In this document: positions 1 through 64,000 of the stretch, piece by piece | Numbering within the stretch: position 1 is the stretch's first letter | Layout of the letters: each line of letters opens with the position of its first letter | Assembly (NCBI GenBank): GCA_028718605.1 | Contig: JAQULM010000003.1 | Coordinates: 16,971-80,970, forward strand | Length of the DNA stretch: 64,000 nucleotides | Source of the DNA: Patescibacteria group bacterium | GTDB taxonomy: Bacteria; Patescibacteriota; Patescibacteriia; UBA10025; JAHIVO01 | Direction: 5' to 3' | Position numbers and translations under genes: made by a program | Notes under the pieces: generated by a model | What the model was told of the DNA's origin: nothing | Databases searched by the model: none | Seen by the model: the letters and a program-made list of their open reading frames with translations, nothing else

Positions 1-1
1 G

Positions 2-132
2 TGGGCTTACGGAGCCGTTGGGATCACGGTTCTCGCTTCAGCAGTAACTTGCTTCTGGAGCTGGGAAGTCGCGCTTGCGGTCCTCTGTATCGGGATAGGG
101 ATTACGATTTTCTTGAATAGGAGGGGCAAATA
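2..132 (+). CDS. 3' end of a membrane protein gene (partial, C-terminal hydrophobic helices)
   Basis: Frame 2 translates to WAYGAVGITVLASAVTCFWSWEVALAVLCIGIGITIFLNRRGK followed by TAA. TM-like composition. The gene is truncated by the window edge. Confidence 0.35.
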
Positions 133-220
133 ATCGTAACGCATGAAGCGTCTGATGGGTTGGGAGTTGCGACAATCCCAACGGGACAATGGGCTCCGCT
201 TGAACAAACGACAGCGGAGC

Positions 221-556
221 TCACATTTTTATTAAACAAGGACACCCTTTCTCGCGCAGCATTTTCATCTGCCGCAGCGGCGTGTCGACATACACGTTTT
301 GGCGGGAACTCCCGCGTGCTCTCCGATGATCGAGCGGTGAACGGTGCCGATAACCACGCAGTGTCATTTCACGGACAAGCAAAGAATGGCGCGCATAGAG
401 TGCTTTGAGTTTTCCGGACCACCGGACAGTTTCAGGATGGCGGCGATACCCTCGCTTATTCTGCGTCAGTACCACCCAAATGGCATGAAGCTCCCGATGT
501 TCCCCGAGGAGGTGCTGCCGGCAAAGATGCTTCGGATGGATATCCCAAATCCGCAC
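221..556 (-). CDS. pyrimidine dimer DNA glycosylase (Pyr_excise / T4 endonuclease V-like)
   Basis: MRIWDIHPKHLCRQHLLGEHRELHAIW resembles the conserved N-terminus of the Pyr_excise family (MRxWSLHPxYLD...L..EYREL). It starts 12 bp downstream of the heliorhodopsin stop on the same strand. Confidence 0.7.
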   Translation of the reverse strand: MRIWDIHPKHLCRQHLLGEHRELHAIWVVLTQNKRGYRRHPETVRWSGKLKALYARHSLLVREMTLRGYRHRSPLDHRRARGSSRQNVYVDTPLRQMKMLREKGCPCLIKM

Positions 557-568
557 GTGAGACTGCGA

Positions 569-1366
569 TCAAACGGGACGGAGCGTGCCTGCCCACACCT
601 GCCACGCGAGCAGCGACTTCGCGACGAGGCTCAAGATGATATACGCACGTTCGCCATACAGGTAATCCCGCCACTTACCGGTCTTCTTGTACTGGAGCAC
701 CATGTTCGCAGCAAATACGTTGAAGAAGAGGAAAATAGAAAAATAAATCCAGTATACGAATGTCGGCGGCTTTGCGTCACCCTCGCCGGCGCTGAACAAA
801 TAGAGCGCAACTGCTACCCACGGAATTGCTCCGGCAATGCAACCAAAAATATATGAAGTCCAGTTTGTTCTTGCGGTTGTTTGGTTATGCAGCTCCATGA
901 CCCAGCCAAACAGTATCATCATCGCGTTGAGAAAGAAAAGAAGCATCAAGCTGATGCCGTCGTAAACGCCGACGAGCAATGCAATAACCACGATCATCAG
1001 GGACGAGCTGAATGAGTATTCAACCCAGCGTGCGAGATTCATTCCCTTCAGCAGGTTGCGGTTGTACCATGCATGAATGCCAGGAACCAAGGAGATGGAC
1101 GCGTGCGCGATCGCTGATAAGAACAGAAAGGCGGCAACGAGCGGCCCGATCGGGATGTCAAAAAGCGTATTGAGAGACGGCTGGAGTTTGCCGGAGGCGA
1201 AATCCATCTTCACGAATGCCGTTGTCACGGGGACGCTAAAATCCGAACTCAGTATGAGCATAAGGACACCTTGCACAGCGTGCAAAAATGCCATGATGAT
1301 ATTGAACCGTTTGAGCTTCTTTAGTTTAATTTCCTCGGGTTGAGGTACGGTTGTTGCTGTTTCCAT
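569..1366 (-). CDS. heliorhodopsin (7-TM retinal protein)
   Basis: 265 aa with 7 TM segments. Strong similarity to heliorhodopsin 48C12: RWVEYSFSSSLMIV (counterion Glu), MILFGWVMELHNQ, FGCIAGAIPW, GERAYIILSLVAKSLLAWQVWAGTLRPV (retinal Schiff-base Lys in SLVAKS). Confidence 0.9.
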   Translation of the reverse strand: METATTVPQPEEIKLKKLKRFNIIMAFLHAVQGVLMLILSSDFSVPVTTAFVKMDFASGKLQPSLNTLFDIPIGPLVAAFLFLSAIAHASISLVPGIHAWYNRNLLKGMNLARWVEYSFSSSLMIVVIALLVGVYDGISLMLLFFLNAMMILFGWVMELHNQTTARTNWTSYIFGCIAGAIPWVAVALYLFSAGEGDAKPPTFVYWIYFSIFLFFNVFAANMVLQYKKTGKWRDYLYGERAYIILSLVAKSLLAWQVWAGTLRPV

Positions 1367-1447
1367 AATGTTTAAAATTATTTGGTAACACTATAATATT
1401 ACCTAAAAATACAGACATGTCCAATTCGTGCATTTGCGCGTTTTAAG

Positions 1448-1494
1448 AGATAAAAATAACGCCCGCCGTGAATCACGATACCACAGCGGGCGTA
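1448..1494 (-). terminator. rho-independent terminator downstream of the 1498..2013 gene
   Basis: Hairpin acgcccgc ... gcgggcgt immediately after the stop codon, followed on the minus strand by TTATTTTTAT. Confidence 0.5.
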
Positions 1495-1497
1495 TGC

Positions 1498-2013
1498 CTA
1501 ATACTCGGAGCGGCGGAATCGCCGTATAACCCTCTTCACGAAGTCCGTCCGCAGCCACACAAAAAACTTTTTCATGTACGGTGCGCCAAGGAACATGGAT
1601 AAATCGGAAACGAGGACACCGAAGATAATTCCGGTGTTGAATCCGCTGATCCAGTGTATGCCCAAATCTACGAGCGCTGGACGTAGGAAAAGAGTGTCGA
1701 TGATTTCAATCCCAAGATACTCTTCTGATATATCGCGGATCGCCTTGAAAATGGTCCGTAGGTACTTCCCATTGTCCGGCTTATAGCGCTCATGTTTCCA
1801 GTGGTAACAGAGGGCCATAGTAATCGCGCATATATAGAAAGCGATGAGATCAGACCATGAAATCACCTCGTCAATCACGATACGATTATCTGTATATTGA
1901 ATGACGATGTTACCGCCGATGAGCGCCCCGAGGACACTTGCGACGATTTGGTTTCTATACCTTCGTAGGCGCTCCTCAAACCATCTGATAAGAGAAACCC
2001 ATACGCGTTTCAA
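1498..2013 (-). CDS. hypothetical membrane protein
   Basis: 171-aa ORF with hydrophobic segments. It is followed by a terminator. No recognisable family. Confidence 0.45.
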   Translation of the reverse strand: MKRVWVSLIRWFEERLRRYRNQIVASVLGALIGGNIVIQYTDNRIVIDEVISWSDLIAFYICAITMALCYHWKHERYKPDNGKYLRTIFKAIRDISEEYLGIEIIDTLFLRPALVDLGIHWISGFNTGIIFGVLVSDLSMFLGAPYMKKFFVWLRTDFVKRVIRRFRRSEY

Positions 2014-2191
2014 AGGACCTCCTGTTTGTCTTTGTTGAATTTATCAAGAGAGTGTACCTCACAATTTGCTCCCTGTCAAGGGCAAGGGATAAATTGACAA
2101 TTCATCGAATTATGCGATACTTGGATAAACTTTGACATTCACTATACCGCTGCCATGAATATGGCGGTAAACCTGTAGTATCGGAGGAAGT

Positions 2192-2587
2192 ATGCCGGAA
2201 ATCACCGACATAACGACAGACAAGGTGCACAAACCTCTTGGGCACTATGTGGCGGCAAAAGTAATCCCACCCGAAAAGAAGCTCGTGCTTCTTTCGGGCG
2301 TGCTGCCCATGGACAAGGATGGGGATGCCGTGCTTCCGGGGCATGCGTACGATTCGGCAACACTGGCGCTGAAGATCGGCCTCACGATCATCGAGGAAGC
2401 AGGGGGGACCATTGAGAGTTTCGCCAAGATCACGGTTTACCTCAACGATCCGAGATTTTCGGAGTTGGTCGACAGAGCGTTCGACGATTTCTTCGGAACA
2501 CATTTCACCGCGCGTGTCATGATCGCGGTGAGCGGCGGCATTCCGAAAGGCCTGGATTTGGAGCTCGACATCACGGCTGCCGTGTAG
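2192..2587 (+). CDS. ridA: RidA/YjgF family reactive-intermediate deaminase
   Basis: 131 aa, typical RidA length and sequence (HYVAAKVIP..LLFLSGVLP..ITVYLND). GGAGG RBS 6 nt upstream. Confidence 0.85.
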   Translation: MPEITDITTDKVHKPLGHYVAAKVIPPEKKLVLLSGVLPMDKDGDAVLPGHAYDSATLALKIGLTIIEEAGGTIESFAKITVYLNDPRFSELVDRAFDDFFGTHFTARVMIAVSGGIPKGLDLELDITAAV

Positions 2588-2672
2588 TATTGGCCGAGCT
2601 CGAACGAAAACTGGCACCCAAAAAGGACTGCGTGGTATCAACTGCGCAGTCCTTCATCATTTTCTATCAAGT

Positions 2673-2960
2673 TTATGACAACTCCCTGAACATCGTTCGT
2701 TCCCACTCAGGAAAATATGTAGAAATATCTTCAATTTCAAATTCGCTCAGTATCGAATTTTGATTCTCGCGCTCGAGCAGAAATTCTATCGACTTTCGAA
2801 GAAGCTTGTCGGCTTCCGTATCATTGCCAGTAATGCGCCGGCATGTCATAAGCGGTACCGCGACAATATGTTCCGTCGAATTATTCCCATCAGAAATCCG
2901 TACGGTATATTGCCACCCGCTGTCGTTTTCGGTCTTTTTAATAATATGAATGTCGGCCAT
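2673..2960 (-). CDS. hypothetical protein
   Basis: ORF with no family assignment. The start is placed at the internal Met (MADIH) because the longer ORF would overlap the upstream terminator hairpin. Confidence 0.3.
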   Translation of the reverse strand: MADIHIIKKTENDSGWQYTVRISDGNNSTEHIVAVPLMTCRRITGNDTEADKLLRKSIEFLLERENQNSILSEFEIEDISTYFPEWERTMFRELS

Positions 2961-3016
2961 AGAAAATTTATTACTGCATCTGCAGTATATACAATCTATC
3001 AGCAATTTACCATATA

Positions 3017-3051
3017 CTAAAACTGCCCGCTGATTCACGCGGGCAGTTTTG
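3017..3051 (-). terminator. bidirectional hairpin terminator downstream of 3062..3799
   Basis: ctgcccgc tgattcac gcgggcag flanked by A-run and T-run. Confidence 0.5.
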
Positions 3052-3061
3052 TGGGAGACAT

Positions 3062-3799
3062 TTATTGCTTCGGCTGCTGCGAGCGCAATTGCGCTGTCTT
3101 CCGTTTGATCAGAATATAAATGACGATTAAAAGCGCCAGGACGACAAATACCAGCACGATGCGCATCGCCTCATCGCCGCCATCTTCATCATCATCTGCG
3201 GTTCCGGCCGTCGTATTCACGTTTTCATCTGCATTCGTGTTTACATTCGAATTTGAGCCAGCGATTAAATTCACGTTCGTATTCGAATTCCCATTCTCGT
3301 TCGTCGGCGATGGCGCAATCAAGCTCGGCTCCTCATTCGTATTCCCTGCCGCAATGCCGTACAAACGCACGGTACCAGTGCTGCCTGGCTTCAGGCACTG
3401 GTATGCATTCGCAATTTTGGTGGTGTAGGCGCCTGCGGGAAACGCCTTATTAATTGTATAATCCGCGTTGCACCAGGATGTCTGGTACGGATCACAAGCT
3501 GACCGTAGTGCGGTAAATGACGCGAAATCAGCGCCGTCTTTTGTAACGGTCACGGGAAGCTCTGTTTCCCCTGTCTGCCACTTGTACCACAGCTGAATCT
3601 TGGTGACGTTTAAATCCTCGCTCAGTGTCCATTCGGATGTATCGGTTAATGAACACCCGCCGAGGTAGTTGTCCGTCGAGTCGAACAATGTGACCTCAGC
3701 TGCTGTGTTTGTCTGGGCAAAACCCGCTGGTGCGATAAAGAATGCCGCAGCGACGATGCCCAGGATAATCCATGTTTTTTTCATTTCTTTCTTTGCCAA
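3062..3799 (-). CDS. secreted, C-terminally membrane-anchored surface protein (hypothetical)
   Basis: N-terminal signal peptide (MKKTWIILGIVAAAFFIAPAGFA), globular domain, Asn/Thr-rich low-complexity linker, and a C-terminal TM helix followed by a basic tail (KRKTAQLR). Confidence 0.6.
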   Translation of the reverse strand: MAKKEMKKTWIILGIVAAAFFIAPAGFAQTNTAAEVTLFDSTDNYLGGCSLTDTSEWTLSEDLNVTKIQLWYKWQTGETELPVTVTKDGADFASFTALRSACDPYQTSWCNADYTINKAFPAGAYTTKIANAYQCLKPGSTGTVRLYGIAAGNTNEEPSLIAPSPTNENGNSNTNVNLIAGSNSNVNTNADENVNTTAGTADDDEDGGDEAMRIVLVFVVLALLIVIYILIKRKTAQLRSQQPKQ

Positions 3800-4283
3800 T
3801 TATTAATTAATCCCCCTGAACGCACAAGGGCAGCATATGTAAAAAATCTGTTGAAGCCTCCTCCCGTACCATTATGGAGCAATTTAATTAAATAATCAAC
3901 CTCAATCTTTTGGATAAATAAAAAAGGTGCCGGGAGAACAGCGATCCGTAAAGGAGGATCCTCACGCAGCCGGCACACACTACAAGATTCGCTTTAAGCG
4001 AGACGAGGGCGGGGCATCGCGCACACAACGGAGGCGATGCGGCCCCACTATGGCGAATCCCGGCTGGCTGCTCTCCCGGGCTTTCTGGACTCACGCGCCA
4101 GTGAATACGGCGATCCCTTTCACCGCCCATACATACAGATCGCGCCTGCACCGTAGCATTCCAACCTGAGCGTTGTCAATGGCAACCCACCGCAAACCGA
4201 TTCCTGTTGACTTATCTCCGACTGTACTGTAGGATACTACGATGCACCAAAACCAAAGAGATAAACAGTAAACCTATAGCCCA

Positions 4284-4700
4284 TTGGGGGGAACCATGGA
4301 ACCAGTGAGTAGTTGTGACAAGACACGGTACTTATCCGTGGAAGCGCTCGGAGCGGACTACACCGTTACGTGCCGAGAAGGCGAAACAGTGGTCGGGCAA
4401 TTTCGATGCTCGGCCGGCACCATTAGCCTGATCGTGTACTTCCTGCAACATCGGCTACTGCAGAAGGTTTCGATCGGCGTCACCGATCTTATGGTGTATA
4501 ATCTGATGCGTGATCTGCGCATCGAGCACCTGGATCCGAGCCATCAGGAACAGTGCACGCTGTTTTTCCCGGGGGTCGAGGACAAGCCGACGACAGTGCT
4601 GGTCGCAGATATGATTGCCCTCCTGGGTTCTTGCCCCCACGTCCAGATGCCGCAGTTCTGGGATCCAGGAATGGTGCCTGTCAGCCATCCGCAGTTCTAA
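4284..4700 (+). CDS. hypothetical protein
   Basis: 138-aa ORF followed by a clear terminator. No family recognised. Confidence 0.4.
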   Translation: MGGTMEPVSSCDKTRYLSVEALGADYTVTCREGETVVGQFRCSAGTISLIVYFLQHRLLQKVSIGVTDLMVYNLMRDLRIEHLDPSHQEQCTLFFPGVEDKPTTVLVADMIALLGSCPHVQMPQFWDPGMVPVSHPQF

Positions 4701-4719
4701 GTGCACCATCAGCAATACC

Positions 4720-4749
4720 GACCCGCGCCTCCGGACGCGGGTCTTTACT
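4720..4749 (+). terminator. rho-independent terminator
   Basis: gacccgcg cctccgga cgcgggtc followed by TTT. Confidence 0.55.
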
Positions 4750-4762
4750 TTCTTATACAGCA

Positions 4763-4792
4763 AACAGGCTTGCGTTTTCGCAAGCCTGTTTA
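4763..4792 (-). terminator. hairpin terminator downstream of paralog 1
   Basis: aaacaggcttgcg tttt cgcaagcctgttt, a perfect 13-bp stem. Confidence 0.45.
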
Positions 4793-4818
4793 ATTATTAC
4801 GTACCGTTGACCGAACTA

Positions 4819-5963
4819 TTACTTCCCGAAATTCACCCCGCCGCGGAAACCGATCGGAAACACCCAGAACCAGTCTTTGAGCACCCCGGTGTCGGTGTCG
4901 TAGTCATACACCCGGAGATTCGGGCCGCCGTGGGATGCCGGGGAGGTCATGACCTCGTCAAACCCGTCAGCGTCGACGTCGTTCACGAACAGGTTAACGC
5001 CACCCATGAAATGGGCGTCGTACGCCATGAATGAATCAACTTCTTCGAAATCGCCCCCCTGGTACCGCAACACCTTCACTGTGGAATCGCCAAGCGTCTT
5101 GGGGGCAAGCACCACCTCATTGGAGCCGTCACCGTCCGTATCCCCCACCTGCATGGACAGGGTGCCGCGATAGGAGCTGTCGTACGCCATGAGCCAGTCG
5201 AGGAGCTCCAGCTCGTCACTGCCATTCAGTGTGTAAATGCGGATGTTCGGGCCGCCGTTCAGGAAGGGCGCGACGATGATGTCGTCGTTCCCGTCAGAAT
5301 CCACATCCCCGGTAGCCACCTGCACACCGCCAAAGAAGGTGTCTTGGTACGCGGTAACGCTATCGACTAAATCAAACTCCTGGTCTGCGGCGCTATAGCG
5401 GAATACCTTTACAATGGGCGCCATCGCGCCGCGCGGGGTTACGATGAGCTCGTCAACACCGTCGGAATCCAGGTCACCCGATGCCAGGTTGACCCCGCCG
5501 CGGAACTCCTCGCTGTAGCCAAAAAACCAGTCCATGAGCTCAAATTCCTCTTCAGCGACATTGTACGTATAGATGCGGATGTTCGGGCCGCCGGCGCCGA
5601 TCGGCGTCACGGCAATGTCTTCCTTGTGGTCGCCGTCAAAGTCGCCCGTGGCAAGGTTGACGCCGCCGGTAAATCCCTCGTTGAACGCGAGGGTATTCGC
5701 CATTTCCGTGCCATCGAGCTCAAACGCCTTGATGCGGGACTCAACCCCGGCGCCGGGGGTGATAACAATTTCATTCACGCTGTCTGCGTCAATATCTGCC
5801 TGCGCAACTTCGAGGCCCATGCGCAAACTCTGGTCGTAGGCGAAGAACGACTCGATCTGGGTGCCGTCATCCTCGACGATGCGCACGTTGGGGCCGCCTG
5901 CTGAGGCGGGGGTAACGACGATGCCGAGGGATGGGATCGCGTCTGAAGTCATAAAGGTCCATG
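4819..5963. repeat. ~1.14-kb near-identical direct repeat, copy A (3' part of paralog 1)
   Basis: Identical to 32513..33658 apart from 2 nt near the stop. Antisense ORF-track entries 4949..5173, 5573..5839 and 5626..5904 are identical to 32643..32867, 33267..33533 and 33320..33598. Confidence 0.85.
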
Positions 5964-7407
5964 CAGTTTGCGACTCGTTTCCCAGTTCATCACTTGCCGT
6001 TACCGCAACCTCAACAGTTTCGCGGTAATAAAAGTTATCATCTGGATTGATAGTCACCGTGTAACCGTGGGTGCCATTCCAGCCCATTGTACCACCATAC
6101 CCAGACTCATAAACTCCATCGGTAACCGCCCGATGGCCGTTTATGGTTACGTCAATCGAATAGGTATCAACTTCCCAGAGCTCGTCACTGACGAAAAAGC
6201 TCACGTCAGAATTTGGTGAAACGCCGGTTTCTGCGCTTCCCGGGCTCAAGTTGTCAAACGTCGGCCCTGTTGTATCGGCAACAAATCCGTCCCAAACGCC
6301 TGCGCCATCAACAGTATTCTCGGTACCGATATATAAATGATGGCCATGCTCGACCAATCCATACGCGCGCGTATTGCTGCTATCGCCGAATCCGTCATCA
6401 TTCACCTGGGCAAAGGTGTTACCATCGTACGTCCAGACCTCTGCACCAGTTACGAGGTTGCGCGTGCCAAACGTCAGTGTACTGTTGTACTTGGTAATCG
6501 CAAGCAAGGTCGCGTTATTCAAATCGCCGAAGCCATCATCACCGATCTGGGTAAAAGTACTGCCGTCGTACGTCCAGGCTTCCACGCCGGTCGTCGGGTT
6601 CCATGTCCCAATATACAATACGCTACCGTTTGCATAGAGGGAAAACGGCTCCAAATTATTGATGTCACCAAACCCATCATCGTTGAGCGCAGTCCAGGAT
6701 GTTCCGTCGTATTCATGGAGTTGCCCGCCGGTTACCACATTGCCCGCGCCTGCTAAAAGCTTCCCATTATACTCAACCAGGGAATCGGTGTACAAATTGC
6801 CAGCATCGCCGAATCCGTCATCGTTCACCTGGTTCCAGTCGGTGCCATCGTATGACCAAATCTCAGCGCCAGTCCAAAAATTGTACGAACCAACATACAG
6901 CTTTTCATCAAAGACGAGCATCGAAAAACCGCTAAAGTTGTGCACATCGCCGAAACCATTGGTATTAACCTGGGTCCACACGCTACTGCGGTACCGCCAC
7001 ACCTCGACGCCAGTAATTTCATTGTACGTAGCGACATACAGTGAGCCATTATATTCCGCCATGCTGCTAATAATAACATTGTTTGCATCCCCGAAGCCAT
7101 CAGTATTCACTTGGCTCCAGACATCACCATCATACGCCCACACTTCAGCGCCAGTTGTGGCATTTGATGTGCCGACATAGAGCTGATCAGAGCTCACCAG
7201 CGACATCGTACGGGTGTTATTCACATCACCGAACCCGCCACTGTCACTTTCTGACCAGGTAATTGCAGCGTGCACACTGGCCGGAACCAGCCACGCTGCA
7301 ACAGCAAAAACAGCCACGGCAATGAATGCCCTGACATTGTGTCCATTTCCCATACTCGTATGTTTAATTGTTATCCCTCTCGCATTCAGTATAGTATACA
7401 ATTCCAC
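4819..7407 (-). CDS. large secreted two-propeller protein, paralog 1: N-terminal YDG..W..QVN.DGFGD repeats, Ig-like middle domain, C-terminal FG-GAP-like repeats
   Basis: 862 aa with signal peptide. About 7 N-terminal ~50-aa repeats (..TG.E.W.YDG..W.QVN.DGFGD..N). 7 C-terminal repeats of GGVNLATGDFDGDHKEDIAV type (FG-GAP/integrin-alpha-like). Ends in FRGGVNFGK. Confidence 0.8.
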   Translation of the reverse strand: MELYTILNARGITIKHTSMGNGHNVRAFIAVAVFAVAAWLVPASVHAAITWSESDSGGFGDVNNTRTMSLVSSDQLYVGTSNATTGAEVWAYDGDVWSQVNTDGFGDANNVIISSMAEYNGSLYVATYNEITGVEVWRYRSSVWTQVNTNGFGDVHNFSGFSMLVFDEKLYVGSYNFWTGAEIWSYDGTDWNQVNDDGFGDAGNLYTDSLVEYNGKLLAGAGNVVTGGQLHEYDGTSWTALNDDGFGDINNLEPFSLYANGSVLYIGTWNPTTGVEAWTYDGSTFTQIGDDGFGDLNNATLLAITKYNSTLTFGTRNLVTGAEVWTYDGNTFAQVNDDGFGDSSNTRAYGLVEHGHHLYIGTENTVDGAGVWDGFVADTTGPTFDNLSPGSAETGVSPNSDVSFFVSDELWEVDTYSIDVTINGHRAVTDGVYESGYGGTMGWNGTHGYTVTINPDDNFYYRETVEVAVTASDELGNESQTAWTFMTSDAIPSLGIVVTPASAGGPNVRIVEDDGTQIESFFAYDQSLRMGLEVAQADIDADSVNEIVITPGAGVESRIKAFELDGTEMANTLAFNEGFTGGVNLATGDFDGDHKEDIAVTPIGAGGPNIRIYTYNVAEEEFELMDWFFGYSEEFRGGVNLASGDLDSDGVDELIVTPRGAMAPIVKVFRYSAADQEFDLVDSVTAYQDTFFGGVQVATGDVDSDGNDDIIVAPFLNGGPNIRIYTLNGSDELELLDWLMAYDSSYRGTLSMQVGDTDGDGSNEVVLAPKTLGDSTVKVLRYQGGDFEEVDSFMAYDAHFMGGVNLFVNDVDADGFDEVMTSPASHGGPNLRVYDYDTDTGVLKDWFWVFPIGFRGGVNFGK

Positions 7408-7443
7408 TTACATGCAATAAAAACGACAGTATTGGAATTTCTG

Positions 7444-8181
7444 TTATTTCTGTTTCACTCCCTCGACCATCAGGCTCTCGAGCGGAATGCCCTGGTATTG
7501 TTGTTTACTGATCTTTTTGTTCTCGGACAAAATTGTAACATTGAATCCAGCTTCTTCCATCATAGTAATATAAACGTCCTTCAACAAAGCACCGCCAACG
7601 CATCCTGCGATCAGCTCCTCGTTCTTCCGCTGCTCCGGCGTGAGCTCAGCAAGCAATACAATATCCGATACGTACATTTTGCCTTCTGGTTTCAGCACAC
7701 GATGCGCTTCTTTGAAAACTTTCAGCTTGTCCGGCGCTAGGTTGATGACGCAGTTTGAAATAATTACATCTACCGAATTATCTTCAACTGGCAGCTGCTC
7801 GATGTCTCCGAATCTGAATTCAACATTGGTAAAACGGCCTTTGTCAGCATTTGCTTTTGCAGTTTTGATCATTTTTTCTGTAAAATCAACGCCAATGACT
7901 TTTCCGGTTATCCCGGTCTTTTTAGACGCAAGGAAGCAATCAATACCGCCGCCACTTCCTAAATCAACAACGGTATCACCGGGCTTGATCTTGCTAAACG
8001 CGGTCGGATTGCCACACCCCAAACCCATGTTCGCATCGCCGACCGCTTTCAATTGTTCAGCGGTATAACCTATTTGTGAAGCAATCGCATCCTTGCTGTT
8101 GCATGAACATGAACAACCGCAGTTTGGTTTGTTCGCAATTTCAGAATATTTTCTTTTAATAATGTTTTTAGTGTTAGGCAT
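7444..8181 (-). CDS. arsM: arsenite S-adenosylmethionine methyltransferase-like (ArsM/Cyt19 family)
   Basis: SAM-MTase motif [11 protein letters not shown] and conserved Cys pairs (NCGCSCSC N-terminal, LGCGNP, CVGG). Typical ArsM length from the internal Met MPNTK. Confidence 0.7.
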
Positions 8182-8242
8182 GAATCGATTATAACATACA
8201 ATTGCAGGCTGAAAAATCCCCCCCAAAGCACAAAGATTGCAC

Positions 8243-10039
8243 CTACCCATTCCGCGCACGCTTGCGCTCATTGACAGTCAGATATTTCTTTCGCAATCGG
8301 ACGCTCTTCGGCGTAACTTCAAGATATTCGTCTTCCGCCATGATTTCCAGTCCCCGCTCAATGGTCAGCTCCATCGGCGGCGCAAGCTGGATGGATTCAT
8401 CGGTGCCGGACTCGCGCATATTCGTGAGGCGCTTGCCCTTGACCGGGTTCACCGCAATATCAACGCCTTTCGACGTATTGCCGATCACCATGCCTTCGTA
8501 AATTTCCGCGCCAGGCCCGATGTACAGCGTGCCGCGCTGCTGCAGCGTATCCAGCGAATACCCGAGCGCCTTGCCGGTTGCCATGGAAACCATTGAGCCA
8601 GCGTCACGCTTATTAATGTCACCTGCCAGCGGACGGTAACCGATAAAACGGGAACACAAAATCCCCTCACCCCTCGTATCAACGATAAATTCGCTCCGGT
8701 ACCCCAGAAGTCCGCGGGTCGGGATTTCAAACAGCATCCGCAAGACGCCGGCGGTGTGTTCAATGTGAGTCACGATTCCCTTGCGCTTGCCGATTTTTTC
8801 CATCACGATACCGGATGACACTTCCGGCACATCAACCGTCACCTCTTCAAACGGTTCCATTTTTTTGCCGTCGATTTCCTTAATGATGACCTGAGGCTGC
8901 GACACCTGCACTTCGAAGCCTTCGCGGCGCATATTTTCTATGAGTATGGCAACATGCAGTTCGCCCCTGCCGTATACCTTATAGGCGTCTGATGAAAAAT
9001 CGATCTTTAAGCCAACGTTTACTTCCAGTTCTTTTTCAAGCCGCTCCCGCAGCTGCCTATTGGTCACAAACGTCCCTTCCCTGCCGGCAAGCGGCGAGTT
9101 GTTCACGAGAAAATTGAGCGAAATGGTCGGTTCATCCACCGTAATGGCGGGTAACGCTTCCTGGTCCTCACGTTCGCACAGCGTCTCGCCAATATCAATA
9201 TTCGGGAAGCCGGCGATCATCACGATATCACCCGCATCCGCCCGCTCAACCGCTACACGCTGTATTCCTTTGAATGTAAACAGTTTCGTCACCTTGCCGT
9301 GCTGCCCAGCGCCATCAGGCTTTTTCAGCACAAGCGTACTGCCGGACTGTACCGTGCCCTCATACACGCGGCCGATTGCCAAACGGCCGAGGTAATTGTC
9401 GTAGCCGAGGTTGAACGGCTGGAACCGGAACGGTACCGAGGTATCAGCGGGCGCTGGGTGCACCTTCAGCAAAATCGTATCAAGAAGCGGGGCCAAATCA
9501 CGGGATTCGTCTTCGAGATTCAGTTTGGCGATCCCGTCGCGGCCGACGGCGTACACCGTCGTGAAATCCAGCTGCTCATCGCTCGCGCCAAGGTCGAGGA
9601 ATAACTCGTACACTTCTTCCTGCGCTAAATCCGGATCAGCGGCCGGCTTGTCAATTTTATTGATAACGACGATCGGCATAATTCCGAGTTCGAGCGATTT
9701 TTTCAAGACAAACCGCGTCTGGGGCATCGGGCCTTCTTGCGCATCGACGACCAGCAGCACGCTGTCGATCGAGCGCAGGACCCGCTCAACTTCTGAGCCG
9801 AAATCCGCATGCCCGGGCGTATCCACGATATTAATCTTCGTACCGCGGTAGAACACCGAGGCGTTTTTTGAATAGATGGTAATGCCCCGCTCTTTTTCCA
9901 GCGCATTCGAATCCATGCTGGCTGTTGCGTCGGTAACCATGCCGGTCTGACGCATAATGGCGTCAGTGAGCAGTGTCTTCCCATGGTCTACATGCGCGAT
10001 GATGGCGATATTACGTATTTGCATACTTTGTGATACCAA
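8243..10039 (-). CDS. typA: translational GTPase TypA/BipA
   Basis: 598 aa. [18 protein letters not shown] and NKID G-motifs. EF-G-like domains. Confidence 0.9.
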
Positions 10040-10082
10040 AAACTTTAACGCTTACCTAACAGAGGAGCGCTGATGGTTGATA

Positions 10083-11375
10083 TTAACGGTACCGGCGCCG
10101 GGTAAAACTTGAACGCGACCGGCGCTGATACCCGCGGTTACGCGAATCCACCCGTCCCCGTTGCCTGCCGTATGCCTGCCGGCTCATCGGGTGCCGCGGC
10201 TCATACCTGGCTGGTGGTAATTTCGGCAATGGTTTTACGGGGAGCGTGGCGCGTATAAAACGCTCGATGCTCCGGACATCCTGCTGCTGGTCAAACGTCG
10301 CAAATGACACTGCTCTGCCGGTCCTGCCAGCGCGCGCGGTCCGCCCGATGCGATGGACGTAATCTTCGGCATGCGTCGGCAGGTCAAAATTCACGACCGC
10401 CTCAATGCCGGTCACGTCGATACCGCGTGCCGCAATGTCAGTCGCAATCAATACCCGATACTTGCCGGACTTAAATCCGCCCATCGCGTCCTTGCGCTGG
10501 GGAAGGCTGCGGTCCGAGTGGATTTCGGCCGCCTCATGCCCCATGGTGCGGACCTTGTAGGCGAGGCGTTTTGCCCCGTACTTTGTCCGAGTAAATACTA
10601 ATACCGGGCCGATTGTTTGCTGCAGCAGCAATTCCAATAACCTGCCTTTATCCTCTTTTGAAACGAAAAAAAGTTCTTGCGTTACCTGGTCAACCGTGGT
10701 ACCCGGCCGTGCAATTTCCACGCTGATCGGGAGTTTCATATGGTGCTGGGCGATTGCCACGATTTCTTTGGGCATGGTCGCGGAAAACAGCATGGTCTGC
10801 CGATTACGCGGTACTGCAGCCAGAATTTTATTGATCTGCGGGGCAAATCCCATATCCAGCATCCGGTCCGCTTCATCGAGCACCAATACGCGTACGTCGC
10901 CCAGATCAATGAAATGCTGCTCCAGATGGTCGATCAACCGACCGGGAGTAGCAATGATGACGTGAGGTTTTTGCTTGATGTACTGCCGCTGGACGGACAT
11001 TGATGCCCCGCCGATGAGCACTGCAGTGCGCAGCCCAAATGAACGGCCAAGCTCTGTAAATGCTTCGTCAACCTGGATCGCGAGCTCACGCGTCGGCAAC
11101 AATACCAGCCCGCACCCGCCTACCTGCGCCAAACGCTGAAGCATGGGAATACCGAACGCAAGCGTCTTGCCCGTGCCTGTCTGGGCAATGCCGATCAGGT
11201 CCTTCCCCTCGATCGCGACTGGAATCGACCGCTCCTGGATCGGAGTCGGTTCGGTGAATTTCAGCCGATCAATTGCTTCGAGCAAGCGCGGCGCAATGCC
11301 AAGACCGTGGAATCCGTTCATTTTTGGATTCGCACTCGGTTGTTGTTCCTTTTCAGTTATTCTTCCGTTATGCAT
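10083..11375 (-). CDS. DEAD-box ATP-dependent RNA helicase
   Basis: Q-motif, AQTGTGKT, DEAD (VLDEADRM), SAT and HRIGRTAR motifs. Arg-rich C-terminal tail. Start codon uncertain (several in-frame Met). Confidence 0.85.
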   Translation of the reverse strand: MHNGRITEKEQQPSANPKMNGFHGLGIAPRLLEAIDRLKFTEPTPIQERSIPVAIEGKDLIGIAQTGTGKTLAFGIPMLQRLAQVGGCGLVLLPTRELAIQVDEAFTELGRSFGLRTAVLIGGASMSVQRQYIKQKPHVIIATPGRLIDHLEQHFIDLGDVRVLVLDEADRMLDMGFAPQINKILAAVPRNRQTMLFSATMPKEIVAIAQHHMKLPISVEIARPGTTVDQVTQELFFVSKEDKGRLLELLLQQTIGPVLVFTRTKYGAKRLAYKVRTMGHEAAEIHSDRSLPQRKDAMGGFKSGKYRVLIATDIAARGIDVTGIEAVVNFDLPTHAEDYVHRIGRTARAGRTGRAVSFATFDQQQDVRSIERFIRATLPVKPLPKLPPARYEPRHPMSRQAYGRQRGRVDSRNRGYQRRSRSSFTRRRYR

Positions 11376-11471
11376 AAAAATAAAAATCCTGGATGAGGAT
11401 TCTAGAGGCGCCGGAAGTATACTGCATAATGGGATATCTGTCAACAACACCCCTGGCATTCACTGGCTTTT

Positions 11472-13943
11472 TTGGAAGAACGCCTGGCTCCCACGCTTGC
11501 TTTTTGGTACACTGGGAACATTATGGGGCACCCTATGAGCAAAACCTCCAGCCAACTGAATTGGTACGTGCACCCGTCAATCATCTATGGCGTCGTTTTC
11601 GCTTCTGGTGCGGCTGCCTTGATGTATGAACTGCTCTGGATCCGGACGTTAAATTTGCTTTTTGGCGTCAGCAGCTTTGCCGTAACGACTGTCGTCAGTA
11701 TTTTCCTGCTCGGTTTGGGGCTCGGCGGCTATTTTTTCGGCCGCCAAACTGAAAAAACGCCAACTCCGCTCCGCCTCTACGCCTGGATTGAGCTCGGCAT
11801 CGCCGCGCTCACTGGATTGTCATTGGTGGCTGTGGAATACACTCCCCTGTTTTCCGGCCTGCACGCCCTGATCTACAACCACGCAAACCTCTACATACTT
11901 TCACTGGTGCGTCTTCTGATGACATGCGTCATCCTGTTTCCCGCAACTTTCTGCCTCGGAGGAACCGTGCCAATACTCTGCAAGTACTTTATTAAAAAAG
12001 ATGAGACGCTTGGATCAAGGTTTACCCTCTTGTACCTCCTGAACACGCTCGGCGGCTTTACGGGAGCGATTGCCGCTGGTTTCATTACCGTCCGCTTTTT
12101 TGGCACGACGGCATCATACCTCATGGCTATCGCGATGAATGTCGCGATTTTCTTCACCATACGGGCATGCAGGAAAATTTCAACTGCGCCACCGGAAAAA
12201 AGTGAGGACCACGCCGTACCCGACCGCCCTGAACCCCCTAAAAGAAATATGGGCCTGGCACTGTTCATTTCCGGTTTTATTGCCCTTGGTTTTGAAATCG
12301 TATGGATCCGCGTATTAACAAATTTTGGCTCAGGCACTACCTTGTCCTCCACGCTCATTCTGAGCGGTTTCTTGCTCGGGTTTGCAATCGGCAGCGTATT
12401 TGTCGTCCGGCTCATTGACAGGTCAAAAAATGTATTACGGCTTCTTGTAGCCTGTTTTATAACCCTCGGCACCGCCGCAACGCTGTCCTTTCTCGGATTT
12501 GGCATGCTCAACACATATTTCCCTGATCCGTTCATAAGTTACAAAGCCATGCTCGTCGAGTCGTTCGTTGGCTTTGGCTTTTCATTTGTCCTTGCAATTT
12601 TCATGGGGACGATTTTTCCGCTGAGCGTCCGGCTGTATGCCGGTACTGCGGCGATGATAGGCCGAAAATCGGGTTATGCATATTTCATTAATTCCCTTGG
12701 AACGGTAGCCGGGAGCATCACGGCTGGTTTTGGGCTTATCCCGTTTGTTGGAATCAGGAATTCCGGCCTGGTTCTTATCTCGCTGTGCTTTCTGACCGCT
12801 GGCTACCTGGCAATCCGGCTGATCCAGGGCCGCCGGCTCCTGATTGGCATCGCTGCTGTACTCCTAGTGGCTTCCTGCGCTTCGATCATGGCAAGCAACC
12901 AGGTTTTTCACCGCTTGTCTGCGGGGTCGAAGGAACTATTTTATGCTGAAGGATTATCTGCAACTGTTACCGTACAGGAAATTACCATGCTCTCGGAAAC
13001 GTACAAAACATTGAATGTGGACAGCGAAACCGTTGCAAGCACCCATCATACCGGCGTCGTCGATTCAAAATTATTAGCCCATATCCCACTCATGCTTATC
13101 GATGAACCGAAACGGGCAGTCACGGTCGGATACGGTTCGGGCGGAACGAGCCATAGCATGCTCCAGTACGGCTGCGAAGTTATTGCCCTCGAAATTGAGC
13201 GGCAGGTCATCGAGGCCAGCCGGGAATTTACCGACCTCAACCAGCACGCGGAGACAAATCCGAAACTGCAGATCATCATTGATGACGCGCGTAACTACCT
13301 GGCGAATACGGAAACCGCGTTCGATGCGATTGTGACCGATGTCACGAATTTGAAATACAAGAGCAACCCGTACTTATATACGCAGGAGTATTTCGAAGCC
13401 ATGCGAAACGCCCTTGCCCCGGACGGCGTCGCCGCAGCATGGGTACCGCTCGGCGGCCTCTCGTTCAGTGACCTGAAGATTCTCCTGAAAACGTTCCAGA
13501 CTGTTTATCCGCACACGACTGTCTGGTACGATTACTATGACGCCACAGGATTTCTTATTATTACCGGCACGCCTGAAAAAATGCTGTTTGATTTCGAAAA
13601 AGTGCACCAACGCATCCAGCGGGCAACCACCGACCTTGAATCCATCGAGCTCAGTGACGTGTACAGCCTCGGCTCTTTCCTCTTACTCGGGGAGCGTGAC
13701 GTCAAAATGCTCAGTGCCGGCTCGGCGGTCAATACAGACGACCGTCCGGTGCTGGAATTTACTGACCTCGATTCGTATTCGCGTCCCAACCAGTTTAAAA
13801 ACCTGGAGCAGCTCCTGGCATCCCAAAACGAAATACTCGAGAGTTACTATACGTTCAGCTCGAGCGATGAAGAAAAAATACTGCAAGCACTACACAACGG
13901 GCGCACCATCATGAACGGTTATATAAGCGGGATCGCCCCGTAG
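11472..13943 (+). CDS. fused membrane-domain / spermidine-synthase-like aminopropyltransferase
   Basis: 823 aa. About 14 N-terminal TM helices. C-terminal SpeE-like domain (VTVGYGSGGT..IIIDDARNYL..DAIVTDV). Confidence 0.7.
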   Translation: MEERLAPTLAFWYTGNIMGHPMSKTSSQLNWYVHPSIIYGVVFASGAAALMYELLWIRTLNLLFGVSSFAVTTVVSIFLLGLGLGGYFFGRQTEKTPTPLRLYAWIELGIAALTGLSLVAVEYTPLFSGLHALIYNHANLYILSLVRLLMTCVILFPATFCLGGTVPILCKYFIKKDETLGSRFTLLYLLNTLGGFTGAIAAGFITVRFFGTTASYLMAIAMNVAIFFTIRACRKISTAPPEKSEDHAVPDRPEPPKRNMGLALFISGFIALGFEIVWIRVLTNFGSGTTLSSTLILSGFLLGFAIGSVFVVRLIDRSKNVLRLLVACFITLGTAATLSFLGFGMLNTYFPDPFISYKAMLVESFVGFGFSFVLAIFMGTIFPLSVRLYAGTAAMIGRKSGYAYFINSLGTVAGSITAGFGLIPFVGIRNSGLVLISLCFLTAGYLAIRLIQGRRLLIGIAAVLLVASCASIMASNQVFHRLSAGSKELFYAEGLSATVTVQEITMLSETYKTLNVDSETVASTHHTGVVDSKLLAHIPLMLIDEPKRAVTVGYGSGGTSHSMLQYGCEVIALEIERQVIEASREFTDLNQHAETNPKLQIIIDDARNYLANTETAFDAIVTDVTNLKYKSNPYLYTQEYFEAMRNALAPDGVAAAWVPLGGLSFSDLKILLKTFQTVYPHTTVWYDYYDATGFLIITGTPEKMLFDFEKVHQRIQRATTDLESIELSDVYSLGSFLLLGERDVKMLSAGSAVNTDDRPVLEFTDLDSYSRPNQFKNLEQLLASQNEILESYYTFSSSDEEKILQALHNGRTIMNGYISGIAP

Positions 13944-13950
13944 CTATATT

Positions 13951-14280
13951 TTACGCCACGTCTACGAAAATATCGCCGCCTTCTGCCTTTACCGGGTAGC
14001 GCACGGCATCTTTGACTTTCAATTTCATGAACGCGACTTTTGCCGGACCGACATTTTTCCCAGTCGACAGGTCGAATGCTGCTCCGTGCTGCGGGCAGCG
14101 CGCAATGGTGCCCTCCAGCTTGCCCTCGGCGATCGAACCGCCCATATGCGGGCATCTGTTGTTGATCGCATAATACGCTCCGCCGACATTGGCGACGAGG
14201 ACTTCGACTCCGCCAATGTTCACGTGCTTCATGGTACCGGAGGGCAGGTCAGCAGCGCTCATGGCCTTTTTAAACGGCAT
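13951..14280 (-). CDS. Rieske [2Fe-2S] ferredoxin-type protein
   Basis: CPHMGG ... CPQHGAAF Rieske motifs in a 109-aa protein. Confidence 0.75.
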   Translation of the reverse strand: MPFKKAMSAADLPSGTMKHVNIGGVEVLVANVGGAYYAINNRCPHMGGSIAEGKLEGTIARCPQHGAAFDLSTGKNVGPAKVAFMKLKVKDAVRYPVKAEGGDIFVDVA

Positions 14281-14337
14281 ATTTTTATAAAAACCAATTA
14301 AATGCTTGGACGGGTATTTTTCTCTTCGACGATCCGA

Positions 14338-14961
14338 TTACTCCGTCTGCGCCGGCACTACCTTGAATGCGTCCATCACAAACGCTGCCGAGGTAGATGC
14401 GTCCTTTTCAATGGCAATGGTATTGCTGCCCTTCTTCAGGGAAATGTTGCCGAGTGAATACCATTTCCATCCCTTGGTGTCTTCGGAAATGTGCGTATAC
14501 CGCAGTACCGCGGTCCCGTTGACGCTGATCGTCGCATTCCGCGCGCCATTCTGGTGCAGGGCGTCATCCGATAGGCGCACTGACATGACATAGGTACCCG
14601 CCTTGATGACTGGCACGGAGTAGGTCACCGTAGCGCCGCCGTCGCCGAGATACGCTTCCCCGCCCCGCGCTGACGTCCCGACGTACGAATACGATCCTTC
14701 ATTGGTCAGCGCTCCGGACTCGCCCTCAACCTGGACTGAACCAATAGGAAACTCTCCCGTGGCATTAGCGTTGGCAGAGTCGGCATTGATAGTGCCCACG
14801 GCCGAATTGGTTGTCGCGGCATTCGAAACGACCGTATTGAGCAGTGTTGTATTCACGGCAGCGGCGTTCGTGTTCGCGGTGCTGGTCGCTTTCCCGCAAC
14901 CAGACAAGACGACAGCAAGTAAAACAACGCTTGCGAACAAAATTGCTTTTTTCATATGCAT
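14338..14961 (-). CDS. lipoprotein with beta-sandwich (carbohydrate-binding-module-like) domain
   Basis: Lipobox LAVVLSGCGK. Thr/Asn-rich linker. C-terminal ~130-aa beta-rich domain. Confidence 0.55.
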   Translation of the reverse strand: MHMKKAILFASVVLLAVVLSGCGKATSTANTNAAAVNTTLLNTVVSNAATTNSAVGTINADSANANATGEFPIGSVQVEGESGALTNEGSYSYVGTSARGGEAYLGDGGATVTYSVPVIKAGTYVMSVRLSDDALHQNGARNATISVNGTAVLRYTHISEDTKGWKWYSLGNISLKKGSNTIAIEKDASTSAAFVMDAFKVVPAQTE

Positions 14962-14965
14962 AGAG

Positions 14966-15370
14966 TCACTGGTTGATTACTGGCGGATTGCTCGGGCTTG
15001 GTTTAGCTTTCACGAACGCCGGACCGAGCGCAATGCCGACGAACACGAAATACACGCCCCAGTTGCCGAAAAACTTGGCTGTCGTCTGGTTTGGAATCGC
15101 AATCCCCAAAATGACAACAACGGCGATGACGGCCCAGACCACGCCGTGGGTAACCGCCTGTTTCCGGTTTGCCGGCTTCATGAACCGGCTGGCGAAAAAC
15201 GAGCACAAGCCCATGATCACGGCGAGAATAAGGAATCCGTGCGCAGGCGGGGGGTCAGTGTCGGGAACTCCCAGGATAAGCGAGAGGGCGAATGTCGCGA
15301 TGAAAAAAATAACCACCAGCACCAGCCCGAGGCCGATGAGCATGATTTTATTCACTGCTGCGCTTGTCAT
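14966..15370 (-). CDS. hypothetical membrane protein
   Basis: 134 aa, 4 predicted TM helices. Confidence 0.45.
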   Translation of the reverse strand: MTSAAVNKIMLIGLGLVLVVIFFIATFALSLILGVPDTDPPPAHGFLILAVIMGLCSFFASRFMKPANRKQAVTHGVVWAVIAVVVILGIAIPNQTTAKFFGNWGVYFVFVGIALGPAFVKAKPSPSNPPVINQ

Positions 15371-15541
15371 AGGGCATGTCTATTAATGCTTACACGCCCA
15401 GTATATGCCCCGCGGGGCAAAATAACAAACCGTATGCCATTATGAATGCTGATTGCCCGCAGAGTAACCGAGATATACAAATCGGCCATAATAAATCTTC
15501 CGTGCCTTCCATATGCCACGAAACCAACCGGCTCTGGAGTG

Positions 15542-18112
15542 CTATTTCCCGAAATTCACCCCGCCGCGGAATCCTTCCGGGAATGCCCAGAACCACGATT
15601 TCAACACGCGGGTGCCGGATTCCATGTCGTACACACGGACATTCGGGCCACCGAGGGAGGCGGGCGAAGTCATCACCTCGTCAATGCCGTCCCCGTCTAC
15701 GTCAGCGAGAAACAGGTTCACCCCGCCGCGGAACGCTTCGTCGTACGCCATGAACCAATCCATCAATGCGAGCGAATTATTTTCGTAACGGTAGATACGC
15801 ACGTTCGGGCCGCCCAACGACTGGGGAACGAGGGTTATTTCCCCCTTGCCATCGCCGTTCACGTCACCGACGGACATGGAGAGCGTGCCGCGGTACGTGT
15901 CTTGGTATGCCATGACCCAGGTCAAGAGCTCGAGGTCACCGTCAGCGTTCACGGTATACACGCGGATATTCGGGCCGCCATTCAGGTAGGGGGAAACGAT
16001 GACGTCGTCCGCACCATCGCCGTTGATGTCGCCCGTCCCGAGCTGTACGCCACCATGGTACGCCGACTGGTATGCCATGACGCTTGTCGTCAATTCAAAC
16101 TCGCCCCGTGAGGCGCTGTACTTGAAAACGCGCACGTCGGGGCCACCCTGGCCGCGCGGCGCGGTTATGATTTCGTCGATACTATCACCATCCAGATCCC
16201 CGGCAACCACGTTCACGCCGCCGCGGAACGCAGCATCATAGGCAAAGAACCAGTCAGTGAGGTCCAGCCCATCACCCGCCGCATTGAGCGAGTAGATGCG
16301 CACGTTCGGGCCGCCTGCGGATATCGGAGCGACGGCAATGTCTTCACGGTCGTCGCCGTCAAAGTCACCGGTTGCCACGGTCACGCCGCCGGTGAAGCCT
16401 TCATTGAACGCGAGCGTCGAAGCGATCTCGGTACCGTCAAGCTCAAATGCCTTGATGCGGGACTCAACCCCCTGGCCCGGCGTCACGACAATCTCATTTA
16501 CTGAGTCAGCGTCAATATCCGCCTGCGCAACCTCGAGGCCCATGCGCAACGACTGGTCATAGACGAAGAAGGATGAAATCTGGGCGCCTGCCTCGTCAAC
16601 AACGCGCACGTTCGGGCCGCCCTTGGATGCGGGAGACATGACAATGCCCAACGACGGCCGATCAGCCGTTGTGGTGAATTCCCACGACGGCGTACTCGCA
16701 TTCCCCCGTGCATCACTCACTGTCACGCTCACCGCTACGGGAGTGCCGTAGCCGTACCCACTGCTGGAATTTATTACCACGTGCAGGCTCCCGTCTTCAT
16801 TCGCGGTGACCGTCCCGAAATAGCCATCTTCAAACTGCCCAGCGCTCACCGCACGGTGGCCGGCCACGCTGACACCAAGCGTTGCGCTGTCAACATCATA
16901 CACCGCATCCGTCAGGGTGAAGGAAATGGCTACGCGGGGATCTACTCCGCGGTCACCGCCCGCGGGAGACTGCTCACTCGCCACTGGGCCGACGCCGTCA
17001 GGGAGGGATGTTTCCCAGATCTCCGTGCCACTATTCATGCCCGCCGTCCCAACGTAGAGTACCCCGCCGATCGTCGTCAGCATTGAGGAGCTAAAATTTT
17101 CGTGGTGTCCGAAGCCGTCCTCATTAACCTGCTCCCATGACGATCCGTCATACGCCCACAGTTCGGTGCCGGTAGTGGGATTCGTCGTGCCCGCATACAG
17201 CGTATGGTTATAATCAACTAAAGAAAATACGTCATAATTATTCGAACCGTCGCCAAACCCGCCGCTGCGCACCTCGGTACACGCCGTCCCGTCGTACGCC
17301 CACACTTCCCCGCCATCGGTCGAATTCCGCGTGCCGATAAAGAGTTGCCCGTCAAAAACCTGTACGTCAATGAATCCTAAGTTATCGGCATTGCCAAACC
17401 CGTCGGTGCACACCTGTGACCAGTCAGTACCGTCGTATTCCCACAGTTCGGCGCCTGTTCCCGGCGCTGCCCTGAGGGTACCGATGAACAGGTGGCTTCC
17501 GTACTCCTGCATGCTCATGCAGTAGGCATTGTTGGCATCGCCGAAGCCGTCCTCGTTCACCTGCGACCATGCATCGCCGTCGTACGCCCACATCTCGCAC
17601 CCGGCAACTTCATTCGTCGTGCCGGTGAAAAGGATATCGTCATATATAAACAGATTATACGACATCGTATTGAGTGGGTCGCCGAAGCCGTCCTCGTTCA
17701 CCTGCTCCCATGACGATCCATTATACGCCCACAGTTCGGTCCCGGTTACGTCATTGACCGTGCCGACGTACAGCATGCCTTCGAACACTTCGACGCTCGC
17801 CGCTTCAACATTATTTCCGTCGCCGAAGCCGTCCTCGTTCACCTGCTCCCATGACGATCCATCGTAGCGCCAGACCTCAGCGCCCGTCTCCCAGTTCGTG
17901 ACGCCCGTATAGAGGTCGTCATCGTACTCAACGAGCGAATACGAGATAGTATTAAACGAATCGCCGAAGCCGTCCTCATTACTCTGCGTCCAGGCAAGGC
18001 TCTGGGCACTGGCAATGCTTGGGACCATGGCCCAGACCGCAAAAAAACCCAGTGCAACAAGGCCTGCTACAATATAAACACCGCTGCTTCGCATTGGTAG
18101 TGATTGCTGCAT
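15542..18112 (-). CDS. large secreted two-propeller protein, paralog 2 (diverged copy)
   Basis: 856 aa with the same architecture as paralogs 1 and 3. The C-terminal FG-GAP-like region is roughly 75-80% identical to the other copies. Ends in FRGGVNFGK. Confidence 0.8.
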   Translation of the reverse strand: MQQSLPMRSSGVYIVAGLVALGFFAVWAMVPSIASAQSLAWTQSNEDGFGDSFNTISYSLVEYDDDLYTGVTNWETGAEVWRYDGSSWEQVNEDGFGDGNNVEAASVEVFEGMLYVGTVNDVTGTELWAYNGSSWEQVNEDGFGDPLNTMSYNLFIYDDILFTGTTNEVAGCEMWAYDGDAWSQVNEDGFGDANNAYCMSMQEYGSHLFIGTLRAAPGTGAELWEYDGTDWSQVCTDGFGNADNLGFIDVQVFDGQLFIGTRNSTDGGEVWAYDGTACTEVRSGGFGDGSNNYDVFSLVDYNHTLYAGTTNPTTGTELWAYDGSSWEQVNEDGFGHHENFSSSMLTTIGGVLYVGTAGMNSGTEIWETSLPDGVGPVASEQSPAGGDRGVDPRVAISFTLTDAVYDVDSATLGVSVAGHRAVSAGQFEDGYFGTVTANEDGSLHVVINSSSGYGYGTPVAVSVTVSDARGNASTPSWEFTTTADRPSLGIVMSPASKGGPNVRVVDEAGAQISSFFVYDQSLRMGLEVAQADIDADSVNEIVVTPGQGVESRIKAFELDGTEIASTLAFNEGFTGGVTVATGDFDGDDREDIAVAPISAGGPNVRIYSLNAAGDGLDLTDWFFAYDAAFRGGVNVVAGDLDGDSIDEIITAPRGQGGPDVRVFKYSASRGEFELTTSVMAYQSAYHGGVQLGTGDINGDGADDVIVSPYLNGGPNIRVYTVNADGDLELLTWVMAYQDTYRGTLSMSVGDVNGDGKGEITLVPQSLGGPNVRIYRYENNSLALMDWFMAYDEAFRGGVNLFLADVDGDGIDEVMTSPASLGGPNVRVYDMESGTRVLKSWFWAFPEGFRGGVNFGK

Positions 18113-18376
18113 ACGCGTAACCTCCGTTTAATTATTTATTACTATGTACTTAAGTATACGCCTGCTTTTCACATCAAACAACTGACCCATGCCTGCCCGC
18201 GGGTGAGATTGGATTGTTGCAGCTGGTCAACGCGCTTCAGTTACTCAAGTTCAGCCTTGAACGCACCAAGTTTTACTGCTGTCACATGTCGGTCGGGCTT
18301 TGACTGGGTATACGTACCTGGTTTTCGGATAGGAGCTCTCATGCCATTCTCAGTTTAACGCAAACGATTTCGGGAA

Positions 18377-18991
18377 TCATGCGCCAAATGCAATTGGACT
18401 TTTTTTCAAAAACCGGTACGAGCTGGAAACTATTACCGAAAAAATAAAAAGGCCTGCATACTGTATGAACATGGAATCGGGATATACACTGATAATGTCG
18501 ACGACCATCATCAGGCCATACACCAGTGCGAGCGCGACCACTAATACAATGCCCGCCCGTATTTGCCGTGGCCGTTGGCTGAGCCCAAAACGGTCTATCA
18601 TTTTGGCCTCCCCCAGCATAAACCCGATGCCAACAATCTGTACAATTGCGATACCGGGCGCGATGCCGATGACAAACAATAGATCGGTTATTCCGCCTGC
18701 GTGAATGAGGGCGAGCAGCAGCTTATCCGCGAGCACGCCGACAAAAAACGAGAGTACATAGAACTCCACGCCCAGGAAAACAGCCAGCGCCGGAATTTTC
18801 TTTGCGCGGTAGAGCGGTATATAGTTCTTCGCCAACCACGCGAGGAAACGAATGAGCGCCAGCCCCAGCGCCGGATACAGAAATTCAACGACGTGGAGTG
18901 CGTACGCAACGAGCACGAAAAAACCGGCGACCCCCCACAGTAGGACCCACCAGGAAAACGTTCTCTTTGTTTGCGTTGCATTGTTTGGCAT
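18377..18991 (-). CDS. hypothetical polytopic membrane protein
   Basis: 204 aa, about 6 TM helices. Confidence 0.5.
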   Translation of the reverse strand: MPNNATQTKRTFSWWVLLWGVAGFFVLVAYALHVVEFLYPALGLALIRFLAWLAKNYIPLYRAKKIPALAVFLGVEFYVLSFFVGVLADKLLLALIHAGGITDLLFVIGIAPGIAIVQIVGIGFMLGEAKMIDRFGLSQRPRQIRAGIVLVVALALVYGLMMVVDIISVYPDSMFIQYAGLFIFSVIVSSSYRFLKKSPIAFGA

Positions 18992-19898
18992 GCGTTTGAT
19001 ACATTATACCACGATCGCACATAGAAATAAAAAAAGCGGACCGCACACAGTGCGCGGCAGATAGTAATAAAAACAAAAAGCGCCCCAGCGCCTAATACGA
19101 GACTGTTGAATGTATTAGGAGGTTTTTGTTAATCCGGACTGCCACGCCACGTACATGAAAATTCCCGCGAAGAGCGAGACGGGCAGGATGAATTTGAAAA
19201 AAACTGACGCAACGGCTCGACCCATAGTTTTTCTTTTTGTTTTATTTTTGTACTTTCTACCACCATTATACCTTAAAAAAACACTTTTGTCAATCTCGAT
19301 GACGTATATCGCCCAGCAATATAAGAACATTTTTCATGCCTATTCCCCGGCACGTCCTCAAACGCATCATGCACCCACCAGGCGGAAATAATATTCTCGC
19401 CATCCGTAGAGCGCGATAAAACTGCCACCACGCTGGCGGCATGGATACTGTACGGCGTGGCGCTGTCCTTCCGCATCTGCCCTACGTGCAGCCGTGTTAC
19501 GGCGCGCGGTCGCCCTCCTGTTCTGCGTCTACATCATTTACGACTGGAACAGGGCGCTGCGACTACCCCGCACCATGGATAATGCCGTGGACTCCGCGGT
19601 GGCTATCTTCTTGGATGTCATCAACATCTTTGTCCGCATCGTGCTCATCCTGGGCAGGAAAAAGTAGCCACCCCTCGCTCCCCCCGGAACTTCCCAAGGC
19701 CTGCCTTCCCATGGCGGGCCTTTTGCTTTGCACTAAAAAAACCGCCCAACCTCGCTTTCGTATCCCCCGTACCTTTTGTACTGACTCCCCCTCGTCCATC
19801 GAGGCGGCACGCTTGACATGATAGTGATTATGCGCTATACTCTATAGCTACATTTTTTCCTATTACCATTCAATTTCAGCATTACGAGAGGCGTAGCG

Positions 19899-20114
19899 AT
19901 GAAAGTATTCGTTCTTGAAAAAACAAACGGAAGCTGGACGCCCGCAGAGGTGAATGCTATCGTCGCCGGTCAGGTCGAAGTGGAATCCTTGCCGCGCCTG
20001 CCTAACCGTCTGGTGGCCATAAACAAGCCCCTGACGGGTAAAAACTTCAAGCAGCTGCTCGGACACTCCAACTTCACCGAACGGGAAGTCGACTACGTCG
20101 TGCGGTGGGATTAA
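19899..20114 (+). CDS. small hypothetical protein
   Basis: 71 aa. GAGAGG RBS upstream and a terminator downstream. Confidence 0.4.
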   Translation: MKVFVLEKTNGSWTPAEVNAIVAGQVEVESLPRLPNRLVAINKPLTGKNFKQLLGHSNFTEREVDYVVRWD

Positions 20115-20137
20115 GCCGACACCAGCATCCGATCCTA

Positions 20138-20178
20138 AATCCGTCCCTTTGGCGTTGCTATCGGGGCGGATTTTTTTA
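20138..20178 (+). terminator. rho-independent terminator
   Basis: aaatccgtccc ... ggggcggattt followed by TTTTTTT. Confidence 0.45.
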
Positions 20179-20368
20179 TTCCCCTTCCCCGCGCCTCGAA
20201 GGACTCGTAGTAAAATTGGAGTGAAGAGGAGTAGTCCTGAGCTCCGCTCAGGATTTGATCCCGCTTACCTCCTACTGGGGGCGCCTGCCTATGGGCAGGC
20301 GTTCGGGTCAAAAACGACGCTGAGCCCAATTTTCAAGAGGACTGAGTCTGGCGCGGCGGTTCTTTTCC

Positions 20369-20396
20369 GCCGCTTTTCTTGCCGGCAAGAAAAGCG
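20369..20396. repeat. 28-bp perfect palindrome ccgcttttcttgcc|ggcaagaaaagcgg
   Basis: Related palindrome at 29086..29113. Confidence 0.6.
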
Positions 20397-20466
20397 GCAA
20401 TCTTGTCTTCCATTCAACTCAACCAAAAAACCGCCCCAAAAAGCGGTTATGCGTGCGTCCCGATGC

Positions 20467-21270
20467 CTACCGCCAATGCGCATTGATCCACGCGGCAACC
20501 TTGCCCATCTCGCTGTGCGGGAACGCGTGCCCCAGCCCGGGCACGATGTTAAATTCGATGTTGAGCCCCTGGCTCATTTCTTCAGCCAGGCGCCCGTCAT
20601 CCCCGAGCGCCCATGAGTCCTTGCTGCCAATAATGTTATAAATGGGTTTTGCTTTGGCGCCCTCGGATACCGCCTCGCTCGCCATGCAAAACGCGGCCAT
20701 CGGGATCATCCCGTCAACCAAATCGGGCATGGTCAGGCCGGCCGTGCAGCTCATGTACCCGCCGTTTGAAAATCCCGTCGTATACACGCGCTCAACGCCC
20801 TCCGCAGTCCGCACGCCCTGCAGGAACGACGCGATTTTTTCGCCCGTCCAATCCGGAACCGCAGCCAGCAAATATCCGTTCTGGTCAGCGACCCGCGCCC
20901 AATATCGTAAGTAGGTCATGTCCTCGTCCCCTTCTCCTGGCGGCAAAACAAGGACCAGGCGCTTCACGTCCGCCTTCTCGAACGAATCCGGCCGGTACAG
21001 TTCGTACGTACTTTTAACCTCAAGGGTGATTTCCTTCGGCGGCAGTGCGGCAGGGTTCAGGCTGCCCCACGGCGAATACCGGAGCCACGCATACACTGCT
21101 CCGCCGACCAGCATAAGGACGAGCAGGATAAAAATTGCAGCTAGTATTCCTTTCCGCGCTGAACGCCTCTCCGGACTGTTCGGCACCATCATTGAACTGA
21201 TCTCGTCAGGTGTTGGCATTGGTGTGTGGGTTTTTGTAATTGAATGAAAATCCTGATCCCATTTTCCCAC
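20467..21270 (-). CDS. secreted alpha/beta-hydrolase (esterase / PHB-depolymerase-like)
   Basis: N-terminal TM/signal anchor. GFSNGG nucleophile-elbow motif. C-terminal GHAFP. Confidence 0.6.
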   Translation of the reverse strand: MGKWDQDFHSITKTHTPMPTPDEISSMMVPNSPERRSARKGILAAIFILLVLMLVGGAVYAWLRYSPWGSLNPAALPPKEITLEVKSTYELYRPDSFEKADVKRLVLVLPPGEGDEDMTYLRYWARVADQNGYLLAAVPDWTGEKIASFLQGVRTAEGVERVYTTGFSNGGYMSCTAGLTMPDLVDGMIPMAAFCMASEAVSEGAKAKPIYNIIGSKDSWALGDDGRLAEEMSQGLNIEFNIVPGLGHAFPHSEMGKVAAWINAHWR

Positions 21271-21395
21271 TTCCCTGATGAAAAATCAAACCAAAAAACC
21301 CGCCTCAACTCGCGCACTTTTTGGGGGACCTTTACATACATAGATGTACTATGTATAATAGCTTTAGGTACATAATAAACTCATTGGCATGTACT

Positions 21396-21749
21396 ATGGA
21401 AATCAACAAAGACCTGATCGCGGCCTCCTCGACCCCAATTTTGCTGGCTACCCTGGCGAAACAGGAAAACTACGGGTATGCCATCATCAAGCACGTACAG
21501 GAAGCGTCGGCGCAAAAAATGGAATGGACCGACGGCATGCTCTACCCCGTCTTGCATCGGCTCGAGCGGCTCGGGTTCATCGCGGGGACATGGAAAGCGG
21601 CTGAGAGCGGGCGGAAACGCAAATACTACCGGATCACCCCGCGCGGAAAATCCCAGCTGGGCGAGGAGCTGAAACAATGGCAGGCCGTCGACGCGACCAT
21701 CCGCGGCATCTACCCGGCACTGCTCCGATCATTCCATCCTGCATCATAA
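21396..21749 (+). CDS. PadR family transcriptional regulator
   Basis: LLATLAKQENYGYAIIKHV..DGMLYPVLHRLERLGFI..KYYRITPRGK is the PadR winged-helix signature. Confidence 0.8.
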   Translation: MEINKDLIAASSTPILLATLAKQENYGYAIIKHVQEASAQKMEWTDGMLYPVLHRLERLGFIAGTWKAAESGRKRKYYRITPRGKSQLGEELKQWQAVDATIRGIYPALLRSFHPAS

Positions 21750-21762
21750 CTAAAAAAATACT

Positions 21763-23130
21763 ATGCACGAACACACAACCGACCAACTCGAGGAACAGAT
21801 CAGCCAATGGCGGAGTTTTCTCCAGCACCGGCAGGCCATCCATGCCACTGACGTCGCCGAATTGGAGGACCACCTCAGGGAGCAGATCGCCCGGCTGGCT
21901 AAAACGGGCCTGAGCGCTGATGAAGCGTTTCTGGTAGCGGTCAAGCGGCTGGGCAAACTCGACGAGCTGTCGAAAGAGTTCGCCCGGGAACATTCGGATC
22001 GCCTGTGGAAGCAGCTGGTCCTCACCTCCCAGGATACGGACCAGCCGGAACGCCGGAACCATACAGACGTCATCGCCGCATTGGGGTTCGCCCTCGTGGC
22101 GGCCGTGCTGGTAAAACTCCCGTCGTTGTTTGGCCTGGACATTGACCACGATACGGACTTCTACGTACGGAACATCAGCTTTTTCGTGCTCCCGGTTTTG
22201 GCGGCCTACTTCATCTGGAAACGGGGCGCTTCCCGTACGACGCTCATCCCGATGGCCGTCGGCCTGGCCGTCGCCGCGGCGTTCGCGAACATCTATCCGT
22301 TCGTTTCCGGAGGGTCGACCGAAACTCTCGTCGGCCTGCATATTCCGATCGGGCTATGGGTCGCCTTCGGCATGATTTACGCGGGCACGCGCTGGCGCGA
22401 AACAGCCGGCCGGATGGATTTCATACGGTATACCGGCGAACTGTTCATCTATTACGTCCTGATCGCCCTGGGCGGCGGTGTGCTGACCGGATTCATGGCC
22501 GCTATTTTTAATTCCATCGGTTTTGACCTGGAACCGATCGTCGGCACGTGGATCATCCCCTGCGGCGCTGCCGGAGCCGTCATCATTGGGTCGTGGCTGG
22601 TCGAAGCGAAACAGAGCGTCATCGAAAACATGGCGCCCGTCCTGACACGGCTGTTCACTCCCCTGTTCGCGATCGTGCTGGTCGTGTTCCTGGCGACGAT
22701 CGCCCTATCCGGCCATGGGATCGATACCGACCGGGATATCCTGATCGCCTTCGACCTGCTGTTAATCGTAGTGCTCGGCCTGCTCGTATACTCGATATCG
22801 GCCCGGACCCCCCAGGCCCGGCCCGGCGCCTTCGACGTACTGCAGGTGATCCTGCTCTCAAGCGCCCTCGTGGCTGATGCGGTCGCCCTCTGGGCCATCG
22901 TCTCGCGAATTTCCGAGTTCGGCTTCAGTCCGAACCGCGTCGCTGCGCTGGGAGTGAACGTCATCCTGCTGGTGAACCTGCTATGGTCAGTCGTACTGTA
23001 CGTGCGTTTCCTGCGCGGTCGGGCGGTCTTCTCGCAACTGGAACGCTGGCAAACTAATTATTTGCTCGTGTATTTGGCCTGGTCAGCGGTCGTGGTTATT
23101 GTGTTCCCACCGCTGTTCGGGTACAAGTAA
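21763..23130 (+). CDS. PadR-associated polytopic membrane protein
   Basis: 455 aa. Cytoplasmic helical N-domain (~95 aa) followed by about 10 TM helices. Overlaps or abuts the padR stop. Confidence 0.55.
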   Translation: MHEHTTDQLEEQISQWRSFLQHRQAIHATDVAELEDHLREQIARLAKTGLSADEAFLVAVKRLGKLDELSKEFAREHSDRLWKQLVLTSQDTDQPERRNHTDVIAALGFALVAAVLVKLPSLFGLDIDHDTDFYVRNISFFVLPVLAAYFIWKRGASRTTLIPMAVGLAVAAAFANIYPFVSGGSTETLVGLHIPIGLWVAFGMIYAGTRWRETAGRMDFIRYTGELFIYYVLIALGGGVLTGFMAAIFNSIGFDLEPIVGTWIIPCGAAGAVIIGSWLVEAKQSVIENMAPVLTRLFTPLFAIVLVVFLATIALSGHGIDTDRDILIAFDLLLIVVLGLLVYSISARTPQARPGAFDVLQVILLSSALVADAVALWAIVSRISEFGFSPNRVAALGVNVILLVNLLWSVVLYVRFLRGRAVFSQLERWQTNYLLVYLAWSAVVVIVFPPLFGYK

Positions 23131-23174
23131 AAAACCGCCCCCACCCGATACACTACACAGGGGGAGCACAAAAC

Positions 23175-24269
23175 CTAAGCGAGAATATACGCGGAAGCGG
23201 GACCCTTGCCAACTTGTTTGATTGTCCCCAGTTGCTTCAAACGCTGCAAGTGTAGCTGCGCGGTTCGCCTTGGGCAGCGCAGAATATCCACGACATCCTT
23301 CACGGTAATGCGCTGGTTCGTGTCTAAAAAATCCAAGATAGAAAGCTGATCATGGCCGAGGTATTGCTGCTGGCGCCCCTTGGTATCCACTTTTCGCACT
23401 GCCAGGTTTTGGACCAACCGCTGCACATTTTGAATTTCCACGGCAAATCCATTAACGAAGTACTCCAGCCACGGCGTCAGCTCCACCCGCCGTTCATCAT
23501 AGGTGGCGCCGGTATTGATGGCCGCATAGTACGCTGGCCGGTTCGTATTGTAGAAGTCCTCAAGCACGAAAAGCTTCCGAAAGTCGTATCCCCGCTGGTA
23601 GAGCACGAGGGTAGCGATCGCCCGAGCTGTACGGCCATTACCGTCGGCAAAGGGGTGGATGGCGGCGATTTCTTGGTGGATAATTCCCGCGGTAATGACT
23701 GGGTGTACCTCCGCATGGCTTGCCTGTCCAACCCATGCCAAAAGGTCTTGGACCAAACCTCGTACTCGCTTGGCATCGGGTGCGGTGTACATAACCTGCG
23801 GCGGGCTACCAACGCGACGGCGAATGACGTATACAGGCCGAGTTCGGTACTTGCCGCTCTGCTTTCCTGGCAGTGTATTTGCAGTAACCAGTGCATGGAT
23901 ACGGAGAAAAACCTTCTCTGTCAGGGGACGCTTTATGGCAACCACCTGCTCAATGTACCGCATCGCCTGCAAGTAATTTTCTACTTCGTGAATATCACGC
24001 TCCGGCGCATCCACCGTACGGCGTATTGACAGTGCTTCTACCTGCTGCAGGTTGAGCATGTTACCCTCGATGGCCGTAGAGCTATGGGTCATGCGAATGC
24101 GGGCCTGCCGACGCAGGCGGAGCTCTTGGCGCGGTAAAATTTTGGCACGCGTAATCACTGACCGAGCTTCGGCAATTACCGTAAGCTTTCGGACAATGCT
24201 GTTGGTGAGTGTGTACTTCGGCTTGAACATAGGCACGTACAGTATACCACCATACGAATAATCGCGCAA
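23175..24269 (-). CDS. Fic/DOC family protein (AMPylation-type) with C-terminal winged-helix
   Basis: Canonical Fic motif HPFADGNGRTAR. Fic_N-like TAIEGN motif. C-terminal HTH-like region. Confidence 0.85.
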   Translation of the reverse strand: MRDYSYGGILYVPMFKPKYTLTNSIVRKLTVIAEARSVITRAKILPRQELRLRRQARIRMTHSSTAIEGNMLNLQQVEALSIRRTVDAPERDIHEVENYLQAMRYIEQVVAIKRPLTEKVFLRIHALVTANTLPGKQSGKYRTRPVYVIRRRVGSPPQVMYTAPDAKRVRGLVQDLLAWVGQASHAEVHPVITAGIIHQEIAAIHPFADGNGRTARAIATLVLYQRGYDFRKLFVLEDFYNTNRPAYYAAINTGATYDERRVELTPWLEYFVNGFAVEIQNVQRLVQNLAVRKVDTKGRQQQYLGHDQLSILDFLDTNQRITVKDVVDILRCPRRTAQLHLQRLKQLGTIKQVGKGPASAYILA

Positions 24270-24420
24270 GAATCGCGCATCTATCGCGCAATGATTATCC
24301 CCCGCCCCCTCCCCATCCCCTTCTTCCTCCTTCTAACTTCCAAACCTACTTCATACTACCTCCAACCCACTTCTGTACTGAAGCACCCGCCGGCACAGTA
24401 CGCTTTCTCAACATTCTGGC

Positions 24421-24786
24421 TTATTGTTTTTTGAACTGCAGGGAAATGGAATTAACGCAGTAGCGGGTATCCTTCTCAGTCATCCGCTCGCCGGTAAAGA
24501 CGTGCCCGAGGTGCGCCCCGCAGCGCTCGCAGGTGATCTCCGTGCGCACGCCGTCGGCGTCCGGCACGCGCTTGACCGCGCCAGACACCGCATCGTCAAA
24601 GCTCGGCCACCCGCACCCGGCGTCGAACTTGTCATCTGACCTGAAGAGCTCGGCTCCGCACCGCTTGCAGACGTACGTCCCCCGCTCGAAAAATTGGTCA
24701 TACTGCCCGGAATAGGGAGCTTCCGTACCCTTGCGCACGATCACCGCTTCCTCTTCCCTGGTCAATTGATTAAATTTTTTCTGCAT
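24421..24786 (-). CDS. msrB: peptide-methionine (R)-S-oxide reductase MsrB
   Basis: CxxC...CxxC zinc site and catalytic CGWPSF...RTEITCERCGAHLGHVF. Confidence 0.85.
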   Translation of the reverse strand: MQKKFNQLTREEEAVIVRKGTEAPYSGQYDQFFERGTYVCKRCGAELFRSDDKFDAGCGWPSFDDAVSGAVKRVPDADGVRTEITCERCGAHLGHVFTGERMTEKDTRYCVNSISLQFKKQ

Positions 24787-24999
24787 GCCTGAAGTATACC
24801 GTCCGTATCCGCCACTGGCAAAACGTGTAATTACAAAAAACCGCCTCGAAAAGCGACGGCATTCTTCCTCCCTGCCCGCTTCGCCCATGCGAAGCACCCG
24901 CCTGAATCGCCGTTTCGGCGGGCAGGTGGCGGGCGGGCCTGAAATCGGCATTATACCCTTCTTTAAGTATTTTTTTTTACTATACTACTATTCAATTAT

Positions 25000-25830
25000 T
25001 TAATTATGTCTCGGAAATAACCCCCTCCAACTACGATTACTGACATGAAAAATTGGTAGTGAATTATTTGGACAATTATGCTGAAACACAACCATAAGTC
25101 CGCAATTTCCATGCCCAGCAGGTTCTTTACTATTTGCCTTTTTACAATAGTTTCTCAATCGATCTTTTTCAGAACCGGTAAAATGTTGACATTCATTTGA
25201 AAAAAAATTATCTGAATCATTTAGCTCATGACCTGATATTACAACTAACTCAGTCTCGGAATTAATTCGCTCACGTGCCTGTCGAGTTGAAGCAGTGACA
25301 CACAAATAACATCTACCAACACCAGTAACTAACATGGAAGTTGTTTTACCCCAGGCATCACAAACTTGATCCCCACTTCCGCAAAAATCATCGACAAATA
25401 CTATAGTATCCTCCGGTCCAAGTTTCTGTCCAATAATTTGACTAAGAGGAATAAACCACTCTTTATATTTTTTACTTTCGAGATTATTTGCTCTTCTAAA
25501 TTGATAAAGCATACTATCTCCACTCTCACCAGCACTTCCTGTTGAGTATGCAACAAATCGCCAACGTCCCGTAAGTTTCGAATGATCGTCATTCCATCCT
25601 GAAATTGATCTCAAGCATTGTTGATAAAGAGAATTTATCCGTTCCATGCTATAAAATTCCACTACATCTAGAGTACGCGCTGCTAAATCTTTATCTCGCG
25701 CTCGAAATTGATTAATCCAGTTATCGATTGAATATCGATCAATACTTGATCTATAAAGGCGAAATTGAGATAACCATGTATCTATTCGCCTTGAATCAAT
25801 TTGGGTATTTTGTTGATTGGGACTTTTCAC
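25000..25830 (-). CDS. hypothetical protein with PRTase-like (phosphoribosyltransferase type I) motif
   Basis: 276 aa. TIVFVDDFCGSGDQV matches the PRPP-binding loop pattern (hydrophobic-DD-x-x-SG). It overlaps the upstream gene by 4 nt. Confidence 0.45.
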   Translation of the reverse strand: MKSPNQQNTQIDSRRIDTWLSQFRLYRSSIDRYSIDNWINQFRARDKDLAARTLDVVEFYSMERINSLYQQCLRSISGWNDDHSKLTGRWRFVAYSTGSAGESGDSMLYQFRRANNLESKKYKEWFIPLSQIIGQKLGPEDTIVFVDDFCGSGDQVCDAWGKTTSMLVTGVGRCYLCVTASTRQARERINSETELVVISGHELNDSDNFFSNECQHFTGSEKDRLRNYCKKANSKEPAGHGNCGLMVVFQHNCPNNSLPIFHVSNRSWRGLFPRHN

Positions 25831-26804
25831 AATTCATTTCCTCGCCCTAACTTTTTTAACACATCACGTATAATAATTGAGAGTTTTTCTAGTTTTTCCC
25901 ACAACTTGTTCTGACCATAATATTGTTCCGTATCGATATTTTTCAAGCGAACTAATAATTTATCAACGTCTTGAGTTAATTTAGTAGCGTTCGATGCCGT
26001 TCTTGCTGATTCAATATTTAAATAATCTGGCGTCAAGCTAGGTTCGTCGGTAAATTCCTTGAATAATTTTGAAATTTCCTTCTTCTTTTTTGCCTTAACT
26101 GCATTATTAATATATTGCTTTACAATACGAAAATCTGTTATTGATTTAATACCTTTCACCTCGTACTTCTTAAGCATGGCAACCGTAACATGATCGTGAA
26201 GTTGTCTCTTTTTAAACCATGGGAAACTATTTACATTTCGATCATGCAATATTGGGTATAGCTCGATAAAAAAATCTGAATTTATACGTTTTTTTGGATC
26301 AGGATCAAGCATTAAGTCTTGAAATTTTCTCGGGAACGAAAGCAACTTCATGCACCTACTAATAAGCGACTCATTTAAACTTGTTAACACTGAAAGTCGG
26401 TGAACATTTTTATCTTTTACTTCGTTAATTAATAACTCCAGTTTTAGAGCTGTCGGCATTAGTTCCCAATCCATTCGTAACTTATGAATTTGGAACATCG
26501 TAATAATATTCCATACAAGTGTTGGTTCTGCCACTTCATTTGCTGGAATCGAATCGAGATTTAGCTCTTTTGCACATGTCCACCTTCTTTGACCATCCAG
26601 AATAGTAAAATCTCCGGTTTTTGAATCTTTATACACAGTGAGCGGCACAAGTATACCAACTTTCTTAATCGAATCTCGTAAAACTTTCATATCTTCCTCG
26701 TCGAAAAGTAGTCGAGGATTATGCGGATTCGGCTTTAAGTTTTTTGTCGGAATATTCTGAAGTCCAATTACTTGAGTGGAATTTTTTTGCTCAATGACAC
26801 TCAT
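25827..26804 (-). CDS. ParB/Srx-superfamily (DGQ[QH]R / DUF262-like) N-terminal domain protein
   Basis: KPNPHNPR and FTILDGQRRWTCAKELNL resemble the ParB nuclease-domain core (hP.NPR ... GERRwRAA) and the DGQQR/DGQHR motif of DndB/DUF262 proteins. Helical C-terminal half. Confidence 0.6.
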   Translation of the reverse strand: MSVIEQKNSTQVIGLQNIPTKNLKPNPHNPRLLFDEEDMKVLRDSIKKVGILVPLTVYKDSKTGDFTILDGQRRWTCAKELNLDSIPANEVAEPTLVWNIITMFQIHKLRMDWELMPTALKLELLINEVKDKNVHRLSVLTSLNESLISRCMKLLSFPRKFQDLMLDPDPKKRINSDFFIELYPILHDRNVNSFPWFKKRQLHDHVTVAMLKKYEVKGIKSITDFRIVKQYINNAVKAKKKKEISKLFKEFTDEPSLTPDYLNIESARTASNATKLTQDVDKLLVRLKNIDTEQYYGQNKLWEKLEKLSIIIRDVLKKLGRGNEL

Positions 26805-26815
26805 ATTTTTTTATC

Positions 26816-27625
26816 TTAAACATTTTTAAGCGGCATATTACTAATTAACAATTCATAAGCATTCTTTCTATACCTGCCAAAACCTGCCACATTACGTCGA
26901 ACTGGCAAGCGAATAAAATTCCACATCTTTGATATGTGCCTTGCTTCTAATGAATCAGCGTACGATACAATAAAATCAGCCCCAATTTTTTTTAAAGCGA
27001 GCAGTCTTTTTGAAAAACGGGGAATATCCGATATATTAAATAAGGTATGCCCGTATTCTTTAAAGATTCGACGCGAAGTCACTGCAAAGGGGGGGTCTAA
27101 GTATACAAAATCACCCATTCTAACTAAATCGAGTGTTTTTTCAAAATCACCATTTATTAGAGCAGCTTTACGTAAATTCTTTGCACTATTTATAAATTCA
27201 ACCTTAGCACCGTATTCTCCCGGTGCGTCGCCAAAAGGTACATTAAAATTCCCAGAGGTATTGGTACGATAGATTCCATTAAAACAATTACGATTCAAAT
27301 ACAAAAAACGTACAGCCCTCGTCTTTTTATCAAGTATATTTTCATCTAATTCATCTCTCCATTTATAATAAGTTGTTTTGTCACGCTTTAGCAATTTTAG
27401 TCGACGATATATTTCCTCCGGGTCGTTTCGGATAACCTTATAAAAATTAATTAATGACGCATTATTATCACCCAATATTGCCTCGTTGGGATTGATTTCA
27501 AAAAAAAGACATGCTGATCCTGCAAATGGTTCAACGTAACGGTTATGACGTGGCTGCCAATATAACTTAAGTCGACTAACTTGTTTTCGCTTGCTCCCAG
27601 CCCATCGTAATAAAGGTTTATTCAT
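26816..27625 (-). CDS. Dam-like (D12 class) N6-adenine DNA methyltransferase
   Basis: LRWAGSKRK, EPFAGSA and DPPF motifs in D12-class order. AGGAG RBS. Confidence 0.8.
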   Translation of the reverse strand: MNKPLLRWAGSKRKQVSRLKLYWQPRHNRYVEPFAGSACLFFEINPNEAILGDNNASLINFYKVIRNDPEEIYRRLKLLKRDKTTYYKWRDELDENILDKKTRAVRFLYLNRNCFNGIYRTNTSGNFNVPFGDAPGEYGAKVEFINSAKNLRKAALINGDFEKTLDLVRMGDFVYLDPPFAVTSRRIFKEYGHTLFNISDIPRFSKRLLALKKIGADFIVSYADSLEARHISKMWNFIRLPVRRNVAGFGRYRKNAYELLISNMPLKNV

Positions 27626-27666
27626 ATCCCCATTCTCCTCTTATTTCCCAAAAAAATCAACCACAC

Positions 27667-28782
27667 CTACCGCACCCCAAACAACCTCCCTAGTACCGAT
27701 ATCCTCCGTAGAATGAATTCATAGGCCAGGGCGACTCCGGCATACGACGCAATGGTTATTACCAGAAATTTCAGCCACACAGCCGCATCCCACTGGATCA
27801 CGTAATAGCCGACGCTGATGACAATGGGCAAATGGATGATGTACGCGGGGTACGACGCCGGCCCGAGGTACCTGACCGCGCGGGTCGGACGGTTGAGGAA
27901 GGCGTGGCCGAGGGCGAGGAAAGCCAGGATGGCTGTCCAGGCATACATGTCGTGCAATAAGTCAAAGGCGATCGTGCCCAGGGTGAATCCTCCCTGCCGC
28001 TCTCCCCAAGCCTGCAGCATGGTGTACACAACACCGAGAATCAACGCGAACGCAAGCAGGAAATACTTCTGGCGGTCGACGCGCTCCTGGAGCCGCTGGT
28101 CGGTCATCCAGATAAACCCAAAAAGCAGCAGGAGGAAGAAGCTCGCGGCGCTGCGGTCAACCACGTCGGGCACGCCGTCGAAGAGGAGGAGGAAAAACGG
28201 CACGATGAACAGCGCGCCTGGTTTAGCGAGGACCGTTGTTACCCGGGAGAGCAGCCGTGCGCCCCGCTCGCTCTTGAACCACATAAAAATCGGCAGAGCG
28301 ATAAGGGAGAGGACCAGGAGGAACAGGACGAACCATAGGTGGCCGGGTGAAAAGTGGCCGGCGTATCCCGTGTAGTCGCCGCCGTCCAGCGAAAAAAACG
28401 TAGGGTAGTAGCGCCAGAATGAAATGCGCTCACCGGTGGCAAACCGGTAGCCGTAGTACCCCATCACGGGGATGACCGTCGCTATTGCCACGACCAACGG
28501 CACGAGCAGGCGCAGCACGCGCCGGGCGATAAACTGCCGCCACGTATGCCGGCGCAGCATAAACCAGGCCGAAGCGCCGGCGACGAAGAAGAGGAGCTGC
28601 ATCCCCCACGCCCCCACGAAATCCGTGAACTGGGCGAGGAACACGCTGGACGCGCCGTTCTTCAGGAAGAACTCTCCGCCGACGTCGAACATGACCGCGG
28701 CGTGGAACGGGACAAGCATGGCAATCACTCCGACGCGAAGCCAGTCGAGATCATAGCGCCGGATGTTTTCTTGGGTATTCAT
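27667..28782 (-). CDS. acyltransferase 3 family membrane protein (OatA/OpgC-like)
   Basis: 371 aa, about 10 TM helices. N-terminal DLDWLRVGVIAMLVPFHAAVMF is typical of Acyl_transf_3. Confidence 0.7.
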   Translation of the reverse strand: MNTQENIRRYDLDWLRVGVIAMLVPFHAAVMFDVGGEFFLKNGASSVFLAQFTDFVGAWGMQLLFFVAGASAWFMLRRHTWRQFIARRVLRLLVPLVVAIATVIPVMGYYGYRFATGERISFWRYYPTFFSLDGGDYTGYAGHFSPGHLWFVLFLLVLSLIALPIFMWFKSERGARLLSRVTTVLAKPGALFIVPFFLLLFDGVPDVVDRSAASFFLLLLFGFIWMTDQRLQERVDRQKYFLLAFALILGVVYTMLQAWGERQGGFTLGTIAFDLLHDMYAWTAILAFLALGHAFLNRPTRAVRYLGPASYPAYIIHLPIVISVGYYVIQWDAAVWLKFLVITIASYAGVALAYEFILRRISVLGRLFGVR

Positions 28783-29085
28783 TACGTAATTTTTTCACTT
28801 TTTTACGTAAAAATCAACTCCCCACATTAACGTTTGTGTGGGAGCAGGCCCGCCCTCCTCCGCGCATCTCTTCTTCGTCCCCGCTCCCAGATTTACGCCC
28901 ATATAAAAAATGTTACGGAAATTGAGTGAGGAGGAATGCCCACCTCTAGGCGGACGCGGCATCTTGTTTGAGCGAACGCAGCGAAGCCCTGCCGGTGTAG
29001 GCGAAGCGAGGAGCGAGTTATGCCACGGAATGACGACGAGCCAATTTCTGTTAATTTTTTATCCTGGGCGGCACTTCTTTTCTGT

Positions 29086-29113
29086 CCACTTTTCTTTGTG
29101 CAAAGAAAAGTGG
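29086..29113. repeat. 28-bp palindrome ccacttttctttg tg caaagaaaagtgg
   Basis: Related to the 20369..20396 palindrome (shared CCRCTTTTCTT...AAGAAAAGYGG arms). A further palindrome gccatacgtatggc lies nearby at about 29167. Confidence 0.55.
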
Positions 29114-29274
29114 AGGGAAGTGAAGAGGCTAACCCCTCCACCTATCTTCCCCTGCCCGCCGCGCATATGCCATACGTATGGCGCAGGGGGCGTTTACCGA
29201 AAGGTACCCGCTACTTTTTTTCTATTTGCTTCGTGTCCGGCCCGGATACGCGAGGCCGCGTTTGGCGCATAAAA

Positions 29275-29622
29275 CTAATGCGGAAACAGTACTTCGCCTC
29301 CCGCAAACAGCACCCAGAAACCGCCGATTACGCACAGGATAATAAAAACGACGAGGTTCCAGGTACTCCTGTCTTTTATTTTGAAAATCGCCCGAATGTT
29401 GAGATACAGCGCAATAACAAAGAGGATGATTTCCAACACTACCATTGGAATGCTGCTCGAGCGCATCTGCAGAATGCCGCGGAAAATGCGGCCAGCAGGG
29501 ATCAGCAGCACGCCCCAGGCAATGGCGATGATCCCAAAGGTTAATGCCATCTTCCCCTCTTTTGTCCGAGGCATTGATTCTCTCGCGGGTTTTAACTGTT
29601 CCTGATTGTTTGGATTTTCCAT
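29275..29622 (-). CDS. small membrane protein
   Basis: 115 aa with 3 TM helices. Confidence 0.4.
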   Translation of the reverse strand: MENPNNQEQLKPARESMPRTKEGKMALTFGIIAIAWGVLLIPAGRIFRGILQMRSSSIPMVVLEIILFVIALYLNIRAIFKIKDRSTWNLVVFIILCVIGGFWVLFAGGEVLFPH

Positions 29623-29627
29623 ATTTT

Positions 29628-30026
29628 TTATGAACAGGTTGTAAAAAACATCGATGAAATCGTCTGGACAATGAGCAACCCGATAACCTGGCTTGAAACC
29701 ATCGCGATGTACTTCGCGTACCCGACGACCTGTTTCCCGTCTTTTGTCTTATTCTTCGCCCGCAGCTGCAGCACGCTGACGAAAAAGGTGATGCTCATGA
29801 CCATCAGTATGAGAAAAATCGCGCCGTAGAGAATGTTGTACCCTTCGTTCCTGTTCGCCTCAGGAGATGAACCGTCGTTAACGATGCACGGGTCGTAGAT
29901 GAACCAGTAGTCGATTGCCGCAAACACGGTCAGGATCCAGCCGGCGATGAAAAAAATGTTCAAGAACGTGGCGAGCCTGGGGAATGCGTCCTTGAATGGC
30001 ATTGTTGGTTGTGTTGATTGGTCCAT
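29628..30026 (-). CDS. small membrane protein
   Basis: 132 aa with 3-4 TM helices. Confidence 0.4.
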   Translation of the reverse strand: MDQSTQPTMPFKDAFPRLATFLNIFFIAGWILTVFAAIDYWFIYDPCIVNDGSSPEANRNEGYNILYGAIFLILMVMSITFFVSVLQLRAKNKTKDGKQVVGYAKYIAMVSSQVIGLLIVQTISSMFFTTCS

Positions 30027-30050
30027 ACGTGCACTATTTCTAATGGTTAT

Positions 30051-30623
30051 TTATGCGTATTTTGCGCGCATCTCCTTGAGCCACTCATGGTAGGCTTCGT
30101 GTTTGACTTCGCCAATCACGTCATGTTCGATCTTTTTAAATTCTTCCCAGAGCTTTTCTGCTTCAGGGGAGGCAAATTCCTTTTCCATGGCCGGAAACAG
30201 GCGCTCTGCCTCGGTCCTGATGTGTTTTTGCAAAAGATCGGCATACCCCGTGAGGCAGCGGCTAACATGGATCGCGTGCGGGTTGCCGGCGCTGTACTGA
30301 GGAAGTGAATCAGCGATGCCCCTGATGAAATCACGGCCGGCGATGTGCTCGCCGAGCAGTTCATTGACGAGGCCGGCGTACTCCTTTGATTTTTTTATTA
30401 ATTGGGGGAACACCTGGTCTTCTTCCTTGGCATGGTGGCACTTGTCTGCAAACGTCCGGACGAAATCAACGATGGCTTCCAGGTCTTTCTTGTTTACATC
30501 GTTACCTTCATCGAGCTGTTTCGCTAGTGCCCTGGCAATGATGAGAAATACAAGAATCGCGCCATGTTCGTTGCCGAGGTCTTTCGTTGGTTTGGTCATA
30601 CTGTCCCCCTCGTGATTATACAT
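30051..30623 (-). CDS. hemerythrin-like (HHE cation-binding) domain protein
   Basis: Repeated H..E / HxxxE spacing (NEHGAI, KCHHAKEED, HIRTEAERLF, EHDVIGEVKHEAYHEWL). Confidence 0.45.
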   Translation of the reverse strand: MYNHEGDSMTKPTKDLGNEHGAILVFLIIARALAKQLDEGNDVNKKDLEAIVDFVRTFADKCHHAKEEDQVFPQLIKKSKEYAGLVNELLGEHIAGRDFIRGIADSLPQYSAGNPHAIHVSRCLTGYADLLQKHIRTEAERLFPAMEKEFASPEAEKLWEEFKKIEHDVIGEVKHEAYHEWLKEMRAKYA

Positions 30624-30710
30624 ACAGTTTCCCTCTTTTACGTAAAAAAATCAATGCCAAAAGCAAAAGGCCGGAATAAACTCCGACCTTTGGTAATAGG
30701 CAAATGGAAT

Positions 30711-30914
30711 TCAGTACTTTTTGAATTGGTCCGCACCTGGAAATGGCTCACGATGGACAATCGGCCCTCCTTGCATCGGCCATCCGTCCTTCGGGCACGT
30801 CCGTTTACACACCGGGATGTCTGCCCCCAGAGAATCCCCATGGTAATGCCCGGTCTGTACTTCGTTGCATCCAGGTTTGGTACACGTCCACTGCCAATTG
30901 GGAGTCGGATACAA
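30711..30914 (-). CDS. small Cys-rich (zinc-ribbon-like) protein
   Basis: 67 aa. TTG start 8 nt downstream of GGAGG. CTKPGC...CKRTC cysteine pairs. Confidence 0.35.
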   Translation of the reverse strand: MYPTPNWQWTCTKPGCNEVQTGHYHGDSLGADIPVCKRTCPKDGWPMQGGPIVHREPFPGADQFKKY

Positions 30915-30977
30915 TATATACTCCTTCCGAAAAGGTTCTGTTTGCTATTTCTATTCTTGCCCTTTTTGCGAATAAAG

Positions 30978-31568
30978 TCAAAAAAGGCGGATGATGGCGT
31001 GCCGGTTGAAACGGCGGTACGGATGATGCCGGAATCGAGCGGGCAAGCCTGCTTTCCCGGGGTTATGTCCCATGTAGGCAATGACGGTGTGCAGGTATTT
31101 TCTGTTGCTAACAATGCGGGTGTAAAAGCGTTTTTGGAATACGGGATAATTCATATCGTACGAATCACGAATCGCATCGCAATAATACGATTTGATGCCG
31201 TGCATTACATCGGATATTGTATACCCCCGAGCGCGGGCCGCCGTGCCCGCGCTCCCATTTTTTAGGCGCACCGCACCCACAGCGGGGTGCGGTGGGAGGA
31301 TATTATATAGTAATAGATGAATATGGTCGGGCATTATTTGAAATGCTAGAACTTCGAATTGCTTCATATCGCACGTTTTGAATATCACCCGACACATCAA
31401 CCCCGCCAGTTCCCCATCCTCAAACATCGGAATCCCCTCCCGCGTGCGAAACGCGGTGAAATATGGATATCCATCTTGGTACACGCGCCGTTGCGTCATA
31501 CATAAATACCTTCCGTTTGTGGGGGAAGGCCTGTGCCTGCATCGTACCACGATTCTGGAAAATATCAA
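30978..31568 (-). CDS. tnpA: IS200/IS605-family Y1 (HUH) transposase, RAYT-like, containing in-frame REP-like palindromes
   Basis: FEVLAFQIMPDHIHLLL (HUH motif) and VFQKRFYTRIVSN..YLHTVIAYMGHNPGKAGL (catalytic Tyr region). A ~35-aa insert between these blocks is encoded by two GC-rich palindromes. Confidence 0.6.
   Translation of the reverse strand: MIFSRIVVRCRHRPSPTNGRYLCMTQRRVYQDGYPYFTAFRTREGIPMFEDGELAGLMCRVIFKTCDMKQFEVLAFQIMPDHIHLLLYNILPPHPAVGAVRLKNGSAGTAARARGYTISDVMHGIKSYYCDAIRDSYDMNYPVFQKRFYTRIVSNRKYLHTVIAYMGHNPGKAGLPARFRHHPYRRFNRHAIIRLF
31221..31295. repeat. REP-like palindromes (gagcgcgggc..gcccgcgctc and caccgcaccc..ggggtgcggtg) inside the transposase ORF
   Basis: atacccccgagcgcgggccgccgtgcccgcgctcccatttt is near-identical in its arms and flanks to 32179..32220. 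Confidence 0.65.
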
Positions 31569-32122
31569 TCCCCTGTCCTCGCTAAAATCTCCTTAATCTC
31601 CTCCGCCCCGTATCCTTTCTGTGCAAGAAACGCGTACAGCTTCCTTTTCACGGTATACTGTTCTTTTGCCCCAGGATGTTTTTCTTTGAGGCGTTCGTGC
31701 TTGCGCTGCGTCTCGCGGATTATTGCCGTGTAATCTTGCTTTGTCCCAGACTGTTTCCATTCACCCAACACTTTTTCAATAAGAGGGCGCGGAATAAGCC
31801 GGCGATGCATTTTTTGGCGTATGCGGTACAGCCCGTCTTTCCTGTCCTGGAGCTGGCGCAGCACGTCGCGGCAGTATTTCTCGTCATCGACTAAACCGAC
31901 AGCCGCAAGCTCATCAAGCACTTTCTGGACATGTTCGGGGGTATAAAAAAGATACCGCGCGGTCGATGGGTAGTTGCGTTTGAGGCTGGTCACTTTTTGC
32001 AGCAGCTTCTTTTCCGAAAATCCCTGGCGCGACAGGTAGTCCAGGATCTTGTCCTTGATGTGTTGGTAATCGTCGGGGGTGGGAGCGCTCATAGAATCAC
32101 AAACGGAAAAAGTTAACGGCAA
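31565..32122 (-). CDS. recX: recombination regulator RecX
   Basis: 185 aa, three-repeat helical RecX fold (KYCRDVLRQL.., AIIRETQRK.., KRKLYAFLAQKGYGAEEIKEIL). Confidence 0.75.
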   Translation of the reverse strand: MPLTFSVCDSMSAPTPDDYQHIKDKILDYLSRQGFSEKKLLQKVTSLKRNYPSTARYLFYTPEHVQKVLDELAAVGLVDDEKYCRDVLRQLQDRKDGLYRIRQKMHRRLIPRPLIEKVLGEWKQSGTKQDYTAIIRETQRKHERLKEKHPGAKEQYTVKRKLYAFLAQKGYGAEEIKEILARTGD

Positions 32123-32178
32123 AACGTTATATAGTAAGTGTACGCTGGTCTAGAAGCCAGGACAAGGAATGGATTTTT

Positions 32179-32220
32179 ATACCTCCGAGCGCAGGCGTCT
32201 CTGCCTGCGCTCCCCATTTT
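32179..32220. repeat. REP-like palindrome, second copy
   Basis: atacctccgagcgcaggcgtctctgcctgcgctccccatttt. Confidence 0.65.
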
Positions 32221-32297
32221 GGAGCTGAGCTTTGGTACTTTCTGTCGACAGTGAGTACAAGAAGAATATCCGAAATAGGAAACATCCCCCCCTTGCC

Positions 32298-32473
32298 TAC
32301 CCTTCAATCATCCGGCTCAGCTTGTACCCGACCCAAATGCCGAAGAACCCGCCAACGGCGCCGCCGATGATCGATTGGAAGCCTTAACTGCTGGCACCCC
32401 AGAGGGTCGGGAGGTACCCGCCAAGCGCTCCTCCGATAAAAACAAATATGTAAATAAATGCTTTGCTGCCCAT
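32298..32473 (-). pseudogene. GlsB/YeaQ/YmgE-family small membrane protein with in-frame TAA
   Basis: MGSKAFIYIFVFIGGALGGYLPTLWGASS*GFQSIIGGAVGGFFGIWVGYKLSRMIEG. The TAA at 32385..32387 interrupts an otherwise typical 58-aa Gly-rich two-helix protein. Confidence 0.45.
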
Positions 32474-32512
32474 TTGCCTCCTGCCGTTTTTTTTATAACT
32501 AAATGCGATGCG

Positions 32513-33658
32513 CTACTTCCCGAAATTCACCCCGCCGCGGAAACCAACCGGAAACACCCAGAACCAGTCTTTGAGCACCCCGGTGTCGGTGTCGTAGTCA
32601 TACACCCGGAGATTCGGGCCGCCGTGGGATGCCGGGGAGGTCATGACCTCGTCAAACCCGTCAGCGTCGACGTCGTTCACGAACAGGTTAACGCCACCCA
32701 TGAAATGGGCGTCGTACGCCATGAATGAATCAACTTCTTCGAAATCGCCCCCCTGGTACCGCAACACCTTCACTGTGGAATCGCCAAGCGTCTTGGGGGC
32801 AAGCACCACCTCATTGGAGCCGTCACCGTCCGTATCCCCCACCTGCATGGACAGGGTGCCGCGATAGGAGCTGTCGTACGCCATGAGCCAGTCGAGGAGC
32901 TCCAGCTCGTCACTGCCATTCAGTGTGTAAATGCGGATGTTCGGGCCGCCGTTCAGGAAGGGCGCGACGATGATGTCGTCGTTCCCGTCAGAATCCACAT
33001 CCCCGGTAGCCACCTGCACACCGCCAAAGAAGGTGTCTTGGTACGCGGTAACGCTATCGACTAAATCAAACTCCTGGTCTGCGGCGCTATAGCGGAATAC
33101 CTTTACAATGGGCGCCATCGCGCCGCGCGGGGTTACGATGAGCTCGTCAACACCGTCGGAATCCAGGTCACCCGATGCCAGGTTGACCCCGCCGCGGAAC
33201 TCCTCGCTGTAGCCAAAAAACCAGTCCATGAGCTCAAATTCCTCTTCAGCGACATTGTACGTATAGATGCGGATGTTCGGGCCGCCGGCGCCGATCGGCG
33301 TCACGGCAATGTCTTCCTTGTGGTCGCCGTCAAAGTCGCCCGTGGCAAGGTTGACGCCGCCGGTAAATCCCTCGTTGAACGCGAGGGTATTCGCCATTTC
33401 CGTGCCATCGAGCTCAAACGCCTTGATGCGGGACTCAACCCCGGCGCCGGGGGTGATAACAATTTCATTCACGCTGTCTGCGTCAATATCTGCCTGCGCA
33501 ACTTCGAGGCCCATGCGCAAACTCTGGTCGTAGGCGAAGAACGACTCGATCTGGGTGCCGTCATCCTCGACGATGCGCACGTTGGGGCCGCCTGCTGAGG
33601 CGGGGGTAACGACGATGCCGAGGGATGGGATCGCGTCTGAAGTCATAAAGGTCCATGA
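32513..33658. repeat. ~1.14-kb near-identical direct repeat, copy B (3' part of paralog 3)
   Basis: See copy A at 4819..5963. Identity ends at ...aaggtccatg, after which the two sequences diverge. Confidence 0.85.
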
Positions 33659-35071
33659 AAGTGAACTCTGGTTGGCCCCTGAATCGCTGACAGTAGCGGT
33701 AATCGAAACCAACTGGCCGTAATAGAAATCAGCCCCTGGTTGGATGGTTATTTCGTATGACCACGTTTCGTTCTGTGTAATCGTCCCGGAAAAATCTTCC
33801 GTTAATTCACCGTCGACGATTGCATACACGCCATCGACGAGCACATCCAAACTCGCGCTGTCAACGTCGAGGACTGCGTCAGTAATTGAAAATGTAATAT
33901 CAGTGCCCCGCGCTACGCCCCGAGCGGCATTTGCCGGAACAAGGTCGCTGACTACCGGGCCGGTACTGTCCTCGAGTTCTCCTTTCCACATTTGCGTCCC
34001 ATCGGAGTCGCTGTTCGTTCCAGCGTACAATATGTTATCGTACGCCGATAAAAGCGAGGTACTGTACCCATCGGTGCCGCCAAAACCATCCTCGTTTACC
34101 TGTGCCCATGAAGAACCGTCATATGACCACATCTCAGTGCCGGTCACCGCGTTCGTTGTGCCGGCGTATAAATGATGGGTAAGCGTCTCGAGGGAATACA
34201 CACCGGTATTGTGGTCATCATCAAACCCCGCATGCGATACGCGGGTGAATTCCGCACCGTCATACTTCCACACTTCTCCGCCGTTGGTCGGGTTCTCCGT
34301 GCTGATGTACAGCGATCCGCCGAACTCCTGCAAATCCATGAAACCTTCATTGGTTGCGTCACCAAAGCCGTCGGTTCCCACCATGGACCAGTCCGACCCA
34401 TCATACTTCCACAGCTCGGCGGGCTGGGTATCTTTATACGTGCCAACATAGAGTTCCCCCTGATACTCTTCCGAGGCCATACAATACGTATTCGAGTGAT
34501 CCCCGAAACCATCGGTATTAACTTGCGTCCAAGAATCGCCATCGTATTCCCAGAATTCGCAGCCAGTAGAAAAATTGCCGGTCGCGGCGTAGAGTTTATC
34601 GTTAAAAACCGTTACATCCATCACGATATAGTTTTCCGCATCGCCAAAACCGTCCGTATTGGCCTGGGACCACGTAGTGCCATCGTACGCCCAAACCTCG
34701 GCCCCAGTAATGAGGCGCTGGGTTGCGACGTACAGCTTGCCGTCATATACGGCAAGTCCGGGGCCCTCAACATTCATTGCATCGCCAAATCCATCGGTAT
34801 TGACCTGGGTCCACGTTGATCCATCAAGCCGCAGCACCCGAGTGCCGTCATTCCAGTTGGAAGTAGCAGTATAGAAATGGCCCTCGTATTCAGCAAGCGA
34901 GTATACAATAAGATTACCGGCATCGCCGAGGCCGGTCGTGCTTGACTGCGCCCACGTTATATCCTGGGCGTGTGCAATATTCGGAATGAGCACGCACGCA
35001 AACATACCACCCACGATCAAACGCAGAGCAACTGCAATGCCTGCATGGTGTTGAGCATGTAATTGTCCCAT
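32513..35071 (-). CDS. large secreted two-propeller protein, paralog 3
   Basis: 852 aa. The N-terminal repeat region is diverged from paralog 1. The C-terminal ~380 aa are identical to paralog 1 except for 1 residue. Confidence 0.8.
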   Translation of the reverse strand: MGQLHAQHHAGIAVALRLIVGGMFACVLIPNIAHAQDITWAQSSTTGLGDAGNLIVYSLAEYEGHFYTATSNWNDGTRVLRLDGSTWTQVNTDGFGDAMNVEGPGLAVYDGKLYVATQRLITGAEVWAYDGTTWSQANTDGFGDAENYIVMDVTVFNDKLYAATGNFSTGCEFWEYDGDSWTQVNTDGFGDHSNTYCMASEEYQGELYVGTYKDTQPAELWKYDGSDWSMVGTDGFGDATNEGFMDLQEFGGSLYISTENPTNGGEVWKYDGAEFTRVSHAGFDDDHNTGVYSLETLTHHLYAGTTNAVTGTEMWSYDGSSWAQVNEDGFGGTDGYSTSLLSAYDNILYAGTNSDSDGTQMWKGELEDSTGPVVSDLVPANAARGVARGTDITFSITDAVLDVDSASLDVLVDGVYAIVDGELTEDFSGTITQNETWSYEITIQPGADFYYGQLVSITATVSDSGANQSSLSWTFMTSDAIPSLGIVVTPASAGGPNVRIVEDDGTQIESFFAYDQSLRMGLEVAQADIDADSVNEIVITPGAGVESRIKAFELDGTEMANTLAFNEGFTGGVNLATGDFDGDHKEDIAVTPIGAGGPNIRIYTYNVAEEEFELMDWFFGYSEEFRGGVNLASGDLDSDGVDELIVTPRGAMAPIVKVFRYSAADQEFDLVDSVTAYQDTFFGGVQVATGDVDSDGNDDIIVAPFLNGGPNIRIYTLNGSDELELLDWLMAYDSSYRGTLSMQVGDTDGDGSNEVVLAPKTLGDSTVKVLRYQGGDFEEVDSFMAYDAHFMGGVNLFVNDVDADGFDEVMTSPASHGGPNLRVYDYDTDTGVLKDWFWVFPVGFRGGVNFGK

Positions 35072-35182
35072 AGGATGTCCCTCTCAATAATTAATTACAA
35101 TTATAAATATTTATTCATAGCGACACGTACGGTAGTGTACGTATGCACAGTTATGGTATATGTTCTTATGAAAAAACAATTC

Positions 35183-35917
35183 TTACTGACGCTCGCGGAA
35201 TGTGAACGAGCCGAGCACCGTGAGCCCAATCCCAAACAGTGCGAGATACCCGACGTTCTGCCAGTACGTGATGGCATCGAATCCGTATCTAACAGACGCT
35301 TCTGCGGCGAGGATCGCGTACCGGATAGGAAACGCATGCCCGAGGATCTCGGCCCAGCGCGGCAGCAGCGAGGTGTCGGCGAGCAGTCCGGATAGAAACG
35401 CAGGGAGCACGATTAAAAGCGGGATGAATGGGAATACCTGCGCTTCCCGGCGGGCAAACGTCGAGATGAATATGCCCAAGAGCACTGATACCACAGCCAG
35501 GAGAAATAATAGCCCGCCCAGCGCCAGAATTGCCTGCCAGTCGTAATCAAGCTTAAAGAGCCAAACGATCTCGGCAAGCACAAACGTTGCCTGAACGAGC
35601 GCGAGGGCGAGGTACCCGACGACGTATCCGATGATGATGTCAGTCTTATGGAGGCCATTGATCAGCATGCGGTTCAGGGTGCCGGTGGTGCGCTCCTGCA
35701 CAAGCAGGATCGCGCTCAGGAGAAAAGTCAGGAAATACACGATGTACGGCGTAAACGGCACGACAAACGCCTCACGCGACACAGCCGGCGGCAGGGTGTC
35801 AAAAAATAACTTCAGGAAGTAGCCCACGAGCAGCGGTACGATAATCATGAGCGCGAGGAACCGTTTATCGCGCCGGAGCTGCTGGAGCACGCGCAGGGCA
35901 ATAATCAGTATGTTCAT
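35183..35917 (-). CDS. ABC-2 type transporter permease
   Basis: 244 aa, 6 TM helices. Overlaps the upstream ATPase gene by 4 nt. Confidence 0.7.
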   Translation of the reverse strand: MNILIIALRVLQQLRRDKRFLALMIIVPLLVGYFLKLFFDTLPPAVSREAFVVPFTPYIVYFLTFLLSAILLVQERTTGTLNRMLINGLHKTDIIIGYVVGYLALALVQATFVLAEIVWLFKLDYDWQAILALGGLLFLLAVVSVLLGIFISTFARREAQVFPFIPLLIVLPAFLSGLLADTSLLPRWAEILGHAFPIRYAILAAEASVRYGFDAITYWQNVGYLALFGIGLTVLGSFTFRERQ

Positions 35918-36771
35918 AGTTTTGCCTTTCCTTGTTTCTCAAGTTTTGCAACCATGACATCTTCGAGGTTTTCAGCCTCAATCTCCACGCTCGCAATATC
36001 GTTCGATAATCCGTGGTGCTGGAGCGCTGCTGCAACCGCGGCCCCGTCAGCGGGAACAGTTTCTGACCATTCCCCCCTCTGCCCGCGGTATCGGAGCGTT
36101 GCGGTGCCGCTGGCAACGAGCGAGCGGGGCGTGTCATATGCCATGACCCGGCCATGCCGGAGCAGGATGACTGAATCGCACAGCATCGCCTCATCGATAA
36201 GGTGCGTGCTGACGAGCAGTGTCTTTCCCGCTTGCGCCAGCTGCTTGAACCACGACCAGAGGTGCCGTTTCAGGAGCGGGTCCAGTGCGGCTGTCGGCTC
36301 ATCGAGAATAAGCAATTCAGGATTGTGGACCAGCGCGCATGCCAGTGACACGCGCTTCTGCATGCCGCCGGAGAGCGTATGGACGGAACTGCCGAGCCGG
36401 TCACCAAGGTCCAATTCATTGAGCAATGTATCGGCACGCTTGCGCACTTCCGTGGAACGGTGGACGCGGGCGTAAAATACGACATTTTCCCTGGCAGACA
36501 GGTCAGTATAGAGCGCCGGTTCTTGCGGCATATACCCGATTTTCTTGCGAAGCGCCCAGCGTTGTTTGATCGGGTCCATCCCAAGCACGCGCACCGACCC
36601 ACCCGTCGGCCGGAGTGCGCCGACGAGCGCCTTGATAAACGTCGTTTTTCCCGCGCCGTTCGGGCCGACCAGTCCGGTGATATGGCCAACGGGGATATCC
36701 AAGCTCACATCCTGCAGCGCGTGGACTGGACCATAGTCTTTTGAAAGGTTTTGTACGGAAATTGCGTTCAT
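35914..36771 (-). CDS. ABC transporter ATP-binding protein
   Basis: Walker A GPNGAGKTT, signature LSGGMQKR, Walker B LILDEPT. Confidence 0.85.
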   Translation of the reverse strand: MNAISVQNLSKDYGPVHALQDVSLDIPVGHITGLVGPNGAGKTTFIKALVGALRPTGGSVRVLGMDPIKQRWALRKKIGYMPQEPALYTDLSARENVVFYARVHRSTEVRKRADTLLNELDLGDRLGSSVHTLSGGMQKRVSLACALVHNPELLILDEPTAALDPLLKRHLWSWFKQLAQAGKTLLVSTHLIDEAMLCDSVILLRHGRVMAYDTPRSLVASGTATLRYRGQRGEWSETVPADGAAVAAALQHHGLSNDIASVEIEAENLEDVMVAKLEKQGKAKL

Positions 36772-36898
36772 CTCTGATTATCAATGAATTGTTATAGACT
36801 TATTATATCCTAAAACAAACACAATGCCAGCATAATTACGAGAGGTCGTCATCGAGGTACCATTTGTTATTAATACTATATCAACCAAACTGCTTAAG

Positions 36899-37636
36899 CT
36901 ATTCCACTTGTAACAGTAAATACTTCCGGCGCTCCGGCTCTGGGAACCGCTCGATGGCATACCGCAGCATTGTCCGCGGCATACGTAGCGCGTAGGTGCC
37001 TAAAAACTGCCGCTCGGCATCGAGTGAAACGCGCTTCCCGACCTCGCGAAGCATCCAACCGACGACCTTATGAATCAGATCGTGTTTGTCGTGAAGCAGT
37101 AATTTTGCAATTGTTAACGTATCTTTCGCCTGGCCATGCTTGATGAATTCAAACGTGGCCATCATGGCAATCCGCCGCTCCCACAGGTTGGACGAGCGCG
37201 CGAGCTTTAGTAAAATTCCACGAGGTTTATACAGTAAAAAACCGCCGACAATCTCATGTGCCGACAGATCAACTAAATCCCAATTATTAATGTAACGGGT
37301 ATGCGCTAAATAGAATGAGAAGATTTTTTCCTGCACGGCCCCATCCCCCTTCTTAAAATTGTGCACCAGAATAAGCAACGCCACGAGCCGTGCTTCGTGG
37401 TATTTTGATGAAATGAGTTTCGCAATGTCTGCGAATGGCAGCGTTTTATACTTCAGCGCGATTTGGCGTGAAACCGGCACGGTGATACCCAAAAACACAT
37501 CGCCCTCGCCGTACTCACCCGGCCCGGTTTTGAAAAAACGCTGCAGGATTTTCGCTTTTGCCAGCGAGCCGAGTGACTGCAGCTTGTTATTGAGTTGGGC
37601 AAGTTGAGACATGGGGATACTATTACTTTTTTCCAT
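36899..37636 (-). CDS. DNA alkylation repair protein (AlkD/AlkC HEAT-like repeat glycosylase family)
   Basis: KAKILQRFFKTGPGEYGEGDVFLGITVP...WDLVDLSAHEIVG... is typical of the AlkD family. Start taken at the internal Met MEKSNS. Confidence 0.65.
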   Translation of the reverse strand: MEKSNSIPMSQLAQLNNKLQSLGSLAKAKILQRFFKTGPGEYGEGDVFLGITVPVSRQIALKYKTLPFADIAKLISSKYHEARLVALLILVHNFKKGDGAVQEKIFSFYLAHTRYINNWDLVDLSAHEIVGGFLLYKPRGILLKLARSSNLWERRIAMMATFEFIKHGQAKDTLTIAKLLLHDKHDLIHKVVGWMLREVGKRVSLDAERQFLGTYALRMPRTMLRYAIERFPEPERRKYLLLQVE

Positions 37637-38438
37637 TGCAGGTTTTCGGATCAATATCACGGTACCCGGCGTATGAATCGACCCCAATCGGAAATTCCCC
37701 GATTTTATACACGCGCCGCATCCAATCGACGCGGAAGCAGGTTGCTTCGGCAATAGGCAAACCGCTACCCAAAACCATGTACGCCACATACAGATCGTTG
37801 CCGTCTTTTACCTCTTTTACCGACTTCCCGGCAAAACTTTCCTGGTTTTCAAAATTCCTGAATTCCGGATACTCGATTTCAATTTGTTTGCGCTGGTTCG
37901 TTGCCGCCGCTTGTGCGGGTTCCGGGGCTTCCGTGAACAAAGGGATGTCCGGGGGACTAAAGGTAGCGATAAAGAATACAATCATGATAATCGCCACAAC
38001 GCTCGCGCTCGCGAACCACGGGATTCTGGCTGAAGGCAGCATTGTACCAATAATAATCCGGTAGCTTACGCATTTACCGACTACAACCGCCGCGAAAAAG
38101 GACGCGATATCAACGGGGAAGAATGAATGAACCCCAAGCGCTGAAGTATACGTATAGAAAAACGAGATGATAAACAGTATGCCAAAAACCGACTCGGCAA
38201 CCTTGGCAAGCAGCAACCGATTCCGGTCCCGAACGTACCGCAACTCGACAATCGTAAAAAACAATACGGGGAAAAAAAGCAGCTTCGTGTGCTCCCACAC
38301 GCTTTCGTTTATCGCGGAAAAAAGGCCGATCACGCGCGCCTCGCCAAACCATTGGTAGGTAAAATGCAAGAGTGAACCAATGATAATCCCCCACGCGGCT
38401 CCCCAGATTTCAATTTTTTTTATTTTTTCCATACACAA
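37623..38438 (-). CDS. hypothetical membrane protein
   Basis: 271 aa, 5-6 TM helices plus a C-terminal extracytoplasmic domain. Confidence 0.45.
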   Translation of the reverse strand: MCMEKIKKIEIWGAAWGIIIGSLLHFTYQWFGEARVIGLFSAINESVWEHTKLLFFPVLFFTIVELRYVRDRNRLLLAKVAESVFGILFIISFFYTYTSALGVHSFFPVDIASFFAAVVVGKCVSYRIIIGTMLPSARIPWFASASVVAIIMIVFFIATFSPPDIPLFTEAPEPAQAAATNQRKQIEIEYPEFRNFENQESFAGKSVKEVKDGNDLYVAYMVLGSGLPIAEATCFRVDWMRRVYKIGEFPIGVDSYAGYRDIDPKTCNGKK

Positions 38439-38482
38439 GACGTGCAGTGGATGAGAAAAAAATCCCGAGAACCTACAAAAAA

Positions 38483-39130
38483 CTAATTCTTCACCTCAAT
38501 GCCCCCGAAAAGCGCCGTACCTGAAACCGTCAATGTTTTTTTTGCACCTGCGTCAGGATTCGTCTTATTTTCGGACCCGCCGAATATCGGGGTGATTTTT
38601 AGCCGGACATGGACGTCACGCGGGACGATGATTTCAATTCCGCCGAATGACGCGTACGCATCAATCTCTGCGTTATCCGCGATATTCGCGCCCCGGAGAT
38701 CCATCTGCGTCCCGCCGAATGTCGCGGTCGTGCTGCCGCGTGAAAACTCACCGATGACTTTCTCGTTCCGTCCGCCAAATACTGCTGATACATTCTGTCC
38801 TGAACCGCCGGGATCTTGCCGGGATTTCCATGATTTCCCGACAAGAAATGAAAGCCCGATGAGGATAACGATGCCGGGCCAGATATAATCCCAGGAACTG
38901 CCCGGCAGTACCTCGTAATTCTCAAGGAGAAAAACAACGCCCACGATAATCAGAACCATCGGCCAGATAAACATACGCGGGTTTGATCTCCAGCTGAGGA
39001 TTCCCATGATAACAAAGATGACCGGCCACCAGTCGCCGAACGACGGGATGCCCTCAACGCCAGTCGCCGTAAGCAGAAGCTGAATGCCAATGATAATAAC
39101 GATAATGCCGATAATACTGCGCGTCGACAT
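38483..39130 (-). CDS. LiaF-like / DUF2154-type membrane protein
   Basis: N-terminal TM helices. The C-terminal beta-rich repeat region (FGG..., GGTQMDLRGANI..., FGGIEIIVP...) resembles the LiaF C-domain. Confidence 0.45.
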   Translation of the reverse strand: MSTRSIIGIIVIIIGIQLLLTATGVEGIPSFGDWWPVIFVIMGILSWRSNPRMFIWPMVLIIVGVVFLLENYEVLPGSSWDYIWPGIVILIGLSFLVGKSWKSRQDPGGSGQNVSAVFGGRNEKVIGEFSRGSTTATFGGTQMDLRGANIADNAEIDAYASFGGIEIIVPRDVHVRLKITPIFGGSENKTNPDAGAKKTLTVSGTALFGGIEVKN

Positions 39131-39152
39131 ACAGTTCGATTATTATAAATTA

Positions 39153-39488
39153 TTAAACCTTCGTACTGGACGGGGTACTGGTGGGATCATTTTTTTGTTT
39201 ACCCCTCGTCGCCCACCGGCGCTCAATGTACACGAGCCGCCACCACATCTTGCCCAAGCCGAGACCGCCAGCAATGCTGACGATGACGAGGCCGATTTGG
39301 ACCGCCGGATGCAGCGAACACCCCGCATACCATGTTATCGTGTGATCATTCTTGATGGCCCACTGGAGGTATATATCCTCCGCGACGGCATGAACGAGCA
39401 AACCGATAAGAAACCCAAAAACACCGGCGCTTATGATATACGCAGCGTGTTTTCCTGGGGTTGGGTTGATTCGAGCGTTTAGAAACAT
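39153..39488 (-). CDS. small membrane protein
   Basis: 2-3 TM helices. Start uncertain. Confidence 0.35.
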   Translation of the reverse strand: MFLNARINPTPGKHAAYIISAGVFGFLIGLLVHAVAEDIYLQWAIKNDHTITWYAGCSLHPAVQIGLVIVSIAGGLGLGKMWWRLVYIERRWATRGKQKNDPTSTPSSTKV

Positions 39489-39587
39489 GCACAAAGTATA
39501 CCATATTCTTATAGCGTAGAATATGGCATGCGGACAATCCAACTCACGAACAATCGGACAACACCCGTGGCTCTTCGGAACGGGTTA

Positions 39588-39977
39588 TCAACCTTTAAAG
39601 TAGCCGCTTGGCTCCTTCAGCAACTCATCAAACGCGCGCCCGCACAGCGGCACGAGATAATTCACGCCTTGGTCTCCTCTCTTTTCCACCTCATCGCCCA
39701 AACGAAGTACAAGAAAACGCGCCGCATCCATAATACGCTGCTCATGCTCATAGGGAATGTGCATTGACTCCGCCTCGACGGCTGCAGCTAGTTTCGACAG
39801 GATCGCCTGGTCGCCGTCTGCAGCCTCCTGGAATACGCGCAATGCCTGTTCGTAACGGTTTTGGGTCTCATTTGATTCACGGACCGTGCGATCTATTGTT
39901 TTTTCAAACTCTTGCTTGCTCGAATCAACCATTCTTTGGATTTCCTCGGGGAGCTCATTAGGATTTTCTTGGTTCAT
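39588..39977 (-). CDS. hypothetical protein
   Basis: 129 aa, acidic and helical. No family recognised. Confidence 0.4.
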   Translation of the reverse strand: MNQENPNELPEEIQRMVDSSKQEFEKTIDRTVRESNETQNRYEQALRVFQEAADGDQAILSKLAAAVEAESMHIPYEHEQRIMDAARFLVLRLGDEVEKRGDQGVNYLVPLCGRAFDELLKEPSGYFKG

Positions 39978-39999
39978 AGTCCGCGTGTTTAATGGAAAA

Positions 40000-41652
40000 C
40001 TACCGGGAAAGGAGTGACCGCATTAATTCGGTCAAACCATTGACAATGAGGATGAAAAAAATAGAAAAAAGAATGAAAAACCACTTTTTTGACGGATCAT
40101 ACGGCATGCATCTCCATGGTGAATATCCCCCGGCCTGCAGTTGTTTCAGGAGTGGCTGGTCTGCCTTATCGACGCGCCTCAAGAAGAGACCGACGAGAAA
40201 CAATGCGAGGACAATGAGGTACACGAAATATGTCTCATCGTCGAATAAAAATGGAAGGAATAATACGATCCAGGGGCTGCTCACCGCCAATAAAACCATT
40301 GCAATGCGGCGCTTAATGTAGTACCCCCGCTCTTTCATCTGCTTGATGAGCGGATCCATGGCAGGATTCGCCGGTTTTGTCCTCAACAAAAGGACGGCCA
40401 CCAAAACTCCATACAGAGTGAAAAAATTCGACAAGCCGATGAGAGCAAGCGCGCCAATCCGTTTTCGCATCGGCTGAAGGCACAGCATGCCGGCGAAAAT
40501 CGAACTGACAACCGACGCGAGTGCGACCAGGATCACGCTTGTTCCGAAACTGTGTTCAACGATAAATCTCGGAACCGAAACCCAGAAAGGCGTTTTCCGG
40601 ACGATCCAAAGGTCATCAGTAAACGCCTCCGACGGCGCCTCAATGGTTATTTTCGTATACCGGATGTCCTCGCCGTCGTTTACGTTGATAAAATCCTCCG
40701 CTCCGCGGGAAAGGGGCCCACTGTCGTATCCGAGGGTATAGTATTCAGTCGTCGTGTACTTCTCAATACCGGAAAAGACGTCGGGTGTCACGTGCCCCAG
40801 TACCCGTACCGTGGCGGGAATCGTACGGTTGCCATACACGCTCGTCGGTACGAGCGGGAAATACAGCTTGTCCGTTGGGAACGAAACGACCACGCCACGC
40901 TGGTACGATGTACCGCCCCCTGCCTTGGAAAGCCACGACACAACAAAGGAATAATCAGCGCCGATGTACCGTTCAAGCGCGCTGATCGATCCGGCTTTCA
41001 CATCCAGTCCTTTTGCGGCAAGATACGCGTTCAGGCCGTCGGCAGTCTTTGCAGCCAGCACTTCCACCGTTACCCCTTTTTTATCCAGGTGCTCAAACAC
41101 TGTCACGTCGACGGTTGGTTGGGCGCTGTCACTCGCGAGCGTATTCTTGCTTTCTGAAACAGCCCCCGTTTGGCCAACGTTGAACATGAGAAACGGAACT
41201 ATATACAGCTGCGTATACAGTGCACTATCGCGGACTGAGCCAAGTTCACTCTGGGCAGCGAGCGTAATTTCCTGCCCCATCAATTGCGGCTGGCTCTCAA
41301 GAACGTCAATCTCTACATCCTTCGGCTCTGAGGGAACCGGAAAAAGCCAGACCGCGCCTGACCCAGCGCCGGGACTGTATTCAACGCCGAGCGCCATTGT
41401 TTGCCGTCCGTTTTCGTATTTGATGACAGCCTGCTGGGAACTTTCATCCGCGTAGTCCCAGCGGTCAGCGTACGGGTCAGGCTCGAGCATCATGCCGTCA
41501 GCGTTGGTAACCAGCGGAAAACAAACAGTAACCAATGCAAAAACGGCGGCGATAACTATCTTGCGCCTCTGTGCATGCCCCCAGTCACCCTCCCTGCATT
41601 TCAATACGTGCGGTTTAACCTGGGATGCAAACTTTTTTTCATTGAATTCCAT
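40000..41652 (-). CDS. hypothetical secreted protein with C-terminal TM anchors
   Basis: About 550 aa. N-terminal signal anchor, large extracytoplasmic domain, and 3 C-terminal TM helices. Confidence 0.5.
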   Translation of the reverse strand: MEFNEKKFASQVKPHVLKCREGDWGHAQRRKIVIAAVFALVTVCFPLVTNADGMMLEPDPYADRWDYADESSQQAVIKYENGRQTMALGVEYSPGAGSGAVWLFPVPSEPKDVEIDVLESQPQLMGQEITLAAQSELGSVRDSALYTQLYIVPFLMFNVGQTGAVSESKNTLASDSAQPTVDVTVFEHLDKKGVTVEVLAAKTADGLNAYLAAKGLDVKAGSISALERYIGADYSFVVSWLSKAGGGTSYQRGVVVSFPTDKLYFPLVPTSVYGNRTIPATVRVLGHVTPDVFSGIEKYTTTEYYTLGYDSGPLSRGAEDFINVNDGEDIRYTKITIEAPSEAFTDDLWIVRKTPFWVSVPRFIVEHSFGTSVILVALASVVSSIFAGMLCLQPMRKRIGALALIGLSNFFTLYGVLVAVLLLRTKPANPAMDPLIKQMKERGYYIKRRIAMVLLAVSSPWIVLFLPFLFDDETYFVYLIVLALFLVGLFLRRVDKADQPLLKQLQAGGYSPWRCMPYDPSKKWFFILFSIFFILIVNGLTELMRSLLSR

Positions 41653-41759
41653 ACTGCAAGGATACGCCAAATTATCACGAAAATCAATTATTAATTATAT
41701 AAAAAGCGGCGCCCGAGAACGAAGATGTTCTCGGGCGGTTGTACTTTATGGTTGGGGTT

Positions 41760-42107
41760 TTAGAAATGTGTAGCGAGGTATGCAACGCTGGCGATGTATG
41801 TCATGCGTTCATACAGAGCATACAGCAACCCCCCGACAAAGAACAGAGCGCCAACACCGCCCATGGCGACGGTGAACAGGTGTATGGCGCGCATTTCCTC
41901 ACTGGCCCCGAAACAAATCGGGACTTCGATGCAGCCGAAACTGGCTGCACCGATCATCACCGCGAGCAGGCCGAAGCCAACTCCCATATTGATCCCGCTC
42001 ACCCACTTGATGGGTTTGAGATCTTCGGCGATGATAACCAAAAAGGAAAGAACGAGCCACGTACCCATGACGCCTAACACGCTCAGCAATCCAGGATCTT
42101 GATTCAT
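41760..42107 (-). CDS. small membrane protein
   Basis: Start chosen at MNQDPG, which is preceded by a GGAGG RBS. 3 TM helices. Confidence 0.45.
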   Translation of the reverse strand: MNQDPGLLSVLGVMGTWLVLSFLVIIAEDLKPIKWVSGINMGVGFGLLAVMIGAASFGCIEVPICFGASEEMRAIHLFTVAMGGVGALFFVGGLLYALYERMTYIASVAYLATHF

Positions 42108-42233
42108 GATGGACTCCTCCAGAAACGGTTTTTTCAGCTTTGCAACCGGCAATACTACCACATCCAGGCAATTTGTCAAGGGTGAGCACAAAACAAAAAA
42201 ACCCGGGGCGTAACAACGACTCCGCAATAGCAA

Positions 42234-42770
42234 CTAGTATGATAAAATACGTCGTGATTGTTTTACCCGCGGCAAAGCGATTTTCAGCCACACCGAATAC
42301 TTCCACGGCCGTTTCCTAATATCCCGTCGTAATGCTGGAATCGTCACCCATTTCCAATTCATGATCTCAGCAGGATTATCGTGCGGTATACCGTCGAAAC
42401 GTCCAACGTACACGCAATCGTATTCGTTTTCAATAAGCCCGTTTTGAAAAGGCGCCCGATATATAAAACAAAACGCCCGGCGCATCGGGCAATCAAAGCC
42501 CATTTCTTCACGCAATCGGCGGTGAACTGCTCGGGCGTACGTCTCACCCGGGCGCGGGTGGCTGCATACGGTATTTGACCATAAGCCGCCGGAGTGGTAC
42601 TTCGTCTTTTTGCGCTGCTGGATGAGCAGCTCCCCCCGCGAATTGAAAATAAAAATCGAAAACGCCCGGTGCAGGCTTCCATCGCGGTGCGCCTTGATTT
42701 TTTCCGCGACGCCGGTTTTCCTGTTTCGTGGATTAACGAGAACAACGTACTGTTTCTTCAAGCGTTTCAT
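42234..42770 (-). CDS. idi: isopentenyl-diphosphate delta-isomerase type 1 (NUDIX fold)
   Basis: LHRAFSIFIFN..GELLIQQR...YHSGGLWSNTVCSHPRPGE matches the type-1 IDI active-site region (Cys, Glu). Confidence 0.8.
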   Translation of the reverse strand: MKRLKKQYVVLVNPRNRKTGVAEKIKAHRDGSLHRAFSIFIFNSRGELLIQQRKKTKYHSGGLWSNTVCSHPRPGETYARAVHRRLREEMGFDCPMRRAFCFIYRAPFQNGLIENEYDCVYVGRFDGIPHDNPAEIMNWKWVTIPALRRDIRKRPWKYSVWLKIALPRVKQSRRILSY

Positions 42771-42799
42771 CGTGAAAAATTTTGTTTCTCAGTAAACGG

Positions 42800-44026
42800 T
42801 TATAAAAATTTTATCGACCTAATAATCTGTTTCAGGGAATCAAGCGGCAGCGCCGCCGTATCTCTGTCCCAAAAAGCGAAGCCAGGAAACGCAGTGCCTT
42901 TCAAGTTCAAGAGCGCACCATAGCTCCCCGCTCCCACCTCCAGCATGGGTCCGTCTGAAACGTCGCGCGCAGCGACAAAACTTTGGCCATCAAGCAATAA
43001 CACTGTTTGATTGTCTGCAGTGAGAATTTCAAGTGGCTCGAGCAGATACGTCGCGTCAATCACCGGCTTTGCTGAAACAAATTTGAAATAATACGCGGTG
43101 CCTTCAGTTTGATACCCCCGCGTGTCAAGAAATACGCCCGAACGGCCCTCTGCAAACTGGTCGTCAATGCCGCCAAAACTTACTTTGTCAGCATTGCTGA
43201 ATGTGCCGACGAATAACCTGCCGGAGTCAGAGCCGTCTCGAATGGTCAGCTCGACGTCACCGAGGTTTGCGGGATACTGGAATGAAATGCCAATCTCCTC
43301 GTTGCTGAACGTTTTCAGCTCCTGCTGGACGACGACGGGGTTTGTAGTGGTCTCGCTCACTGATGCTCCTCGTAGAACAAGCGAATCCTGAAGCTCACGG
43401 ATAATCCCACGGTACCGTTCAACCTGTGGCGTGCGAATCGTAATTTCAAGGAGTGCCCACCGCGCAGGTTCCTGCCCCGAAGATGCGAGCAGTGCGTATT
43501 TGGAAAAAATCGTAAAGTCAGCCTGTGCAGTACGGAGCTGAGCTTCGGTCGTGGCAGTACTTGCGCCGACCGTCGTATTTGTAAAAGTCATCTCCGGCTG
43601 CTGGCTCCGTGCGTGCGCGATATCGCCATCCACAATCTCAGCCATCGTTGCCGCGTTTCCGGTTGCCTGCTTTTCTGCCACGGAGAGAACGACTGGTTCT
43701 GGGTTGGTCGCGTAGTACACGATCTCATACCCATTGCGCTGCTCTTCAGTAATTGATTTTTGCACCTCGGACGGAGAAACGCTGGTCCACTCTTGGACAG
43801 TGTCAAAGGTATAGCCGCGCGTCGTATCCGTAAACGGTGAATACGTAACATTCGGAACATCAGAACTGGCGTTGGTTTGTGCGGTATTTAAGTTTGCTAT
43901 TGAATTCGTATTGTTGTTTTTATTAACGGCATTATTGTCTGACGACTGGGTACCAAACCAATATGCCCCGGCAGCAATCACGCCAACGCCCATAATGGCC
44001 GCGATGATGACAAAAATTTTTTTCAT
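42800..44026 (-). CDS. hypothetical secreted or membrane-anchored protein
   Basis: 408 aa. N-terminal signal anchor and an Asn-rich linker. Lies downstream of an ABC-2 transporter pair. Confidence 0.5.
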   Translation of the reverse strand: MKKIFVIIAAIMGVGVIAAGAYWFGTQSSDNNAVNKNNNTNSIANLNTAQTNASSDVPNVTYSPFTDTTRGYTFDTVQEWTSVSPSEVQKSITEEQRNGYEIVYYATNPEPVVLSVAEKQATGNAATMAEIVDGDIAHARSQQPEMTFTNTTVGASTATTEAQLRTAQADFTIFSKYALLASSGQEPARWALLEITIRTPQVERYRGIIRELQDSLVLRGASVSETTTNPVVVQQELKTFSNEEIGISFQYPANLGDVELTIRDGSDSGRLFVGTFSNADKVSFGGIDDQFAEGRSGVFLDTRGYQTEGTAYYFKFVSAKPVIDATYLLEPLEILTADNQTVLLLDGQSFVAARDVSDGPMLEVGAGSYGALLNLKGTAFPGFAFWDRDTAALPLDSLKQIIRSIKFL

Positions 44027-44173
44027 AAGATGCAGTTAGTGATTTCAATATATGCCATTATCGTACCGTATAATTACGTCAAAATCAACGCCCAATAAAT
44101 TTCCATGTACCGCAAAACATCCCACCAGAGCTTAAATCTGATGCTGTGTTGTGTTCGACGCCGCCAATCCGTG

Positions 44174-45313
44174 CTAATCCTTAAACTTGAAAATGCGCCA
44201 GGCAAGCACAAACGCGAGGACGATCCATCCGGCCATGAACGCAAGCTGCGTGTAAATGGCGCTCAATCCACTGCCATCAATGGACACTTTACGAAGCGCT
44301 TCGATCATTGGCGTCAGCGGCAGGTACTTCACGACGGAAGCGATAACCTTCGGCAGTGTCTCGGACGGGAAAAATACTCCCGAGAAAAACATCATCGGCA
44401 TGGTGATGACCTGGGACAGCGCTTCTGCTGTTTTCGTGTTCTTCGAATACCCGGCAACGGCAAAGCCCAGGTTGAGGAAAATGACGCTCCCGAGAATACA
44501 AATTAAGTACAGGAGGACATAATTGCCGTACACATGCACGCCAAACGCAACTTGTGCGACAAGAATGATGAGCGTGATCTGGATTAGATTAACAAATAAA
44601 TACGAGAGGACTTCAGCGATAAGGAAGTTCCGGATTTTAATCGGCGTTGCCGACAAGCGCTTCAGCAGCTTTTGTTCGCGGTACCGGCTGATGCCAGTTG
44701 ATATCCCGATGACCGCTGACGTCATGATCGCCATACCGAGAATGCCTGGCATGATAATATCGATATAGTTAATGTCCTTTGACTGGATATTCTCGGTGGT
44801 GTACGAGAAGAGCGTCGGCGCATTCGCCGCTTGGAGGTTCATCTGGTCAATAAATTTATCGATCACGCTGAGCGCGATCTGGTTGACGGTGATATTGGTC
44901 TCATCGTAGTATACCGCGATTGGCGAAATTGCCGGCACGCTTGGCGCTGCCTGCGCGTCAGTCGCTGCCGGCATTCCTGCGGCAGGATCCGCAACAGGCG
45001 TCGGTGCGGCAAAATCCGCTGGTATCACGACAATTGCCTGGATATCGCCGTTCGCGAGCATTGTCTTCGCAGCATCGAGCGACGCGGGGGTATCCTGTTT
45101 CTTCAGGAACTCCAGCTTGTCGAATCCCGCCTGCAAATTCGCGGACAATTCACTGTGGGCATTATCGAAGAGCACGTACTTGGTATCACCCATCCGCTCG
45201 AAGTCAAACAAGCCGAAAATGACGATAAACATGAGCGGGAACAGGAGCGACCAGAATATCGCCTGTTTATCGCGGAATGTCATCTTGATATTTGCCCAGA
45301 GCAGTTTCATCAT
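44174..45313 (-). CDS. ABC-2 family transporter permease (with large extracytoplasmic loop)
   Basis: 379 aa. TM1, then a ~150-aa loop, then 5 TM helices. Typical of ABC-2/YhgE-like permeases. Confidence 0.7.
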   Translation of the reverse strand: MMKLLWANIKMTFRDKQAIFWSLLFPLMFIVIFGLFDFERMGDTKYVLFDNAHSELSANLQAGFDKLEFLKKQDTPASLDAAKTMLANGDIQAIVVIPADFAAPTPVADPAAGMPAATDAQAAPSVPAISPIAVYYDETNITVNQIALSVIDKFIDQMNLQAANAPTLFSYTTENIQSKDINYIDIIMPGILGMAIMTSAVIGISTGISRYREQKLLKRLSATPIKIRNFLIAEVLSYLFVNLIQITLIILVAQVAFGVHVYGNYVLLYLICILGSVIFLNLGFAVAGYSKNTKTAEALSQVITMPMMFFSGVFFPSETLPKVIASVVKYLPLTPMIEALRKVSIDGSGLSAIYTQLAFMAGWIVLAFVLAWRIFKFKD

Positions 45314-45318
45314 AGAGT

Positions 45319-46257
45319 TTACTCGCGCAATTTCTTGCCGGTTAATGAAAGGAATACGTCTTCAAGGTCCGCGGATATCACCTCGAGGTCCATCATAAAT
45401 ACCCGAAACTGGTCTGCCCATTTATACAATTGCGGCAGAACTTCATTGCTTTTTGTTACTTTCAGATGGTACCTATTGTTGGAATTTTTTTCAGCCTCAA
45501 GCACGCCGTCGATCTGCTTCAATGTTTCGATGTCAAATGTTTCGTTGGCGGTAAAATGGATGCGTGCTGAAGAACGCAATTTGCGGATCAGGTTTTTGGG
45601 GGTATCAAGTGCGACTATCTTTCCCATATCCATAATACCGACACGGTCGCACAGGTACTCTGCTTCTTCCATGTAATGCGTGGTAATGACGATGGTTTTG
45701 CCCTGCTCATTGATCTTCCTGATGAATTCCCACATAGCCCGCCGCGCTTGCGGATCGAGCCCAGTCGTCGGCTCGTCGAGAAAAACAATCTCCGGGTCAT
45801 TGACGAGCGCTGCGCAGATGGAAAACCGCTGCTGCTGTCCGCCTGATAATTGTTTGATAAGGGCGTCCTTCTTGTCCTGGAGGCTTACGATTTCGAGCAG
45901 CTTGTCGGCAGGCATTGCTTTTTCATAAAAGCTCCCGAAGAGCTCAAGGATTTCTCCGAGTTTGAGGTACTCGTAATACGCGGATGACTGGAGTTGAATC
46001 CCGATCAGGTTTTTCACTTTATGGAGTTCTCGCTGGGTGCAGAACCCCTTGATGCGCGTTTCGCCGCCTGTAGGCTGCTGCAAGCCTTCGATTATTTCCA
46101 GCGTCGTCGTCTTGCCTGCGCCGTTGGGACCGAGCAAGCCGAATACTTCGCCTGCCTGTACCGCGAATGAAATGTGATTGACTGCAACGAGCTCACCCTG
46201 TCTTTTGGGCTGTTTGAACTTCTTTACCAGGTTTTGTACGTTAATGACCTCCATAAG
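45319..46257 (-). CDS. ABC transporter ATP-binding protein
   Basis: GPNGAGKTT, LSGGQQQR, IVFLDEPT. Start taken at MEVINVQNL. Confidence 0.85.
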   Translation of the reverse strand, partial: LMEVINVQNLVKKFKQPKRQGELVAVNHISFAVQAGEVFGLLGPNGAGKTTTLEIIEGLQQPTGGETRIKGFCTQRELHKVKNLIGIQLQSSAYYEYLKLGEILELFGSFYEKAMPADKLLEIVSLQDKKDALIKQLSGGQQQRFSICAALVNDPEIVFLDEPTTGLDPQARRAMWEFIRKINEQGKTIVITTHYMEEAEYLCDRVGIMDMGKIVALDTPKNLIRKLRSSARIHFTANETFDIETLKQIDGVLEAEKNSNNRYHLKVTKSNEVLPQLYKWADQFRVFMMDLEVISADLEDVFLSLTGKKLRE

Positions 46258-46396
46258 TAATTTATTGGTAATGTTCAATATATCATACGATATTACAGGG
46301 AGCAAGCGCTGGGGTGTGTTAAAGTTAAAAACAAAAAGGGCCGACTTCGCGTCCGAAGACACGTCTCGACCCTTCGATAGTTGCTCAGCGTATCCG

Positions 46397-46957
46397 TCAC
46401 GCTTTTTCAGCCGCCTCCTTTTCAGCCGCCTTCTTATGCAAATTCAGCTGTATGGCAAGCGCCCATACGCTCCCCACTCCGAGTGCGCCGACAACGAACG
46501 GTACGCCAGCCTCAAGCGCCGGTATCAACGCTTTCGCGAGCCACAAGTATACGACCGTCGTACCGAGCCCGACCAGCACACGGAAGAGGTGCTTCTTTGC
46601 GCTGTACTGGTACGACAGGATATAAATCAGCAACGCGATGGGCGGCTCAAGCCATTTGAGCCCCACAACGTACTGCTCCTTGGTGGCAATACCGAGCGCA
46701 ATGAGCGCGAGCATCGTGCCAATGTACCACCAGAAGAGGCAGAACAACCCGATGATGCACGCGGCTGGCGTATCCCCCTTGCGGATGCTGACACGAAGCC
46801 CGATTGTGTGCAGTACTCCTCCGAACAACAGGATGAGCAGGCCACCAGGGTGCGGCGGTAAGGATTTGACCTGCAGTCCAACGAACAGCGGACACAGGAC
46901 GACGATTGAACACAGTATAAAAATGACTGTGTTAATGTACTTTTTCGTATCTTCCAT
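46397..46957 (-). CDS. hypothetical membrane protein
   Basis: 186 aa, about 5 TM helices. Confidence 0.45.
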   Translation of the reverse strand: MEDTKKYINTVIFILCSIVVLCPLFVGLQVKSLPPHPGGLLILLFGGVLHTIGLRVSIRKGDTPAACIIGLFCLFWWYIGTMLALIALGIATKEQYVVGLKWLEPPIALLIYILSYQYSAKKHLFRVLVGLGTTVVYLWLAKALIPALEAGVPFVVGALGVGSVWALAIQLNLHKKAAEKEAAEKA

Positions 46958-47086
46958 ACGACCTCCGGAATTATTGTGTTTTTATCTTTACATTTCCCCA
47001 ATTCTATCTCAAAGTAGTCCAACACCGTACCATGGCACAGCGTTGAACGTCAAGTTGCACAAAGCATTTTAACGGTAAAAACTTCC

Positions 47087-47485
47087 CTATCCTTTCTTTC
47101 CTGGCAGCAAGCGCCGCTTGCGTTCCCACGCACGCACGTCGCGCTCGGTCATCCCGAGATAGTGCGCAACTTCATGATGCACCACATTGCGGATTACGCG
47201 GCGTACCGAAGCAGAATCAGAACCACCGATGCGTTCGATTGAACTTTGGAAAAGAGTAATTTTATCCGGCAGTACGCCGGAGTAGTACGCGCTTCGGTGG
47301 GGCAATGGTATGCCCTGGTATAAGCCGAGGAGGATGCCGCGTGTCCTAATCTGCCGTTCAGCCCGGCGTGCTGCGCGAGGATCGTCCTCGACGATAAAAG
47401 CAACGTTTCTGATTTGGCTGCGAATAGATTCCGGGATCTCACGGAATGCCTCGTGGACGCATTGTTCAAATTGTTCCCTCGTCAT
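47087..47485 (-). CDS. zincin-like metallopeptidase family protein (DUF1025-like)
   Basis: HEVAH (HExxH) near the C-terminus. MTREQFEQCVHEAFREIP N-terminus typical of this family. Confidence 0.6.
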   Translation of the reverse strand: MTREQFEQCVHEAFREIPESIRSQIRNVAFIVEDDPRAARRAERQIRTRGILLGLYQGIPLPHRSAYYSGVLPDKITLFQSSIERIGGSDSASVRRVIRNVVHHEVAHYLGMTERDVRAWERKRRLLPGKKG

Positions 47486-47792
47486 AGCACTACCATACCG
47501 TCCACCCGAAAAAAAGGCAATACCGCTTGACCAATAAAACATGCTGCGATAGGGTAACCCTGCAATGAAGTACCTTGCGAATCCCGGCCGTGCAGCAGCA
47601 AAAGAGCTTCTTTTTTGAGGGAGAAGCTCTGCAGTACGAAGCTTTTCATTTGTGAGGGTGCTTGGAGCACGCATGCCAGTGAGGGCCTTGTGTCTCGTAC
47701 AATGCGCGTTCGCAAGCTGCGCAAATTAAAAGTCCGCAAGGTACAGACGTACTGGCTGCTGCACGGACTTTTTTATTTATAGAAACAATCAA

Positions 47793-48224
47793 CTATTCAC
47801 GCACGCATCGGAGAGATTCGATATAGTCGATGACGGCCTGCACGTTTTCCTTTTTCACTTCCCCTGTCGGCATCGCCGATACAAACCTGCCGGGTAATTT
47901 AAAATACTTGATTCGATTCCGGATTTCTGCCGGTATACGCTCGAATGCTCGTATGCTGCACGCATTGTCCGCGGGGACGCTGCCGATAGCAATTGCGATC
48001 ACGCACTTATTCGCGAGCACGCCCCAGTGTTCCTCGAGATAATTAACAAGCGGCACCCATCGAAAATACGTACCCGACGCAACAATTACCATATCATATT
48101 CACCAAGCTTTTCGTCCGTTGCTTGCCGAAAAGTTAACAAATCTGCCTGAATGCGACTACTAAACCATGTCGCATATTTCTTTGTCGCCCCGAGGACGGA
48201 CTTATAGATGAATGCGGTTTTCAT
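47793..48224 (-). CDS. flavodoxin-like fold protein
   Basis: 143 aa. N-terminal beta-strand plus Ser/Thr-rich loop (IYKSVLGATK). Weak similarity. Confidence 0.4.
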   Translation of the reverse strand: MKTAFIYKSVLGATKKYATWFSSRIQADLLTFRQATDEKLGEYDMVIVASGTYFRWVPLVNYLEEHWGVLANKCVIAIAIGSVPADNACSIRAFERIPAEIRNRIKYFKLPGRFVSAMPTGEVKKENVQAVIDYIESLRCVRE

Positions 48225-48362
48225 GCTTATTTATTGGCTTTTTTATGCGTGGTGCGGCACACCATTGCTACTATTATACCCATCTATCATAAATTGCAAA
48301 GGAGAGCATGTTGAAAAGTCCTTGCGGTTGTTGCGCACGTCTTGATAAGCGATAGAGGTGAA

Positions 48363-48941
48363 TCAAACAGTTTTTCCCCCACGTTCAGAACTATCGGTGC
48401 GCCAATGGACCCAGGACGCGAGCGCCAGCATCAAAATCAATACAAACGCCGTAAGCGCCATGACGGGAATGGTAACATAGCCAAAATACTCTACCTGCTT
48501 TTGGCCGCAGGAAATGTCGGAAAAAATACTGCATACGCCAGCCGCTACTTCCGTCTGCTGCTCATACACGTGGTACCCAGCAATGGCGGCGCCGATCACC
48601 GACAGGATAAAGCTCGTGGTCAATGCACCCCGGTCCTTCTTCCATACCGCGACGGCAAAAAGTATAACGTGCGGGTACATCGCTATTCGTTGGAACCAAC
48701 ACAGCCTGCACGGCACGAGATGGGCAACCTCAGAAAAGAACAAACTGCCGGCAGTGGCTACCGACGCGACGATAAGTGAAAACAGGACGGCATGATCGCT
48801 AAAAAAACCTATAATTTTCGCCAACCCACTCTCCGCTTTTCGCGGGATACTGATTGCACCAGCGAGGAAAATAATAAGCGCCTGCGCAGCCATAGTCAGG
48901 ATTGAGAGTACTATCCCGATTGATTCGTTGAAACTTGTCAT
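48363..48941 (-). CDS. disulfide bond formation protein B (DsbB/BdbC family)
   Basis: 4 TM helices. CRLCWFQR CxxC motif in periplasmic loop 1, and a second Cys pair (SCGQ). Confidence 0.6.
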   Translation of the reverse strand: MTSFNESIGIVLSILTMAAQALIIFLAGAISIPRKAESGLAKIIGFFSDHAVLFSLIVASVATAGSLFFSEVAHLVPCRLCWFQRIAMYPHVILFAVAVWKKDRGALTTSFILSVIGAAIAGYHVYEQQTEVAAGVCSIFSDISCGQKQVEYFGYVTIPVMALTAFVLILMLALASWVHWRTDSSERGGKTV

Positions 48942-49017
48942 AATTTTAAAACTTTTTCAACTATAAACCAACGCTCTGTTTCGTGCAATCTACGAAAAAA
49001 CGTGCTTTTACAAATAT

Positions 49018-50262
49018 CTATTGAAGCTGCCCAATATGAGAACCGGCGCAGTACCCCGTACTCCAGCACATCTGGAGATTGAACCCGCCGGTCGGGCCGA
49101 CAACATCCAACACTTCTCCCGCTAACAATAAATTCGAAACGACTTTTGAATGCATTGTCCGCGGGTCTACCTCGCGTAAACTAACACCCCCCGATGTTAC
49201 GATTGCCCGATCAAAACCGGCAAGCGAATGAACAGTAAGAGTAAAATTCTTTACACGGTGGCTAATTCGCAACCGTTCCTCCCGAGTTATTTCGTGCACC
49301 TTTTTTTCCGGGTCAATGCCGCATAACCGAACCACGATGGGAATGGCTGTTTTGGGGAGCAAAAGGTGCAAACTGTTCTTGAACGCCTTATTCGAAAATT
49401 CGCTGAAGTCCTTCTGTATGCGCGCATCCAGTTCCTCGAGTGAAAGTGCAGGCTTAAAATCGACATTTAATGTCACCATCCCTTTTTTCAGTGCCTGGCC
49501 AATCGCCGTGCTCAGCGTGAGGACGACCGGGCCGGACAAGCCAGTGTCAGTAAAAAGAGCTTCTCCGAATTCTGACGCAACCCGTTTGCCTGCCAGGAGT
49601 ACGCTGACCGTCACGTTTTTCAGGCTCAATCCCTCAAGTTCTTTTACCCATGCTTCTCTTACATTGACGGGAGTAAGCGCCGGTTCCGGCGGCGTGATGG
49701 TATGCCCTATGTGCTGAAGCCAGCCATACGCGTCTCCGGTCGATCCTGTCTCGGGATGCGCTTTCCCGCCCGTGCATATCACATACTGCTCCGCACGGAG
49801 CTCTTCTCCGTTTGACAGGACAACGCACTGAATTGCCTTTCTGCTGAAGTTCAAGCGTTTCACCGCTGCTCCAGTCCGCACTGACACGCGATGTTCCTTC
49901 AGGTACCCGAGAAGCGCGTCGATGACGTCGTGAGAGCGGTCGTTCGAAGGAAAAACACGATTGCCCCGCTCGACTTTCGTCAGTACACCGTGGCGGTTGA
50001 AAAAATCGATCACATCCTGCGGTCCGAACGCGTGGAATGCGGAAAAAAGGAATTTTCCGTTCTTGCCGTATTTTGAAACCAACGCGCGCTCGTTGAATTC
50101 AGCGTTTGTAATATTGCACCTGCCCTTCCCGGTGATTGAGAGTTTGATTCCCGTCCTGTCTCTTTTTTCCAACAATAAAACATGCGCACCAAGCTCCGCT
50201 GCTCTGCCCGCGGCCATCATCCCTGCTGGCCCGCCGCCGATAACGATAAGATCGTATTTCAT
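49018..50262 (-). CDS. HI0933-like (BaiN/aminoacetone-oxidase-like) FAD-dependent oxidoreductase
   Basis: N-terminal GGGPAG Rossmann motif. ITGKGRCNITN and a C-terminal GG..L.E motif. 414 aa. Confidence 0.8.
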   Translation of the reverse strand: MKYDLIVIGGGPAGMMAAGRAAELGAHVLLLEKRDRTGIKLSITGKGRCNITNAEFNERALVSKYGKNGKFLFSAFHAFGPQDVIDFFNRHGVLTKVERGNRVFPSNDRSHDVIDALLGYLKEHRVSVRTGAAVKRLNFSRKAIQCVVLSNGEELRAEQYVICTGGKAHPETGSTGDAYGWLQHIGHTITPPEPALTPVNVREAWVKELEGLSLKNVTVSVLLAGKRVASEFGEALFTDTGLSGPVVLTLSTAIGQALKKGMVTLNVDFKPALSLEELDARIQKDFSEFSNKAFKNSLHLLLPKTAIPIVVRLCGIDPEKKVHEITREERLRISHRVKNFTLTVHSLAGFDRAIVTSGGVSLREVDPRTMHSKVVSNLLLAGEVLDVVGPTGGFNLQMCWSTGYCAGSHIGQLQ

Positions 50263-50306
50263 TGCCTTAGTATACCAAAAAACGCCTCACCAAACGAGAC
50301 GTTGGT

Positions 50307-50381
50307 TGGCGGGGCCACGAGGAGTCGAACCTCGATCAGCGGTTTTGGAGACCGCTATACTAGCCATTGTACTATAGCCCC
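50307..50381 (-). tRNA. tRNA-Trp(CCA)
   Basis: Cloverleaf with anticodon loop CUCCAAA. T-arm GGTTCGACTCC. CCA encoded. Confidence 0.85.
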
Positions 50382-50400
50382 TCGGGCGAAACAGCGTACG

Positions 50401-50556
50401 TTATTTCGTTTCCTTGTGCAACGTATGTTTGTCGCACCACTTGCAGAACTTCTTGAGTTCAATACGCTGCTTCAACGTTTTCTTATTTTTCTTCGAGTGG
50501 TAATTGATGCGATGGCATTCTTTGCACTCAAGCTTGATGAGATTTTCCTGTGACAT
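50401..50556 (-). CDS. rpmG: 50S ribosomal protein L33
   Basis: 51 aa with CKEC...CKWC zinc-ribbon. Classic position beside tRNA-Trp. Confidence 0.8.
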
Positions 50557-50691
50557 ATGTGTTATTAATGTTAATCTTCGAAGCACCCCGATGCCCGGAG
50601 AATCGGTGTTTTATCGGAACCATTCTTCATCGGGGGACCCCATCACGCTGATGCGGGATGGGGAAAGTGGGCTCGTTGCGAAGGGTGAAGC

Positions 50692-50854
50692 GGAGCCACC
50701 CGTCGGATTTGAACCGACGACCTACTGTTTACAAAACAGTTGCTCTTCCGGGGCATTCGGATCGCCTTCAGCGATAACCTCACGCCCGCCTCGATGGGCG
50801 CAACTGAAGCAGTTCAGTTGCTTTTGCCATCTCGGCCCACTGAGCTAGGGTGTC
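50692..50854 (-). pseudogene. tRNA-Thr(UGU)-like copy with ~88-nt insertion in the D-loop and acceptor-stem mismatch
   Basis: The 3' two-thirds is identical to the adjacent tRNA-Thr. The D-loop GGTA is replaced by a structured ~88-nt insert. Acceptor position 2 is A instead of C. The 3' end is CCG, not CCA. Confidence 0.5.
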
Positions 50855-50929
50855 TGGAGCCACCCGTCGGATTTGAACCGACGACCTACTGTTTACAAAA
50901 CAGTTGCTCTACCACTGAGCTAGGGTGGC
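50855..50929 (-). tRNA. tRNA-Thr(UGU)
   Basis: GCCACCCTAGCTCAGTGGTAGAGCAACTGTTTTGTAAACAGT..GGTTCAAATCC..GGGTGGCTCCA with anticodon UGU. Confidence 0.85.
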
Positions 50930-50932
50930 ACA

Positions 50933-51015
50933 TGGGTGGAGTAGGATTCGAACCTACGAAGCCCGGAGGCAACAGATTTACAGTCTGTCCCAGTTGACCA
51001 CTTTGGTATCCACCC
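50933..51015 (-). tRNA. tRNA-Tyr(GUA) (long variable arm)
   Basis: GGGTGGATACCAAAGTGGTCAACTGGGACAGACTGTAAATCTGT + long variable arm + GGTTCGAATCC. Confidence 0.85.
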
Positions 51016-51265
51016 GTGATTCCTCTTTTTTAAGTAACGTCGTGAACGCTTTACCGCCTTTGTATTTTTTTATCTGCATCTCCCTTTTGTAGGCATCCGT
51101 TTTGGATAAAAAAGATTCCGTATGAATTAATGTCCAAGGACGCCCATTTCGAGTCGAGTGCACTCTACCGCGATTATGCTGCATGAGTCGAGTGGATAAG
51201 GTACGTGTATGCCCAATATAATGCTTTCCTGTTTTTTCACTTTTTATAATATAGACGGTGTGCAT
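50978..51265 (-). CDS. GIY-YIG nuclease domain protein (small, standalone)
   Basis: MHTVYIIKSEKTGKHYIGHTRTLSTRLMQHNRG...RPWTLIHTESFLSKTDAYKREMQIKKYKGGK carries the GIY...YIG...R...E motifs. Its 3' end runs into the tRNA-Tyr gene. Confidence 0.6.
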   Translation of the reverse strand: MHTVYIIKSEKTGKHYIGHTRTLSTRLMQHNRGRVHSTRNGRPWTLIHTESFLSKTDAYKREMQIKKYKGGKAFTTLLKKEESRVDTKVVNWDRL

Positions 51266-51320
51266 GATGCACCAAGATTTATGCCGCCTCTGGCGGCACC
51301 CCGCCAAAGGCGGTGGCAGT

Positions 51321-51355
51321 CTGTCCCAGTTGACCACTTTGGTATCCACCCGTGA
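51321..51355 (-). repeat. duplicated 5' half of tRNA-Tyr (acceptor, D-arm and anticodon stem) with no 3' half
   Basis: 35 nt identical to the 5' half of the intact tRNA-Tyr (cagtctgtcccagttgaccactttggtatccaccc). Confidence 0.7.
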
Positions 51356-51395
51356 TAGCGATTTCAAACGAAGCATGCGATGCCCCCGCCGCCTC

Positions 51396-51471
51396 TGGAG
51401 CCGTTGGCCGGAATTGAACCGGCGACCTACTCCTTACCATGGAGTTGCTCTACCAACTGAGCTACAACGGC
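51396..51471 (-). tRNA. tRNA-Thr(GGU)
   Basis: GCCGTTGTAGCTCAGTTGGTAGAGCAACTCCATGGTAAGGAGT..GGTTCAATTCC..CCA. Confidence 0.85.
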
Positions 51472-51539
51472 AGAGGTGGCGGGGCCAACAGCGAGAAGCT
51501 GTTTAAACGAGAGGTCTCCCTACACTAAAACCATGAATA

Positions 51540-52430
51540 CTATGCTTTGTCAAGCTCTTGAATGCGCTCTTCCAATTCCTGAAGTTTTTCATTCTCCGGA
51601 TTTACCCCACGGAGCTTTTCCAAATACTCCGTGGCGACTGCTTTATTTTCGAGTTTCAGCGCTGTATCAATAACATGATCAAGATTTTTTGGATTGTTCG
51701 GCTCCAATTTTACCGATTCCTGGAAGCTCCCGAGAGCCTGCTCGGCATTACCGTCAAGAAGAAAAAGTTTTCCAATTTCGCGATGATATCCTGCAACTGC
51801 ATCATTCGTCGTCACGGAGTCCGCATTAAGATTGGCGCGGACGCTTCCCCCAACCGCGGTCCCCGCTCCGTGAGTTGAATTATCGGCATCACCGCTTGGT
51901 ACTGAGATTTTCAATAAATAGCGGTAAATCTCTTGCGCATGTTGGTAATCTTTCAGTTGCGTATATACCTGCGCAAGACCTTCATATGCTTCCACGCATT
52001 TTCTGTCGAGGCTGATCGCCTCAATATATTTTGACTCCGCTTCCTTATATTTATCCTGAGCAATAAAATCGGACGCTTCTTTCAGTAATATTCCTCTGCT
52101 CTTCTCATCAGTCGCATCCTGGGGCTCCAGTTCCTTAATTTTACGGCGGTACTTTTCTTCCATTTCCTTCAAAGAACTGTATAAATTCCGTACGAATGAA
52201 GCCTTCTTGGTGCTGGAGCTGTCGTGCTGGAATGCAGTCCGGAAAGTCAATGCTTGCAGTTTCCGCTTTAAGCGATGTTCAATGATATGCTTCTTCACTC
52301 GCTCTTGTTTATGTTTCGTGAGCGTATCGGTATTGATCGACGCAAGCGTCGGGAATTTCTTGACGATGATGCTGAGCACGACCCCGAAGCACACGACAAT
52401 AACGCCAATCGCAATATAGTCAATAATCAT
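51540..52430 (-). CDS. TPR-repeat protein with N-terminal TM anchor
   Basis: MIIDYIAIGVIVVCFGVVLSIIV TM anchor. Multiple TPR-like A..Y..A..Y repeats. 4-nt overlap with ricT. Confidence 0.55.
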   Translation of the reverse strand: MIIDYIAIGVIVVCFGVVLSIIVKKFPTLASINTDTLTKHKQERVKKHIIEHRLKRKLQALTFRTAFQHDSSSTKKASFVRNLYSSLKEMEEKYRRKIKELEPQDATDEKSRGILLKEASDFIAQDKYKEAESKYIEAISLDRKCVEAYEGLAQVYTQLKDYQHAQEIYRYLLKISVPSGDADNSTHGAGTAVGGSVRANLNADSVTTNDAVAGYHREIGKLFLLDGNAEQALGSFQESVKLEPNNPKNLDHVIDTALKLENKAVATEYLEKLRGVNPENEKLQELEERIQELDKA

Positions 52431-53224
52431 ATGCGTTTGATCTCCTTCAGCGGCACCTCGACAATTCCATCGTCGGTTGCCACGATAACGGTTTCCTTGA
52501 TGACATTGAATGAACTGACGGTGCCCTTGCCACGATTCGTGGACACTTTCGTGCCGGGACTGGGAAAACGCTTGCTCGCGGTTTGGTAAAATTCCGCTTC
52601 GTACGAGAGGCAACACATAAGCCGGCCACAAGCACCCGAGATCCGATCGCTTCCCCTGCTATGGACCTGCTGGACGCGCGCCAGATCGGTCGTAACACTC
52701 GTAAGATTTTTCAGGAATTGCTTACAGCACACCTGGCGACCGCAGGGGCCAAATCCGCCCATACGCCGCGCTTCATCGCGGATGCCAATCTGCTGGAGGC
52801 GGATCGATTTCTGGAACTGGCGGGCGAGATCTTTCACGAGCTCCCGAAAATCGATGCGCCCGTCAGCGGTAAACACAAACGTAATTTTACCGCCATCAAA
52901 TGAAAAATAACAATCCACAAGCTTCATGTCGAGTTGGTGCTTTTGAATGCATTCGCGGGCTTTCGCCAATACCTCAGCCCGTTTATCCTTTTGCGCGTGG
53001 CCTTTTGCCATGTCATCTTCCGTCGCACGGCGGACAATCATGGCCAGAGAAGCATCGAGCGTTCCTTCGTCGACTTCAGAAATGTGTACGATGGTGCCTA
53101 TTTCAACACCAGCATCGGTCCGCACGATGACGCTATCACCAATGGCAACCTGCGTATCACCAGGGTCGAAGTGATACACCTGGTCCCAAGGATTAAACTG
53201 GATCCCGATCGCACGCTTGATCAT
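52427..53224 (-). CDS. ricT: RicT/YaaT (PSP1 C-terminal domain) protein
   Basis: Typical YaaT N-terminus (IQFNPWDQVYHFDPGD). Conserved Cys cluster GPCGRQVCC...GACGRLMCCL. Confidence 0.75.
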   Translation of the reverse strand: MIKRAIGIQFNPWDQVYHFDPGDTQVAIGDSVIVRTDAGVEIGTIVHISEVDEGTLDASLAMIVRRATEDDMAKGHAQKDKRAEVLAKARECIQKHQLDMKLVDCYFSFDGGKITFVFTADGRIDFRELVKDLARQFQKSIRLQQIGIRDEARRMGGFGPCGRQVCCKQFLKNLTSVTTDLARVQQVHSRGSDRISGACGRLMCCLSYEAEFYQTASKRFPSPGTKVSTNRGKGTVSSFNVIKETVIVATDDGIVEVPLKEIKRI

Positions 53225-53808
53225 AATGCCATGCGCATAATATTCCGCACCTGGATGTTCTCCCCGAATTTCATTATTTTCGCCTGAATATGCTGCTCGA
53301 TCGTTATGCTGTCATCCTTAATAAACGGCTGCTTCAGGAGGCACACCTGGCTATAATATTTCGCGGCCTTACCGTCAATAATCCGATCCCACATTTTTTC
53401 CGGCTTGCCTTGTGTTTTGAGCTGTTCGCGCCAAATCGTCCGTTCCTCATCCAGTGCTGAAGCAGGGACATTATCCGGAGCAATGTACTGCGGATCCGCT
53501 GCGGCAACTTGCATCGCGAGATCGTGCGCAAGTTCCTGAAAATCAGGCGTGCGCGCCACGAAATCACTTTCGCACGCGAGGGCAACAAGCGCGGCAACGC
53601 TCCCGTTCGCATGGATATAGGAACCGATAGTCCCTTCTTTCGTCGTGCGCTCCTGCTTCTTTGCAGCTACGTGCTGGCCTTGCTTTTTCAGATACGCAAT
53701 CGCCGCGTCTACTGCGCCCCCGGATGCCTCGAGCGCTTTCTTTGAATCCATAATCCCGGCACCCGTCGCTTCCCGGACTTGCTGTATGAGTGAAGTTTTT
53801 GATGGCAT
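53221..53808 (-). CDS. tsf: translation elongation factor Ts (short form)
   Basis: LIQQVREATGAGIMDSKKALEASGG..AAIAYL, the EF-Ts UBA-like N-terminus and core. Confidence 0.85.
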   Translation of the reverse strand: MPSKTSLIQQVREATGAGIMDSKKALEASGGAVDAAIAYLKKQGQHVAAKKQERTTKEGTIGSYIHANGSVAALVALACESDFVARTPDFQELAHDLAMQVAAADPQYIAPDNVPASALDEERTIWREQLKTQGKPEKMWDRIIDGKAAKYYSQVCLLKQPFIKDDSITIEQHIQAKIMKFGENIQVRNIMRMAL

Positions 53809-53813
53809 ACGTG

Positions 53814-54566
53814 TTATTTCTCCGTCGGATTAGGTTCCAGTACCGCCGCTGGTTCTGGCTTCTGCGCTGCAGGGGCAGGCGTAATGCTTGCTTTGGCAGC
53901 CTTGATACTCTGGGCAACTATGTCCACGATCAGTTTGATGGATTTTGTCGCGTCATCGTTCGCCGGTATCGGGTAATCGATCATTTCGGGGTTACAATTG
54001 GTATCAACCATCGCTACAATAGGTACTTTTTTCTTCCGCGCTTCGCGAATCGCCGTTTTCTCGCGGCGTACGTCCACGACAAACATCGCGGCAGGCAACT
54101 GATTCAATGTCTCAATGCCACCGATAAGCTCCTCAAGTTCCTTGATTTCCTCGTCAAACTTGAGTTGTTCGTGTTTTGTATATTTTTCGAGTTCACCCCG
54201 ATCCCGCTGGGACCTCAGGTCTTTCAGGCGATGGATACGCTTGGAGATATTCTCGAAGTTCGTCATCGTGCCGCCGATCCACCGTTCTGTAACGTATGGC
54301 ATCCCGGTCTCCAACGCCGCACGTTTAACGATCGGCTGAGCCTGGCGTTTGCTGCCGACGAAGAGAATAACCCCGCCACGGCTTACCATGGAGGCCAAAA
54401 AATCGCACGCTTCGCGGAGCTTCAGCGCAGTTTGTTCAAGGTCGATGATATTGACCCCCGACCGCGAGGTGTAGATGAACGGCTTCATTTTCGGGTGCCA
54501 GCGCCGTTGCTGATGCCCAAAATGAACACCGCTCTTGAGCATGTCGAGCAGTGATGCTTCCTGCAT
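53814..54566 (-). CDS. rpsB: 30S ribosomal protein S2
   Basis: LLDMLKSGVHFGHQQRRWHPKMKPFIY. The rpsB-tsf arrangement is conserved. Confidence 0.85.
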   Translation of the reverse strand: MQEASLLDMLKSGVHFGHQQRRWHPKMKPFIYTSRSGVNIIDLEQTALKLREACDFLASMVSRGGVILFVGSKRQAQPIVKRAALETGMPYVTERWIGGTMTNFENISKRIHRLKDLRSQRDRGELEKYTKHEQLKFDEEIKELEELIGGIETLNQLPAAMFVVDVRREKTAIREARKKKVPIVAMVDTNCNPEMIDYPIPANDDATKSIKLIVDIVAQSIKAAKASITPAPAAQKPEPAAVLEPNPTEK

Positions 54567-54821
54567 ATACCTTTGTTCCTTTTTATTCCTCTGCTTTCGT
54601 CGTCCTCGTGGCCGCAAGACCGGGAACCTCACAAGGCAGGCACGCCGGCAAGGATGTGCGAACACGAGTCGGAAAGCATGAGAGATTAATGAATAATAAA
54701 AAACGCTGTAAATGAGCATAATGGAGTATACCATACTATAGAAATTATGCAAGGCTCTCGTGAGCCCTTGCGCAATCATGCGCTGTCTGGTACACTCAAC
54801 CGTACTGAATCATAACCGACT

Positions 54822-55085
54822 ATGAAGAAAAACATCCACCCCCAGTACTACCCGAAGGCAAAAGTGGTATGCGCGTGCGGCAACACATTTACCACCGGGT
54901 CCACGCTGCCTGAAATTCATGTCGAAATCTGCTCTCTGTGCCACCCGTTCTACACGGGCAAACAGAAACTCATGGATGACCGCGGCCGCGTTGAACGCTA
55001 CCAGCGTTTAATGCAGAAAAAGGCAAGCCTCAGAAAACCAAAGGCCACCCACGAAGCAGCCCGGAGCACGAAGAAATCTAAATAG
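54822..55085 (+). CDS. rpmE: 50S ribosomal protein L31 (Zn-ribbon type)
   Basis: [10 protein letters not shown]...CACGNTF...[10 protein letters not shown]. Confidence 0.85.
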
Positions 55086-55139
55086 CGGCTCCCCGGGGAG
55101 GCGCAGGCTTCCCGTCGACAACGCGGTTTTTTTGCGTGT

Positions 55140-56189
55140 ATGAATACAAAACGAGAAGAAGTTCAGGCACGATATGAGCAGATTGAGCGCGAACTGCAGG
55201 ATCAAACTGTTCTCAATGACCAGCAAAAGCTTGCCAAGCTCTCGCGGGAATACAGCGACCTTGGTGAGTTGCTTGGGCATTTTCAGGAATTGGACGGCGT
55301 TAACAAAAGCATCGAACAGGTCCAGCGGTCGCTCAAAGACGAGTCTGACCACGAATTACGCGAGATCGCCGCAGAGGAACTCGTTGATCTTGAACGGTGC
55401 AAGCGCGACCTCGACCATGCGATCAATGAAATAATCAATCCAGCCGATCCGCTCGACCGCAAGGATACTCTTGTTGAAATCCGTGCAGGCACCGGTGGCG
55501 AAGAAGCGGCACTTTTCGCAGCAGAATTATTGAGGATGTATTCACGGTACGCCGAAAAGCAGGGCTGGAAAACACACCTCGTCAATTCGAACACTACGGG
55601 CATCGGCGGGATCAAGGAAACAATATTTGAAATCAACGGATCGAACGTGTACAGCAGGCTTAAATACGAGAGCGGCGTGCACCGTGTCCAACGCGTGCCC
55701 GAAACCGAGAAAAGCGGCCGAATCCACACGTCTGCCGCGACCGTCGCGATCCTTCCCGCTGCCGAAGAAATTGACGTGGAGCTGAAACCGGAAGAAATTG
55801 ATATCGAGGCGACGACCTCATCAGGCCACGGCGGGCAATCGGTCAATACCACCTACTCTGCCGTTCGTATCGTCCACAAGCCGACCGGCATGACTGTCAT
55901 CTGCCAAGATGAACGTTCCCAACGCCAGAACAAGGAAAAAGCGCTTCAGGTACTTCGTTCCCGTCTGCTCGCCCTCGAGCAAGAACGCCAGCAAAAGGAA
56001 CGCTCGGAAAACCGAAAAAACCAGATCGGCACCGGAGACCGGTCCGAAAAAATCAGGACATACAATTACCCCCAGAATCGGGTCACCGACCACCGCATTA
56101 AAAAAAGCTACCACAATATCAGCGTCATCCTGGATGGTGATCTCGATCCTATCATCAACGACATTAAACAGGCAGAATCACGCGAATGA
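55140..56189 (+). CDS. prfA: peptide chain release factor 1
   Basis: GGQ motif (SSGHGGQSVNTT). RF-1 family domains. The prfA-prmC pair is conserved. Confidence 0.85.
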   Translation: MNTKREEVQARYEQIERELQDQTVLNDQQKLAKLSREYSDLGELLGHFQELDGVNKSIEQVQRSLKDESDHELREIAAEELVDLERCKRDLDHAINEIINPADPLDRKDTLVEIRAGTGGEEAALFAAELLRMYSRYAEKQGWKTHLVNSNTTGIGGIKETIFEINGSNVYSRLKYESGVHRVQRVPETEKSGRIHTSAATVAILPAAEEIDVELKPEEIDIEATTSSGHGGQSVNTTYSAVRIVHKPTGMTVICQDERSQRQNKEKALQVLRSRLLALEQERQQKERSENRKNQIGTGDRSEKIRTYNYPQNRVTDHRIKKSYHNISVILDGDLDPIINDIKQAESRE

Positions 56190-57034
56190 CAATCCGACGA
56201 GCTCTGCTTACCGCTATTACGACTCTTCGATCGTCCCACACTGCCTCAGCAACACTCGATGCTGAGGTGATTTTATCGTTCCTTCTCCATAAACCGCGAG
56301 GGTACCTGCTTGCATATCCGGAGCGTAAGTTGACGCCGAACCAAGCCAGCGTGTTTAAAAAGCTCATACGCAGACGTTTACGCGGCGTGCCAGTTGCGTA
56401 CCTCACCGGCCATCGTGAATTCTACGGCCTTGATTTCCTCGTAACGAATGCGACCCTGATCCCCCGCCCCGAAACAGAAACAGCGGTCGAGGAATCCATT
56501 CGGATCGGGCGGGCGATGGCTAAGGCCGCGCCAGATAAAAAAACTGCGATCGCAGACATTGGCACCGGTTCCGGATGCATCGCTATCACACTCGCAAAAT
56601 ACCTTCCGAGAGCGAAGCTGTACGCGGTAGATATTTCGAATAAAGCCCTTGCAATCGCAGAAAAAAACGCTCGACAGCATACGGTTGTGAAGCGGATTCA
56701 TTTTTTGCGTGGCAATTTACTGTCGCCTATACCGCGAAAAATAAAACTTGACCTGATTATCGCGAACCTCCCCTACCTGACGACGGACGAACTCCAAAAC
56801 GTCCCCTTTGAACCGAAGATCGCGCTTGATGGCGGCAAGCTCGGCCTCGAACTCATCGATCGGTTCATGGAACAGCTGCCGGATCGGCTCGCGCCAGGCG
56901 GCATAGCGCTCGTGGAAATCGCACCGAGCCAGGTAAAAGCCGTGGACTACTTTGTTGAACGGTCCATGCCAGAAAAAAAGGTAAACTTCTTAAAAGATCT
57001 TACCGGGCGAGATCGTGTGGCTAAAATCTACTGA
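56186..57034 (+). CDS. prmC: release factor glutamine N5-methyltransferase PrmC (HemK)
   Basis: SAM motif DIGTGSGCIAI and NPPY-type motif IIANLPYL. 4-nt overlap with prfA. Confidence 0.8.
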   Translation: MTIRRALLTAITTLRSSHTASATLDAEVILSFLLHKPRGYLLAYPERKLTPNQASVFKKLIRRRLRGVPVAYLTGHREFYGLDFLVTNATLIPRPETETAVEESIRIGRAMAKAAPDKKTAIADIGTGSGCIAITLAKYLPRAKLYAVDISNKALAIAEKNARQHTVVKRIHFLRGNLLSPIPRKIKLDLIIANLPYLTTDELQNVPFEPKIALDGGKLGLELIDRFMEQLPDRLAPGGIALVEIAPSQVKAVDYFVERSMPEKKVNFLKDLTGRDRVAKIY

Positions 57035-57108
57035 GATTTTTAAAACTCCTTAGGTATTTTTACCATGCGGGATGTTTTTCTGTACATAAAAAATGTGCAA
57101 CCAAATGA

Positions 57109-57136
57109 TTGACAATTGGCCGACAGAGAGTATATT
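57109..57136 (+). promoter_or_regulatory. sigma70-like promoter (TTGACA-16-TATATT)
   Basis: Consensus -35 TTGACA and -10 TATATT about 75 nt upstream of the 57211 gene, which has a GAGAGGAGG RBS. Confidence 0.4.
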
Positions 57137-57210
57137 CACAAGTGCAGCAAACGAAGCGCTGTAAATACAAACACCACACAACAGTGCACCTTGAGAGGAG
57201 GTGAATTGTA

Positions 57211-57624
57211 ATGCACAACTTGATGCATTTAACAGATTTTCTGGAATGGATTCGGACGCTCCCGCCCGGTACCCACATCGGCGATGCAATCCGTGACGCT
57301 TCTCCGCCAAAGCCCAGTTTCCGAGTGAATTCCCTGTCGCCGCTCTTTTTCGCGGTGCTCACGACAAACAACGGTGAATCTCACGCTGGGTTCGTCTCGA
57401 ATATCGAACTCGACTGTGCGGAAAATACATTTTCTGTCACATTCTATGAATCGGAGAAACTTCACAAAACCGTACGGCTTTCCGAGCTTCAAAGCTTCGA
57501 ACCCGTGCATGAACTGCCGAGGGGCAAAACCTCACGCCAGGAGAAATTAACTCCCAACGATAGGAGAACCCGTCCATGCCCAGAAACCGCCAGGGTAGAA
57601 GGATCCTCTGGGATCCATCTCTAA
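57211..57624 (+). CDS. hypothetical protein
   Basis: 137 aa. Strong RBS and a consensus promoter. No family recognised. Confidence 0.45.
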   Translation: MHNLMHLTDFLEWIRTLPPGTHIGDAIRDASPPKPSFRVNSLSPLFFAVLTTNNGESHAGFVSNIELDCAENTFSVTFYESEKLHKTVRLSELQSFEPVHELPRGKTSRQEKLTPNDRRTRPCPETARVEGSSGIHL

Positions 57625-57630
57625 CTGCGA

Positions 57631-57690
57631 AAAAGCCGCTGATCTCACTTGTTATCCTCGATAACAAAAACCAGCGGCTTTTCTATTTTT
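57631..57690. terminator. bidirectional nested-hairpin terminator between convergent genes
   Basis: aaaagccgctg ... cagcggctttt with an inner gttatcctcgataac palindrome. T-runs on both sides. Confidence 0.5.
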
Positions 57691-57718
57691 TACGTAGAGT
57701 TTCTCTCAAGAAACCAAT

Positions 57719-58864
57719 TTATTGATAGGTAACTTCCTGGGTCTTCGGAATAACGTGAATCCACACACTTCCGCGGTTGAACTCGACCTCGCGGCCCTCG
57801 GTATCATAGAACAAGGTCCGGTCAGTGCGCGAGGTTTTTTTCCACATTCCTTCGATCGCGATACCATCATGAAATATCCAGGCCTTGCCTTCACCACCGA
57901 CATATATGTCAAGCCGCCCCTTCTCCCCTGCAAGTTCGGGTTCCGAAACGAGCTGCACGACCACATTCTTTGCTGTTATTTGCTCCCCGGTATTCTTGTC
58001 GAGGTGCGGCTGGTCTGCATTGTACCGCCGATAGATATTCGCGTCGCGATCGTACGTAAAACCAACCTTATAGGACAGGCCGTATGAAAAATTGAAGCCA
58101 ACGGTCTTGCCCGTTTCGCCGCGCGCTTCGAGCGGTGCATCGTCTTTAAACTGCCATGGCCGGAAAACCGCTTCCTTGGTATCCAGCCCTTTATCACGGA
58201 GCGCGAAATTCATTTTTTCTGAAGATGTGACAAGGTTATGCGGCGCACCGATAGTTTGGTCGCGCCAGAAATAAACCGCATCGCGGGAGAGCGCCTCTAA
58301 GTTATTGATATCGGCATTCTCTTTGATTACGGTTAATGCTTTCGGGCTGCCGCCGGCGTGCGCATACAGCGCTCCGTATTCAGAAACCCACTCAATATAG
58401 TATGGCCGCGCAGAACGAACCGGCATGATTTCAGGGACAATACCTGACGGGTCGAAAACGGCCATAAACCGTGTCGCTCCGCCCTCTGCCAATGTCTCGT
58501 ACACCACCGACGCTTGTGATAATCCTTTCTGGGGCCGGACTGACGGCAAGTTTTCGATCATAACCGCATAGGGCCAGTAATGCGCTGTATCTTCCGCCAC
58601 CATCACGCCGTCGAGCAGCCGGGCAACGAGCCCCGTATCCCCCTGTGCAATATCAACCATCGCCGCTGATCCACCGGTGACGAAGCGGTTATCGCTGCCC
58701 CACAGGTAATAGCGCATCACGTGCGTCTGCGCAGCGGCGTATGAACAGCAGAACCACCAGGCAAATGCGGTCGCGATGCAAAAAAACACAATTGCAACCA
58801 GCGCAACATGGCGATGCTGTATCGAGCGGAGCGCAAAAGACACTGGCTGATTTTGTTTTTTCAT
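57719..58864 (-). CDS. DUF3048 (YerB-like) extracytoplasmic protein, paralog A
   Basis: N-terminal TM anchor. PYAVMIENLPSVRPQKGLSQASVVYETLAEGGATRFMAVF matches the DUF3048 N-domain. Confidence 0.6.
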   Translation of the reverse strand: MKKQNQPVSFALRSIQHRHVALVAIVFFCIATAFAWWFCCSYAAAQTHVMRYYLWGSDNRFVTGGSAAMVDIAQGDTGLVARLLDGVMVAEDTAHYWPYAVMIENLPSVRPQKGLSQASVVYETLAEGGATRFMAVFDPSGIVPEIMPVRSARPYYIEWVSEYGALYAHAGGSPKALTVIKENADINNLEALSRDAVYFWRDQTIGAPHNLVTSSEKMNFALRDKGLDTKEAVFRPWQFKDDAPLEARGETGKTVGFNFSYGLSYKVGFTYDRDANIYRRYNADQPHLDKNTGEQITAKNVVVQLVSEPELAGEKGRLDIYVGGEGKAWIFHDGIAIEGMWKKTSRTDRTLFYDTEGREVEFNRGSVWIHVIPKTQEVTYQ

Positions 58865-58886
58865 TTTATTTTTACCTGCTTATTAC

Positions 58887-59993
58887 TCACGCATCGTATT
58901 CCACGTCACGGTCAGTCGGGACAATCTCGACCCACGTCGTGCCGGCATTCAACTCAATCTCGTCCCCGTCCGCATCATAGTATCTCGTACGGTCGCTTAC
59001 CGAGGCTTTTTTCCACTGTCCCTCAATAGCTGTTCCGTCCCTGAAAATAAGCGCGACGCCCTCATCAACGGTATCCATGCCAAGCCGTTCGTCATCCAGG
59101 AGCCGTGTTTTAACTTTCTGGACAATGACGTTTTTCGCACGGATTGCGCTGCCCTCAGCGCCTTCGGCCGTCGGCTTATCACGGTGAATTTCAGTCGCTT
59201 GGTACCGTAGATAGTCATTTTGTTCACGATCGTATTGATACTCAACATTATAATTCATTGAGGAAAACTGGATGGATATTTTTTTACTTACGGTCGGACG
59301 ATCCGGAAGTGAGGCGTCGTCCTTAAATTTCCATGACTGAAAATCTCCACTGGCTGATGCTTCCAAATCCCGGAGTGCAAATGCAAGCTTCTCTCCTGAT
59401 GTATACAGGTTGTGGGGGGCAAGCCGATTACTGTCGCGCCAGTAATACTGCGAATTGAAAAATTGATTCAGGTCAAAGACGCCCTTAGACTTGATGTCTG
59501 CGATTGCTTGCGGACTGCCTCCGACGTGCGCGTACAACGCTTTGTATTCAAGCGCCCAGTCGAGATAGTAAGGGCGCGCTGACCGCACGGGACCAATTTC
59601 AGGCAAACCGTAGAGTTCCCCTGTGTACAGCGCCATAAACCTCGTTATGCCTCCTTCGGCAAGCGCCTCGTAAACAACATTCGCGTTGGAGAGACCCGAT
59701 GGGGGCCGCGAGGAAACAAGGTTTTCTATCATCACGGCGACTGGATAATGGTTCGACTGATCTGCGGGTACATAGACGCCGTCAATCGCGCGCCGGACAA
59801 GGGAATCAGATGAATTCGAATTATGGCTTTTGGTGGACAAACCGCCATTATCAGTCGGGTTAAACAAAAATACTCCACCGACGATGACGGCGACCACCGC
59901 AACGCTGATGCCTATGATCATCCATTTTTTATTCGTTCGCTTTCCCCAAATATAATCCTTCGATGGATCCTGTCGGTTTGGTGTATTTGCCAT
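58887..59993 (-). CDS. DUF3048 (YerB-like) extracytoplasmic protein, paralog B
   Basis: PVAVMIENLVSSRPPSGLSNANVVYEALAEGGITRFMALY. Start placed at MANTPN; the longer ORF overlaps rplY (see noticed_but_rejected). Confidence 0.55.
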   Translation of the reverse strand: MANTPNRQDPSKDYIWGKRTNKKWMIIGISVAVVAVIVGGVFLFNPTDNGGLSTKSHNSNSSDSLVRRAIDGVYVPADQSNHYPVAVMIENLVSSRPPSGLSNANVVYEALAEGGITRFMALYTGELYGLPEIGPVRSARPYYLDWALEYKALYAHVGGSPQAIADIKSKGVFDLNQFFNSQYYWRDSNRLAPHNLYTSGEKLAFALRDLEASASGDFQSWKFKDDASLPDRPTVSKKISIQFSSMNYNVEYQYDREQNDYLRYQATEIHRDKPTAEGAEGSAIRAKNVIVQKVKTRLLDDERLGMDTVDEGVALIFRDGTAIEGQWKKASVSDRTRYYDADGDEIELNAGTTWVEIVPTDRDVEYDA

Positions 59994-60006
59994 ATCGAAT
60001 AAGGAA

Positions 60007-60732
60007 TTATTGCGCTTTTTTCGCTGGTTTGTCCTTCGTTGGCGCCGGCGATGCCTCCTCTTTTGTTTCCTCACCTTCTTTCGGTTCTTTCTTGCCGACA
60101 ACTTCTACTTCAGATACCGCAGCCTTTTCGGCAGTTTCCTCAAGTGCACTCAATTCTTCCTCAGTGCGAGGCGGCTCAACCATCGCAACGACATCCTCGG
60201 CATCAACCTTCACGGTCACGCCGGGGGGGAGCTTCAATTCTTTCACGCGTATCATATCCTCAAACCCAGAAAGGGGCGTGATATCAACTGCAATCTCGTG
60301 AACAAGATCCTGGGGTAAGCACTCAATTTTTAGATGATCGAGATTCTTTACGAGCGTACCGCCAAGATCTTTCACGGCCTTCGATACGCCGGTAAAAATA
60401 AGCTGCACCTCAGCGGAAATACGCTCTGTCATCTTGACTTGGTATAAATCTGCGTGGATATTATTCCCTTTCAATGGGTCACGCTGAACATCATGAATCA
60501 ACACCTTGATAGGTTTGTCGCTGCCCACAACCAGGTCAATAAGGCTTGTGCCCCCGGCTTTTTTATATATTGATTCGAAAATCCGTTCATCAAGAACAAG
60601 ATTGATATTCTTGACTCCGTGTCCGTATAATACAGCGGGAATTTGCCGTTTTCCGCGAAGAGTACGGACTCCTTTTCCGGTTATCTCCCGCCGCTGGGCC
60701 TCAAGTCGTAAAGTTTCTTTCGTTTCTGTCAT
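60007..60732 (-). CDS. rplY: 50S ribosomal protein L25 / general stress protein Ctc (with Lys/Glu-rich C-terminal extension)
   Basis: LEAQRREITGKG..RLRGKRQIPAVLYGHG matches the L25 N-domain. Beta-barrel C-domain plus KE-rich tail. Confidence 0.85.
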   Translation of the reverse strand: MTETKETLRLEAQRREITGKGVRTLRGKRQIPAVLYGHGVKNINLVLDERIFESIYKKAGGTSLIDLVVGSDKPIKVLIHDVQRDPLKGNNIHADLYQVKMTERISAEVQLIFTGVSKAVKDLGGTLVKNLDHLKIECLPQDLVHEIAVDITPLSGFEDMIRVKELKLPPGVTVKVDAEDVVAMVEPPRTEEELSALEETAEKAAVSEVEVVGKKEPKEGEETKEEASPAPTKDKPAKKAQ

Positions 60733-60793
60733 AGTTCCGAGTACAAAAAATTGGCTAATTAAATTCCCCCTCTCCGGATGCTAACCTTCCTGT

Positions 60794-61180
60794 TTATCGC
60801 AAATTTTCCGATATCGGGCAGCGTGCCGCTAATTCGCAGTGCAATCGTAGAATGTCATCAGGCGAAATCGGATCTGCATCCTTAAACCGCAGCACATCGG
60901 TTTCGGTCAAATCACACGCAAGCCCGACTGAATGAACCCCCGTATCGTTCATGAGCAAGAGGATTACGATAGAGCTGCTGCAACGATTGCACGTCGCATG
61001 CAGTAACTGGGTTCTCGGCTCTTCCCCGATAATCGTAACCTCTTCGGGGTAAAAAGCAGCGCCACACAGCGGACAGGTGGTGATCAGCGAAGAAACCCCC
61101 ACAAACAGGTCGTTTTGCTTTTTCTTTTTGATTTGCATGCGAAAGTTCTTTTCTTTGTTTGCGTACTCATTATAGCACAT
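60794..61180 (-). CDS. hypothetical zinc-ribbon protein
   Basis: CPLCGAAF...CNRCSSS cysteine pairs. 128 aa. Confidence 0.4.
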   Translation of the reverse strand: MCYNEYANKEKNFRMQIKKKKQNDLFVGVSSLITTCPLCGAAFYPEEVTIIGEEPRTQLLHATCNRCSSSIVILLLMNDTGVHSVGLACDLTETDVLRFKDADPISPDDILRLHCELAARCPISENLR

Positions 61181-61207
61181 TTAAGGCAATCCGGTCAACA
61201 GGCTTCT

Positions 61208-62320
61208 TTACGCCCGCTGTAGCCTTCCCCGCACAATAATACTTTGAGCGACGCCGAGCCCGATTAAACTCGCGATAAGAGAGCTCCCTCCATAACTCAC
61301 AAACGGCAACGGTACGCCAGCGATCGGCAATAATCCAATATTCATCCCAATGTTTATTGTCCCCTGAATGATAATATACAGTGCAATACCTGATAAAACA
61401 AGCGTTCCGAAGTCATCCTTAGCCAGGCGTGCAGCCCGAATAAGCCGATACACCGCAAATGCGAAACAGGCCAGAACGAGAGCCGAACCGGTGAAGCCAA
61501 GGTCTTCCGCAATGACGGCGTAAATAAAGTCGGTTTCCTGAGCAGGCAAAAAGTTAAGTGTGCTCTGCGGTCCTAACCCGAGCCCTCGGCCTGCAATGTT
61601 CCCGGAACCGACGGCAATAATAGATTGCTTGATATTATAACCGCTCCCGTATGGGTCGCGCGAAGGATCCAAAAAACTTAAAACTCGGTCTTTCTGGTAA
61701 TCCTTTAATATGAAAAGCCAGCTAACCGTAACAACGACGAGTATAACTACGATGATAGCAACCCAGTACGCACGGCGGCGGATCACCAGCGCGAGCATGC
61801 CGAGTAATATCGCAAAAAGGATAATCGCTGAACCAAGATCCGGTTGGAGGAGCACGAGCGCAATAATCGGTATGGCAATTGTGAGTGTAATCAATAAGTG
61901 CTTCAAATGGACTATTTCCGCCCGCCAACCGGCAAAAAGCCGTGCGAGCAGGATGATGAGGAAAACTTTCACGAGTTCTACGGGCTGAAACGGCTGCCCG
62001 CCAAACAGGTTAAACCATCCTTTCGTCCCGCGAACAGTCGTGCCGAAGAGAAGAACCGCGACAAGCAGTAGCGCACCAAAACCGACCAACACATACGCGT
62101 AGGTCTTTAAGTATCGGTAATCGAGCATGCCAATGGTTACCATGAGGGCGAGGCCGATCCCCGCGAAAACAAATTGCTTCTTGAAATTGGCAAAACCTGA
62201 CGAAGGATTTGCCGAATCGATGCTATTGATGGCCATCAAGCCAAAAGCAACCAATAAGACCGCTACCAGTACCAGCTGCCAATCAAATTTCCTAAGATAG
62301 AAAAAAAATTTCTTGAGCAT
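61208..62320 (-). CDS. SEDS-family peptidoglycan glycosyltransferase (RodA/FtsW)
   Basis: 370 aa, about 10 TM helices. Conserved C-terminal PLPFVSYGGSS motif. Confidence 0.85.
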   Translation of the reverse strand: MLKKFFFYLRKFDWQLVLVAVLLVAFGLMAINSIDSANPSSGFANFKKQFVFAGIGLALMVTIGMLDYRYLKTYAYVLVGFGALLLVAVLLFGTTVRGTKGWFNLFGGQPFQPVELVKVFLIILLARLFAGWRAEIVHLKHLLITLTIAIPIIALVLLQPDLGSAIILFAILLGMLALVIRRRAYWVAIIVVILVVVTVSWLFILKDYQKDRVLSFLDPSRDPYGSGYNIKQSIIAVGSGNIAGRGLGLGPQSTLNFLPAQETDFIYAVIAEDLGFTGSALVLACFAFAVYRLIRAARLAKDDFGTLVLSGIALYIIIQGTINIGMNIGLLPIAGVPLPFVSYGGSSLIASLIGLGVAQSIIVRGRLQRA

Positions 62321-62335
62321 CGGGTATCGTAGTTC

Positions 62336-63166
62336 CTACGGGACAAAGGTATTGGTTGTATCGAGAATATTTACGTCTGGTGTGACAGCGACGCTTGTTA
62401 CGTCATCAGCGCCGATACCGTGCTGAACCATAATTGCTTGCGTCTCCCCTGCGTTAAATGGTTCAACCGTTGCATATTCAACACCGACAACTTGGTCGCC
62501 ATTGAAAAAAACAACAGCAAATCGCGCTTCCCAAAAATTGAGGAAAGAATCATTGGTTACATCAGCCGTAACCCGGTAGACCCCGTAATTACCAACGCTG
62601 CTCGTGCTGAATGAGATGTTATTGACGAGAAATAATTCTTGAGCAAGCGGGTCGGTATTATCGATGTGCTCCCAATCACATCCGAGAATGGCGACTCTCG
62701 CATCCTGCGCAGATGGAGTTTGGCCAAGCTCAACATTCGTGGCAACAAAAAACTTCTGCCCTTCAGGGAGGACAAAATCAACGTCGCTCTCGAGATCATA
62801 GCCTTGGATCGAAAACCGATATTCAACGCTTGCTGCCGCCCACTGAGCATTCGGGTTTCGAACGGGAGCGATAAGATCGTACCTGCCCTGCGATACAGAC
62901 ACGACGCTAATCGTTCCAAATTCGAGCGCCTGCGGCATATTTTGCTGCCGGATCGATGTATAATCGAGCGGGCTTGATGCCATTGAGCCGATCAGTGAGC
63001 TATAGTGGGGAGTATTGATGAGGTATAAAATGCCATTCGTGAATGCAAACACTACGAGGAACACGACAATAGCAATGAGCACAATAACCCACCACTTCCG
63101 CAAATCGTTCCGATGTGACAGGAAAAAGTAGCTTGTTTTCAACCAAATTGTACTTGCATCAAGCAT
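62336..63166 (-). CDS. hypothetical membrane-anchored extracytoplasmic protein
   Basis: Signal anchor (WWVIVLIAIVVFLVVFAF) plus a ~230-aa beta-rich domain. Sits immediately downstream of the SEDS gene. Confidence 0.45.
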   Translation of the reverse strand: MLDASTIWLKTSYFFLSHRNDLRKWWVIVLIAIVVFLVVFAFTNGILYLINTPHYSSLIGSMASSPLDYTSIRQQNMPQALEFGTISVVSVSQGRYDLIAPVRNPNAQWAAASVEYRFSIQGYDLESDVDFVLPEGQKFFVATNVELGQTPSAQDARVAILGCDWEHIDNTDPLAQELFLVNNISFSTSSVGNYGVYRVTADVTNDSFLNFWEARFAVVFFNGDQVVGVEYATVEPFNAGETQAIMVQHGIGADDVTSVAVTPDVNILDTTNTFVP

Positions 63167-63295
63167 AAATAATCATGCTCCAATGTTGCAATTGTACCAC
63201 ATTTAACGGCCAAAGGAAATCATTTGGCGTTCAGTGTGTTTTTATGGTATACTGTGCTTGGTTGAATTTACATTATCCCCTTTCTTACCATCTCT

Positions 63296-63622
63296 ATGTT
63301 TGAAACAAGCAAGGACATCCTTTATGTCGCACTGGCTCTGAGCGCGATTGTTCTGACTTTTTTCTTGTGCTGGGCGCTGTATTACATTGTCATGATGTTG
63401 AAAAAAGTCCACCTTGCCGTCAACCAGGTAAGCGATCTGATCACGAGCATCAGACAAAAAATCGATCGGCTTGAGCAGCTCATGTCGGCTGTCGAGGATA
63501 AATTGAAAGATTCCGCATCATACATTCCCCTCCTGCTGAAAGGCGTTTCTGAACTGATCGACTACTTCAAGCAGCGGAAAGCAAAAAAGGATAAAACAAA
63601 AGCAGGTTCACGTAACACATAG
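63296..63622 (+). CDS. hypothetical small membrane or coiled-coil protein
   Basis: 108 aa with one TM helix and a helical tail. Confidence 0.4.
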   Translation: MFETSKDILYVALALSAIVLTFFLCWALYYIVMMLKKVHLAVNQVSDLITSIRQKIDRLEQLMSAVEDKLKDSASYIPLLLKGVSELIDYFKQRKAKKDKTKAGSRNT

Positions 63623-63657
63623 CTTCTCCCCCGGAAAACCAGGAGTGAGGAATCCTT

Positions 63658-64000
63658 ATGGCGGACTTTGTTCACCTCCACGTCCATAGTCATTATAGTC
63701 TGCTCGATGGGCTCGCAAAGATCGACGACCTTATTGAAAAGGCCCGATCATATGGAATGCCTGCCGTTGCCCTAACTGACCATGGGGTCATGTATGGTGT
63801 TATTGAATTTTACCAAAAAGCGACAAAAGCGGGCATTAAGCCAATCATCGGAGTGGAAGCATACATCGCCCGCAATGGAATGCACAACAAGCGTGCACGG
63901 ATCGACGAACGTCCATACCATATTGTACTGCTGGCGCGTACGGCGGCAGGCTATCAAAACTTGCTGAAATTGACAGCCAAAGCGCACCTCGAAGGATTTT
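63658..64000 (+). CDS. dnaE: DNA polymerase III alpha subunit, N-terminal PHP domain (partial)
   Basis: MADFVHLHVHSHYSLLDGLAKIDDLIEKA..ALTDHGVMYGVIEFY is the hallmark DnaE N-terminus. Truncated by the window edge. Confidence 0.85.
   Translation, partial: MADFVHLHVHSHYSLLDGLAKIDDLIEKARSYGMPAVALTDHGVMYGVIEFYQKATKAGIKPIIGVEAYIARNGMHNKRARIDERPYHIVLLARTAAGYQNLLKLTAKAHLEGF

What the first reader, a model, noticed from the sequence alone, without database searches (positions are those of the whole stretch)
221..1500. Heliorhodopsin co-operonic with a pyrimidine-dimer DNA glycosylase (light sensor + UV-lesion repair)
A clear heliorhodopsin gene (conserved WVEYS counterion, SLVAKS Schiff-base Lys) sits 12 bp upstream of a Pyr_excise / T4-endoV-like glycosylase gene on the same strand. 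An AT-rich promoter region lies upstream and a terminator closes the preceding gene. Heliorhodopsin function is still debated. As I recall, their gene neighbourhoods have been reported to be enriched for photolyase and other light-protection genes, and an interaction with photolyase has been proposed. An operon with a different cyclobutane-dimer repair enzyme, a glycosylase rather than a photolyase, would be independent support for a role in light-triggered UV-damage repair.
Basis: partly seen in the sequence, partly recalled or inferred. Interest (0 to 1): 0.6.

Follow-up and report, generated by a model that had tools for sequence, protein, structure and literature searches.

The report
Heliorhodopsin plus UV-dimer glycosylase operon
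A light-sensing membrane protein (heliorhodopsin) and a small enzyme that cuts UV-damaged DNA are encoded as one tightly coupled two-gene unit in this tiny bacterium and at least six relatives, a new but narrowly distributed case of heliorhodopsins sitting next to DNA-repair genes.

Summary
On the minus strand of this Patescibacteria window there is a full-length heliorhodopsin (569-1366) with its key residues intact. Twelve bases downstream, in the same frame, is a 111-aa T4-endonuclease-V-type pyrimidine-dimer glycosylase (221-556) that keeps the catalytic Glu and the conserved N-terminus. A strong terminator and a promoter-like site lie upstream, and hairpins lie downstream.

The adjacency is not unique. 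I found it in six more loci, usually with only 3 nt between stop and start. One locus (L013) carries a leftover second HeR tail in front of pdg. It is lineage-restricted: about 5 of 11 close HeR relatives, 3 of 45 species-level HeR loci, and none of 59 pdg-anchored metagenome loci. Both genes are under strong purifying selection.

In the same HeR sample, four Bacillota/Mycoplasmatota loci have photolyase next to HeR. Two unrelated dimer-repair enzymes therefore recur beside HeR.

No paper I found reports a HeR-pdg pair, and gene callers often miss the pdg gene.

Most likely this is a co-transcribed, translationally coupled damage-response operon. Direct light-gating of the glycosylase by HeR is plausible but untested. 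Caveats are the very basic pdg and the landfill leachate and groundwater origin of two of the pairs.

The parts
1449..1493 (-). Intrinsic terminator of the preceding gene (1498..2013): a 13-bp GC-rich stem followed by UUAUUUUUAU.
   Evidence: RNA fold -24.3 kcal/mol, z -3.1; sequence read directly.
1396..1423 (-). Promoter-like site TGGACA-16 nt-TAATAT in the AT-rich spacer. It lies about 30 nt upstream of the HeR ATG. There is no Shine-Dalgarno motif.
   Evidence: Consensus scan, 9 of 12 matches. This is a pattern match only; no function is shown.
569..1366 (-). Heliorhodopsin gene, 265 aa. It has counterion E116 (RWVEYS), Schiff-base K250 (SLVAK) and a C-terminal tail GTLRPV.
   Evidence: PF18761 E 8e-100; NCBIfam HeR 342 bits; alignment to 6is6; a 100% identical protein is annotated HeR in a Patescibacteria MAG.
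557..568 (-). 12-nt spacer (TCGCAGTCTCAC) between the HeR TGA stop and the pdg GTG start. It is in frame and has no Shine-Dalgarno motif. The homologous junctions in relatives are 3 nt.
221..556 (-). Pyrimidine-dimer DNA glycosylase (T4 endonuclease V family), 111 aa, GTG start. The N-terminus is MRIWD, the catalytic Glu is E22, and there is a C-terminal CxC motif.
   Evidence: PF03013 E 1e-27; PHROG 1183; hhalign register to T4 endoV; AF2 model with pLDDT 90.9 whose top four PDB matches are T4 endoV.
159..222 (-). Two stable hairpins directly after the pdg stop, with no U-run. They are a likely transcript end or bidirectional stop before a small convergent ORF.
   Evidence: Fold -25.5 kcal/mol, z -3.2. 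A role as terminator is inferred.
1..133 (+). 3' part of a small convergent ORF (72 aa in the longer contig L105, a possible 2-TM peptide). It was not called by the gene callers and only marks the end of the unit.
   Evidence: ORF listing on L105.

Best explanation
This is a selected two-gene operon. HeR and pdg are transcribed together from the promoter-like site upstream of HeR, between the upstream terminator and the hairpins after pdg.

pdg has no ribosome-binding site. It starts 3-12 nt after the HeR stop, so it is most likely translated by ribosomes that have just finished HeR (termination-reinitiation). That would tie its amount, and probably its place of synthesis at the membrane, to HeR.

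The enzyme is a cofactor-free T4-endoV-type glycosylase/AP-lyase. It would start base-excision repair of cyclobutane dimers. The nucleophile would be the alpha-amino group of Met1, which sits in the register of Thr2 in T4 endoV. The catalytic acid would be E22, the equivalent of Glu23.

The unit serves a shared light/UV-damage response, parallel to the HeR-photolyase pairs of Bacillota.

Shown here: gene identities, operon anatomy, recurrence of the pair, purifying selection, and survival of the pair through rearrangement and one transfer. Inferred: co-transcription, translational coupling, CPD specificity, and any link to light.
For: Identities and anatomy.

The same head-to-tail, in-frame junction occurs in other loci:
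- L002 (TAA+3 nt+ATG) and L003 (TAG+3).
- L130 (TAG+3).
- L131 (3 nt, called as PF03013).
- L134 (TGA+3).
- L013, where a second HeR tail 'VFAGTLRPV*' sits 3 nt before pdg. It differs from the resident tail at 7 positions, all synonymous, and is close in nucleotide sequence to the L134 junction. This indicates that a HeR-tail+pdg piece was transferred.

All three stop codons are used at the junction, and TGA ends 17 of 64 window genes, so these are real stops.

The window and group B share the whole cluster: an AF_1845-like lipoprotein (52% identity), a 255-264-aa anchored protein (47-54%), HeR (about 80%) and pdg (57%). The order is rearranged, yet HeR-pdg stayed joined.

dN/dS is 0.06-0.10 for pdg and 0.04-0.10 for HeR, at dS about 1.

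Other HeR loci carry photolyase (4 of 45), MsrA (6), desulfoferrodoxin (2) or a DNA-alkylation repair enzyme (2) as neighbours. Damage-repair partners are therefore a recurring theme.

Published HeR partners encoded in the same operon are functionally coupled to HeR (PMC9769723, PMC11109279).
Against: - The pair is rare: 3 of 45 species-level HeR loci, about 5 of 11 among the closest HeRs, and 0 of 59 pdg-anchored metagenome loci and 0 of 15 viral pdg loci.
- Close relatives have lost it cleanly (L001, L135).
- It may have a single origin, so recurrence is partly shared ancestry.
- HeR's downstream neighbours are very diverse: 85 Pfam families in 81 neighbours.
- There are no expression data.
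- L130 comes from a landfill leachate well and L002 from a groundwater well, where sunlight and UV are not expected.
Confidence: 0.55

Rival explanations
1. Helper-rhodopsin model. HeR physically binds pdg through its cytoplasmic face, and illumination raises glycosylase activity or releases the enzyme. A light-independent repair enzyme would thereby become light-gated, as reported for HeR with class-2 CPD photolyase, glutamine synthetase and an ABC transporter.
For: - Precedents: TfHeR binds photolyase and raises its activity about 3-fold (PMC9769723). OcHeR binds OmrDE and stimulates it in light (PMC11109279).
- The 3-nt coupling would make pdg at the membrane beside nascent HeR.
- The pair stays joined through rearrangement and transfer.
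Against: - No binding data exist.
- pdg has pI 11.2 and net charge about +17, whereas published HeR-partner contacts depend on positively charged HeR loops. The same electrostatic mode is therefore unlikely.
- No HeR-pdg fusion protein exists among the best 120 hits to a chimeric query.
- No HeR residue distinguishes linked from unlinked HeRs beyond phylogeny.
- pdg works on the chromosome, not at the membrane.
Confidence: 0.25
2. Neutral hitch-hiking. pdg is a small, frequently transferred accessory gene that once landed behind HeR's stop codon and uses HeR's promoter. The pair persists by inertia in one lineage, without any functional relation to light sensing.
For: - pdg relatives sit in many unrelated contexts: next to MGMT, MacB/FtsX, purine genes and ABC-2 genes.
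- They also occur on viral contigs.
- 0 of 59 pdg-anchored loci have HeR.
- HeR has many different tight downstream partners, for example VIT1 3 nt after HeR in L133.
- The pair is lost in L001 and L135.
Against: - The pair survived synonymous-site saturation and a rearrangement that moved the other cluster genes.
- A HeR-tail+pdg piece was acquired by a second lineage (L013).
- The neighbour is a dimer-repair enzyme, and an unrelated dimer-repair enzyme (photolyase) flanks HeR in 4 other loci. That is an unlikely coincidence among hundreds of gene families.
Confidence: 0.2
3. The link is to general DNA or oxidative damage rather than UV. The short MRIWD-type enzyme would act mainly as an AP lyase or on other lesions, and HeR marks a photo-oxidative stress module.
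For: - This 109-aa subfamily differs from T4 endoV. It is shorter and has invariant C12 and C105-x-C107.
- It is below the cutoff of NCBIfam TIGR02328.
- I found no characterised member.
- Other HeR neighbours are oxidative-damage genes: MsrA x6, desulfoferrodoxin x2, and AhpC in L130/L131.
- Bulzu et al. propose an oxidative-stress role for HeR (PMC8612252).
- Some pairs come from dark habitats.
Against: - The family assignment and the catalytic register point to the CPD glycosylase mechanism.
- There is no positive evidence for another substrate.
Confidence: 0.2
4. Stop-codon read-through or recoding makes a single HeR-pdg fusion protein, because the two ORFs are in frame and separated by one stop.
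For: The in-frame arrangement is seen in all seven junctions.
Against: - TAA, TAG and TGA all occur at the junction, and TGA is a normal stop in the window.
- The HeR C-terminus is extracellular (PMC9166423), so a fused pdg would be on the wrong side of the membrane.
- A fusion would block the N-terminal amine that the family uses as nucleophile.
- No fused proteins were found.
Confidence: 0.01

Closest known systems
HeR-photolyase operon of Trichococcus flocculiformis (TfHeR/TfPHR; Shim et al. 2022, PMC9769723)
   Same: A heliorhodopsin is encoded beside an enzyme that repairs cyclobutane pyrimidine dimers, with the proposed logic 'light sensor helps UV-damage repair'. My own sample shows photolyase next to HeR in 4 Bacillota/Mycoplasmatota loci.
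   Different: - Here the partner is a cofactor-free, light-independent glycosylase of an unrelated fold, not a flavin photolyase.
- The host is Patescibacteria.
- The genes are head-to-tail with 3-12 nt between them, whereas three of my four photolyase loci are divergent.
- Binding and light stimulation are shown for TfHeR and untested here.
T4 endonuclease V (DenV; PDB 2END, 1VAS), Pfam PF03013
   Same: - A Pfam match well above threshold.
- The conserved QHL..E.RE motif with E22 = Glu23, R21 = Arg22 and R2 = Arg3.
- The N-terminal amine in the same register.
- The AF2 model's only meaningful PDB matches are T4 endoV.

   Different: - It is 111 aa rather than 138 aa.
- Met1, not Thr2, would carry the nucleophilic amine.
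- It has invariant Cys12 and Cys105-x-Cys107, which T4 endoV lacks.
- Sequence identity is about 20%.
- phmmer finds no PDB hit.
- Activity of this cellular subfamily was not found in the literature I searched.
Ten HeR neighbour-gene groups of Nat Commun 2024 (PMC11109279) and the gene-context survey of Bulzu et al. 2021 (PMC8612252)
   Same: HeR is the first gene of short operons with varied partners. Repair and stress genes are over-represented.
   Different: [quoted passage not shown] It is not mentioned in either text.

Membership tests
Heliorhodopsin (PF18761 / NF038020) | Full-length profile match above the curated cutoff | tested here: met
   PF18761 333.5 bits (cutoff 26.7), covering 1-242 of 242 model positions. 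NF038020 342 bits (cutoff 100).
Heliorhodopsin (PF18761 / NF038020) | Retinal Schiff-base Lys in helix 7 within SxxxK, and the single Glu counterion in helix 3 | tested here: met
   S246-L-V-A-K250 and RWVE116YS align with the same residues of the solved TaHeR structure 6is6.
Heliorhodopsin (PF18761 / NF038020) | Inverted topology (N-terminus inside), retinal binding and a slow photocycle | not testable with these tools
   Inferred only, from about 50% identity to solved HeRs.
Pyrimidine-dimer DNA glycosylase / T4 endonuclease V (PF03013) | Profile match above the gathering score | tested here: met
   96.8 bits against 23, residues 1-75 on model positions 1-79 of 81. PHROG 1183 at E 1e-8.
Pyrimidine-dimer DNA glycosylase / T4 endonuclease V (PF03013) | Catalytic Glu23 and flanking Arg residues | tested here: met
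   hhalign puts QHLLGEHRELH on QHLMAEYRELP, giving E22 = Glu23 and R21 = Arg22. By the same register, R2 = Arg3. E22 and R2 are invariant and R21 nearly invariant in 38 homologues. The T4 sequence was verified against 2END.
Pyrimidine-dimer DNA glycosylase / T4 endonuclease V (PF03013) | Free N-terminal alpha-amino group at the correct register (Thr2 in T4) | tested here: inconclusive
   Met1 aligns with Thr2, and MRIWD is nearly invariant. Met-Arg should keep its Met (general knowledge). The chemistry is untested.
Pyrimidine-dimer DNA glycosylase / T4 endonuclease V (PF03013) | T4 endoV all-helical fold | tested here: met
   AF2 model with pLDDT 90.9. Foldseek ranks 1-4 are all T4 endoV, probability 0.85-0.94 and TM 0.56-0.62, but E is only 0.23.
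Pyrimidine-dimer DNA glycosylase / T4 endonuclease V (PF03013) | CPD-specific N-glycosylase plus AP-lyase activity | not testable with these tools
   No characterised member of the 109-aa MRIWD subfamily was found.
NCBIfam TIGR02328 family | Score above the curated cutoff | tested here: not met
   27.6 bits against a cutoff of 121. It is related but not a member.
HeR 'regulatory helper' operons (HeR plus partner enzyme) | Partner gene on the same strand within operon distance | tested here: met
   12 nt here and 3 nt in five other loci.
HeR 'regulatory helper' operons (HeR plus partner enzyme) | Adjacency conserved across genomes | tested here: met
   Seven loci in all, restricted to one lineage plus one transfer: 3 of 45 species-level HeR loci.
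HeR 'regulatory helper' operons (HeR plus partner enzyme) | Physical binding and light-dependent change of partner activity | not testable with these tools
   No data. The charge of pdg (pI 11.2) argues against the published electrostatic binding mode.

The most novel reading that the evidence does not exclude
Heliorhodopsin acts as a light-controlled tether or activator of a cofactor-free pyrimidine-dimer glycosylase. Genome-reduced Patescibacteria would gain a retinal-based functional analogue of photoreactivation without a flavin photolyase. The HeR-tail+pdg unit would spread as a small cassette between genomes.
Probability: 0.15. Interest if true: 0.75.

Novelty: new variant of a known kind. 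Interest (0 to 1): 0.45.

Why it matters
What heliorhodopsins do is still open. The best-supported answers so far come from partners encoded next to them.

A second, mechanistically unrelated dimer-repair enzyme coupled to HeR strengthens the link between HeR and DNA-damage repair. The coupling is tight (3 nt), and one transfer carried a piece of HeR along with pdg. This also offers a very simple test system: a 265-aa HeR, a 111-aa cofactor-free enzyme and a gel-based nicking assay.

The case also shows that neighbourhood surveys based on gene calls can miss this partner, because the pdg ORF was not called in three of the contigs I examined.

The value is limited by the narrow distribution and by the absence of any functional data.

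Tried and rejected
- **Recoding or read-through fusion.** Rejected. All three stop codons occur at the junction, TGA is a normal stop, the HeR C-terminus is extracellular, and no fused proteins appear among the best 120 hits to a pdg+HeR-segment chimera.
- **Independent origins for each linked pdg.** The NJ tree supports only group B (100%) and places the window with L013, P0146, P0213 and P0143. At first this suggested independent recruitment. Shared synteny, with neighbour identities of 47-54%, shows that 57% pdg identity fits vertical descent, so I do not claim multiple origins.
- **HeR residues specific to pdg-linked HeRs.** Only phylogenetic signal was found.
- **HeR in IMG/VR viral contigs.** No relatives. 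The 15 viral pdg loci have no HeR.
- **Nearest pdg relatives.** P0143, P0127, P0186, P0145 and P0213 are not HeR-linked.
- **phmmer of pdg against PDB.** No hit. A profile and a structure model were needed.
- **Sample lookup.** Only IMG 3300029288 could be traced. The window's own sample was not identified.
Full report
**What is there**

The finding lies on the minus strand. ORF 569..1366 (265 aa) is a complete heliorhodopsin. It matches Pfam PF18761 at E 8e-100 over the entire model and the NCBIfam HeR equivalog at 342 bits against a cutoff of 100. It gives E 2e-77 to the solved Thermoplasmatales HeR 6is6. That alignment preserves RWVEYS (counterion Glu116) and SLVAKS (Schiff-base Lys250).

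ORF 221..556 (111 aa, GTG start) is a member of the T4 endonuclease V / Pyr_excise family. It matches PF03013 at E 1e-27, 96.8 bits against a cutoff of 23, and PHROG 1183 'endonuclease V N-glycosylase UV repair enzyme' at E 1e-8.

The two ORFs are separated by 12 nt and are in the same frame. The preceding gene is closed by a 13-bp GC hairpin plus U-run at 1449..1493 (-24.3 kcal/mol, z -3.1). A TGGACA-16-TAATAT site sits in the AT-rich spacer. Two stable hairpins follow the pdg stop, ahead of a small convergent ORF.

Identical proteins are annotated in a Patescibacteria MAG. TGA ends 17 of 64 predicted genes in the window, and both genes have ordinary GC content.

**Is the glycosylase intact?**

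Single-sequence search finds no solved relative. A profile of 38 homologues aligns QHLLGEHRELH with QHLMAEYRELP of T4 endoV. I checked the T4 sequence against 2END. This gives E22 = catalytic Glu23 and R21 = Arg22. By the same register, R2 = Arg3, and the alpha-amino group of Met1 falls in the register of Thr2. The PHROG alignment shows the same one-residue offset.

MRIWD, E19-H-R-E22-L-H and further positions are invariant or nearly so across the family. An AlphaFold model (pLDDT 90.9) has T4 endoV structures as its top four PDB matches and nothing else meaningful. Probability is up to 0.94 and TM about 0.6, although the Foldseek E-value is only 0.23.

The refutation condition 'lacks the catalytic N-terminal residues' is therefore not met.

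This about 109-aa cellular subfamily differs from the phage enzyme. It is shorter, it starts with Met-Arg, and it has invariant Cys12 and Cys105-x-Cys107. I found no biochemical work on it.

**Is the adjacency conserved?**

Among 45 HeR loci from species-representative genomes, a pdg HMM finds the gene directly downstream on the same strand in three: L002, L003 and L013. It finds nothing elsewhere, even at permissive thresholds.

Look-ups of further close HeR homologues added L130 and L131. A look-up of the pdg nearest to L013's added L134. That contig begins with the HeR tail ...SLVAKSLLAWQVFGGTLRPV*, then TAC, then ATG-RIWD.

The junctions are TAA+3 nt, TAG+3, TAG+3, 3 nt, TGA+3 and, in the window, TGA+12. 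All are in frame and none has a Shine-Dalgarno motif.

In L013 the resident HeR ends normally. It is followed by about 80 nt containing a hairpin, and then by a second HeR tail (VFAGTLRPV, stop) 3 nt before pdg. The two tails differ at seven positions, all synonymous. The second tail is close in nucleotide sequence to the L134 junction. L013 therefore acquired pdg together with the end of a foreign HeR gene.

**How far does it reach?**

Not far. Among the 11 HeRs at least about 75% identical to the window's, five have pdg: the window, L002, L003, L130 and L131. Six do not: L001, L004, L005, L133, the P0012 contig and L135.

L001 is nested inside the pdg-bearing group (HeR 91% identical to L002). 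Its homology to L002 breaks exactly after the HeR stop, which indicates loss or replacement.

From the other side, none of 59 metagenome loci anchored on pdg relatives carries HeR or a HeR tail, and none of 15 viral pdg loci does. The closest pdg relatives sit in unrelated contexts.

An NJ tree supports only the L002/L003/L130/L131 pdg clade (100%). It groups the window's pdg with L013, P0146 (=L134), P0213 and P0143.

This first looked like independent recruitment. However, the window and group B share the whole cluster: an AF_1845-like lipoprotein (52% identity), a 255-264-aa anchored protein (47-54%), HeR (about 80%) and pdg (57%). The pdg divergence is what vertical descent predicts. The cluster has been rearranged: the two surface-protein genes lie upstream of HeR in group B and downstream of pdg in the window. 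HeR-pdg stayed joined throughout.

Within group B, dN/dS is 0.06-0.10 for pdg and 0.04-0.10 for HeR, at dS about 1.

The fair summary is one old linkage in one Patescibacteria lineage, repeatedly lost, plus at least one lateral transfer of the unit.

**Context from other HeR loci**

HeR's neighbours are very diverse: 85 Pfam families among 81 downstream genes. Damage-repair functions nevertheless recur. Peptide methionine sulfoxide reductase occurs in six loci, desulfoferrodoxin in two, and a DNA-alkylation repair enzyme in two. Photolyase occurs in four Bacillota/Mycoplasmatota loci: L038, L040, L041 and L045.

In one sample of 45 species, seven HeR genes are flanked by a dimer-specific repair enzyme of one of two unrelated families. 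No photolyase homologue is present in the 64-kb window.

**Literature**

The HeR-photolyase interaction is published: Kd 21.7 uM and about 3-fold stimulation (PMC9769723). Bulzu et al. note photolyase and UvdE next to Znf-HeRs and propose a photo-oxidative stress role (PMC8612252). A 2024 survey sorts HeR operons into ten partner groups, none of which is pdg (PMC11109279).

Searches combining heliorhodopsin with 'pyrimidine dimer', 'glycosylase', 'DNA repair' or 'Patescibacteria' found no report of this pair.

One reason may be technical. The pdg ORF was not called in contigs L105, L106 and L130.

**Mechanism**

Best supported (confidence about 0.55) is a selected bicistronic operon. The two genes are co-transcribed, and pdg is translated by reinitiation after HeR. 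Its level, and probably its site of synthesis, would be tied to HeR, serving a common damage response.

Direct light-gating of pdg by HeR (about 0.25) has good precedent but no evidence here. It also faces a charge problem. pdg has pI 11.2, while published partner binding relies on positively charged HeR loops.

Neutral hitch-hiking (about 0.2) fits the narrow distribution and pdg's mobility. It fits poorly with persistence through rearrangement, with transfer as a unit, and with the parallel photolyase pairs.

A read-through fusion is effectively excluded. The HeR C-terminus is extracellular.

**An unexplained point**

L130 comes from a landfill leachate well (IMG 3300029288). L002 comes from a groundwater well at the same site, judging by its record title. 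Yet both genes are under strong constraint.

**Verdict**

This is a real and correctly read feature. It is a new partner class for a known kind of HeR operon, restricted to a small lineage, and of moderate interest as an easily testable lead.

Noticed in passing
L013:10793-10925: There is a recombination scar. After the resident HeR stop come about 80 nt with a hairpin, and then a second HeR C-terminal tail (VFAGTLRPV*) 3 nt before pdg. The two tails differ at 7 positions, all synonymous. The scar is close in nucleotide sequence to the L134 junction.
   Followed up: partly
L105:5876-7532 (just beyond window position 1); L130:4533-5877; L131:3642-4985; L002:8531-9880: An AF_1845-like lipoprotein (PF27226) and a 255-264-aa N-terminally anchored protein without a Pfam match accompany HeR in this lineage more consistently than pdg does. 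They are also present in L001, L004, L133, L135 and the P0012 contig. Their position relative to HeR varies and their function is unknown.
   Followed up: partly
L105:4294-4629, L106:4294-4629, L130:6802-7140: The pdg ORF was not called by the gene callers on these contigs, although it is intact and conserved. Annotation-based neighbourhood surveys would miss the HeR-pdg pair.
   Followed up: yes
window 221-556 and alignments A1/A4: The about 109-aa pdg subfamily has invariant Cys12 and Cys105-x-Cys107, plus several invariant His, that T4 endoV lacks. This may be a metal site.
   Followed up: no
L133:5802-6500: In a Kerfeldbacteria genome a VIT1-family (iron transporter) gene starts 3 nt after the HeR stop, in the position pdg occupies elsewhere.
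   Followed up: no
L038, L040, L041, L045, and the upstream neighbours of L001-L045: Photolyase is adjacent to HeR in four Bacillota/Mycoplasmatota loci. Peptide methionine sulfoxide reductase is upstream of HeR in six loci, desulfoferrodoxin in two, and a DNA-alkylation repair enzyme is downstream in two.
   Followed up: partly
L130 (IMG 3300029288), L002 and other 'SO_2016/2017' records: Several HeR loci, including two HeR-pdg pairs, come from landfill leachate and adjacent groundwater wells. These are dark habitats, which is odd for a light sensor and a UV-lesion enzyme under strong purifying selection.
   Followed up: partly
window 4819-7407 and 15542-18112: There are two large paralogous FG-GAP repeat surface proteins (862 and 856 aa; the first also has a Big_5 domain). 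Similar proteins lie near HeR in L005-L008 and L012.
   Followed up: no
window 11472-13943: An 823-aa protein combines an MFS transporter-like N-terminal half (below the Pfam cutoff) with a spermidine synthase domain.
   Followed up: no
window 50307-51471: There is a cluster of five tRNA genes (Trp, Thr-TGT x2, Tyr, Thr-GGT). One of the two Thr-TGT copies scores only 32 bits against Rfam tRNA.
   Followed up: no
L107-L121: Pyr_excise relatives of this cellular subfamily (34-65% identity) occur on 15 IMG/VR viral contigs, none with HeR.
   Followed up: partly

Follow-up and report, generated by a model that had tools for sequence, protein, structure and literature searches.

Three genes on the minus strand of the analysed stretch of DNA (64,000 nt, hereafter the window) encode proteins of one build, and the first and third of them (c1 and c3; c2 lies between) end in almost the same 1.14 kb of sequence. 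This locus raises the question of how two genes came to share their 3' parts, and whether the sharing marks a surface family whose N-terminal halves are being diversified, as an earlier note had proposed. The joint explanation that we consider probable is one of old paralogs, a single recent conversion of the whole C-terminal propeller, and proteins composed of an N-terminal passenger and a C-terminal docking module. The coordinates of the features are collected in Table 1.

Table 1. Features of the three genes, the direct repeat and its surroundings (window positions)
Feature	Position	Strand	Details and basis
c1 gene	4819..7353	minus	844 aa from annotated ATG; longest ORF extends to 7407; identical to P0002/MDD5716015.1
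c1 signal peptide (…PASVHA|A)	7267..7353	minus	putative, read from sequence
c1 N-terminal 7-bladed propeller	6280..7266	minus	seven 47-aa repeats (W.QVN.DGFGD..N…LY.GT.N..TG.E.W.YDG); repeat parsing, AF2 of c3 equivalent
c1 Ig-like (Big_5) middle domain	5962..6276	minus	Pfam Big_5, 29.9 bits (cut-off 23.6); AF2 of c3
c2 gene	15542..18112	minus	856 aa; C module 15545..16684; ORF list and translation
c3 gene	32513..35071	minus	852 aa; identical to P0001/MDD5716040.1
c3 signal peptide	34967..35071	minus	putative, read from sequence
c3 N propeller	33974..34966	minus	AF2
c3 Ig domain	33656..33970	minus	beta-sandwich in AF2 model
c3 C propeller	32516..33655	minus	AF2
Repeat copy A (c1)	4820..5963	minus	last Ig strand, whole FG-GAP propeller, first two stop-codon bases; ungapped identity, blastn, repeat families D2/D3
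Repeat copy B (c3)	32514..33657	minus	content and basis as copy A
Sole differing codon	4852..4854	minus	ATC Ile in c1; GTT Val in c3 (32546..32548); GAA Glu in c2 (15575..15577)
26-nt patch TTCCGCGGCGGGGTGAATTTCGGGAA	4823..4848; 15546..15571; 32517..32542	minus	same in all three paralogs
Unique DNA between repeat copies	5964..32513		26,550 nt; Pfam/PADLOC
Perfect hairpin AACAGGCTTGCG-AAAA-CGCAAGCCTGTT	4763..4790	minus	just 3' of c1 stop, outside repeat; read from sequence

The three reading frames lie where the earlier note had placed them (ORF list, translations), and the build it had read from them, a signal peptide, N-terminal repeats, an Ig-like domain and FG-GAP repeats, was recovered by Pfam, repeat parsing and AF2. 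Pfam matches in the two-propeller proteins were to FG-GAP, FG-GAP_3 and Big_5. Structure prediction, which had been suggested for both propeller domains, gave two 7-bladed propellers (pLDDT for c3 of 92.8 over the whole protein and 96.1 in the N domain). Repeat parsing likewise counted seven repeats per propeller and found six DxDxDGxxE loops. The signal-peptide segment of c3 was modelled as a low-confidence N-terminal helix. A Pfam search returned no family that covers the 47-aa repeat, and the best solved fold neighbour of the propeller built from it was the LGI1 EPTP propeller (TM 0.7-0.76). All three translations share the ending FRGGVNFGK, as had been pointed out; it would form the last strand of the C-terminal FG-GAP propeller and close the ring. 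The products of these old paralogs are probably secreted proteins of ~90 kDa, in which a putative Sec signal peptide would be followed by a 7-bladed beta-propeller of 47-aa repeats, a Big_5 Ig-like spacer and a Ca2+-motif FG-GAP (integrin-alpha-type) 7-bladed propeller.

The limits of the repeat were set by comparing the window with itself, in line with a check proposed at the outset. Without gaps, the two copies align as a direct repeat of 1,144 nt at an offset of 27,694 nt, with mismatches solely at 4852 and 4854 (blastn identity 99.825%). Since both fall in one codon, the perfect tract is 4855..5963 (1,109 nt), and the differing codon marks its 3' end. Identity drops to background immediately past both edges: base 4819 differs from 32513 (stop codon TAA versus TAG), and from 5964 on the sequences are unrelated. 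The repeat had therefore been described correctly as to its two mismatches and single amino acid difference, but with limits that were one base off at each end. The identity of 75-80% given for c2 in the same region was too high, the actual values relative to the cassette being 69% (nt) and 66% (aa). A run of 1,109 identical bases cannot arise at random in paralogs whose identity is otherwise 69%, and chance is thus ruled out. The 26-nt patch near the stop codon encodes the closing “velcro” strand FRGGVNFGK, and its synonymous sites differ among other genomes; it is a candidate 3' homology anchor. The hairpin beyond the c1 stop is likely a terminator; it was not among the results of a consensus terminator scan.

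The DNA between the two copies holds c2, BipA, a DEAD helicase, SoFic, a PRTase/ParB_N/Dam island, RecX and other genes, which agrees with the earlier reading of Fic, a methyltransferase island and recX in this interval (Pfam). The c3 locus itself sits between ABC-2 transporter genes and RecX. Deletion or amplification of 27.7 kb through the repeats is mechanistically possible.

The source is a metagenome-assembled genome, and an exact repeat of 1.1 kb exceeds typical short-read inserts, yet a 155-kb contig bridges it. Had the assembler collapsed the repeat, made a chimera of it or merged strain variants into a consensus, two identical cassettes could in principle appear that the genome does not have. 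To check for misassembly, the window was compared with a second MAG (GCA_028711455.1) and with the Logan assemblies from two runs. Each of the four junctions (c1 N half to cassette, c3 N half to cassette, tail to c1 flank, and tail to RecX flank) was recovered on contigs 99.98-100% identical to the window. Every such contig breaks off once it has run 127 or 30 nt into the shared sequence, a length of k or k-1 to the base, which is what a genuine repeat in the reads leaves behind. In the second MAG, JAQTSE010000017.1 matches window 28112..5837 at 99.978% identity and breaks off exactly 127 nt into the c1 cassette; JAQTSE010000024.1 matches window 45917..33531 at 100%, with its break exactly 127 nt into the c3 cassette. 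In the Logan assemblies, contig ends lie at 33628 (30 nt into the c3 cassette), 32543 (30 nt into the c3 tail) and 4849 (30 nt into the c1 tail). The second-MAG contig of the interval between the repeats measures 26,839 nt, equal to the 26,550-nt interval plus 35 and 254 nt, its compared part being the 22,276 nt of window 28112..5837 at the c1-cassette end only. Both chimeric genes are in frame, their tails remain distinguishable by a codon and by the stop codon, the phasing of c1 is backed by synteny with its ortholog P0004, and the window contains no N. The two-copy repeat is not an assembly artefact, and a genome lacking two identical cassettes is very unlikely. As short-read assemblies cannot phase a 1.1-kb repeat, differences in the interior of the copies could have been collapsed by the assembler.

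Trees of the two halves were incongruent (91-100% bootstrap). In the neighbour-joining tree of the N propeller, c3 grouped with c2 and P0005 (91%) and with P0007 (93%), and a split supported at 97% separated this group from the c1/P0004 side. In the tree of the C propeller, c1 and c3 were paired and then joined by P0003 and P0004, while c2 was paired with P0005 (100% for each grouping). The synonymous difference (pS) between c1 and c3 was 0.004 in the C propeller versus 0.71-0.84 in the N and Ig parts, and dS was at least 1.3 for every other pair. The discordant trees, together with a pS of 0.004 against saturation elsewhere, argue that the C module as a whole recently underwent gene conversion; with the repeat present in independent assemblies, the recent gene conversion or cassette exchange postulated earlier is upheld as a non-reciprocal exchange. 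The 1.14-kb repeat would be the footprint of one recent intragenomic event of non-reciprocal homologous recombination, in which the entire C-terminal propeller of one paralog was overwritten with that of the other. Judged from the sequences, conversion most likely ran from c1 to c3: the N half and Ig domain of c3 belong to the c2/P0005 lineage, and P0004 carries the same cassette type as c1. Window 2673..3038, downstream of c1, is matched by the gene that follows P0004; this synteny favours c1 as the gene to which the cassette is native, and it also supports the phasing of the contig. P0003 has an N half of a third type and the cassette type nearest to c1/c3 (88% aa). The transfer could accordingly have gone the opposite way, into c1 from a c3-like gene that was the original owner of the cassette. 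The tract probably covers the whole stretch in which the paralogs keep nucleotide homology, beginning with the conserved W-x-F strand where Ig domain and propeller meet and ending with the 26-nt patch before the stop codon, likewise conserved; this would explain its sharp edges on both sides.

The mosaic is symmetrical, and trees alone cannot tell which half moved. In the reverse history, a c1-like gene was duplicated and its 5' 1.4 kb (N propeller and Ig domain) was then replaced from a lost B-type gene, making the N half the mobile part; P0003 and P0017, in which N-terminal regions of other kinds meet this cassette type at that very boundary, would fit. We consider this unlikely. Identity ends exactly at the stop codon, and neither the upstream nor the downstream flank of c1 is related to that of c3, so the duplication must have copied exactly the cassette, i.e. 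have been a conversion. There is also no nucleotide homology upstream of the boundary to guide a 5' replacement, and an additional unseen donor gene is required.

Conversion of the C module leaves the question of whether the N propeller is actively diversified for interaction with a host, by antigenic or phase-variable cassette shuffling or by a diversity-generating retroelement. The proteins are secreted, multi-copy and repeat-built, long direct repeats connect two of the paralogs, and cultivated relatives of the organism are epibionts (PMC12206443). Nevertheless, such programmed variation is extremely improbable. A tblastn search of the 64 kb found neither silent nor partial copies. The three genes are all complete, each has an RBS and an upstream region to itself, and they showed neither homopolymer nor SSR switches. 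A repeat search gave no template/variable repeat pair, and no reverse transcriptase was found among the ~40 Pfam-scanned ORFs, all within 569..44026. The comparison of related strains that had been suggested for detecting N-terminal shuffling showed N halves that are 100% identical between two sampled strains, while all 5 SNPs in 22 kb fall in Fic and the c2 C module. The N halves represent ancient paralog lineages with orthologs in other genomes and saturated dS. The analysis of dN/dS along the genes supported a recent exchange in the cassette (pS 0.004) but showed the N-half divergence to be old, and neither a diversifying N-terminal propeller nor the hallmark of a polymorphic surface family, both claimed by the earlier note, was supported.

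By sequence comparison, the unusual feature is the strong conservation of the C module and not variability of the N module. Between this genome and the related genome JBAZKE, the C propeller is 82-88% identical, compared with 71% for BipA, 77% for the DEAD helicase and 43-66% for other flanking genes, and dN is 0.09-0.14 in the C module versus 0.29-0.58 in the N module. Used as a query, the cassette matched 1,276 cluster representatives at E<=1e-30. Among the 38 top matches reaching the query end, 33 finish <=6 residues from the protein C-terminus, in proteins of 310-1,832 aa; cassette-bearing proteins include subtilases, CHB_HEX_C, Laminin_G_3 and Calx-beta/fn3 proteins, and P0017 has the same module (~70% aa, from ..IPSLGIV) fused to unrelated CarboxypepD_reg repeats. 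Conversely, the N propeller occurs in other settings: P0047 has the N propeller and Big_5 unit with a C-terminal dockerin (Dockerin_1), P0050 has it with FlgD_ig (40.3 bits) and a sub-threshold Por_Secre_tail match (25.5 bits, cut-off 27), and in P0075 the homologous region sits between the two halves of a flagellin. Because it ends many unrelated secreted proteins, and from its conservation and position, the FG-GAP propeller is suggested to be a constant docking module. It may dock the protein to a conserved partner that sits on the cell envelope or belongs to a complex, and the N propeller with the Ig domain would be the displayed, specificity-bearing “passenger”. Purifying selection would keep the C module nearly unchanged, and such a constant role could make it harmlessly swappable between paralogs. 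No conserved partner gene was found among the neighbours of the family genes. Recent homogenisation was seen neither between the JBAZKE paralogs (66% aa), against what the earlier reading of the family would suggest, nor between c2 and c1/c3, and the c1/c3 conversion looks like a sporadic event and not sustained concerted evolution.

In Neisseria pilE/pilS, Borrelia vlsE and Mycoplasma MgPa, promoterless partial donor cassettes serve a single expression site and the variable region is exchanged. As in these systems, non-reciprocal recombination of related sequences alters an exported protein; here, however, all copies are complete genes, silent cassettes are absent from the window, and it is the conserved region that is exchanged. 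The 47-aa repeat shares an E-[VL]-W-x-Y-D-G-[ST] core with the ELWxxDGT repeat proteins (NCBIfam TIGR04534), but its matches are weak (25-30 bits), far below the curated cut-off of 65, and c1 has none. Like the domains of docking or sorting proteins, the FG-GAP module terminates many unrelated passengers, and Dockerin_1 of P0047 occupies its exact position; the P0050 match to a T9SS sorting domain is below cut-off, and the likeness to docking and sorting proteins is one of position. Neither a cohesin-like receptor nor a secretion system that serves the FG-GAP module is known.

Bacterial integrin-type FG-GAP domains have seven repeats with about one Ca2+-binding DxDxDGxxD/E loop per blade, are more regular than metazoan integrins and have no known function (Chouhan et al. 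2011, PMC3192720). The seven repeats and Ca-motif loops are found here too. Those domains were considered possibly cytoplasmic, whereas the present proteins have putative signal peptides, and their propeller is at the extreme C-terminus behind an unrelated second propeller and an Ig domain. Identity with metazoan integrin alpha was rejected, as thigh/calf domains, a transmembrane helix, a cytoplasmic tail and a nearby beta-subunit gene are all missing; the integrin alpha head has three or four Ca motifs compared with six here.

The nearest analogue appears to be the 3' concerted evolution of babA/babB in H. pylori. The babA/babB(/babC) and homA/homB genes encode paralogous outer-membrane adhesins at separate loci; RecA-dependent gene conversion within the genome makes their 3' segments identical in a given strain, whereas farther 5' and in the middle the genes remain divergent and cluster by allele, and chimeric genes arise (PMC3960876). 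In H. pylori, conversion is frequent, experimentally observed and alters the adhesion phenotype, in contrast to one recent event here and none in JBAZKE. The constant 3' part there encodes a membrane beta-barrel anchor; here it encodes a soluble FG-GAP propeller, and the organism is a Patescibacterium of monoderm type. In both cases the paralogs are exported, with the constant module C-terminal and the specificity module apparently N-terminal. The conversion of the c1/c3 tail is real, but its mode is a familiar one for surface-protein families.

The three minus-strand genes for paralogous secreted two-propeller proteins (c1, c2 and c3) that the earlier note had described were confirmed at the coordinates it had reported. 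They derive from a Patescibacteria MAG and lie on a contig of 155,724 nt (proteins MDD5716015, MDD5716023 and MDD5716040). All three proteins open with a typical Sec signal, read from the sequence and predicted to be cleaved after VHA, ASA or AHA, and no hydrophobic helix besides this signal was found in the sequence or in the AF2 model of a protein of this type, which was predicted with a 64-sequence alignment. The N domain consists of seven 47-aa repeats and, when modelled alone, formed a 7-bladed propeller (pLDDT 96.1, pTM 0.93) whose best solved fold neighbour is the LGI1 EPTP propeller (TM 0.7-0.76). No Pfam family matched this domain, and its assignment to the ELWxxDGT repeat proteins (TIGR04534) was rejected, as c2 (25.4 bits) and c3 (30 bits) scored below the curated cut-off of 65 bits and c1 gave no match. 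The middle module is a beta-sandwich (residues 373-477 of the AF2 model) that belongs to the Big_5 family (PF13205, cut-off 23.6 bits), with c1 (29.9 bits) and c3 (24.7 bits) above the cut-off and c2 (20.8 bits) below it. In all three proteins the C module matched FG-GAP_3 (51.8-52.8 bits, cut-off 26.9) and FG-GAP (39-47 bits, cut-off 22.1), and it forms a closed propeller of seven blades. The first blade takes three strands from residues 486-512 and its fourth from the extreme C-terminus (848-850), which makes the invariant ending FRGGVNFGK the ring-closing strand. DxDxDGxxD/E loops, which are candidate Ca2+-binding sites, occur in six of the seven blades of c1 and c3. An integrin alpha subunit proper was rejected, since the protein ends at the propeller with FRGGVNFGK and a stop codon and has neither thigh and calf domains nor a C-terminal transmembrane helix; no beta-subunit-like gene was present among the neighbours scanned with Pfam.

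Coordinates of the family genes, the shared cassette and other features (window positions unless contig L027, which carries the relative P0007, is named)
Feature	Position	Strand	Basis or remark
c1 ORF	4819..7407, annotated start 7353	minus	ORF list and translation
c2 ORF	15542..18112	minus	ORF list and translation
c3 ORF	32513..35071	minus	ORF list and translation
Cassette in c1	4820..5963	minus	1,144 nt
Cassette in c3	32514..33657	minus	1,144 nt
Cassette mismatches	4852 and 4854		c1 numbering
Perfect tract	4855..5963		1,109 nt
Logan contig end, c3 cassette	33628		30 nt inside
Logan contig end, c3 tail	32543		30 nt inside
Logan contig end, c1 tail	4849		30 nt inside
Adjacent differences in c2	15886..15887		versus second MAG
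Heliorhodopsin	569..1366	minus	Pfam, 333 bits
Rieske protein	13951..14280	minus
RecX	31565..32122	minus
Region downstream of c1	3800..4818		GC 0.56
MFS-like/spermidine synthase fusion	11472..13943	plus	823 aa
Fic gene	23175..24269	minus	SoFic defence model, 1.5e-55
Low-GC island	25000..27625	minus	three genes
ORF adjoining RecX	30978..31568	minus	partial Y1 transposase match
tRNA cluster	50307..51471	minus	five genes
P0007, Rieske, heliorhodopsin, RecX	L027 13055..17614	same strand	within 9 kb
Direct repeats around GIY-YIG gene	L027 4429..5117		secondary blastn matches

The cassette shared by c1 and c3, which carries the FG-GAP propeller, is 99.825% identical and gap-free by blastn, the two copies being offset by 27,694 nt. 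A single codon holds both mismatches (ATC Ile in c1, GTT Val in c3; GAA Glu in c2), so that 4855..5963 is a perfect tract. Past both edges, c1-c3 identity is at once that of the background. On the 3' side the stop codon already differs in its last base (TAA vs TAG) and the downstream flanks are unrelated, and at the 5' edge identity starts two bases ahead of the Trp codon in ..W-T-F-M-T-S-D.., within the last Ig-domain strand and 13 residues ahead of the first propeller strand. Among the three paralogs, the N propellers are 44-52% and the Ig domains 36-42% identical. For c2, an identity of 75-80% had been claimed in the C region; the measured values are lower, at 69% for nucleotides and 66% for amino acids. 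The blastn alignment of c1 and c2 runs from the stop codon to about 40 nt short of the 5' boundary, and the tract limits are the limits of nucleotide homology among the paralogs. A 26-nt patch directly before the stop is the same in c1, c2 and c3; its interpretation as a conserved nucleotide element was rejected, since its synonymous sites vary in other genomes. This patch, together with the match between tract limits and paralog homology, is what homology-dependent conversion predicts.

Other assemblies bear on whether the cassette identity could be an assembly artefact. A cluster look-up revealed a twin of the c2 protein (P0121, 855/856 residues identical) in a second MAG, GCA_028711455.1. 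Contig JAQTSE010000017.1 of this MAG (26,839 nt, of which 22,276 nt were read) matches 28112..5837 with five mismatches and ends exactly 127 nt into the c1 cassette, and JAQTSE010000024.1 matches 45917..33531 at 100% and ends exactly 127 nt into the c3 cassette. Logan contigs from runs SRR22315506 and SRR22315508 are 100% identical to the window and end 30 nt into the shared sequence. A true repeat makes contigs break off k or k-1 bases into the common sequence, as they do here at all four junctions, and both chimeric junctions and both tail/flank junctions therefore exist in independent read sets. This junction evidence largely excludes an artefact. The phasing of c1 across its cassette is supported by P0004, the sequence ortholog of c1 on JAHIVO010000048, which is followed by a homolog of 2673..3038, itself downstream of c1; the long-range phasing is putative, and assembly may have merged any differences inside the cassette. 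In practical terms, short-read assemblies of this genome break at the exact 1.1-kb repeat, at four points that can be predicted.

Full-length relatives of the three proteins are few, with seven loci among 185,579 species representatives and 11 in JGI metagenomes. All are in Patescibacteria MAGs, one record being labelled Gammaproteobacteria. Domain-wise neighbour-joining trees (500 bootstraps) were strongly discordant between the two propellers. In the N-propeller tree, c3 grouped with c2 and P0005, a relative from the 680-kb genome JBAZKE (91%), then with the relative P0007 (93%), and was split from the side of c1 and P0004 at 97%. In the C-propeller tree, c1 and c3 were joined by P0003, also from JBAZKE, and then by P0004 (nested, each 100%), and c2 was paired with P0005 (100%). 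The C modules of c1 and c3 were 100% identical in amino acids, against 88% to P0003 and 81% to P0004. The proportion of synonymous differences (pS, Nei-Gojobori) between c1 and c3 in the C propeller was 0.004, and in every other comparison it was at least 0.61 and saturated, with dS at least 1.3. Selection on the protein alone was rejected, as it cannot yield identical synonymous sites; it is their homogenisation that shows the cassette identity not to be due to such selection. Together, the discordant trees and pS indicate that c3 is a mosaic, with the N half and Ig domain of a c2-type lineage and the C half of c1.

The simplest history is one recent gene conversion, tentatively from c1 to c3. 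The trees, the near absence of synonymous differences and the tract limits all bear out the earlier proposal of a recent exchange at the C-terminal module of these two copies. If the genes had instead arisen by duplication followed by replacement of the 5' part, the duplication would have had to be confined to the cassette and the donor of the new 5' part would have to be one that is unseen. We therefore favour conversion, an event verified across independent metagenome assemblies. The RecX gene beside c3 and the agreement of the tract limits with those of paralog homology are circumstantial evidence for a role of RecA and homologous recombination.

An earlier exchange is suggested by P0003, which is also why the direction from c1 to c3 is given as tentative. 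Its cassette is the nearest to that of c1 and c3 (88% of amino acids, dS ~1.3, the same as for the orthologs c2 and P0005) and stands behind an N half of a third type, which would make P0003 an older N/C mismatch of the same kind. Judged from these sequences, conversion is probably not continuous, as the C modules of P0003 and P0005 within JBAZKE reach just 66% identity and in c2 no stretch with reduced synonymous difference was seen. Two further candidates were rejected. Third-position identity between c2 and c1/c3 is somewhat raised in blades 1-3, but equally so in between-genome pairs, and is thus no evidence of older partial conversion tracts. Biased conversion was considered from the raised GC3 of the C module (0.74-0.76), which other genes also reach (mean 0.58, sd 0.115, max 0.79) and which is not significant. 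Recombination between the 1.1-kb direct repeats might in principle remove or multiply the 26.5 kb that separates them; loss of this interval would likely be costly, since it carries BipA, a DEAD-box helicase, MsrB and RecX.

The N-terminal propeller had been thought to be the diversifying part, and this did not hold. The N halves are identical in the two sampled strains and thus not visibly diversifying; instead, it is the C half that is exceptionally constrained. Flanking orthologs of this genome and JBAZKE are 43-77% identical (BipA 71%, DEAD helicase 77%), so the 61% identity of the N propellers of c2 and P0005 is ordinary for this genome pair, and the C propellers reach 82% (c2/P0005) and 88% (c1 and c3/P0003). 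Likewise, dN was 0.09-0.14 in the C module vs 0.29-0.58 in the N module. For the N half, dN/dS yields no estimate of positive selection, as dS is saturated in all informative pairs. Over the 22,276 nt compared with the second MAG there are only five differences, three in the Fic gene and two in one C-module codon of c2, the latter changing Thr to Ala in the family-invariant motif YRGTLSM.

Programmed variation, either from silent cassettes or by a diversity-generating retroelement (DGR), is contradicted on several counts. No extra family fragments or silent copies were found within the 64-kb window, each gene is complete with its own upstream region, and the identical N halves of the two strains again speak against it. 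As for a DGR, there are no template/variable repeats, the only repeats in the window being those of the three genes, and a Pfam scan of about 40 ORFs, all located in 569..44026, revealed no reverse transcriptase.

Gene order around the family has also changed. The relative P0007, on the 960-kb ENA contig k141_729649 (the same sequence as JBAZWB010000001.1 across the compared 14.6 kb), is the one family gene seen in the contigs scanned there and is followed on the same strand by genes for a Rieske protein, heliorhodopsin and RecX. In the window these markers are dispersed, with Rieske downstream of c2, heliorhodopsin of c1 and RecX of c3. This suggests that the three loci stem from one ancestral locus, either through a segmental duplication whose copies lost different genes or through rearrangement mediated by the paralogs. 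When 7444..11459 and 36899..37789 of the window were compared with JBAZKE, the c2-like P0005 was seen to stand there behind the DEAD helicase and BipA, which is the position of c1 in the window. Its other neighbours are scattered in the window near c1, near c3 and at 46-50 kb, so gene order around family genes is heavily rearranged between genomes. Short direct repeats (79-182 nt, 95-97% identity) surround a GIY-YIG gene on the contig of P0007.

Several other features of the window were recorded. The heliorhodopsin is 72% identical to that of JBAZWB. The region of about 1 kb downstream of c1 is 100% conserved in both Logan assemblies and gave no convincing ORF, Pfam match or Rfam match. The only plus-strand gene in a long minus-strand run, kept in the second MAG, encodes a protein in which an MFS-like membrane domain, scoring under the Pfam threshold, is fused to a spermidine/spermine synthase domain. 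The low-GC island (GC 0.34-0.37 vs 0.51, GC3 0.22-0.31), identical in the second MAG, encodes a PRTase-CE protein (PADLOC PRTase_III-A, 1e-39), a ParB_N protein and a Dam-type N6-adenine methyltransferase, and no reverse transcriptase was seen beside it. The ORF adjoining RecX resembles the IS200-like Y1 transposase model over model positions 24-57 alone and may be a fragment or a domesticated REP-associated type. Rfam detected only tRNAs over the window; five form a cluster (Trp, two Thr(TGT), Tyr and Thr(GGT)), one Thr(TGT) scoring only 32 bits.

The C module also occurs as the terminal part of other proteins. P0017 (1,313 aa) joins the same module (~70% amino acid identity; 69.8% nucleotide identity to P0007), starting at ..IPSLGIV and ending in FRGGVNFGK, to unrelated CarboxypepD_reg repeats. 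Searched against 1.84 billion cluster representatives, the cassette returned 1,276 proteins at E<=1e-30; of the 38 top matches that reach the query end, 33 stop no more than six residues short of the C-terminus of their protein, whose length ranges from 310 to 1,832 aa. Nine of these were scanned with Pfam and include subtilases and CHB_HEX_C/Fn3_assoc, Laminin_G_3, Calx-beta/fn3 and CarboxypepD_reg proteins. Conversely, in P0047 the unit of N propeller and Big_5 is combined with a dockerin at the C-terminus, and it also occurs with cadherin-like domains. P0050 matched a T9SS-type sorting domain at a score that falls short of the Pfam threshold (Por_Secre_tail, 25.5 bits against 27), and in P0075 N-propeller homology occurs in a protein whose sole Pfam domains are the N- and C-terminal flagellin regions. 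No conserved partner gene was seen beside family members in the neighbourhoods examined. A distant subfamily is represented by three paralogs in one genome (P0057, P0110 and P0115, on one NCBI contig of 1,136,458 nt), which share the N-propeller repeat and combine it with a He_PIG Ig domain and another type of FG-GAP propeller, ending ..DVAVANF. Here too the C part is the more conserved (77% vs 48% for the N part between P0057 and P0110), without recent conversion.

From position and conservation we infer that the FG-GAP propeller may be a constant terminal docking or assembly module and the N propeller the displayed head. A far-reaching joint reading, which we consider rather unlikely, would make the C-terminal FG-GAP propeller a general, so far unrecognised surface docking module in Patescibacteria and other bacteria, with a role like that of dockerin or SLH domains, fitting a conserved envelope receptor. 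Paralogs and unrelated passengers would swap it as a discrete cassette at one set boundary (..PSLGIV), with gene conversion ensuring that all copies still fit the receptor. On this reading the N propeller of 47-aa repeats would serve as the epibiont's ligand or host-binding head, three heads giving three specificities, and recombination between paralogs would have remodelled the adjoining 30 kb too. The more interesting lead is a C-terminal FG-GAP propeller that many secreted proteins would share as their end unit, and it would matter more if confirmed experimentally.

The C module is one of the bacterial integrin-type FG-GAP propellers, which still await a functional assignment (PMC3192720), and host attachment in Patescibacteria is understood only for the type IV pili of Saccharibacteria (PMC12206443). 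Our literature searches returned no paper linking FG-GAP proteins to Patescibacteria, and none on ELWxxDGT or on the run and assembly accessions. With its confident structural model and clear modular logic, the family is a candidate displayed binding protein in another clade, which is uncultured. The locus shows in a clean natural case how a whole domain can be converted, within bounds that are those of paralog homology. Conversion itself is textbook, and the finding adds one more well-documented case of a known process, in a protein family that is uncharacterised. The pattern of c1 and c3 is that of babA/babB and homA/homB of H. pylori, in which 3' segments evolve in concert, 5' segments are divergent and chimeras arise by intragenomic conversion (PMC3960876). 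As with babA/babB, identity within the genome exceeds that between orthologs, the rest of the gene groups with its orthologs, and synonymous sites are homogenised.

What the first reader, a model, noticed from the sequence alone, without database searches (positions are those of the whole stretch)
5964..7407. Unrecognised N-terminal repeat module (..TG.E.W.YDG..W.QVN.DGFGD..N, ~50 aa x7) in the large secreted proteins
The N-terminal halves of all three paralogs are built from a regular repeat with invariant YDG, W, QVN and DGFGD positions. I cannot place this repeat in a named family. It looks like a beta-propeller blade, roughly Kelch- or BNR-like in length. This propeller is coupled to a second, integrin-alpha-like FG-GAP propeller. 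The protein ends in a fixed GGVNFGK motif with no TM helix, LPXTG motif or obvious sorting signal. This repeat may be an undescribed blade family, and the C-terminal motif may be a new surface-retention signal.
Basis: seen in the sequence. Interest (0 to 1): 0.55.

Follow-up and report, generated by a model that had tools for sequence, protein, structure and literature searches.

The report
Uncurated seven-bladed propeller repeat family
The repeats are real and fold into a seven-bladed beta-propeller that no curated protein family captures, although thousands of secreted proteins from uncultivated microbes carry it; the "mystery" C-terminal motif is just the last structural strand that closes the second propeller.

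Summary
Three paralogous secreted proteins of a Patescibacteria (CPR) MAG each carry exactly seven 47-aa repeats. AlphaFold2 folds them into a seven-bladed, four-stranded, Kelch-like beta-propeller (pLDDT 96).

No Pfam or NCBIfam model reaches its cutoff. The nearest are TIGR04534 (ELWxxDGT repeat, half-model matches of 10-30 bits against a cutoff of 65) and DUF6242.

The repeat is not rare. A profile of the 21 units finds 14,385 protein clusters, mostly with 7 or about 14 units, in extracellular proteins of many bacterial and archaeal lineages. Every family-wide conserved column recurs in all seven blades, so this is a symmetric binding scaffold, not an enzyme.

The C-terminal FRGGVNFGK is not a sorting signal. 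It aligns in register with the first strand (F-x-G-G-V-N-L-A) of the six internal FG-GAP repeats, and it supplies the strand that the first FG-GAP blade lacks (velcro closure).

Inferred function: a surface binding protein with a fast-diverging N-terminal head and a conserved calcium-binding FG-GAP base. Other Patescibacteria proteins fuse that same base to L,D-transpeptidases and other wall enzymes, so it may be the real envelope-retention module.

Interest is modest: an uncurated family of a known fold.

The parts
4819..7353 (-). Paralog A, complete gene (844 aa from M19; the ORF runs on to a GTG at 7407, which is probably not the start)
   Evidence: ORF list and translation. It is 100% identical over 844 aa to the public protein P0121, 'Ig-like domain-containing protein [Patescibacteria group bacterium]'.
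7267..7353 (-). Sec-type signal peptide of A (MGNGHNVRAFIAVAVFAVAAWLVPASVHA | AITW)
   Evidence: Read directly from the sequence: a basic n-region, a hydrophobic core and an A-x-A site. B (ASA|QS) and C (AHA|QD) have the same layout. No lipobox Cys in A or B. This is inference from the sequence; no predictor was run.
6274..7266 (-). Seven 47-aa repeats of A, forming a seven-bladed beta-propeller. Unit: W-x-Q-V-N-x-D-G-F-G-D-x-x-N-(12)-L-Y-x-G-T-x-N-x-x-T-G-x-E-x-W-x-Y-D-G.
   Evidence: The AF2 model has pLDDT 96.2. Leave-one-protein-out profile: 359 bits against at most 7.1 bits for shuffles.
5947..6276 (-). Big_5 bacterial Ig-like domain of A (aa 378-487), the linker between the two propellers
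   Evidence: Pfam PF13205, 29.9 bits against a cutoff of 23.6. It is an all-beta segment in the full-length AF2 model.
4822..5925 (-). FG-GAP/VCBS seven-bladed propeller of A (aa ~495-862). Six blades carry a D-x-D-x-D-G-type calcium loop.
   Evidence: Pfam FG-GAP and FG-GAP_3 both above cutoff. Repeat parsing gives periods of 51-56 aa. The AF2 full-length model has pLDDT 91.4.
4822..4848 (-). C-terminal FRGGVNFGK: the first (inner) strand of an FG-GAP repeat. It completes blade 1 of the FG-GAP propeller (velcro closure).
   Evidence: In-register alignment with the six internal 'F-x-G-G-V-N-L-A' strands, while the first blade starts without that strand. Residues 811-813 of 815 are a strand in the AF2 model, and the last pLDDT block is 85. 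Homologues show the same strand at their ends.
16997..18004 (-). Seven-unit propeller of paralog B (gene 15542..18112)
   Evidence: seven units, 65-77 bits each.
15545..16648 (-). FG-GAP propeller of paralog B, ending in FRGGVNFGK
33968..34966 (-). Seven-unit propeller of paralog C (gene 32513..35071)
   Evidence: seven units, 58-80 bits each.
32516..33619 (-). FG-GAP propeller of paralog C, ending in FRGGVNFGK. It lies within a segment whose DNA is nearly identical to that of A.

Best explanation
SHOWN.
- The flagged stretch encodes the N-terminal half of an 844-aa secreted protein of a Patescibacteria (CPR) bacterium. It contains a Sec signal peptide, a seven-bladed beta-propeller made of seven 47-aa Kelch-like blades, and most of a Big_5 Ig-like domain.
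- Each blade has four strands (W-x-Q-V; the A strand; L-Y-x-G-T; E-x-W-x-Y). The G-F-G-D turn sits in the loop that links one blade to the next.
- The C-terminal half is a seven-bladed FG-GAP/VCBS propeller with six D-x-D-x-D-G calcium loops.
- Both propellers appear to close velcro-fashion. The N-terminal strand ITWSE supplies the fourth strand of the last N-terminal blade. The C-terminal FRGGVNFGK supplies the first strand of FG-GAP blade 1.
- The C-terminal motif is therefore a structural strand, not a sorting signal.
- The N-terminal repeat belongs to a very large, uncurated propeller family. It is a remote relative of ELWxxDGT repeats, DUF6242 and Kelch. It occurs as a portable extracellular module of 7 or about 14 blades.

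INFERRED.
- The protein is a non-enzymatic surface binding protein.
- The conserved FG-GAP propeller is the base. It holds the protein on the cell envelope or wall, probably in a calcium-dependent way.
- The Ig domain is a spacer.
- The fast-diverging N-terminal propeller is the outward-facing ligand-binding head. Specificity would lie in the variable loop residues between the structural repeat positions.
- Three paralogs with different heads would give three binding specificities, plausibly for host or partner cell surfaces in an epibiotic lifestyle.
For: Fold:
- AF2 on a 100-sequence alignment gives pLDDT 96.2 and pTM 0.92, with seven blades of four strands and a short turn at GFGD.
- The full-length model has pLDDT 91.4.
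- Foldseek against PDB returns only seven-bladed or other propellers: LGI1 EPTP, WD40, BamB, Kelch and PLL lectins.

Family size and modularity:
- The unit profile finds 14,385, 6,043 and 1,202 clusters at E<=1e-3, 1e-10 and 1e-30.
- Among fetched proteins, 174 of 312 have exactly 7 units, with a second mode at 11-14. The modal period is 47-48 aa.
- Partner domains are all extracellular: DUF11, Big_5 plus dockerin, T9SS C-terminal domain, CFI-box-CTERM, He_PIG, IPT/TIG, flagellin N and C.

Non-enzymatic scaffold:
- Every column conserved at >=70% across 92 diverse members falls on the same phase positions in all seven blades (W1, G8, F9, G10, N14, L27, Y28, G30, T31, N33, G37, W41, G45).
- No conserved column is specific to one blade.

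C-terminal strand.

Variable head and conserved base:
- Across 12 full-length family members, mean pairwise identity is 69% for FG-GAP, 49% for the N-terminal propeller and 44% for the Ig domain. FG-GAP is the more conserved in 97% of pairs.
- A and C share a 1,144-bp DNA segment with 2 mismatches covering the FG-GAP half, while their heads are 44% identical.

FG-GAP as an envelope module:
- In other Patescibacteria proteins the same module is fused to wall-related and other enzymes. By my count of the 120 listed hits, these are L,D-transpeptidase YkuD (about 40), FN3 (13, most with a purple-acid-phosphatase N domain), NAGPA (9), S8 peptidase (7), M23 peptidase (3) and polysaccharide deacetylase (3).
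- These proteins have a signal peptide and no obvious other anchor.

Literature: an essential envelope protein with a VCBS domain in a cultivated Saccharibacterium was speculated to bind host glycans (PMC10633639).
Against: - There is no direct functional evidence for binding, for surface retention or for a ligand.
Velcro pairing of the last strand is therefore inferred from repeat register, DSSP and pLDDT, not measured as contacts.
- The FG-GAP fusions could equally mean that FG-GAP binds host wall glycans rather than the cell's own envelope. The roles of head and base could then be reversed.
- Higher conservation of the FG-GAP half could partly reflect gene conversion among paralogs rather than functional constraint.
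- The neighbouring genes are housekeeping genes and give no functional hint.
- The near-identical 1.1-kb segment sits in a MAG, so an assembly artefact cannot be fully excluded.
Confidence: 0.6

Rival explanations
1. The N-terminal propeller is a multivalent lectin. The repeated polar and aromatic motif (W, Q, N, D-G-F-G-D, N, Y-D-G) would form up to seven equivalent sugar-binding pockets between blades, as in the fucose-binding propeller lectins.
For: - Foldseek hits include the seven-bladed Photorhabdus lectins PLL2, PLL5 and PHL (TM 0.64-0.67) and the Aleuria lectin AAL.
- Conserved residues recur in every blade, which is what repeat lectins show.
- Relatives carry dockerins, CBM-like domains and other glycan-associated partners.
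Against: - The family-wide conserved residues are mostly G, F, L, Y and W, typical of core and turn positions.
- The acidic residues of DGFGD and YDG fall below 70% conservation in the wider family.
- Sequence identity to the lectins is 10-11%. Their Foldseek E-values are no better than those of WD40 or BamB.
Confidence: 0.15
2. The three proteins are S-layer or envelope lattice components rather than adhesins. The two propellers and the Ig domain would be the building blocks of a surface array.
For: - The proteins are secreted, have no anchor, are multi-domain all-beta proteins and occur as several paralogs.
- Relatives in Actinobacteria and Geothermincolia combine 14 such blades with IPT/TIG and DUF5719 domains in proteins of more than 1,000 aa.
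- From my own knowledge, archaeal S-layer proteins often contain propellers and Ig-like domains.
Against: - There is no match to any S-layer family in Pfam or NCBIfam.
- S-layer proteins are usually single and abundant. They do not normally come as three paralogs that share an identical base but have heads only 44% identical.
- There are no expression data.
Confidence: 0.1
3. One reading: the fixed C-terminal GGVNFGK is a new sorting or surface-retention signal recognised by a dedicated sortase-like or secretion system.
For: - The nonapeptide FRGGVNFG(K/Q) is identical in at least 13 full-length or partial orthologues from different Patescibacteria.
- It sits at the very C-terminus, and no other anchor is evident.
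Against: - It is in register with the first strand of the six internal FG-GAP repeats, and blade 1 lacks exactly that strand.
- It is modelled as a strand with pLDDT of about 85.
- Distant homologues end in the equivalent but divergent strand, followed by 0-6 extra residues. Some FG-GAP modules end at a different strand.
- When the FG-GAP module is N-terminal, as in the L,D-transpeptidase fusions, the protein ends in the enzyme domain with no such motif.
- No ORF with a sortase-like TLxTC motif is in the window, and no sorting-domain model matches.
Confidence: 0.04
4. The N-terminal propeller is an enzyme, such as a glycoside hydrolase, lyase or cyclase of propeller fold.
For: - A few relatives give weak hits to GH43, BNR_2 and the F510_1955 glycosylhydrolase models.
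- Foldseek hits include the propeller glycoside hydrolases 5mum and 5mul and OXG-RCBH 2ebs.
Against: - No blade-specific conserved residue exists across 92 members, so there is no asymmetric active site.
- The hits to enzyme models are marginal and cover one or two blades only.
Confidence: 0.04

Closest known systems
ELWxxDGT repeat (NCBIfam/TIGRFAMs TIGR04534)
   Same: - The repeat length is the same: the model has 47 positions and the unit here is 47 aa.
- The half-unit L-Y-x-G/A-x-x-N/D-x-x-x-G-x-E-L/V-W-x-x-D-G-S/T is shared. The matches cover model positions 1-23.
- 23 of 92 family members hit the model at E<=0.01, with a best E-value of 6.8e-14.
   Different: - The window proteins score 10-30 bits against a curated cutoff of 65.
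- The second half of the unit (W-x-Q-V-N-x-D-G-F-G-D-x-x-N) does not match the model.
- PGAP does not name these proteins as ELWxxDGT proteins.
DUF6242 (Pfam PF19755), whose member Bt3727 co-purifies with the Bacteroides BAM complex
   Same: - It is an extracellular beta-propeller with blades of similar length.
- 37 of 92 relatives of the window domain hit the model, with a best E-value of 7.6e-11.
- 21 of 92 hit the NCBIfam BamI_Bacteroidota model.
   Different: - The window proteins themselves do not hit it at E<=1.
- The matches in relatives cover only about two blades (model positions ~124-217 of 217).
- The propeller described for that Bacteroides complex (BamH in the preprint) is a six-bladed lipoprotein confined to Bacteroidetes (bioRxiv 10.1101/2025.01.31.636011). 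The link from Bt3727 to BamH is my inference; the passages I read do not state it.
- Here there are seven blades, no lipid anchor, and the host is a Patescibacterium.
Kelch-type propellers (Pfam Kelch families, KIB1-4, Rax2)
   Same: - The blades are four-stranded and 44-56 aa long.
- The order of conserved elements is the same: hydrophobic-Y-x-G-G/T, then x-V-W/Y-x-Y-D, then W (sequence).
- Some relatives hit PF24681, PF03478 and PF12768.
- Keap1, NS1-BP and designed Kelch (SAKe) structures are among the Foldseek hits.
   Different: - The window proteins hit no Kelch model.
- G-T-x-N replaces the G-G doublet.
- The inter-blade loop carries the distinctive D-G-F-G-D-x-x-N turn, which Kelch repeats lack.
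Integrin alpha / bacterial FG-GAP (VCBS) propellers, for the C-terminal half
   Same: - There are seven FG-GAP repeats with D-x-D-x-D-G calcium loops.
- The Pfam matches are above cutoff.
- The domain is extracellular.
   Different: - Six of the seven blades carry a calcium loop. Integrins have three or four (my own knowledge).
- There is no thigh/calf legs or TM anchor.
- In Patescibacteria this module is shuffled among wall enzymes.

Membership tests
ELWxxDGT repeat (TIGR04534) | Whole-protein score at or above the curated cutoff (65 bits) | tested here: not met
   A scores 10.4 bits, B 25.4 bits and C 30.0 bits. The A propeller alone scores 26.5 bits.
ELWxxDGT repeat (TIGR04534) | Match along the whole 47-position repeat model | tested here: not met
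   Only model positions 1-23 are matched.
ELWxxDGT repeat (TIGR04534) | Tandem repeats of about 47 residues | tested here: met
   The period is 47 aa. The modal period is 47-48 aa in 312 relatives.
Kelch repeat (Pfam Kelch families) | Significant match to a Kelch profile | tested here: not met
   No Kelch family appears at E<=1 for A or B. Only 4 of 92 relatives hit PF24681.
Kelch repeat (Pfam Kelch families) | Four-stranded antiparallel blades of about 44-56 aa forming a closed propeller | tested here: met
   The AF2 model has seven blades of four strands each, pLDDT 96.2.
DUF6242 (PF19755) | Score at or above the Pfam gathering cutoff (29 bits) over the domain | tested here: not met
   The window proteins give no hit. 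Relatives give 28-32 bits over the last ~90 model positions only.
FG-GAP / VCBS propeller (PF01839, PF13517) | Score above the Pfam gathering cutoffs | tested here: met
   FG-GAP scores 39.2 and 44.5 bits against 22.1. FG-GAP_3 scores 52.6 and 51.8 bits against 26.9.
FG-GAP / VCBS propeller (PF01839, PF13517) | Seven repeats with D-x-D-x-D-G-x-x-D/E calcium-binding loops | tested here: met
   Six complete repeats, plus a split seventh made of the N-terminal three strands and the C-terminal FRGGVNFGK. Six acidic loops are present. Calcium binding itself was not tested.
Known C-terminal sorting signals (LPXTG/sortase, T9SS CTD, PEP-CTERM, CFI-box-CTERM) | Signature motif followed by a hydrophobic helix and a basic tail, or a recognisable sorting domain | tested here: not met
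   The protein ends ...GFRGGVNFGK with no hydrophobic tail. The only LPXTG-like strings are NPTTG inside the repeats. No sorting-domain model matches.
Big_5 bacterial Ig-like domain (PF13205) | Score above the Pfam gathering cutoff (23.6 bits) | tested here: inconclusive
   A scores 29.9 bits and passes. B scores 20.8 bits, just below. C was not scanned against Pfam.

The most novel reading that the evidence does not exclude
The 47-aa 'DGFGD' blade defines a large extracellular propeller family with no curated model (over 14,000 clusters at 50% identity, bacterial and archaeal). It would merit its own family. In Patescibacteria it is mounted on a calcium-binding FG-GAP propeller that acts as a previously unrecognised, non-covalent cell-wall or envelope retention module. 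That module is shared with L,D-transpeptidases, peptidases and deacetylases. Swapping heads on this common base would give these ultrasmall epibionts a repertoire of host-binding specificities.
Probability: 0.25. Interest if true: 0.5.

Novelty: new member of a known kind. Interest (0 to 1): 0.3.

Why it matters
The fold is an ordinary seven-bladed propeller, so nothing categorically new is here. Two points have practical value.

1. A very large family of extracellular proteins from uncultivated bacteria and archaea is currently labelled 'hypothetical', because no curated model covers this blade. A single new profile would annotate thousands of proteins.

2. Patescibacteria depend on attachment to host cells, and few of their adhesins are known. 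Secreted two-propeller proteins with a shared conserved base and rapidly diverging heads are reasonable candidates. The FG-GAP module, which recurs on their wall enzymes, is a testable candidate for how anchor-less proteins stay on these cells.

The result also removes a false lead: the conserved C-terminal motif needs no new sorting machinery.

Tried and rejected
- Pfam and NCBIfam scans of the window proteins gave no confident family for the N-terminal repeat.
- A PDB sequence search with the unit profile gave nothing below E=0.5.
- Foldseek against PDB gave only generic propellers for the domain model and generic tandem-propeller proteins for the full-length model. Neither gave a specific functional clue.
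With the single protein it found only one distant archaeal locus.
- The look-up of encoding contigs had no record of protein A.
- Literature searches for 'ELWxxDGT' and for 'Patescibacteria' plus 'FG-GAP' found nothing.
- The enzyme hypothesis was rejected because no blade-specific conserved residues exist.
- The sorting-signal hypothesis was rejected on repeat register and homologue endings.
- Neighbouring genes are housekeeping: BipA, a DEAD-box helicase, methyltransferases, an ABC transporter and RecX. They give no operon-level hint.
- The FG-GAP-only search did not list the query's own protein or its closest orthologues. Its word prefilter is evidently incomplete, so the counts from it are lower bounds.
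Full report
**What is there.** The window holds three large paralogous ORFs on the minus strand: A 4819..7407, B 15542..18112 and C 32513..35071 (translations). Public copies exist. A is 100% identical over 844 aa to 'Ig-like domain-containing protein [Patescibacteria group bacterium]', which starts at M19 of the ORF. C is 'hypothetical protein PHF98_05140' and B is 'VCBS repeat-containing protein'. All three lie on one 155,724-bp MAG contig. Each protein begins with a Sec-type signal peptide ending in A-x-A (read from the sequence).

**The repeat.** Cutting at the G-F-G motif gives exactly seven units per protein.
- The period is 47 aa throughout A and C (one 46-aa unit in A). In B it is 47-49 aa.
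- The 21 units align with 53% mean column identity. Consensus: WxQVNxDGFGDxxNxxxxSLxxYxxxLYxGTxNxxTGxExWxYDGxx.
- Only one Gly is strictly invariant. F9, G10, N14, L27, G37 and W41 are at least 90% conserved.
- A profile built from the B and C units alone scores A at 359 bits, with seven hits of 47-73 bits. The best of 200 shuffles scores 7.1 bits.
- No other ORF of the window contains the repeat.
The stated coordinates also include the signal peptide and most of an Ig-like domain. Their lower end (5964) is the point where A and C become identical in DNA.

**Fold.** AlphaFold2 on a 100-sequence alignment gives a very confident model, with pLDDT 96.2 and pTM 0.92.
- It has seven blades of four strands, with a short turn at GFGD in each inter-blade loop.
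- An N-terminal strand (ITWSE) precedes the first GFGD. I read it as the fourth strand of the last blade, from repeat register and DSSP.
- Foldseek against PDB finds only generic propellers: LGI1 EPTP, BamB, WD40, Kelch and designed Kelch, and the PLL/PHL/AAL lectins. E-values are 1e-10 to 1e-7, TM is at most 0.71 and identity at most 16%.
- A PDB sequence search with the unit profile finds nothing significant.

**Is it a named family?**
- Pfam gives no hit on the N-terminal 380 residues of A or B at E<=1.
- NCBIfam gives only sub-threshold TIGR04534 (ELWxxDGT repeat) matches of 10.4, 25.4 and 30.0 bits against a cutoff of 65. These cover model positions 1-23 of 47, that is the L-Y-x-G-T...G-x-E-x-W-x-Y-D-G half of the unit.
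- Across 92 diverse relatives, 37 hit Pfam DUF6242 (best 7.6e-11), 23 hit TIGR04534 (best 6.8e-14) and 21 hit NCBIfam BamI_Bacteroidota. A handful hit KIB1-4, Kelch, NHL, BNR_2 or Reg_prop.
- Where checked, the DUF6242 matches were marginal and covered only about two blades. The TIGR04534 matches cover only half of that model.
- The DUF6242 member Bt3727 co-purifies with the Bacteroides BAM complex. The propeller component described there (BamH) is a six-bladed surface lipoprotein (bioRxiv 10.1101/2025.01.31.636011). Equating Bt3727 with BamH is my inference.
- So the blade is a remote relative of known propeller repeats, closest to ELWxxDGT. No curated model captures it, and annotation pipelines leave these proteins as 'hypothetical'.

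**How common is it?**
- The 47-position unit profile, searched against 1.84 billion cluster representatives, finds 14,385 proteins at E<=1e-3, 6,043 at E<=1e-10 and 1,202 at E<=1e-30.
- Among the proteins fetched here, 174 of 312 have exactly seven units, with a second mode at 11-14. The modal spacing is 47-48 aa. In seven-unit proteins the propeller usually starts around residue 36, directly after a signal peptide.
- Named sources include Patescibacteria, Actinobacteria/Geothermincolia, Bathyarchaeota, Kiritimatiellae, Thermodesulfovibrionales, Desulfococcaceae and a Thermoplasmata archaeon.
- Partner domains are extracellular: DUF11, Big_5 plus dockerin, He_PIG, IPT/TIG plus DUF5719, PKD, T9SS sorting domain, CFI-box-CTERM, and even flagellin N and C domains.

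**No active site.** In the 92-sequence alignment, every column conserved at 70% or more maps to the same unit positions in all seven blades: W1, G8, F9, G10, N14, L27, Y28, G30, T31, N33, G37, W41 and G45. No conserved column is blade-specific. The acidic residues of DGFGD and YDG are below 70% family-wide. This fits a symmetric structural scaffold whose specificity lies in variable loops. It argues against an enzyme, and somewhat against a lectin that uses the motif itself.

**The C-terminal half and the 'fixed' end.**
- Pfam FG-GAP and FG-GAP_3 both pass their cutoffs.
- Parsing the repeats shows six complete FG-GAP units of 51-56 aa. Each starts F/Y-x-G-G-V-N/Q-L/V-A and continues with a D-x-D-x-D-G loop.
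- The domain begins with a unit that lacks this first strand (IVVTPASAGGPNVRIV...). The protein ends with FRGGVNFGK, which is exactly that strand and nothing more.
- In the full-length AF2 model (pLDDT 91.4), residues 811-813 of 815 (V-N-F) are a beta-strand, and the last block has pLDDT 85.
- Orthologues from other Patescibacteria keep FRGGVNFG(K/Q). More distant FG-GAP proteins end in the equivalent but diverged strand, sometimes with a few extra residues: FLGGVNLGQ, YQGGVNVALGVR, QKAGADVAVANF, FSGGVNVGSIKINK, FRGGVNLSVSR. Some end at another strand. FG-GAP modules placed N-terminally have no such end.
- There is no hydrophobic tail, no LPXTG and no sorting-domain match. No ORF with a sortase-like TLxTC motif is in the window.
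- The motif is therefore a closure strand. Its conservation is structural.

**Functional model (inferred).**
- Across 12 full-length family members, the FG-GAP half is consistently more conserved (mean 69%) than the N-terminal propeller (49%) or the Ig domain (44%).
- Within this genome, A and C share 1,144 bp with two mismatches. The segment runs from inside the Ig domain to the stop codon and has sharp boundaries. Their N-terminal propellers are 44% identical.
- The FG-GAP module alone recurs in many other Patescibacteria proteins. By my count of the 120 listed hits it is fused to L,D-transpeptidases (about 40), FN3 domains, most with a purple-acid-phosphatase N domain (13), NAGPA phosphodiester glycosidase (9), S8 peptidases (7), M23 peptidases (3) and polysaccharide deacetylases (3). 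These proteins have signal peptides but no other evident anchor.
- In the wider family, the N-terminal propeller is attached to whatever anchoring device the lineage uses: T9SS domain, dockerin, CTERM boxes or flagellin.
- The most economical reading is a conserved envelope- or wall-binding, probably calcium-dependent FG-GAP base, an Ig spacer, and a variable outward-facing propeller head. That makes a family of surface binding proteins with different specificities.
- A Saccharibacteria study lists an essential envelope protein with a VCBS domain and speculates on host-glycan binding (PMC10633639). A Gracilibacteria study detected VCBS proteins in metaproteomes (PMC11452946).
- None of this is direct evidence. 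The roles of base and head could be reversed, and an S-layer role is not excluded.

**Verdict.** The repeat is real, and its identification as a propeller blade is right. It is an uncurated but very widespread member of the propeller-repeat world, closest to ELWxxDGT repeats. The proposed C-terminal retention signal is an ordinary velcro strand. Interest is modest (0.3). The useful outputs are a seed for a new family model and a testable idea that the Patescibacteria FG-GAP module is an envelope-targeting domain.

Noticed in passing
window 4820-5963 vs 32514-33657 (minus strand): A and C share 1,144 bp with only two mismatches (4852, 4854). The segment starts abruptly inside the Ig-like domain and ends at the stop codon (TAA vs TAG). 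The upstream halves of the genes are only 44% identical in protein, and B is 68% identical in DNA over the same region. This looks like recent gene conversion or cassette exchange of the FG-GAP half. In a MAG, an assembly artefact cannot be excluded.
   Followed up: partly
window ~23175-28782: A low-GC island (GC 0.42 against about 0.52 for the window). It encodes a PRTase-CE protein, a ParB_N-domain protein and a D12 N6-adenine DNA methyltransferase in a row, with a Fic/DOC protein and an acyltransferase_3 nearby. It looks like a horizontally acquired defence or conflict island.
   Followed up: partly
proteins P0060, P0067, P0210: Some flagellins carry this same seven-unit propeller between their Flagellin_N and Flagellin_C helices (in P0210 the first unit starts at residue 144 and the last ends at residue 468, of 609). 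It would then be the surface-exposed variable domain of the filament.
   Followed up: partly
proteins P0314-P0430: In Patescibacteria the FG-GAP propeller module is repeatedly fused to enzymes, several of them wall-active: YkuD L,D-transpeptidase, M23, S8, polysaccharide deacetylase and NAGPA. These proteins have a signal peptide but no other evident anchor. This suggests a lineage-specific envelope-targeting role.
   Followed up: partly
window 11472-13943 (+): An 823-aa polytopic membrane protein with a C-terminal spermidine-synthase-like methyltransferase domain (Pfam Spermine_synth plus a weak MFS_1 hit) lies between paralogs A and B.
   Followed up: no
window 14338-14961 (-): A 207-aa protein with CBM_35 and Golvesin_C-like carbohydrate-binding matches lies between the 11472-13943 gene and paralog B. 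It is another possible glycan-binding surface protein.
   Followed up: no
window 7354-7407 (-): The mechanical ORF of paralog A starts at a GTG 18 codons upstream of the Met used in the public annotation. The extension (VELYTILNARGITIKHTS) precedes the signal peptide and is probably not translated.
   Followed up: partly
L001:242-1633 (Thermoplasmata archaeon MAG JAGHAD010000126.1): This archaeal contig encodes a relative of the N-terminal propeller (29% identity over query residues 5-362). The blade family therefore crosses the bacteria-archaea divide.
   Followed up: no
proteins P0233, P0234, P0240, P0277, P0312: Giant proteins of 2,000-4,000 aa carry 20-27 copies of the unit, that is three or four consecutive propellers of this family.
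   Followed up: no
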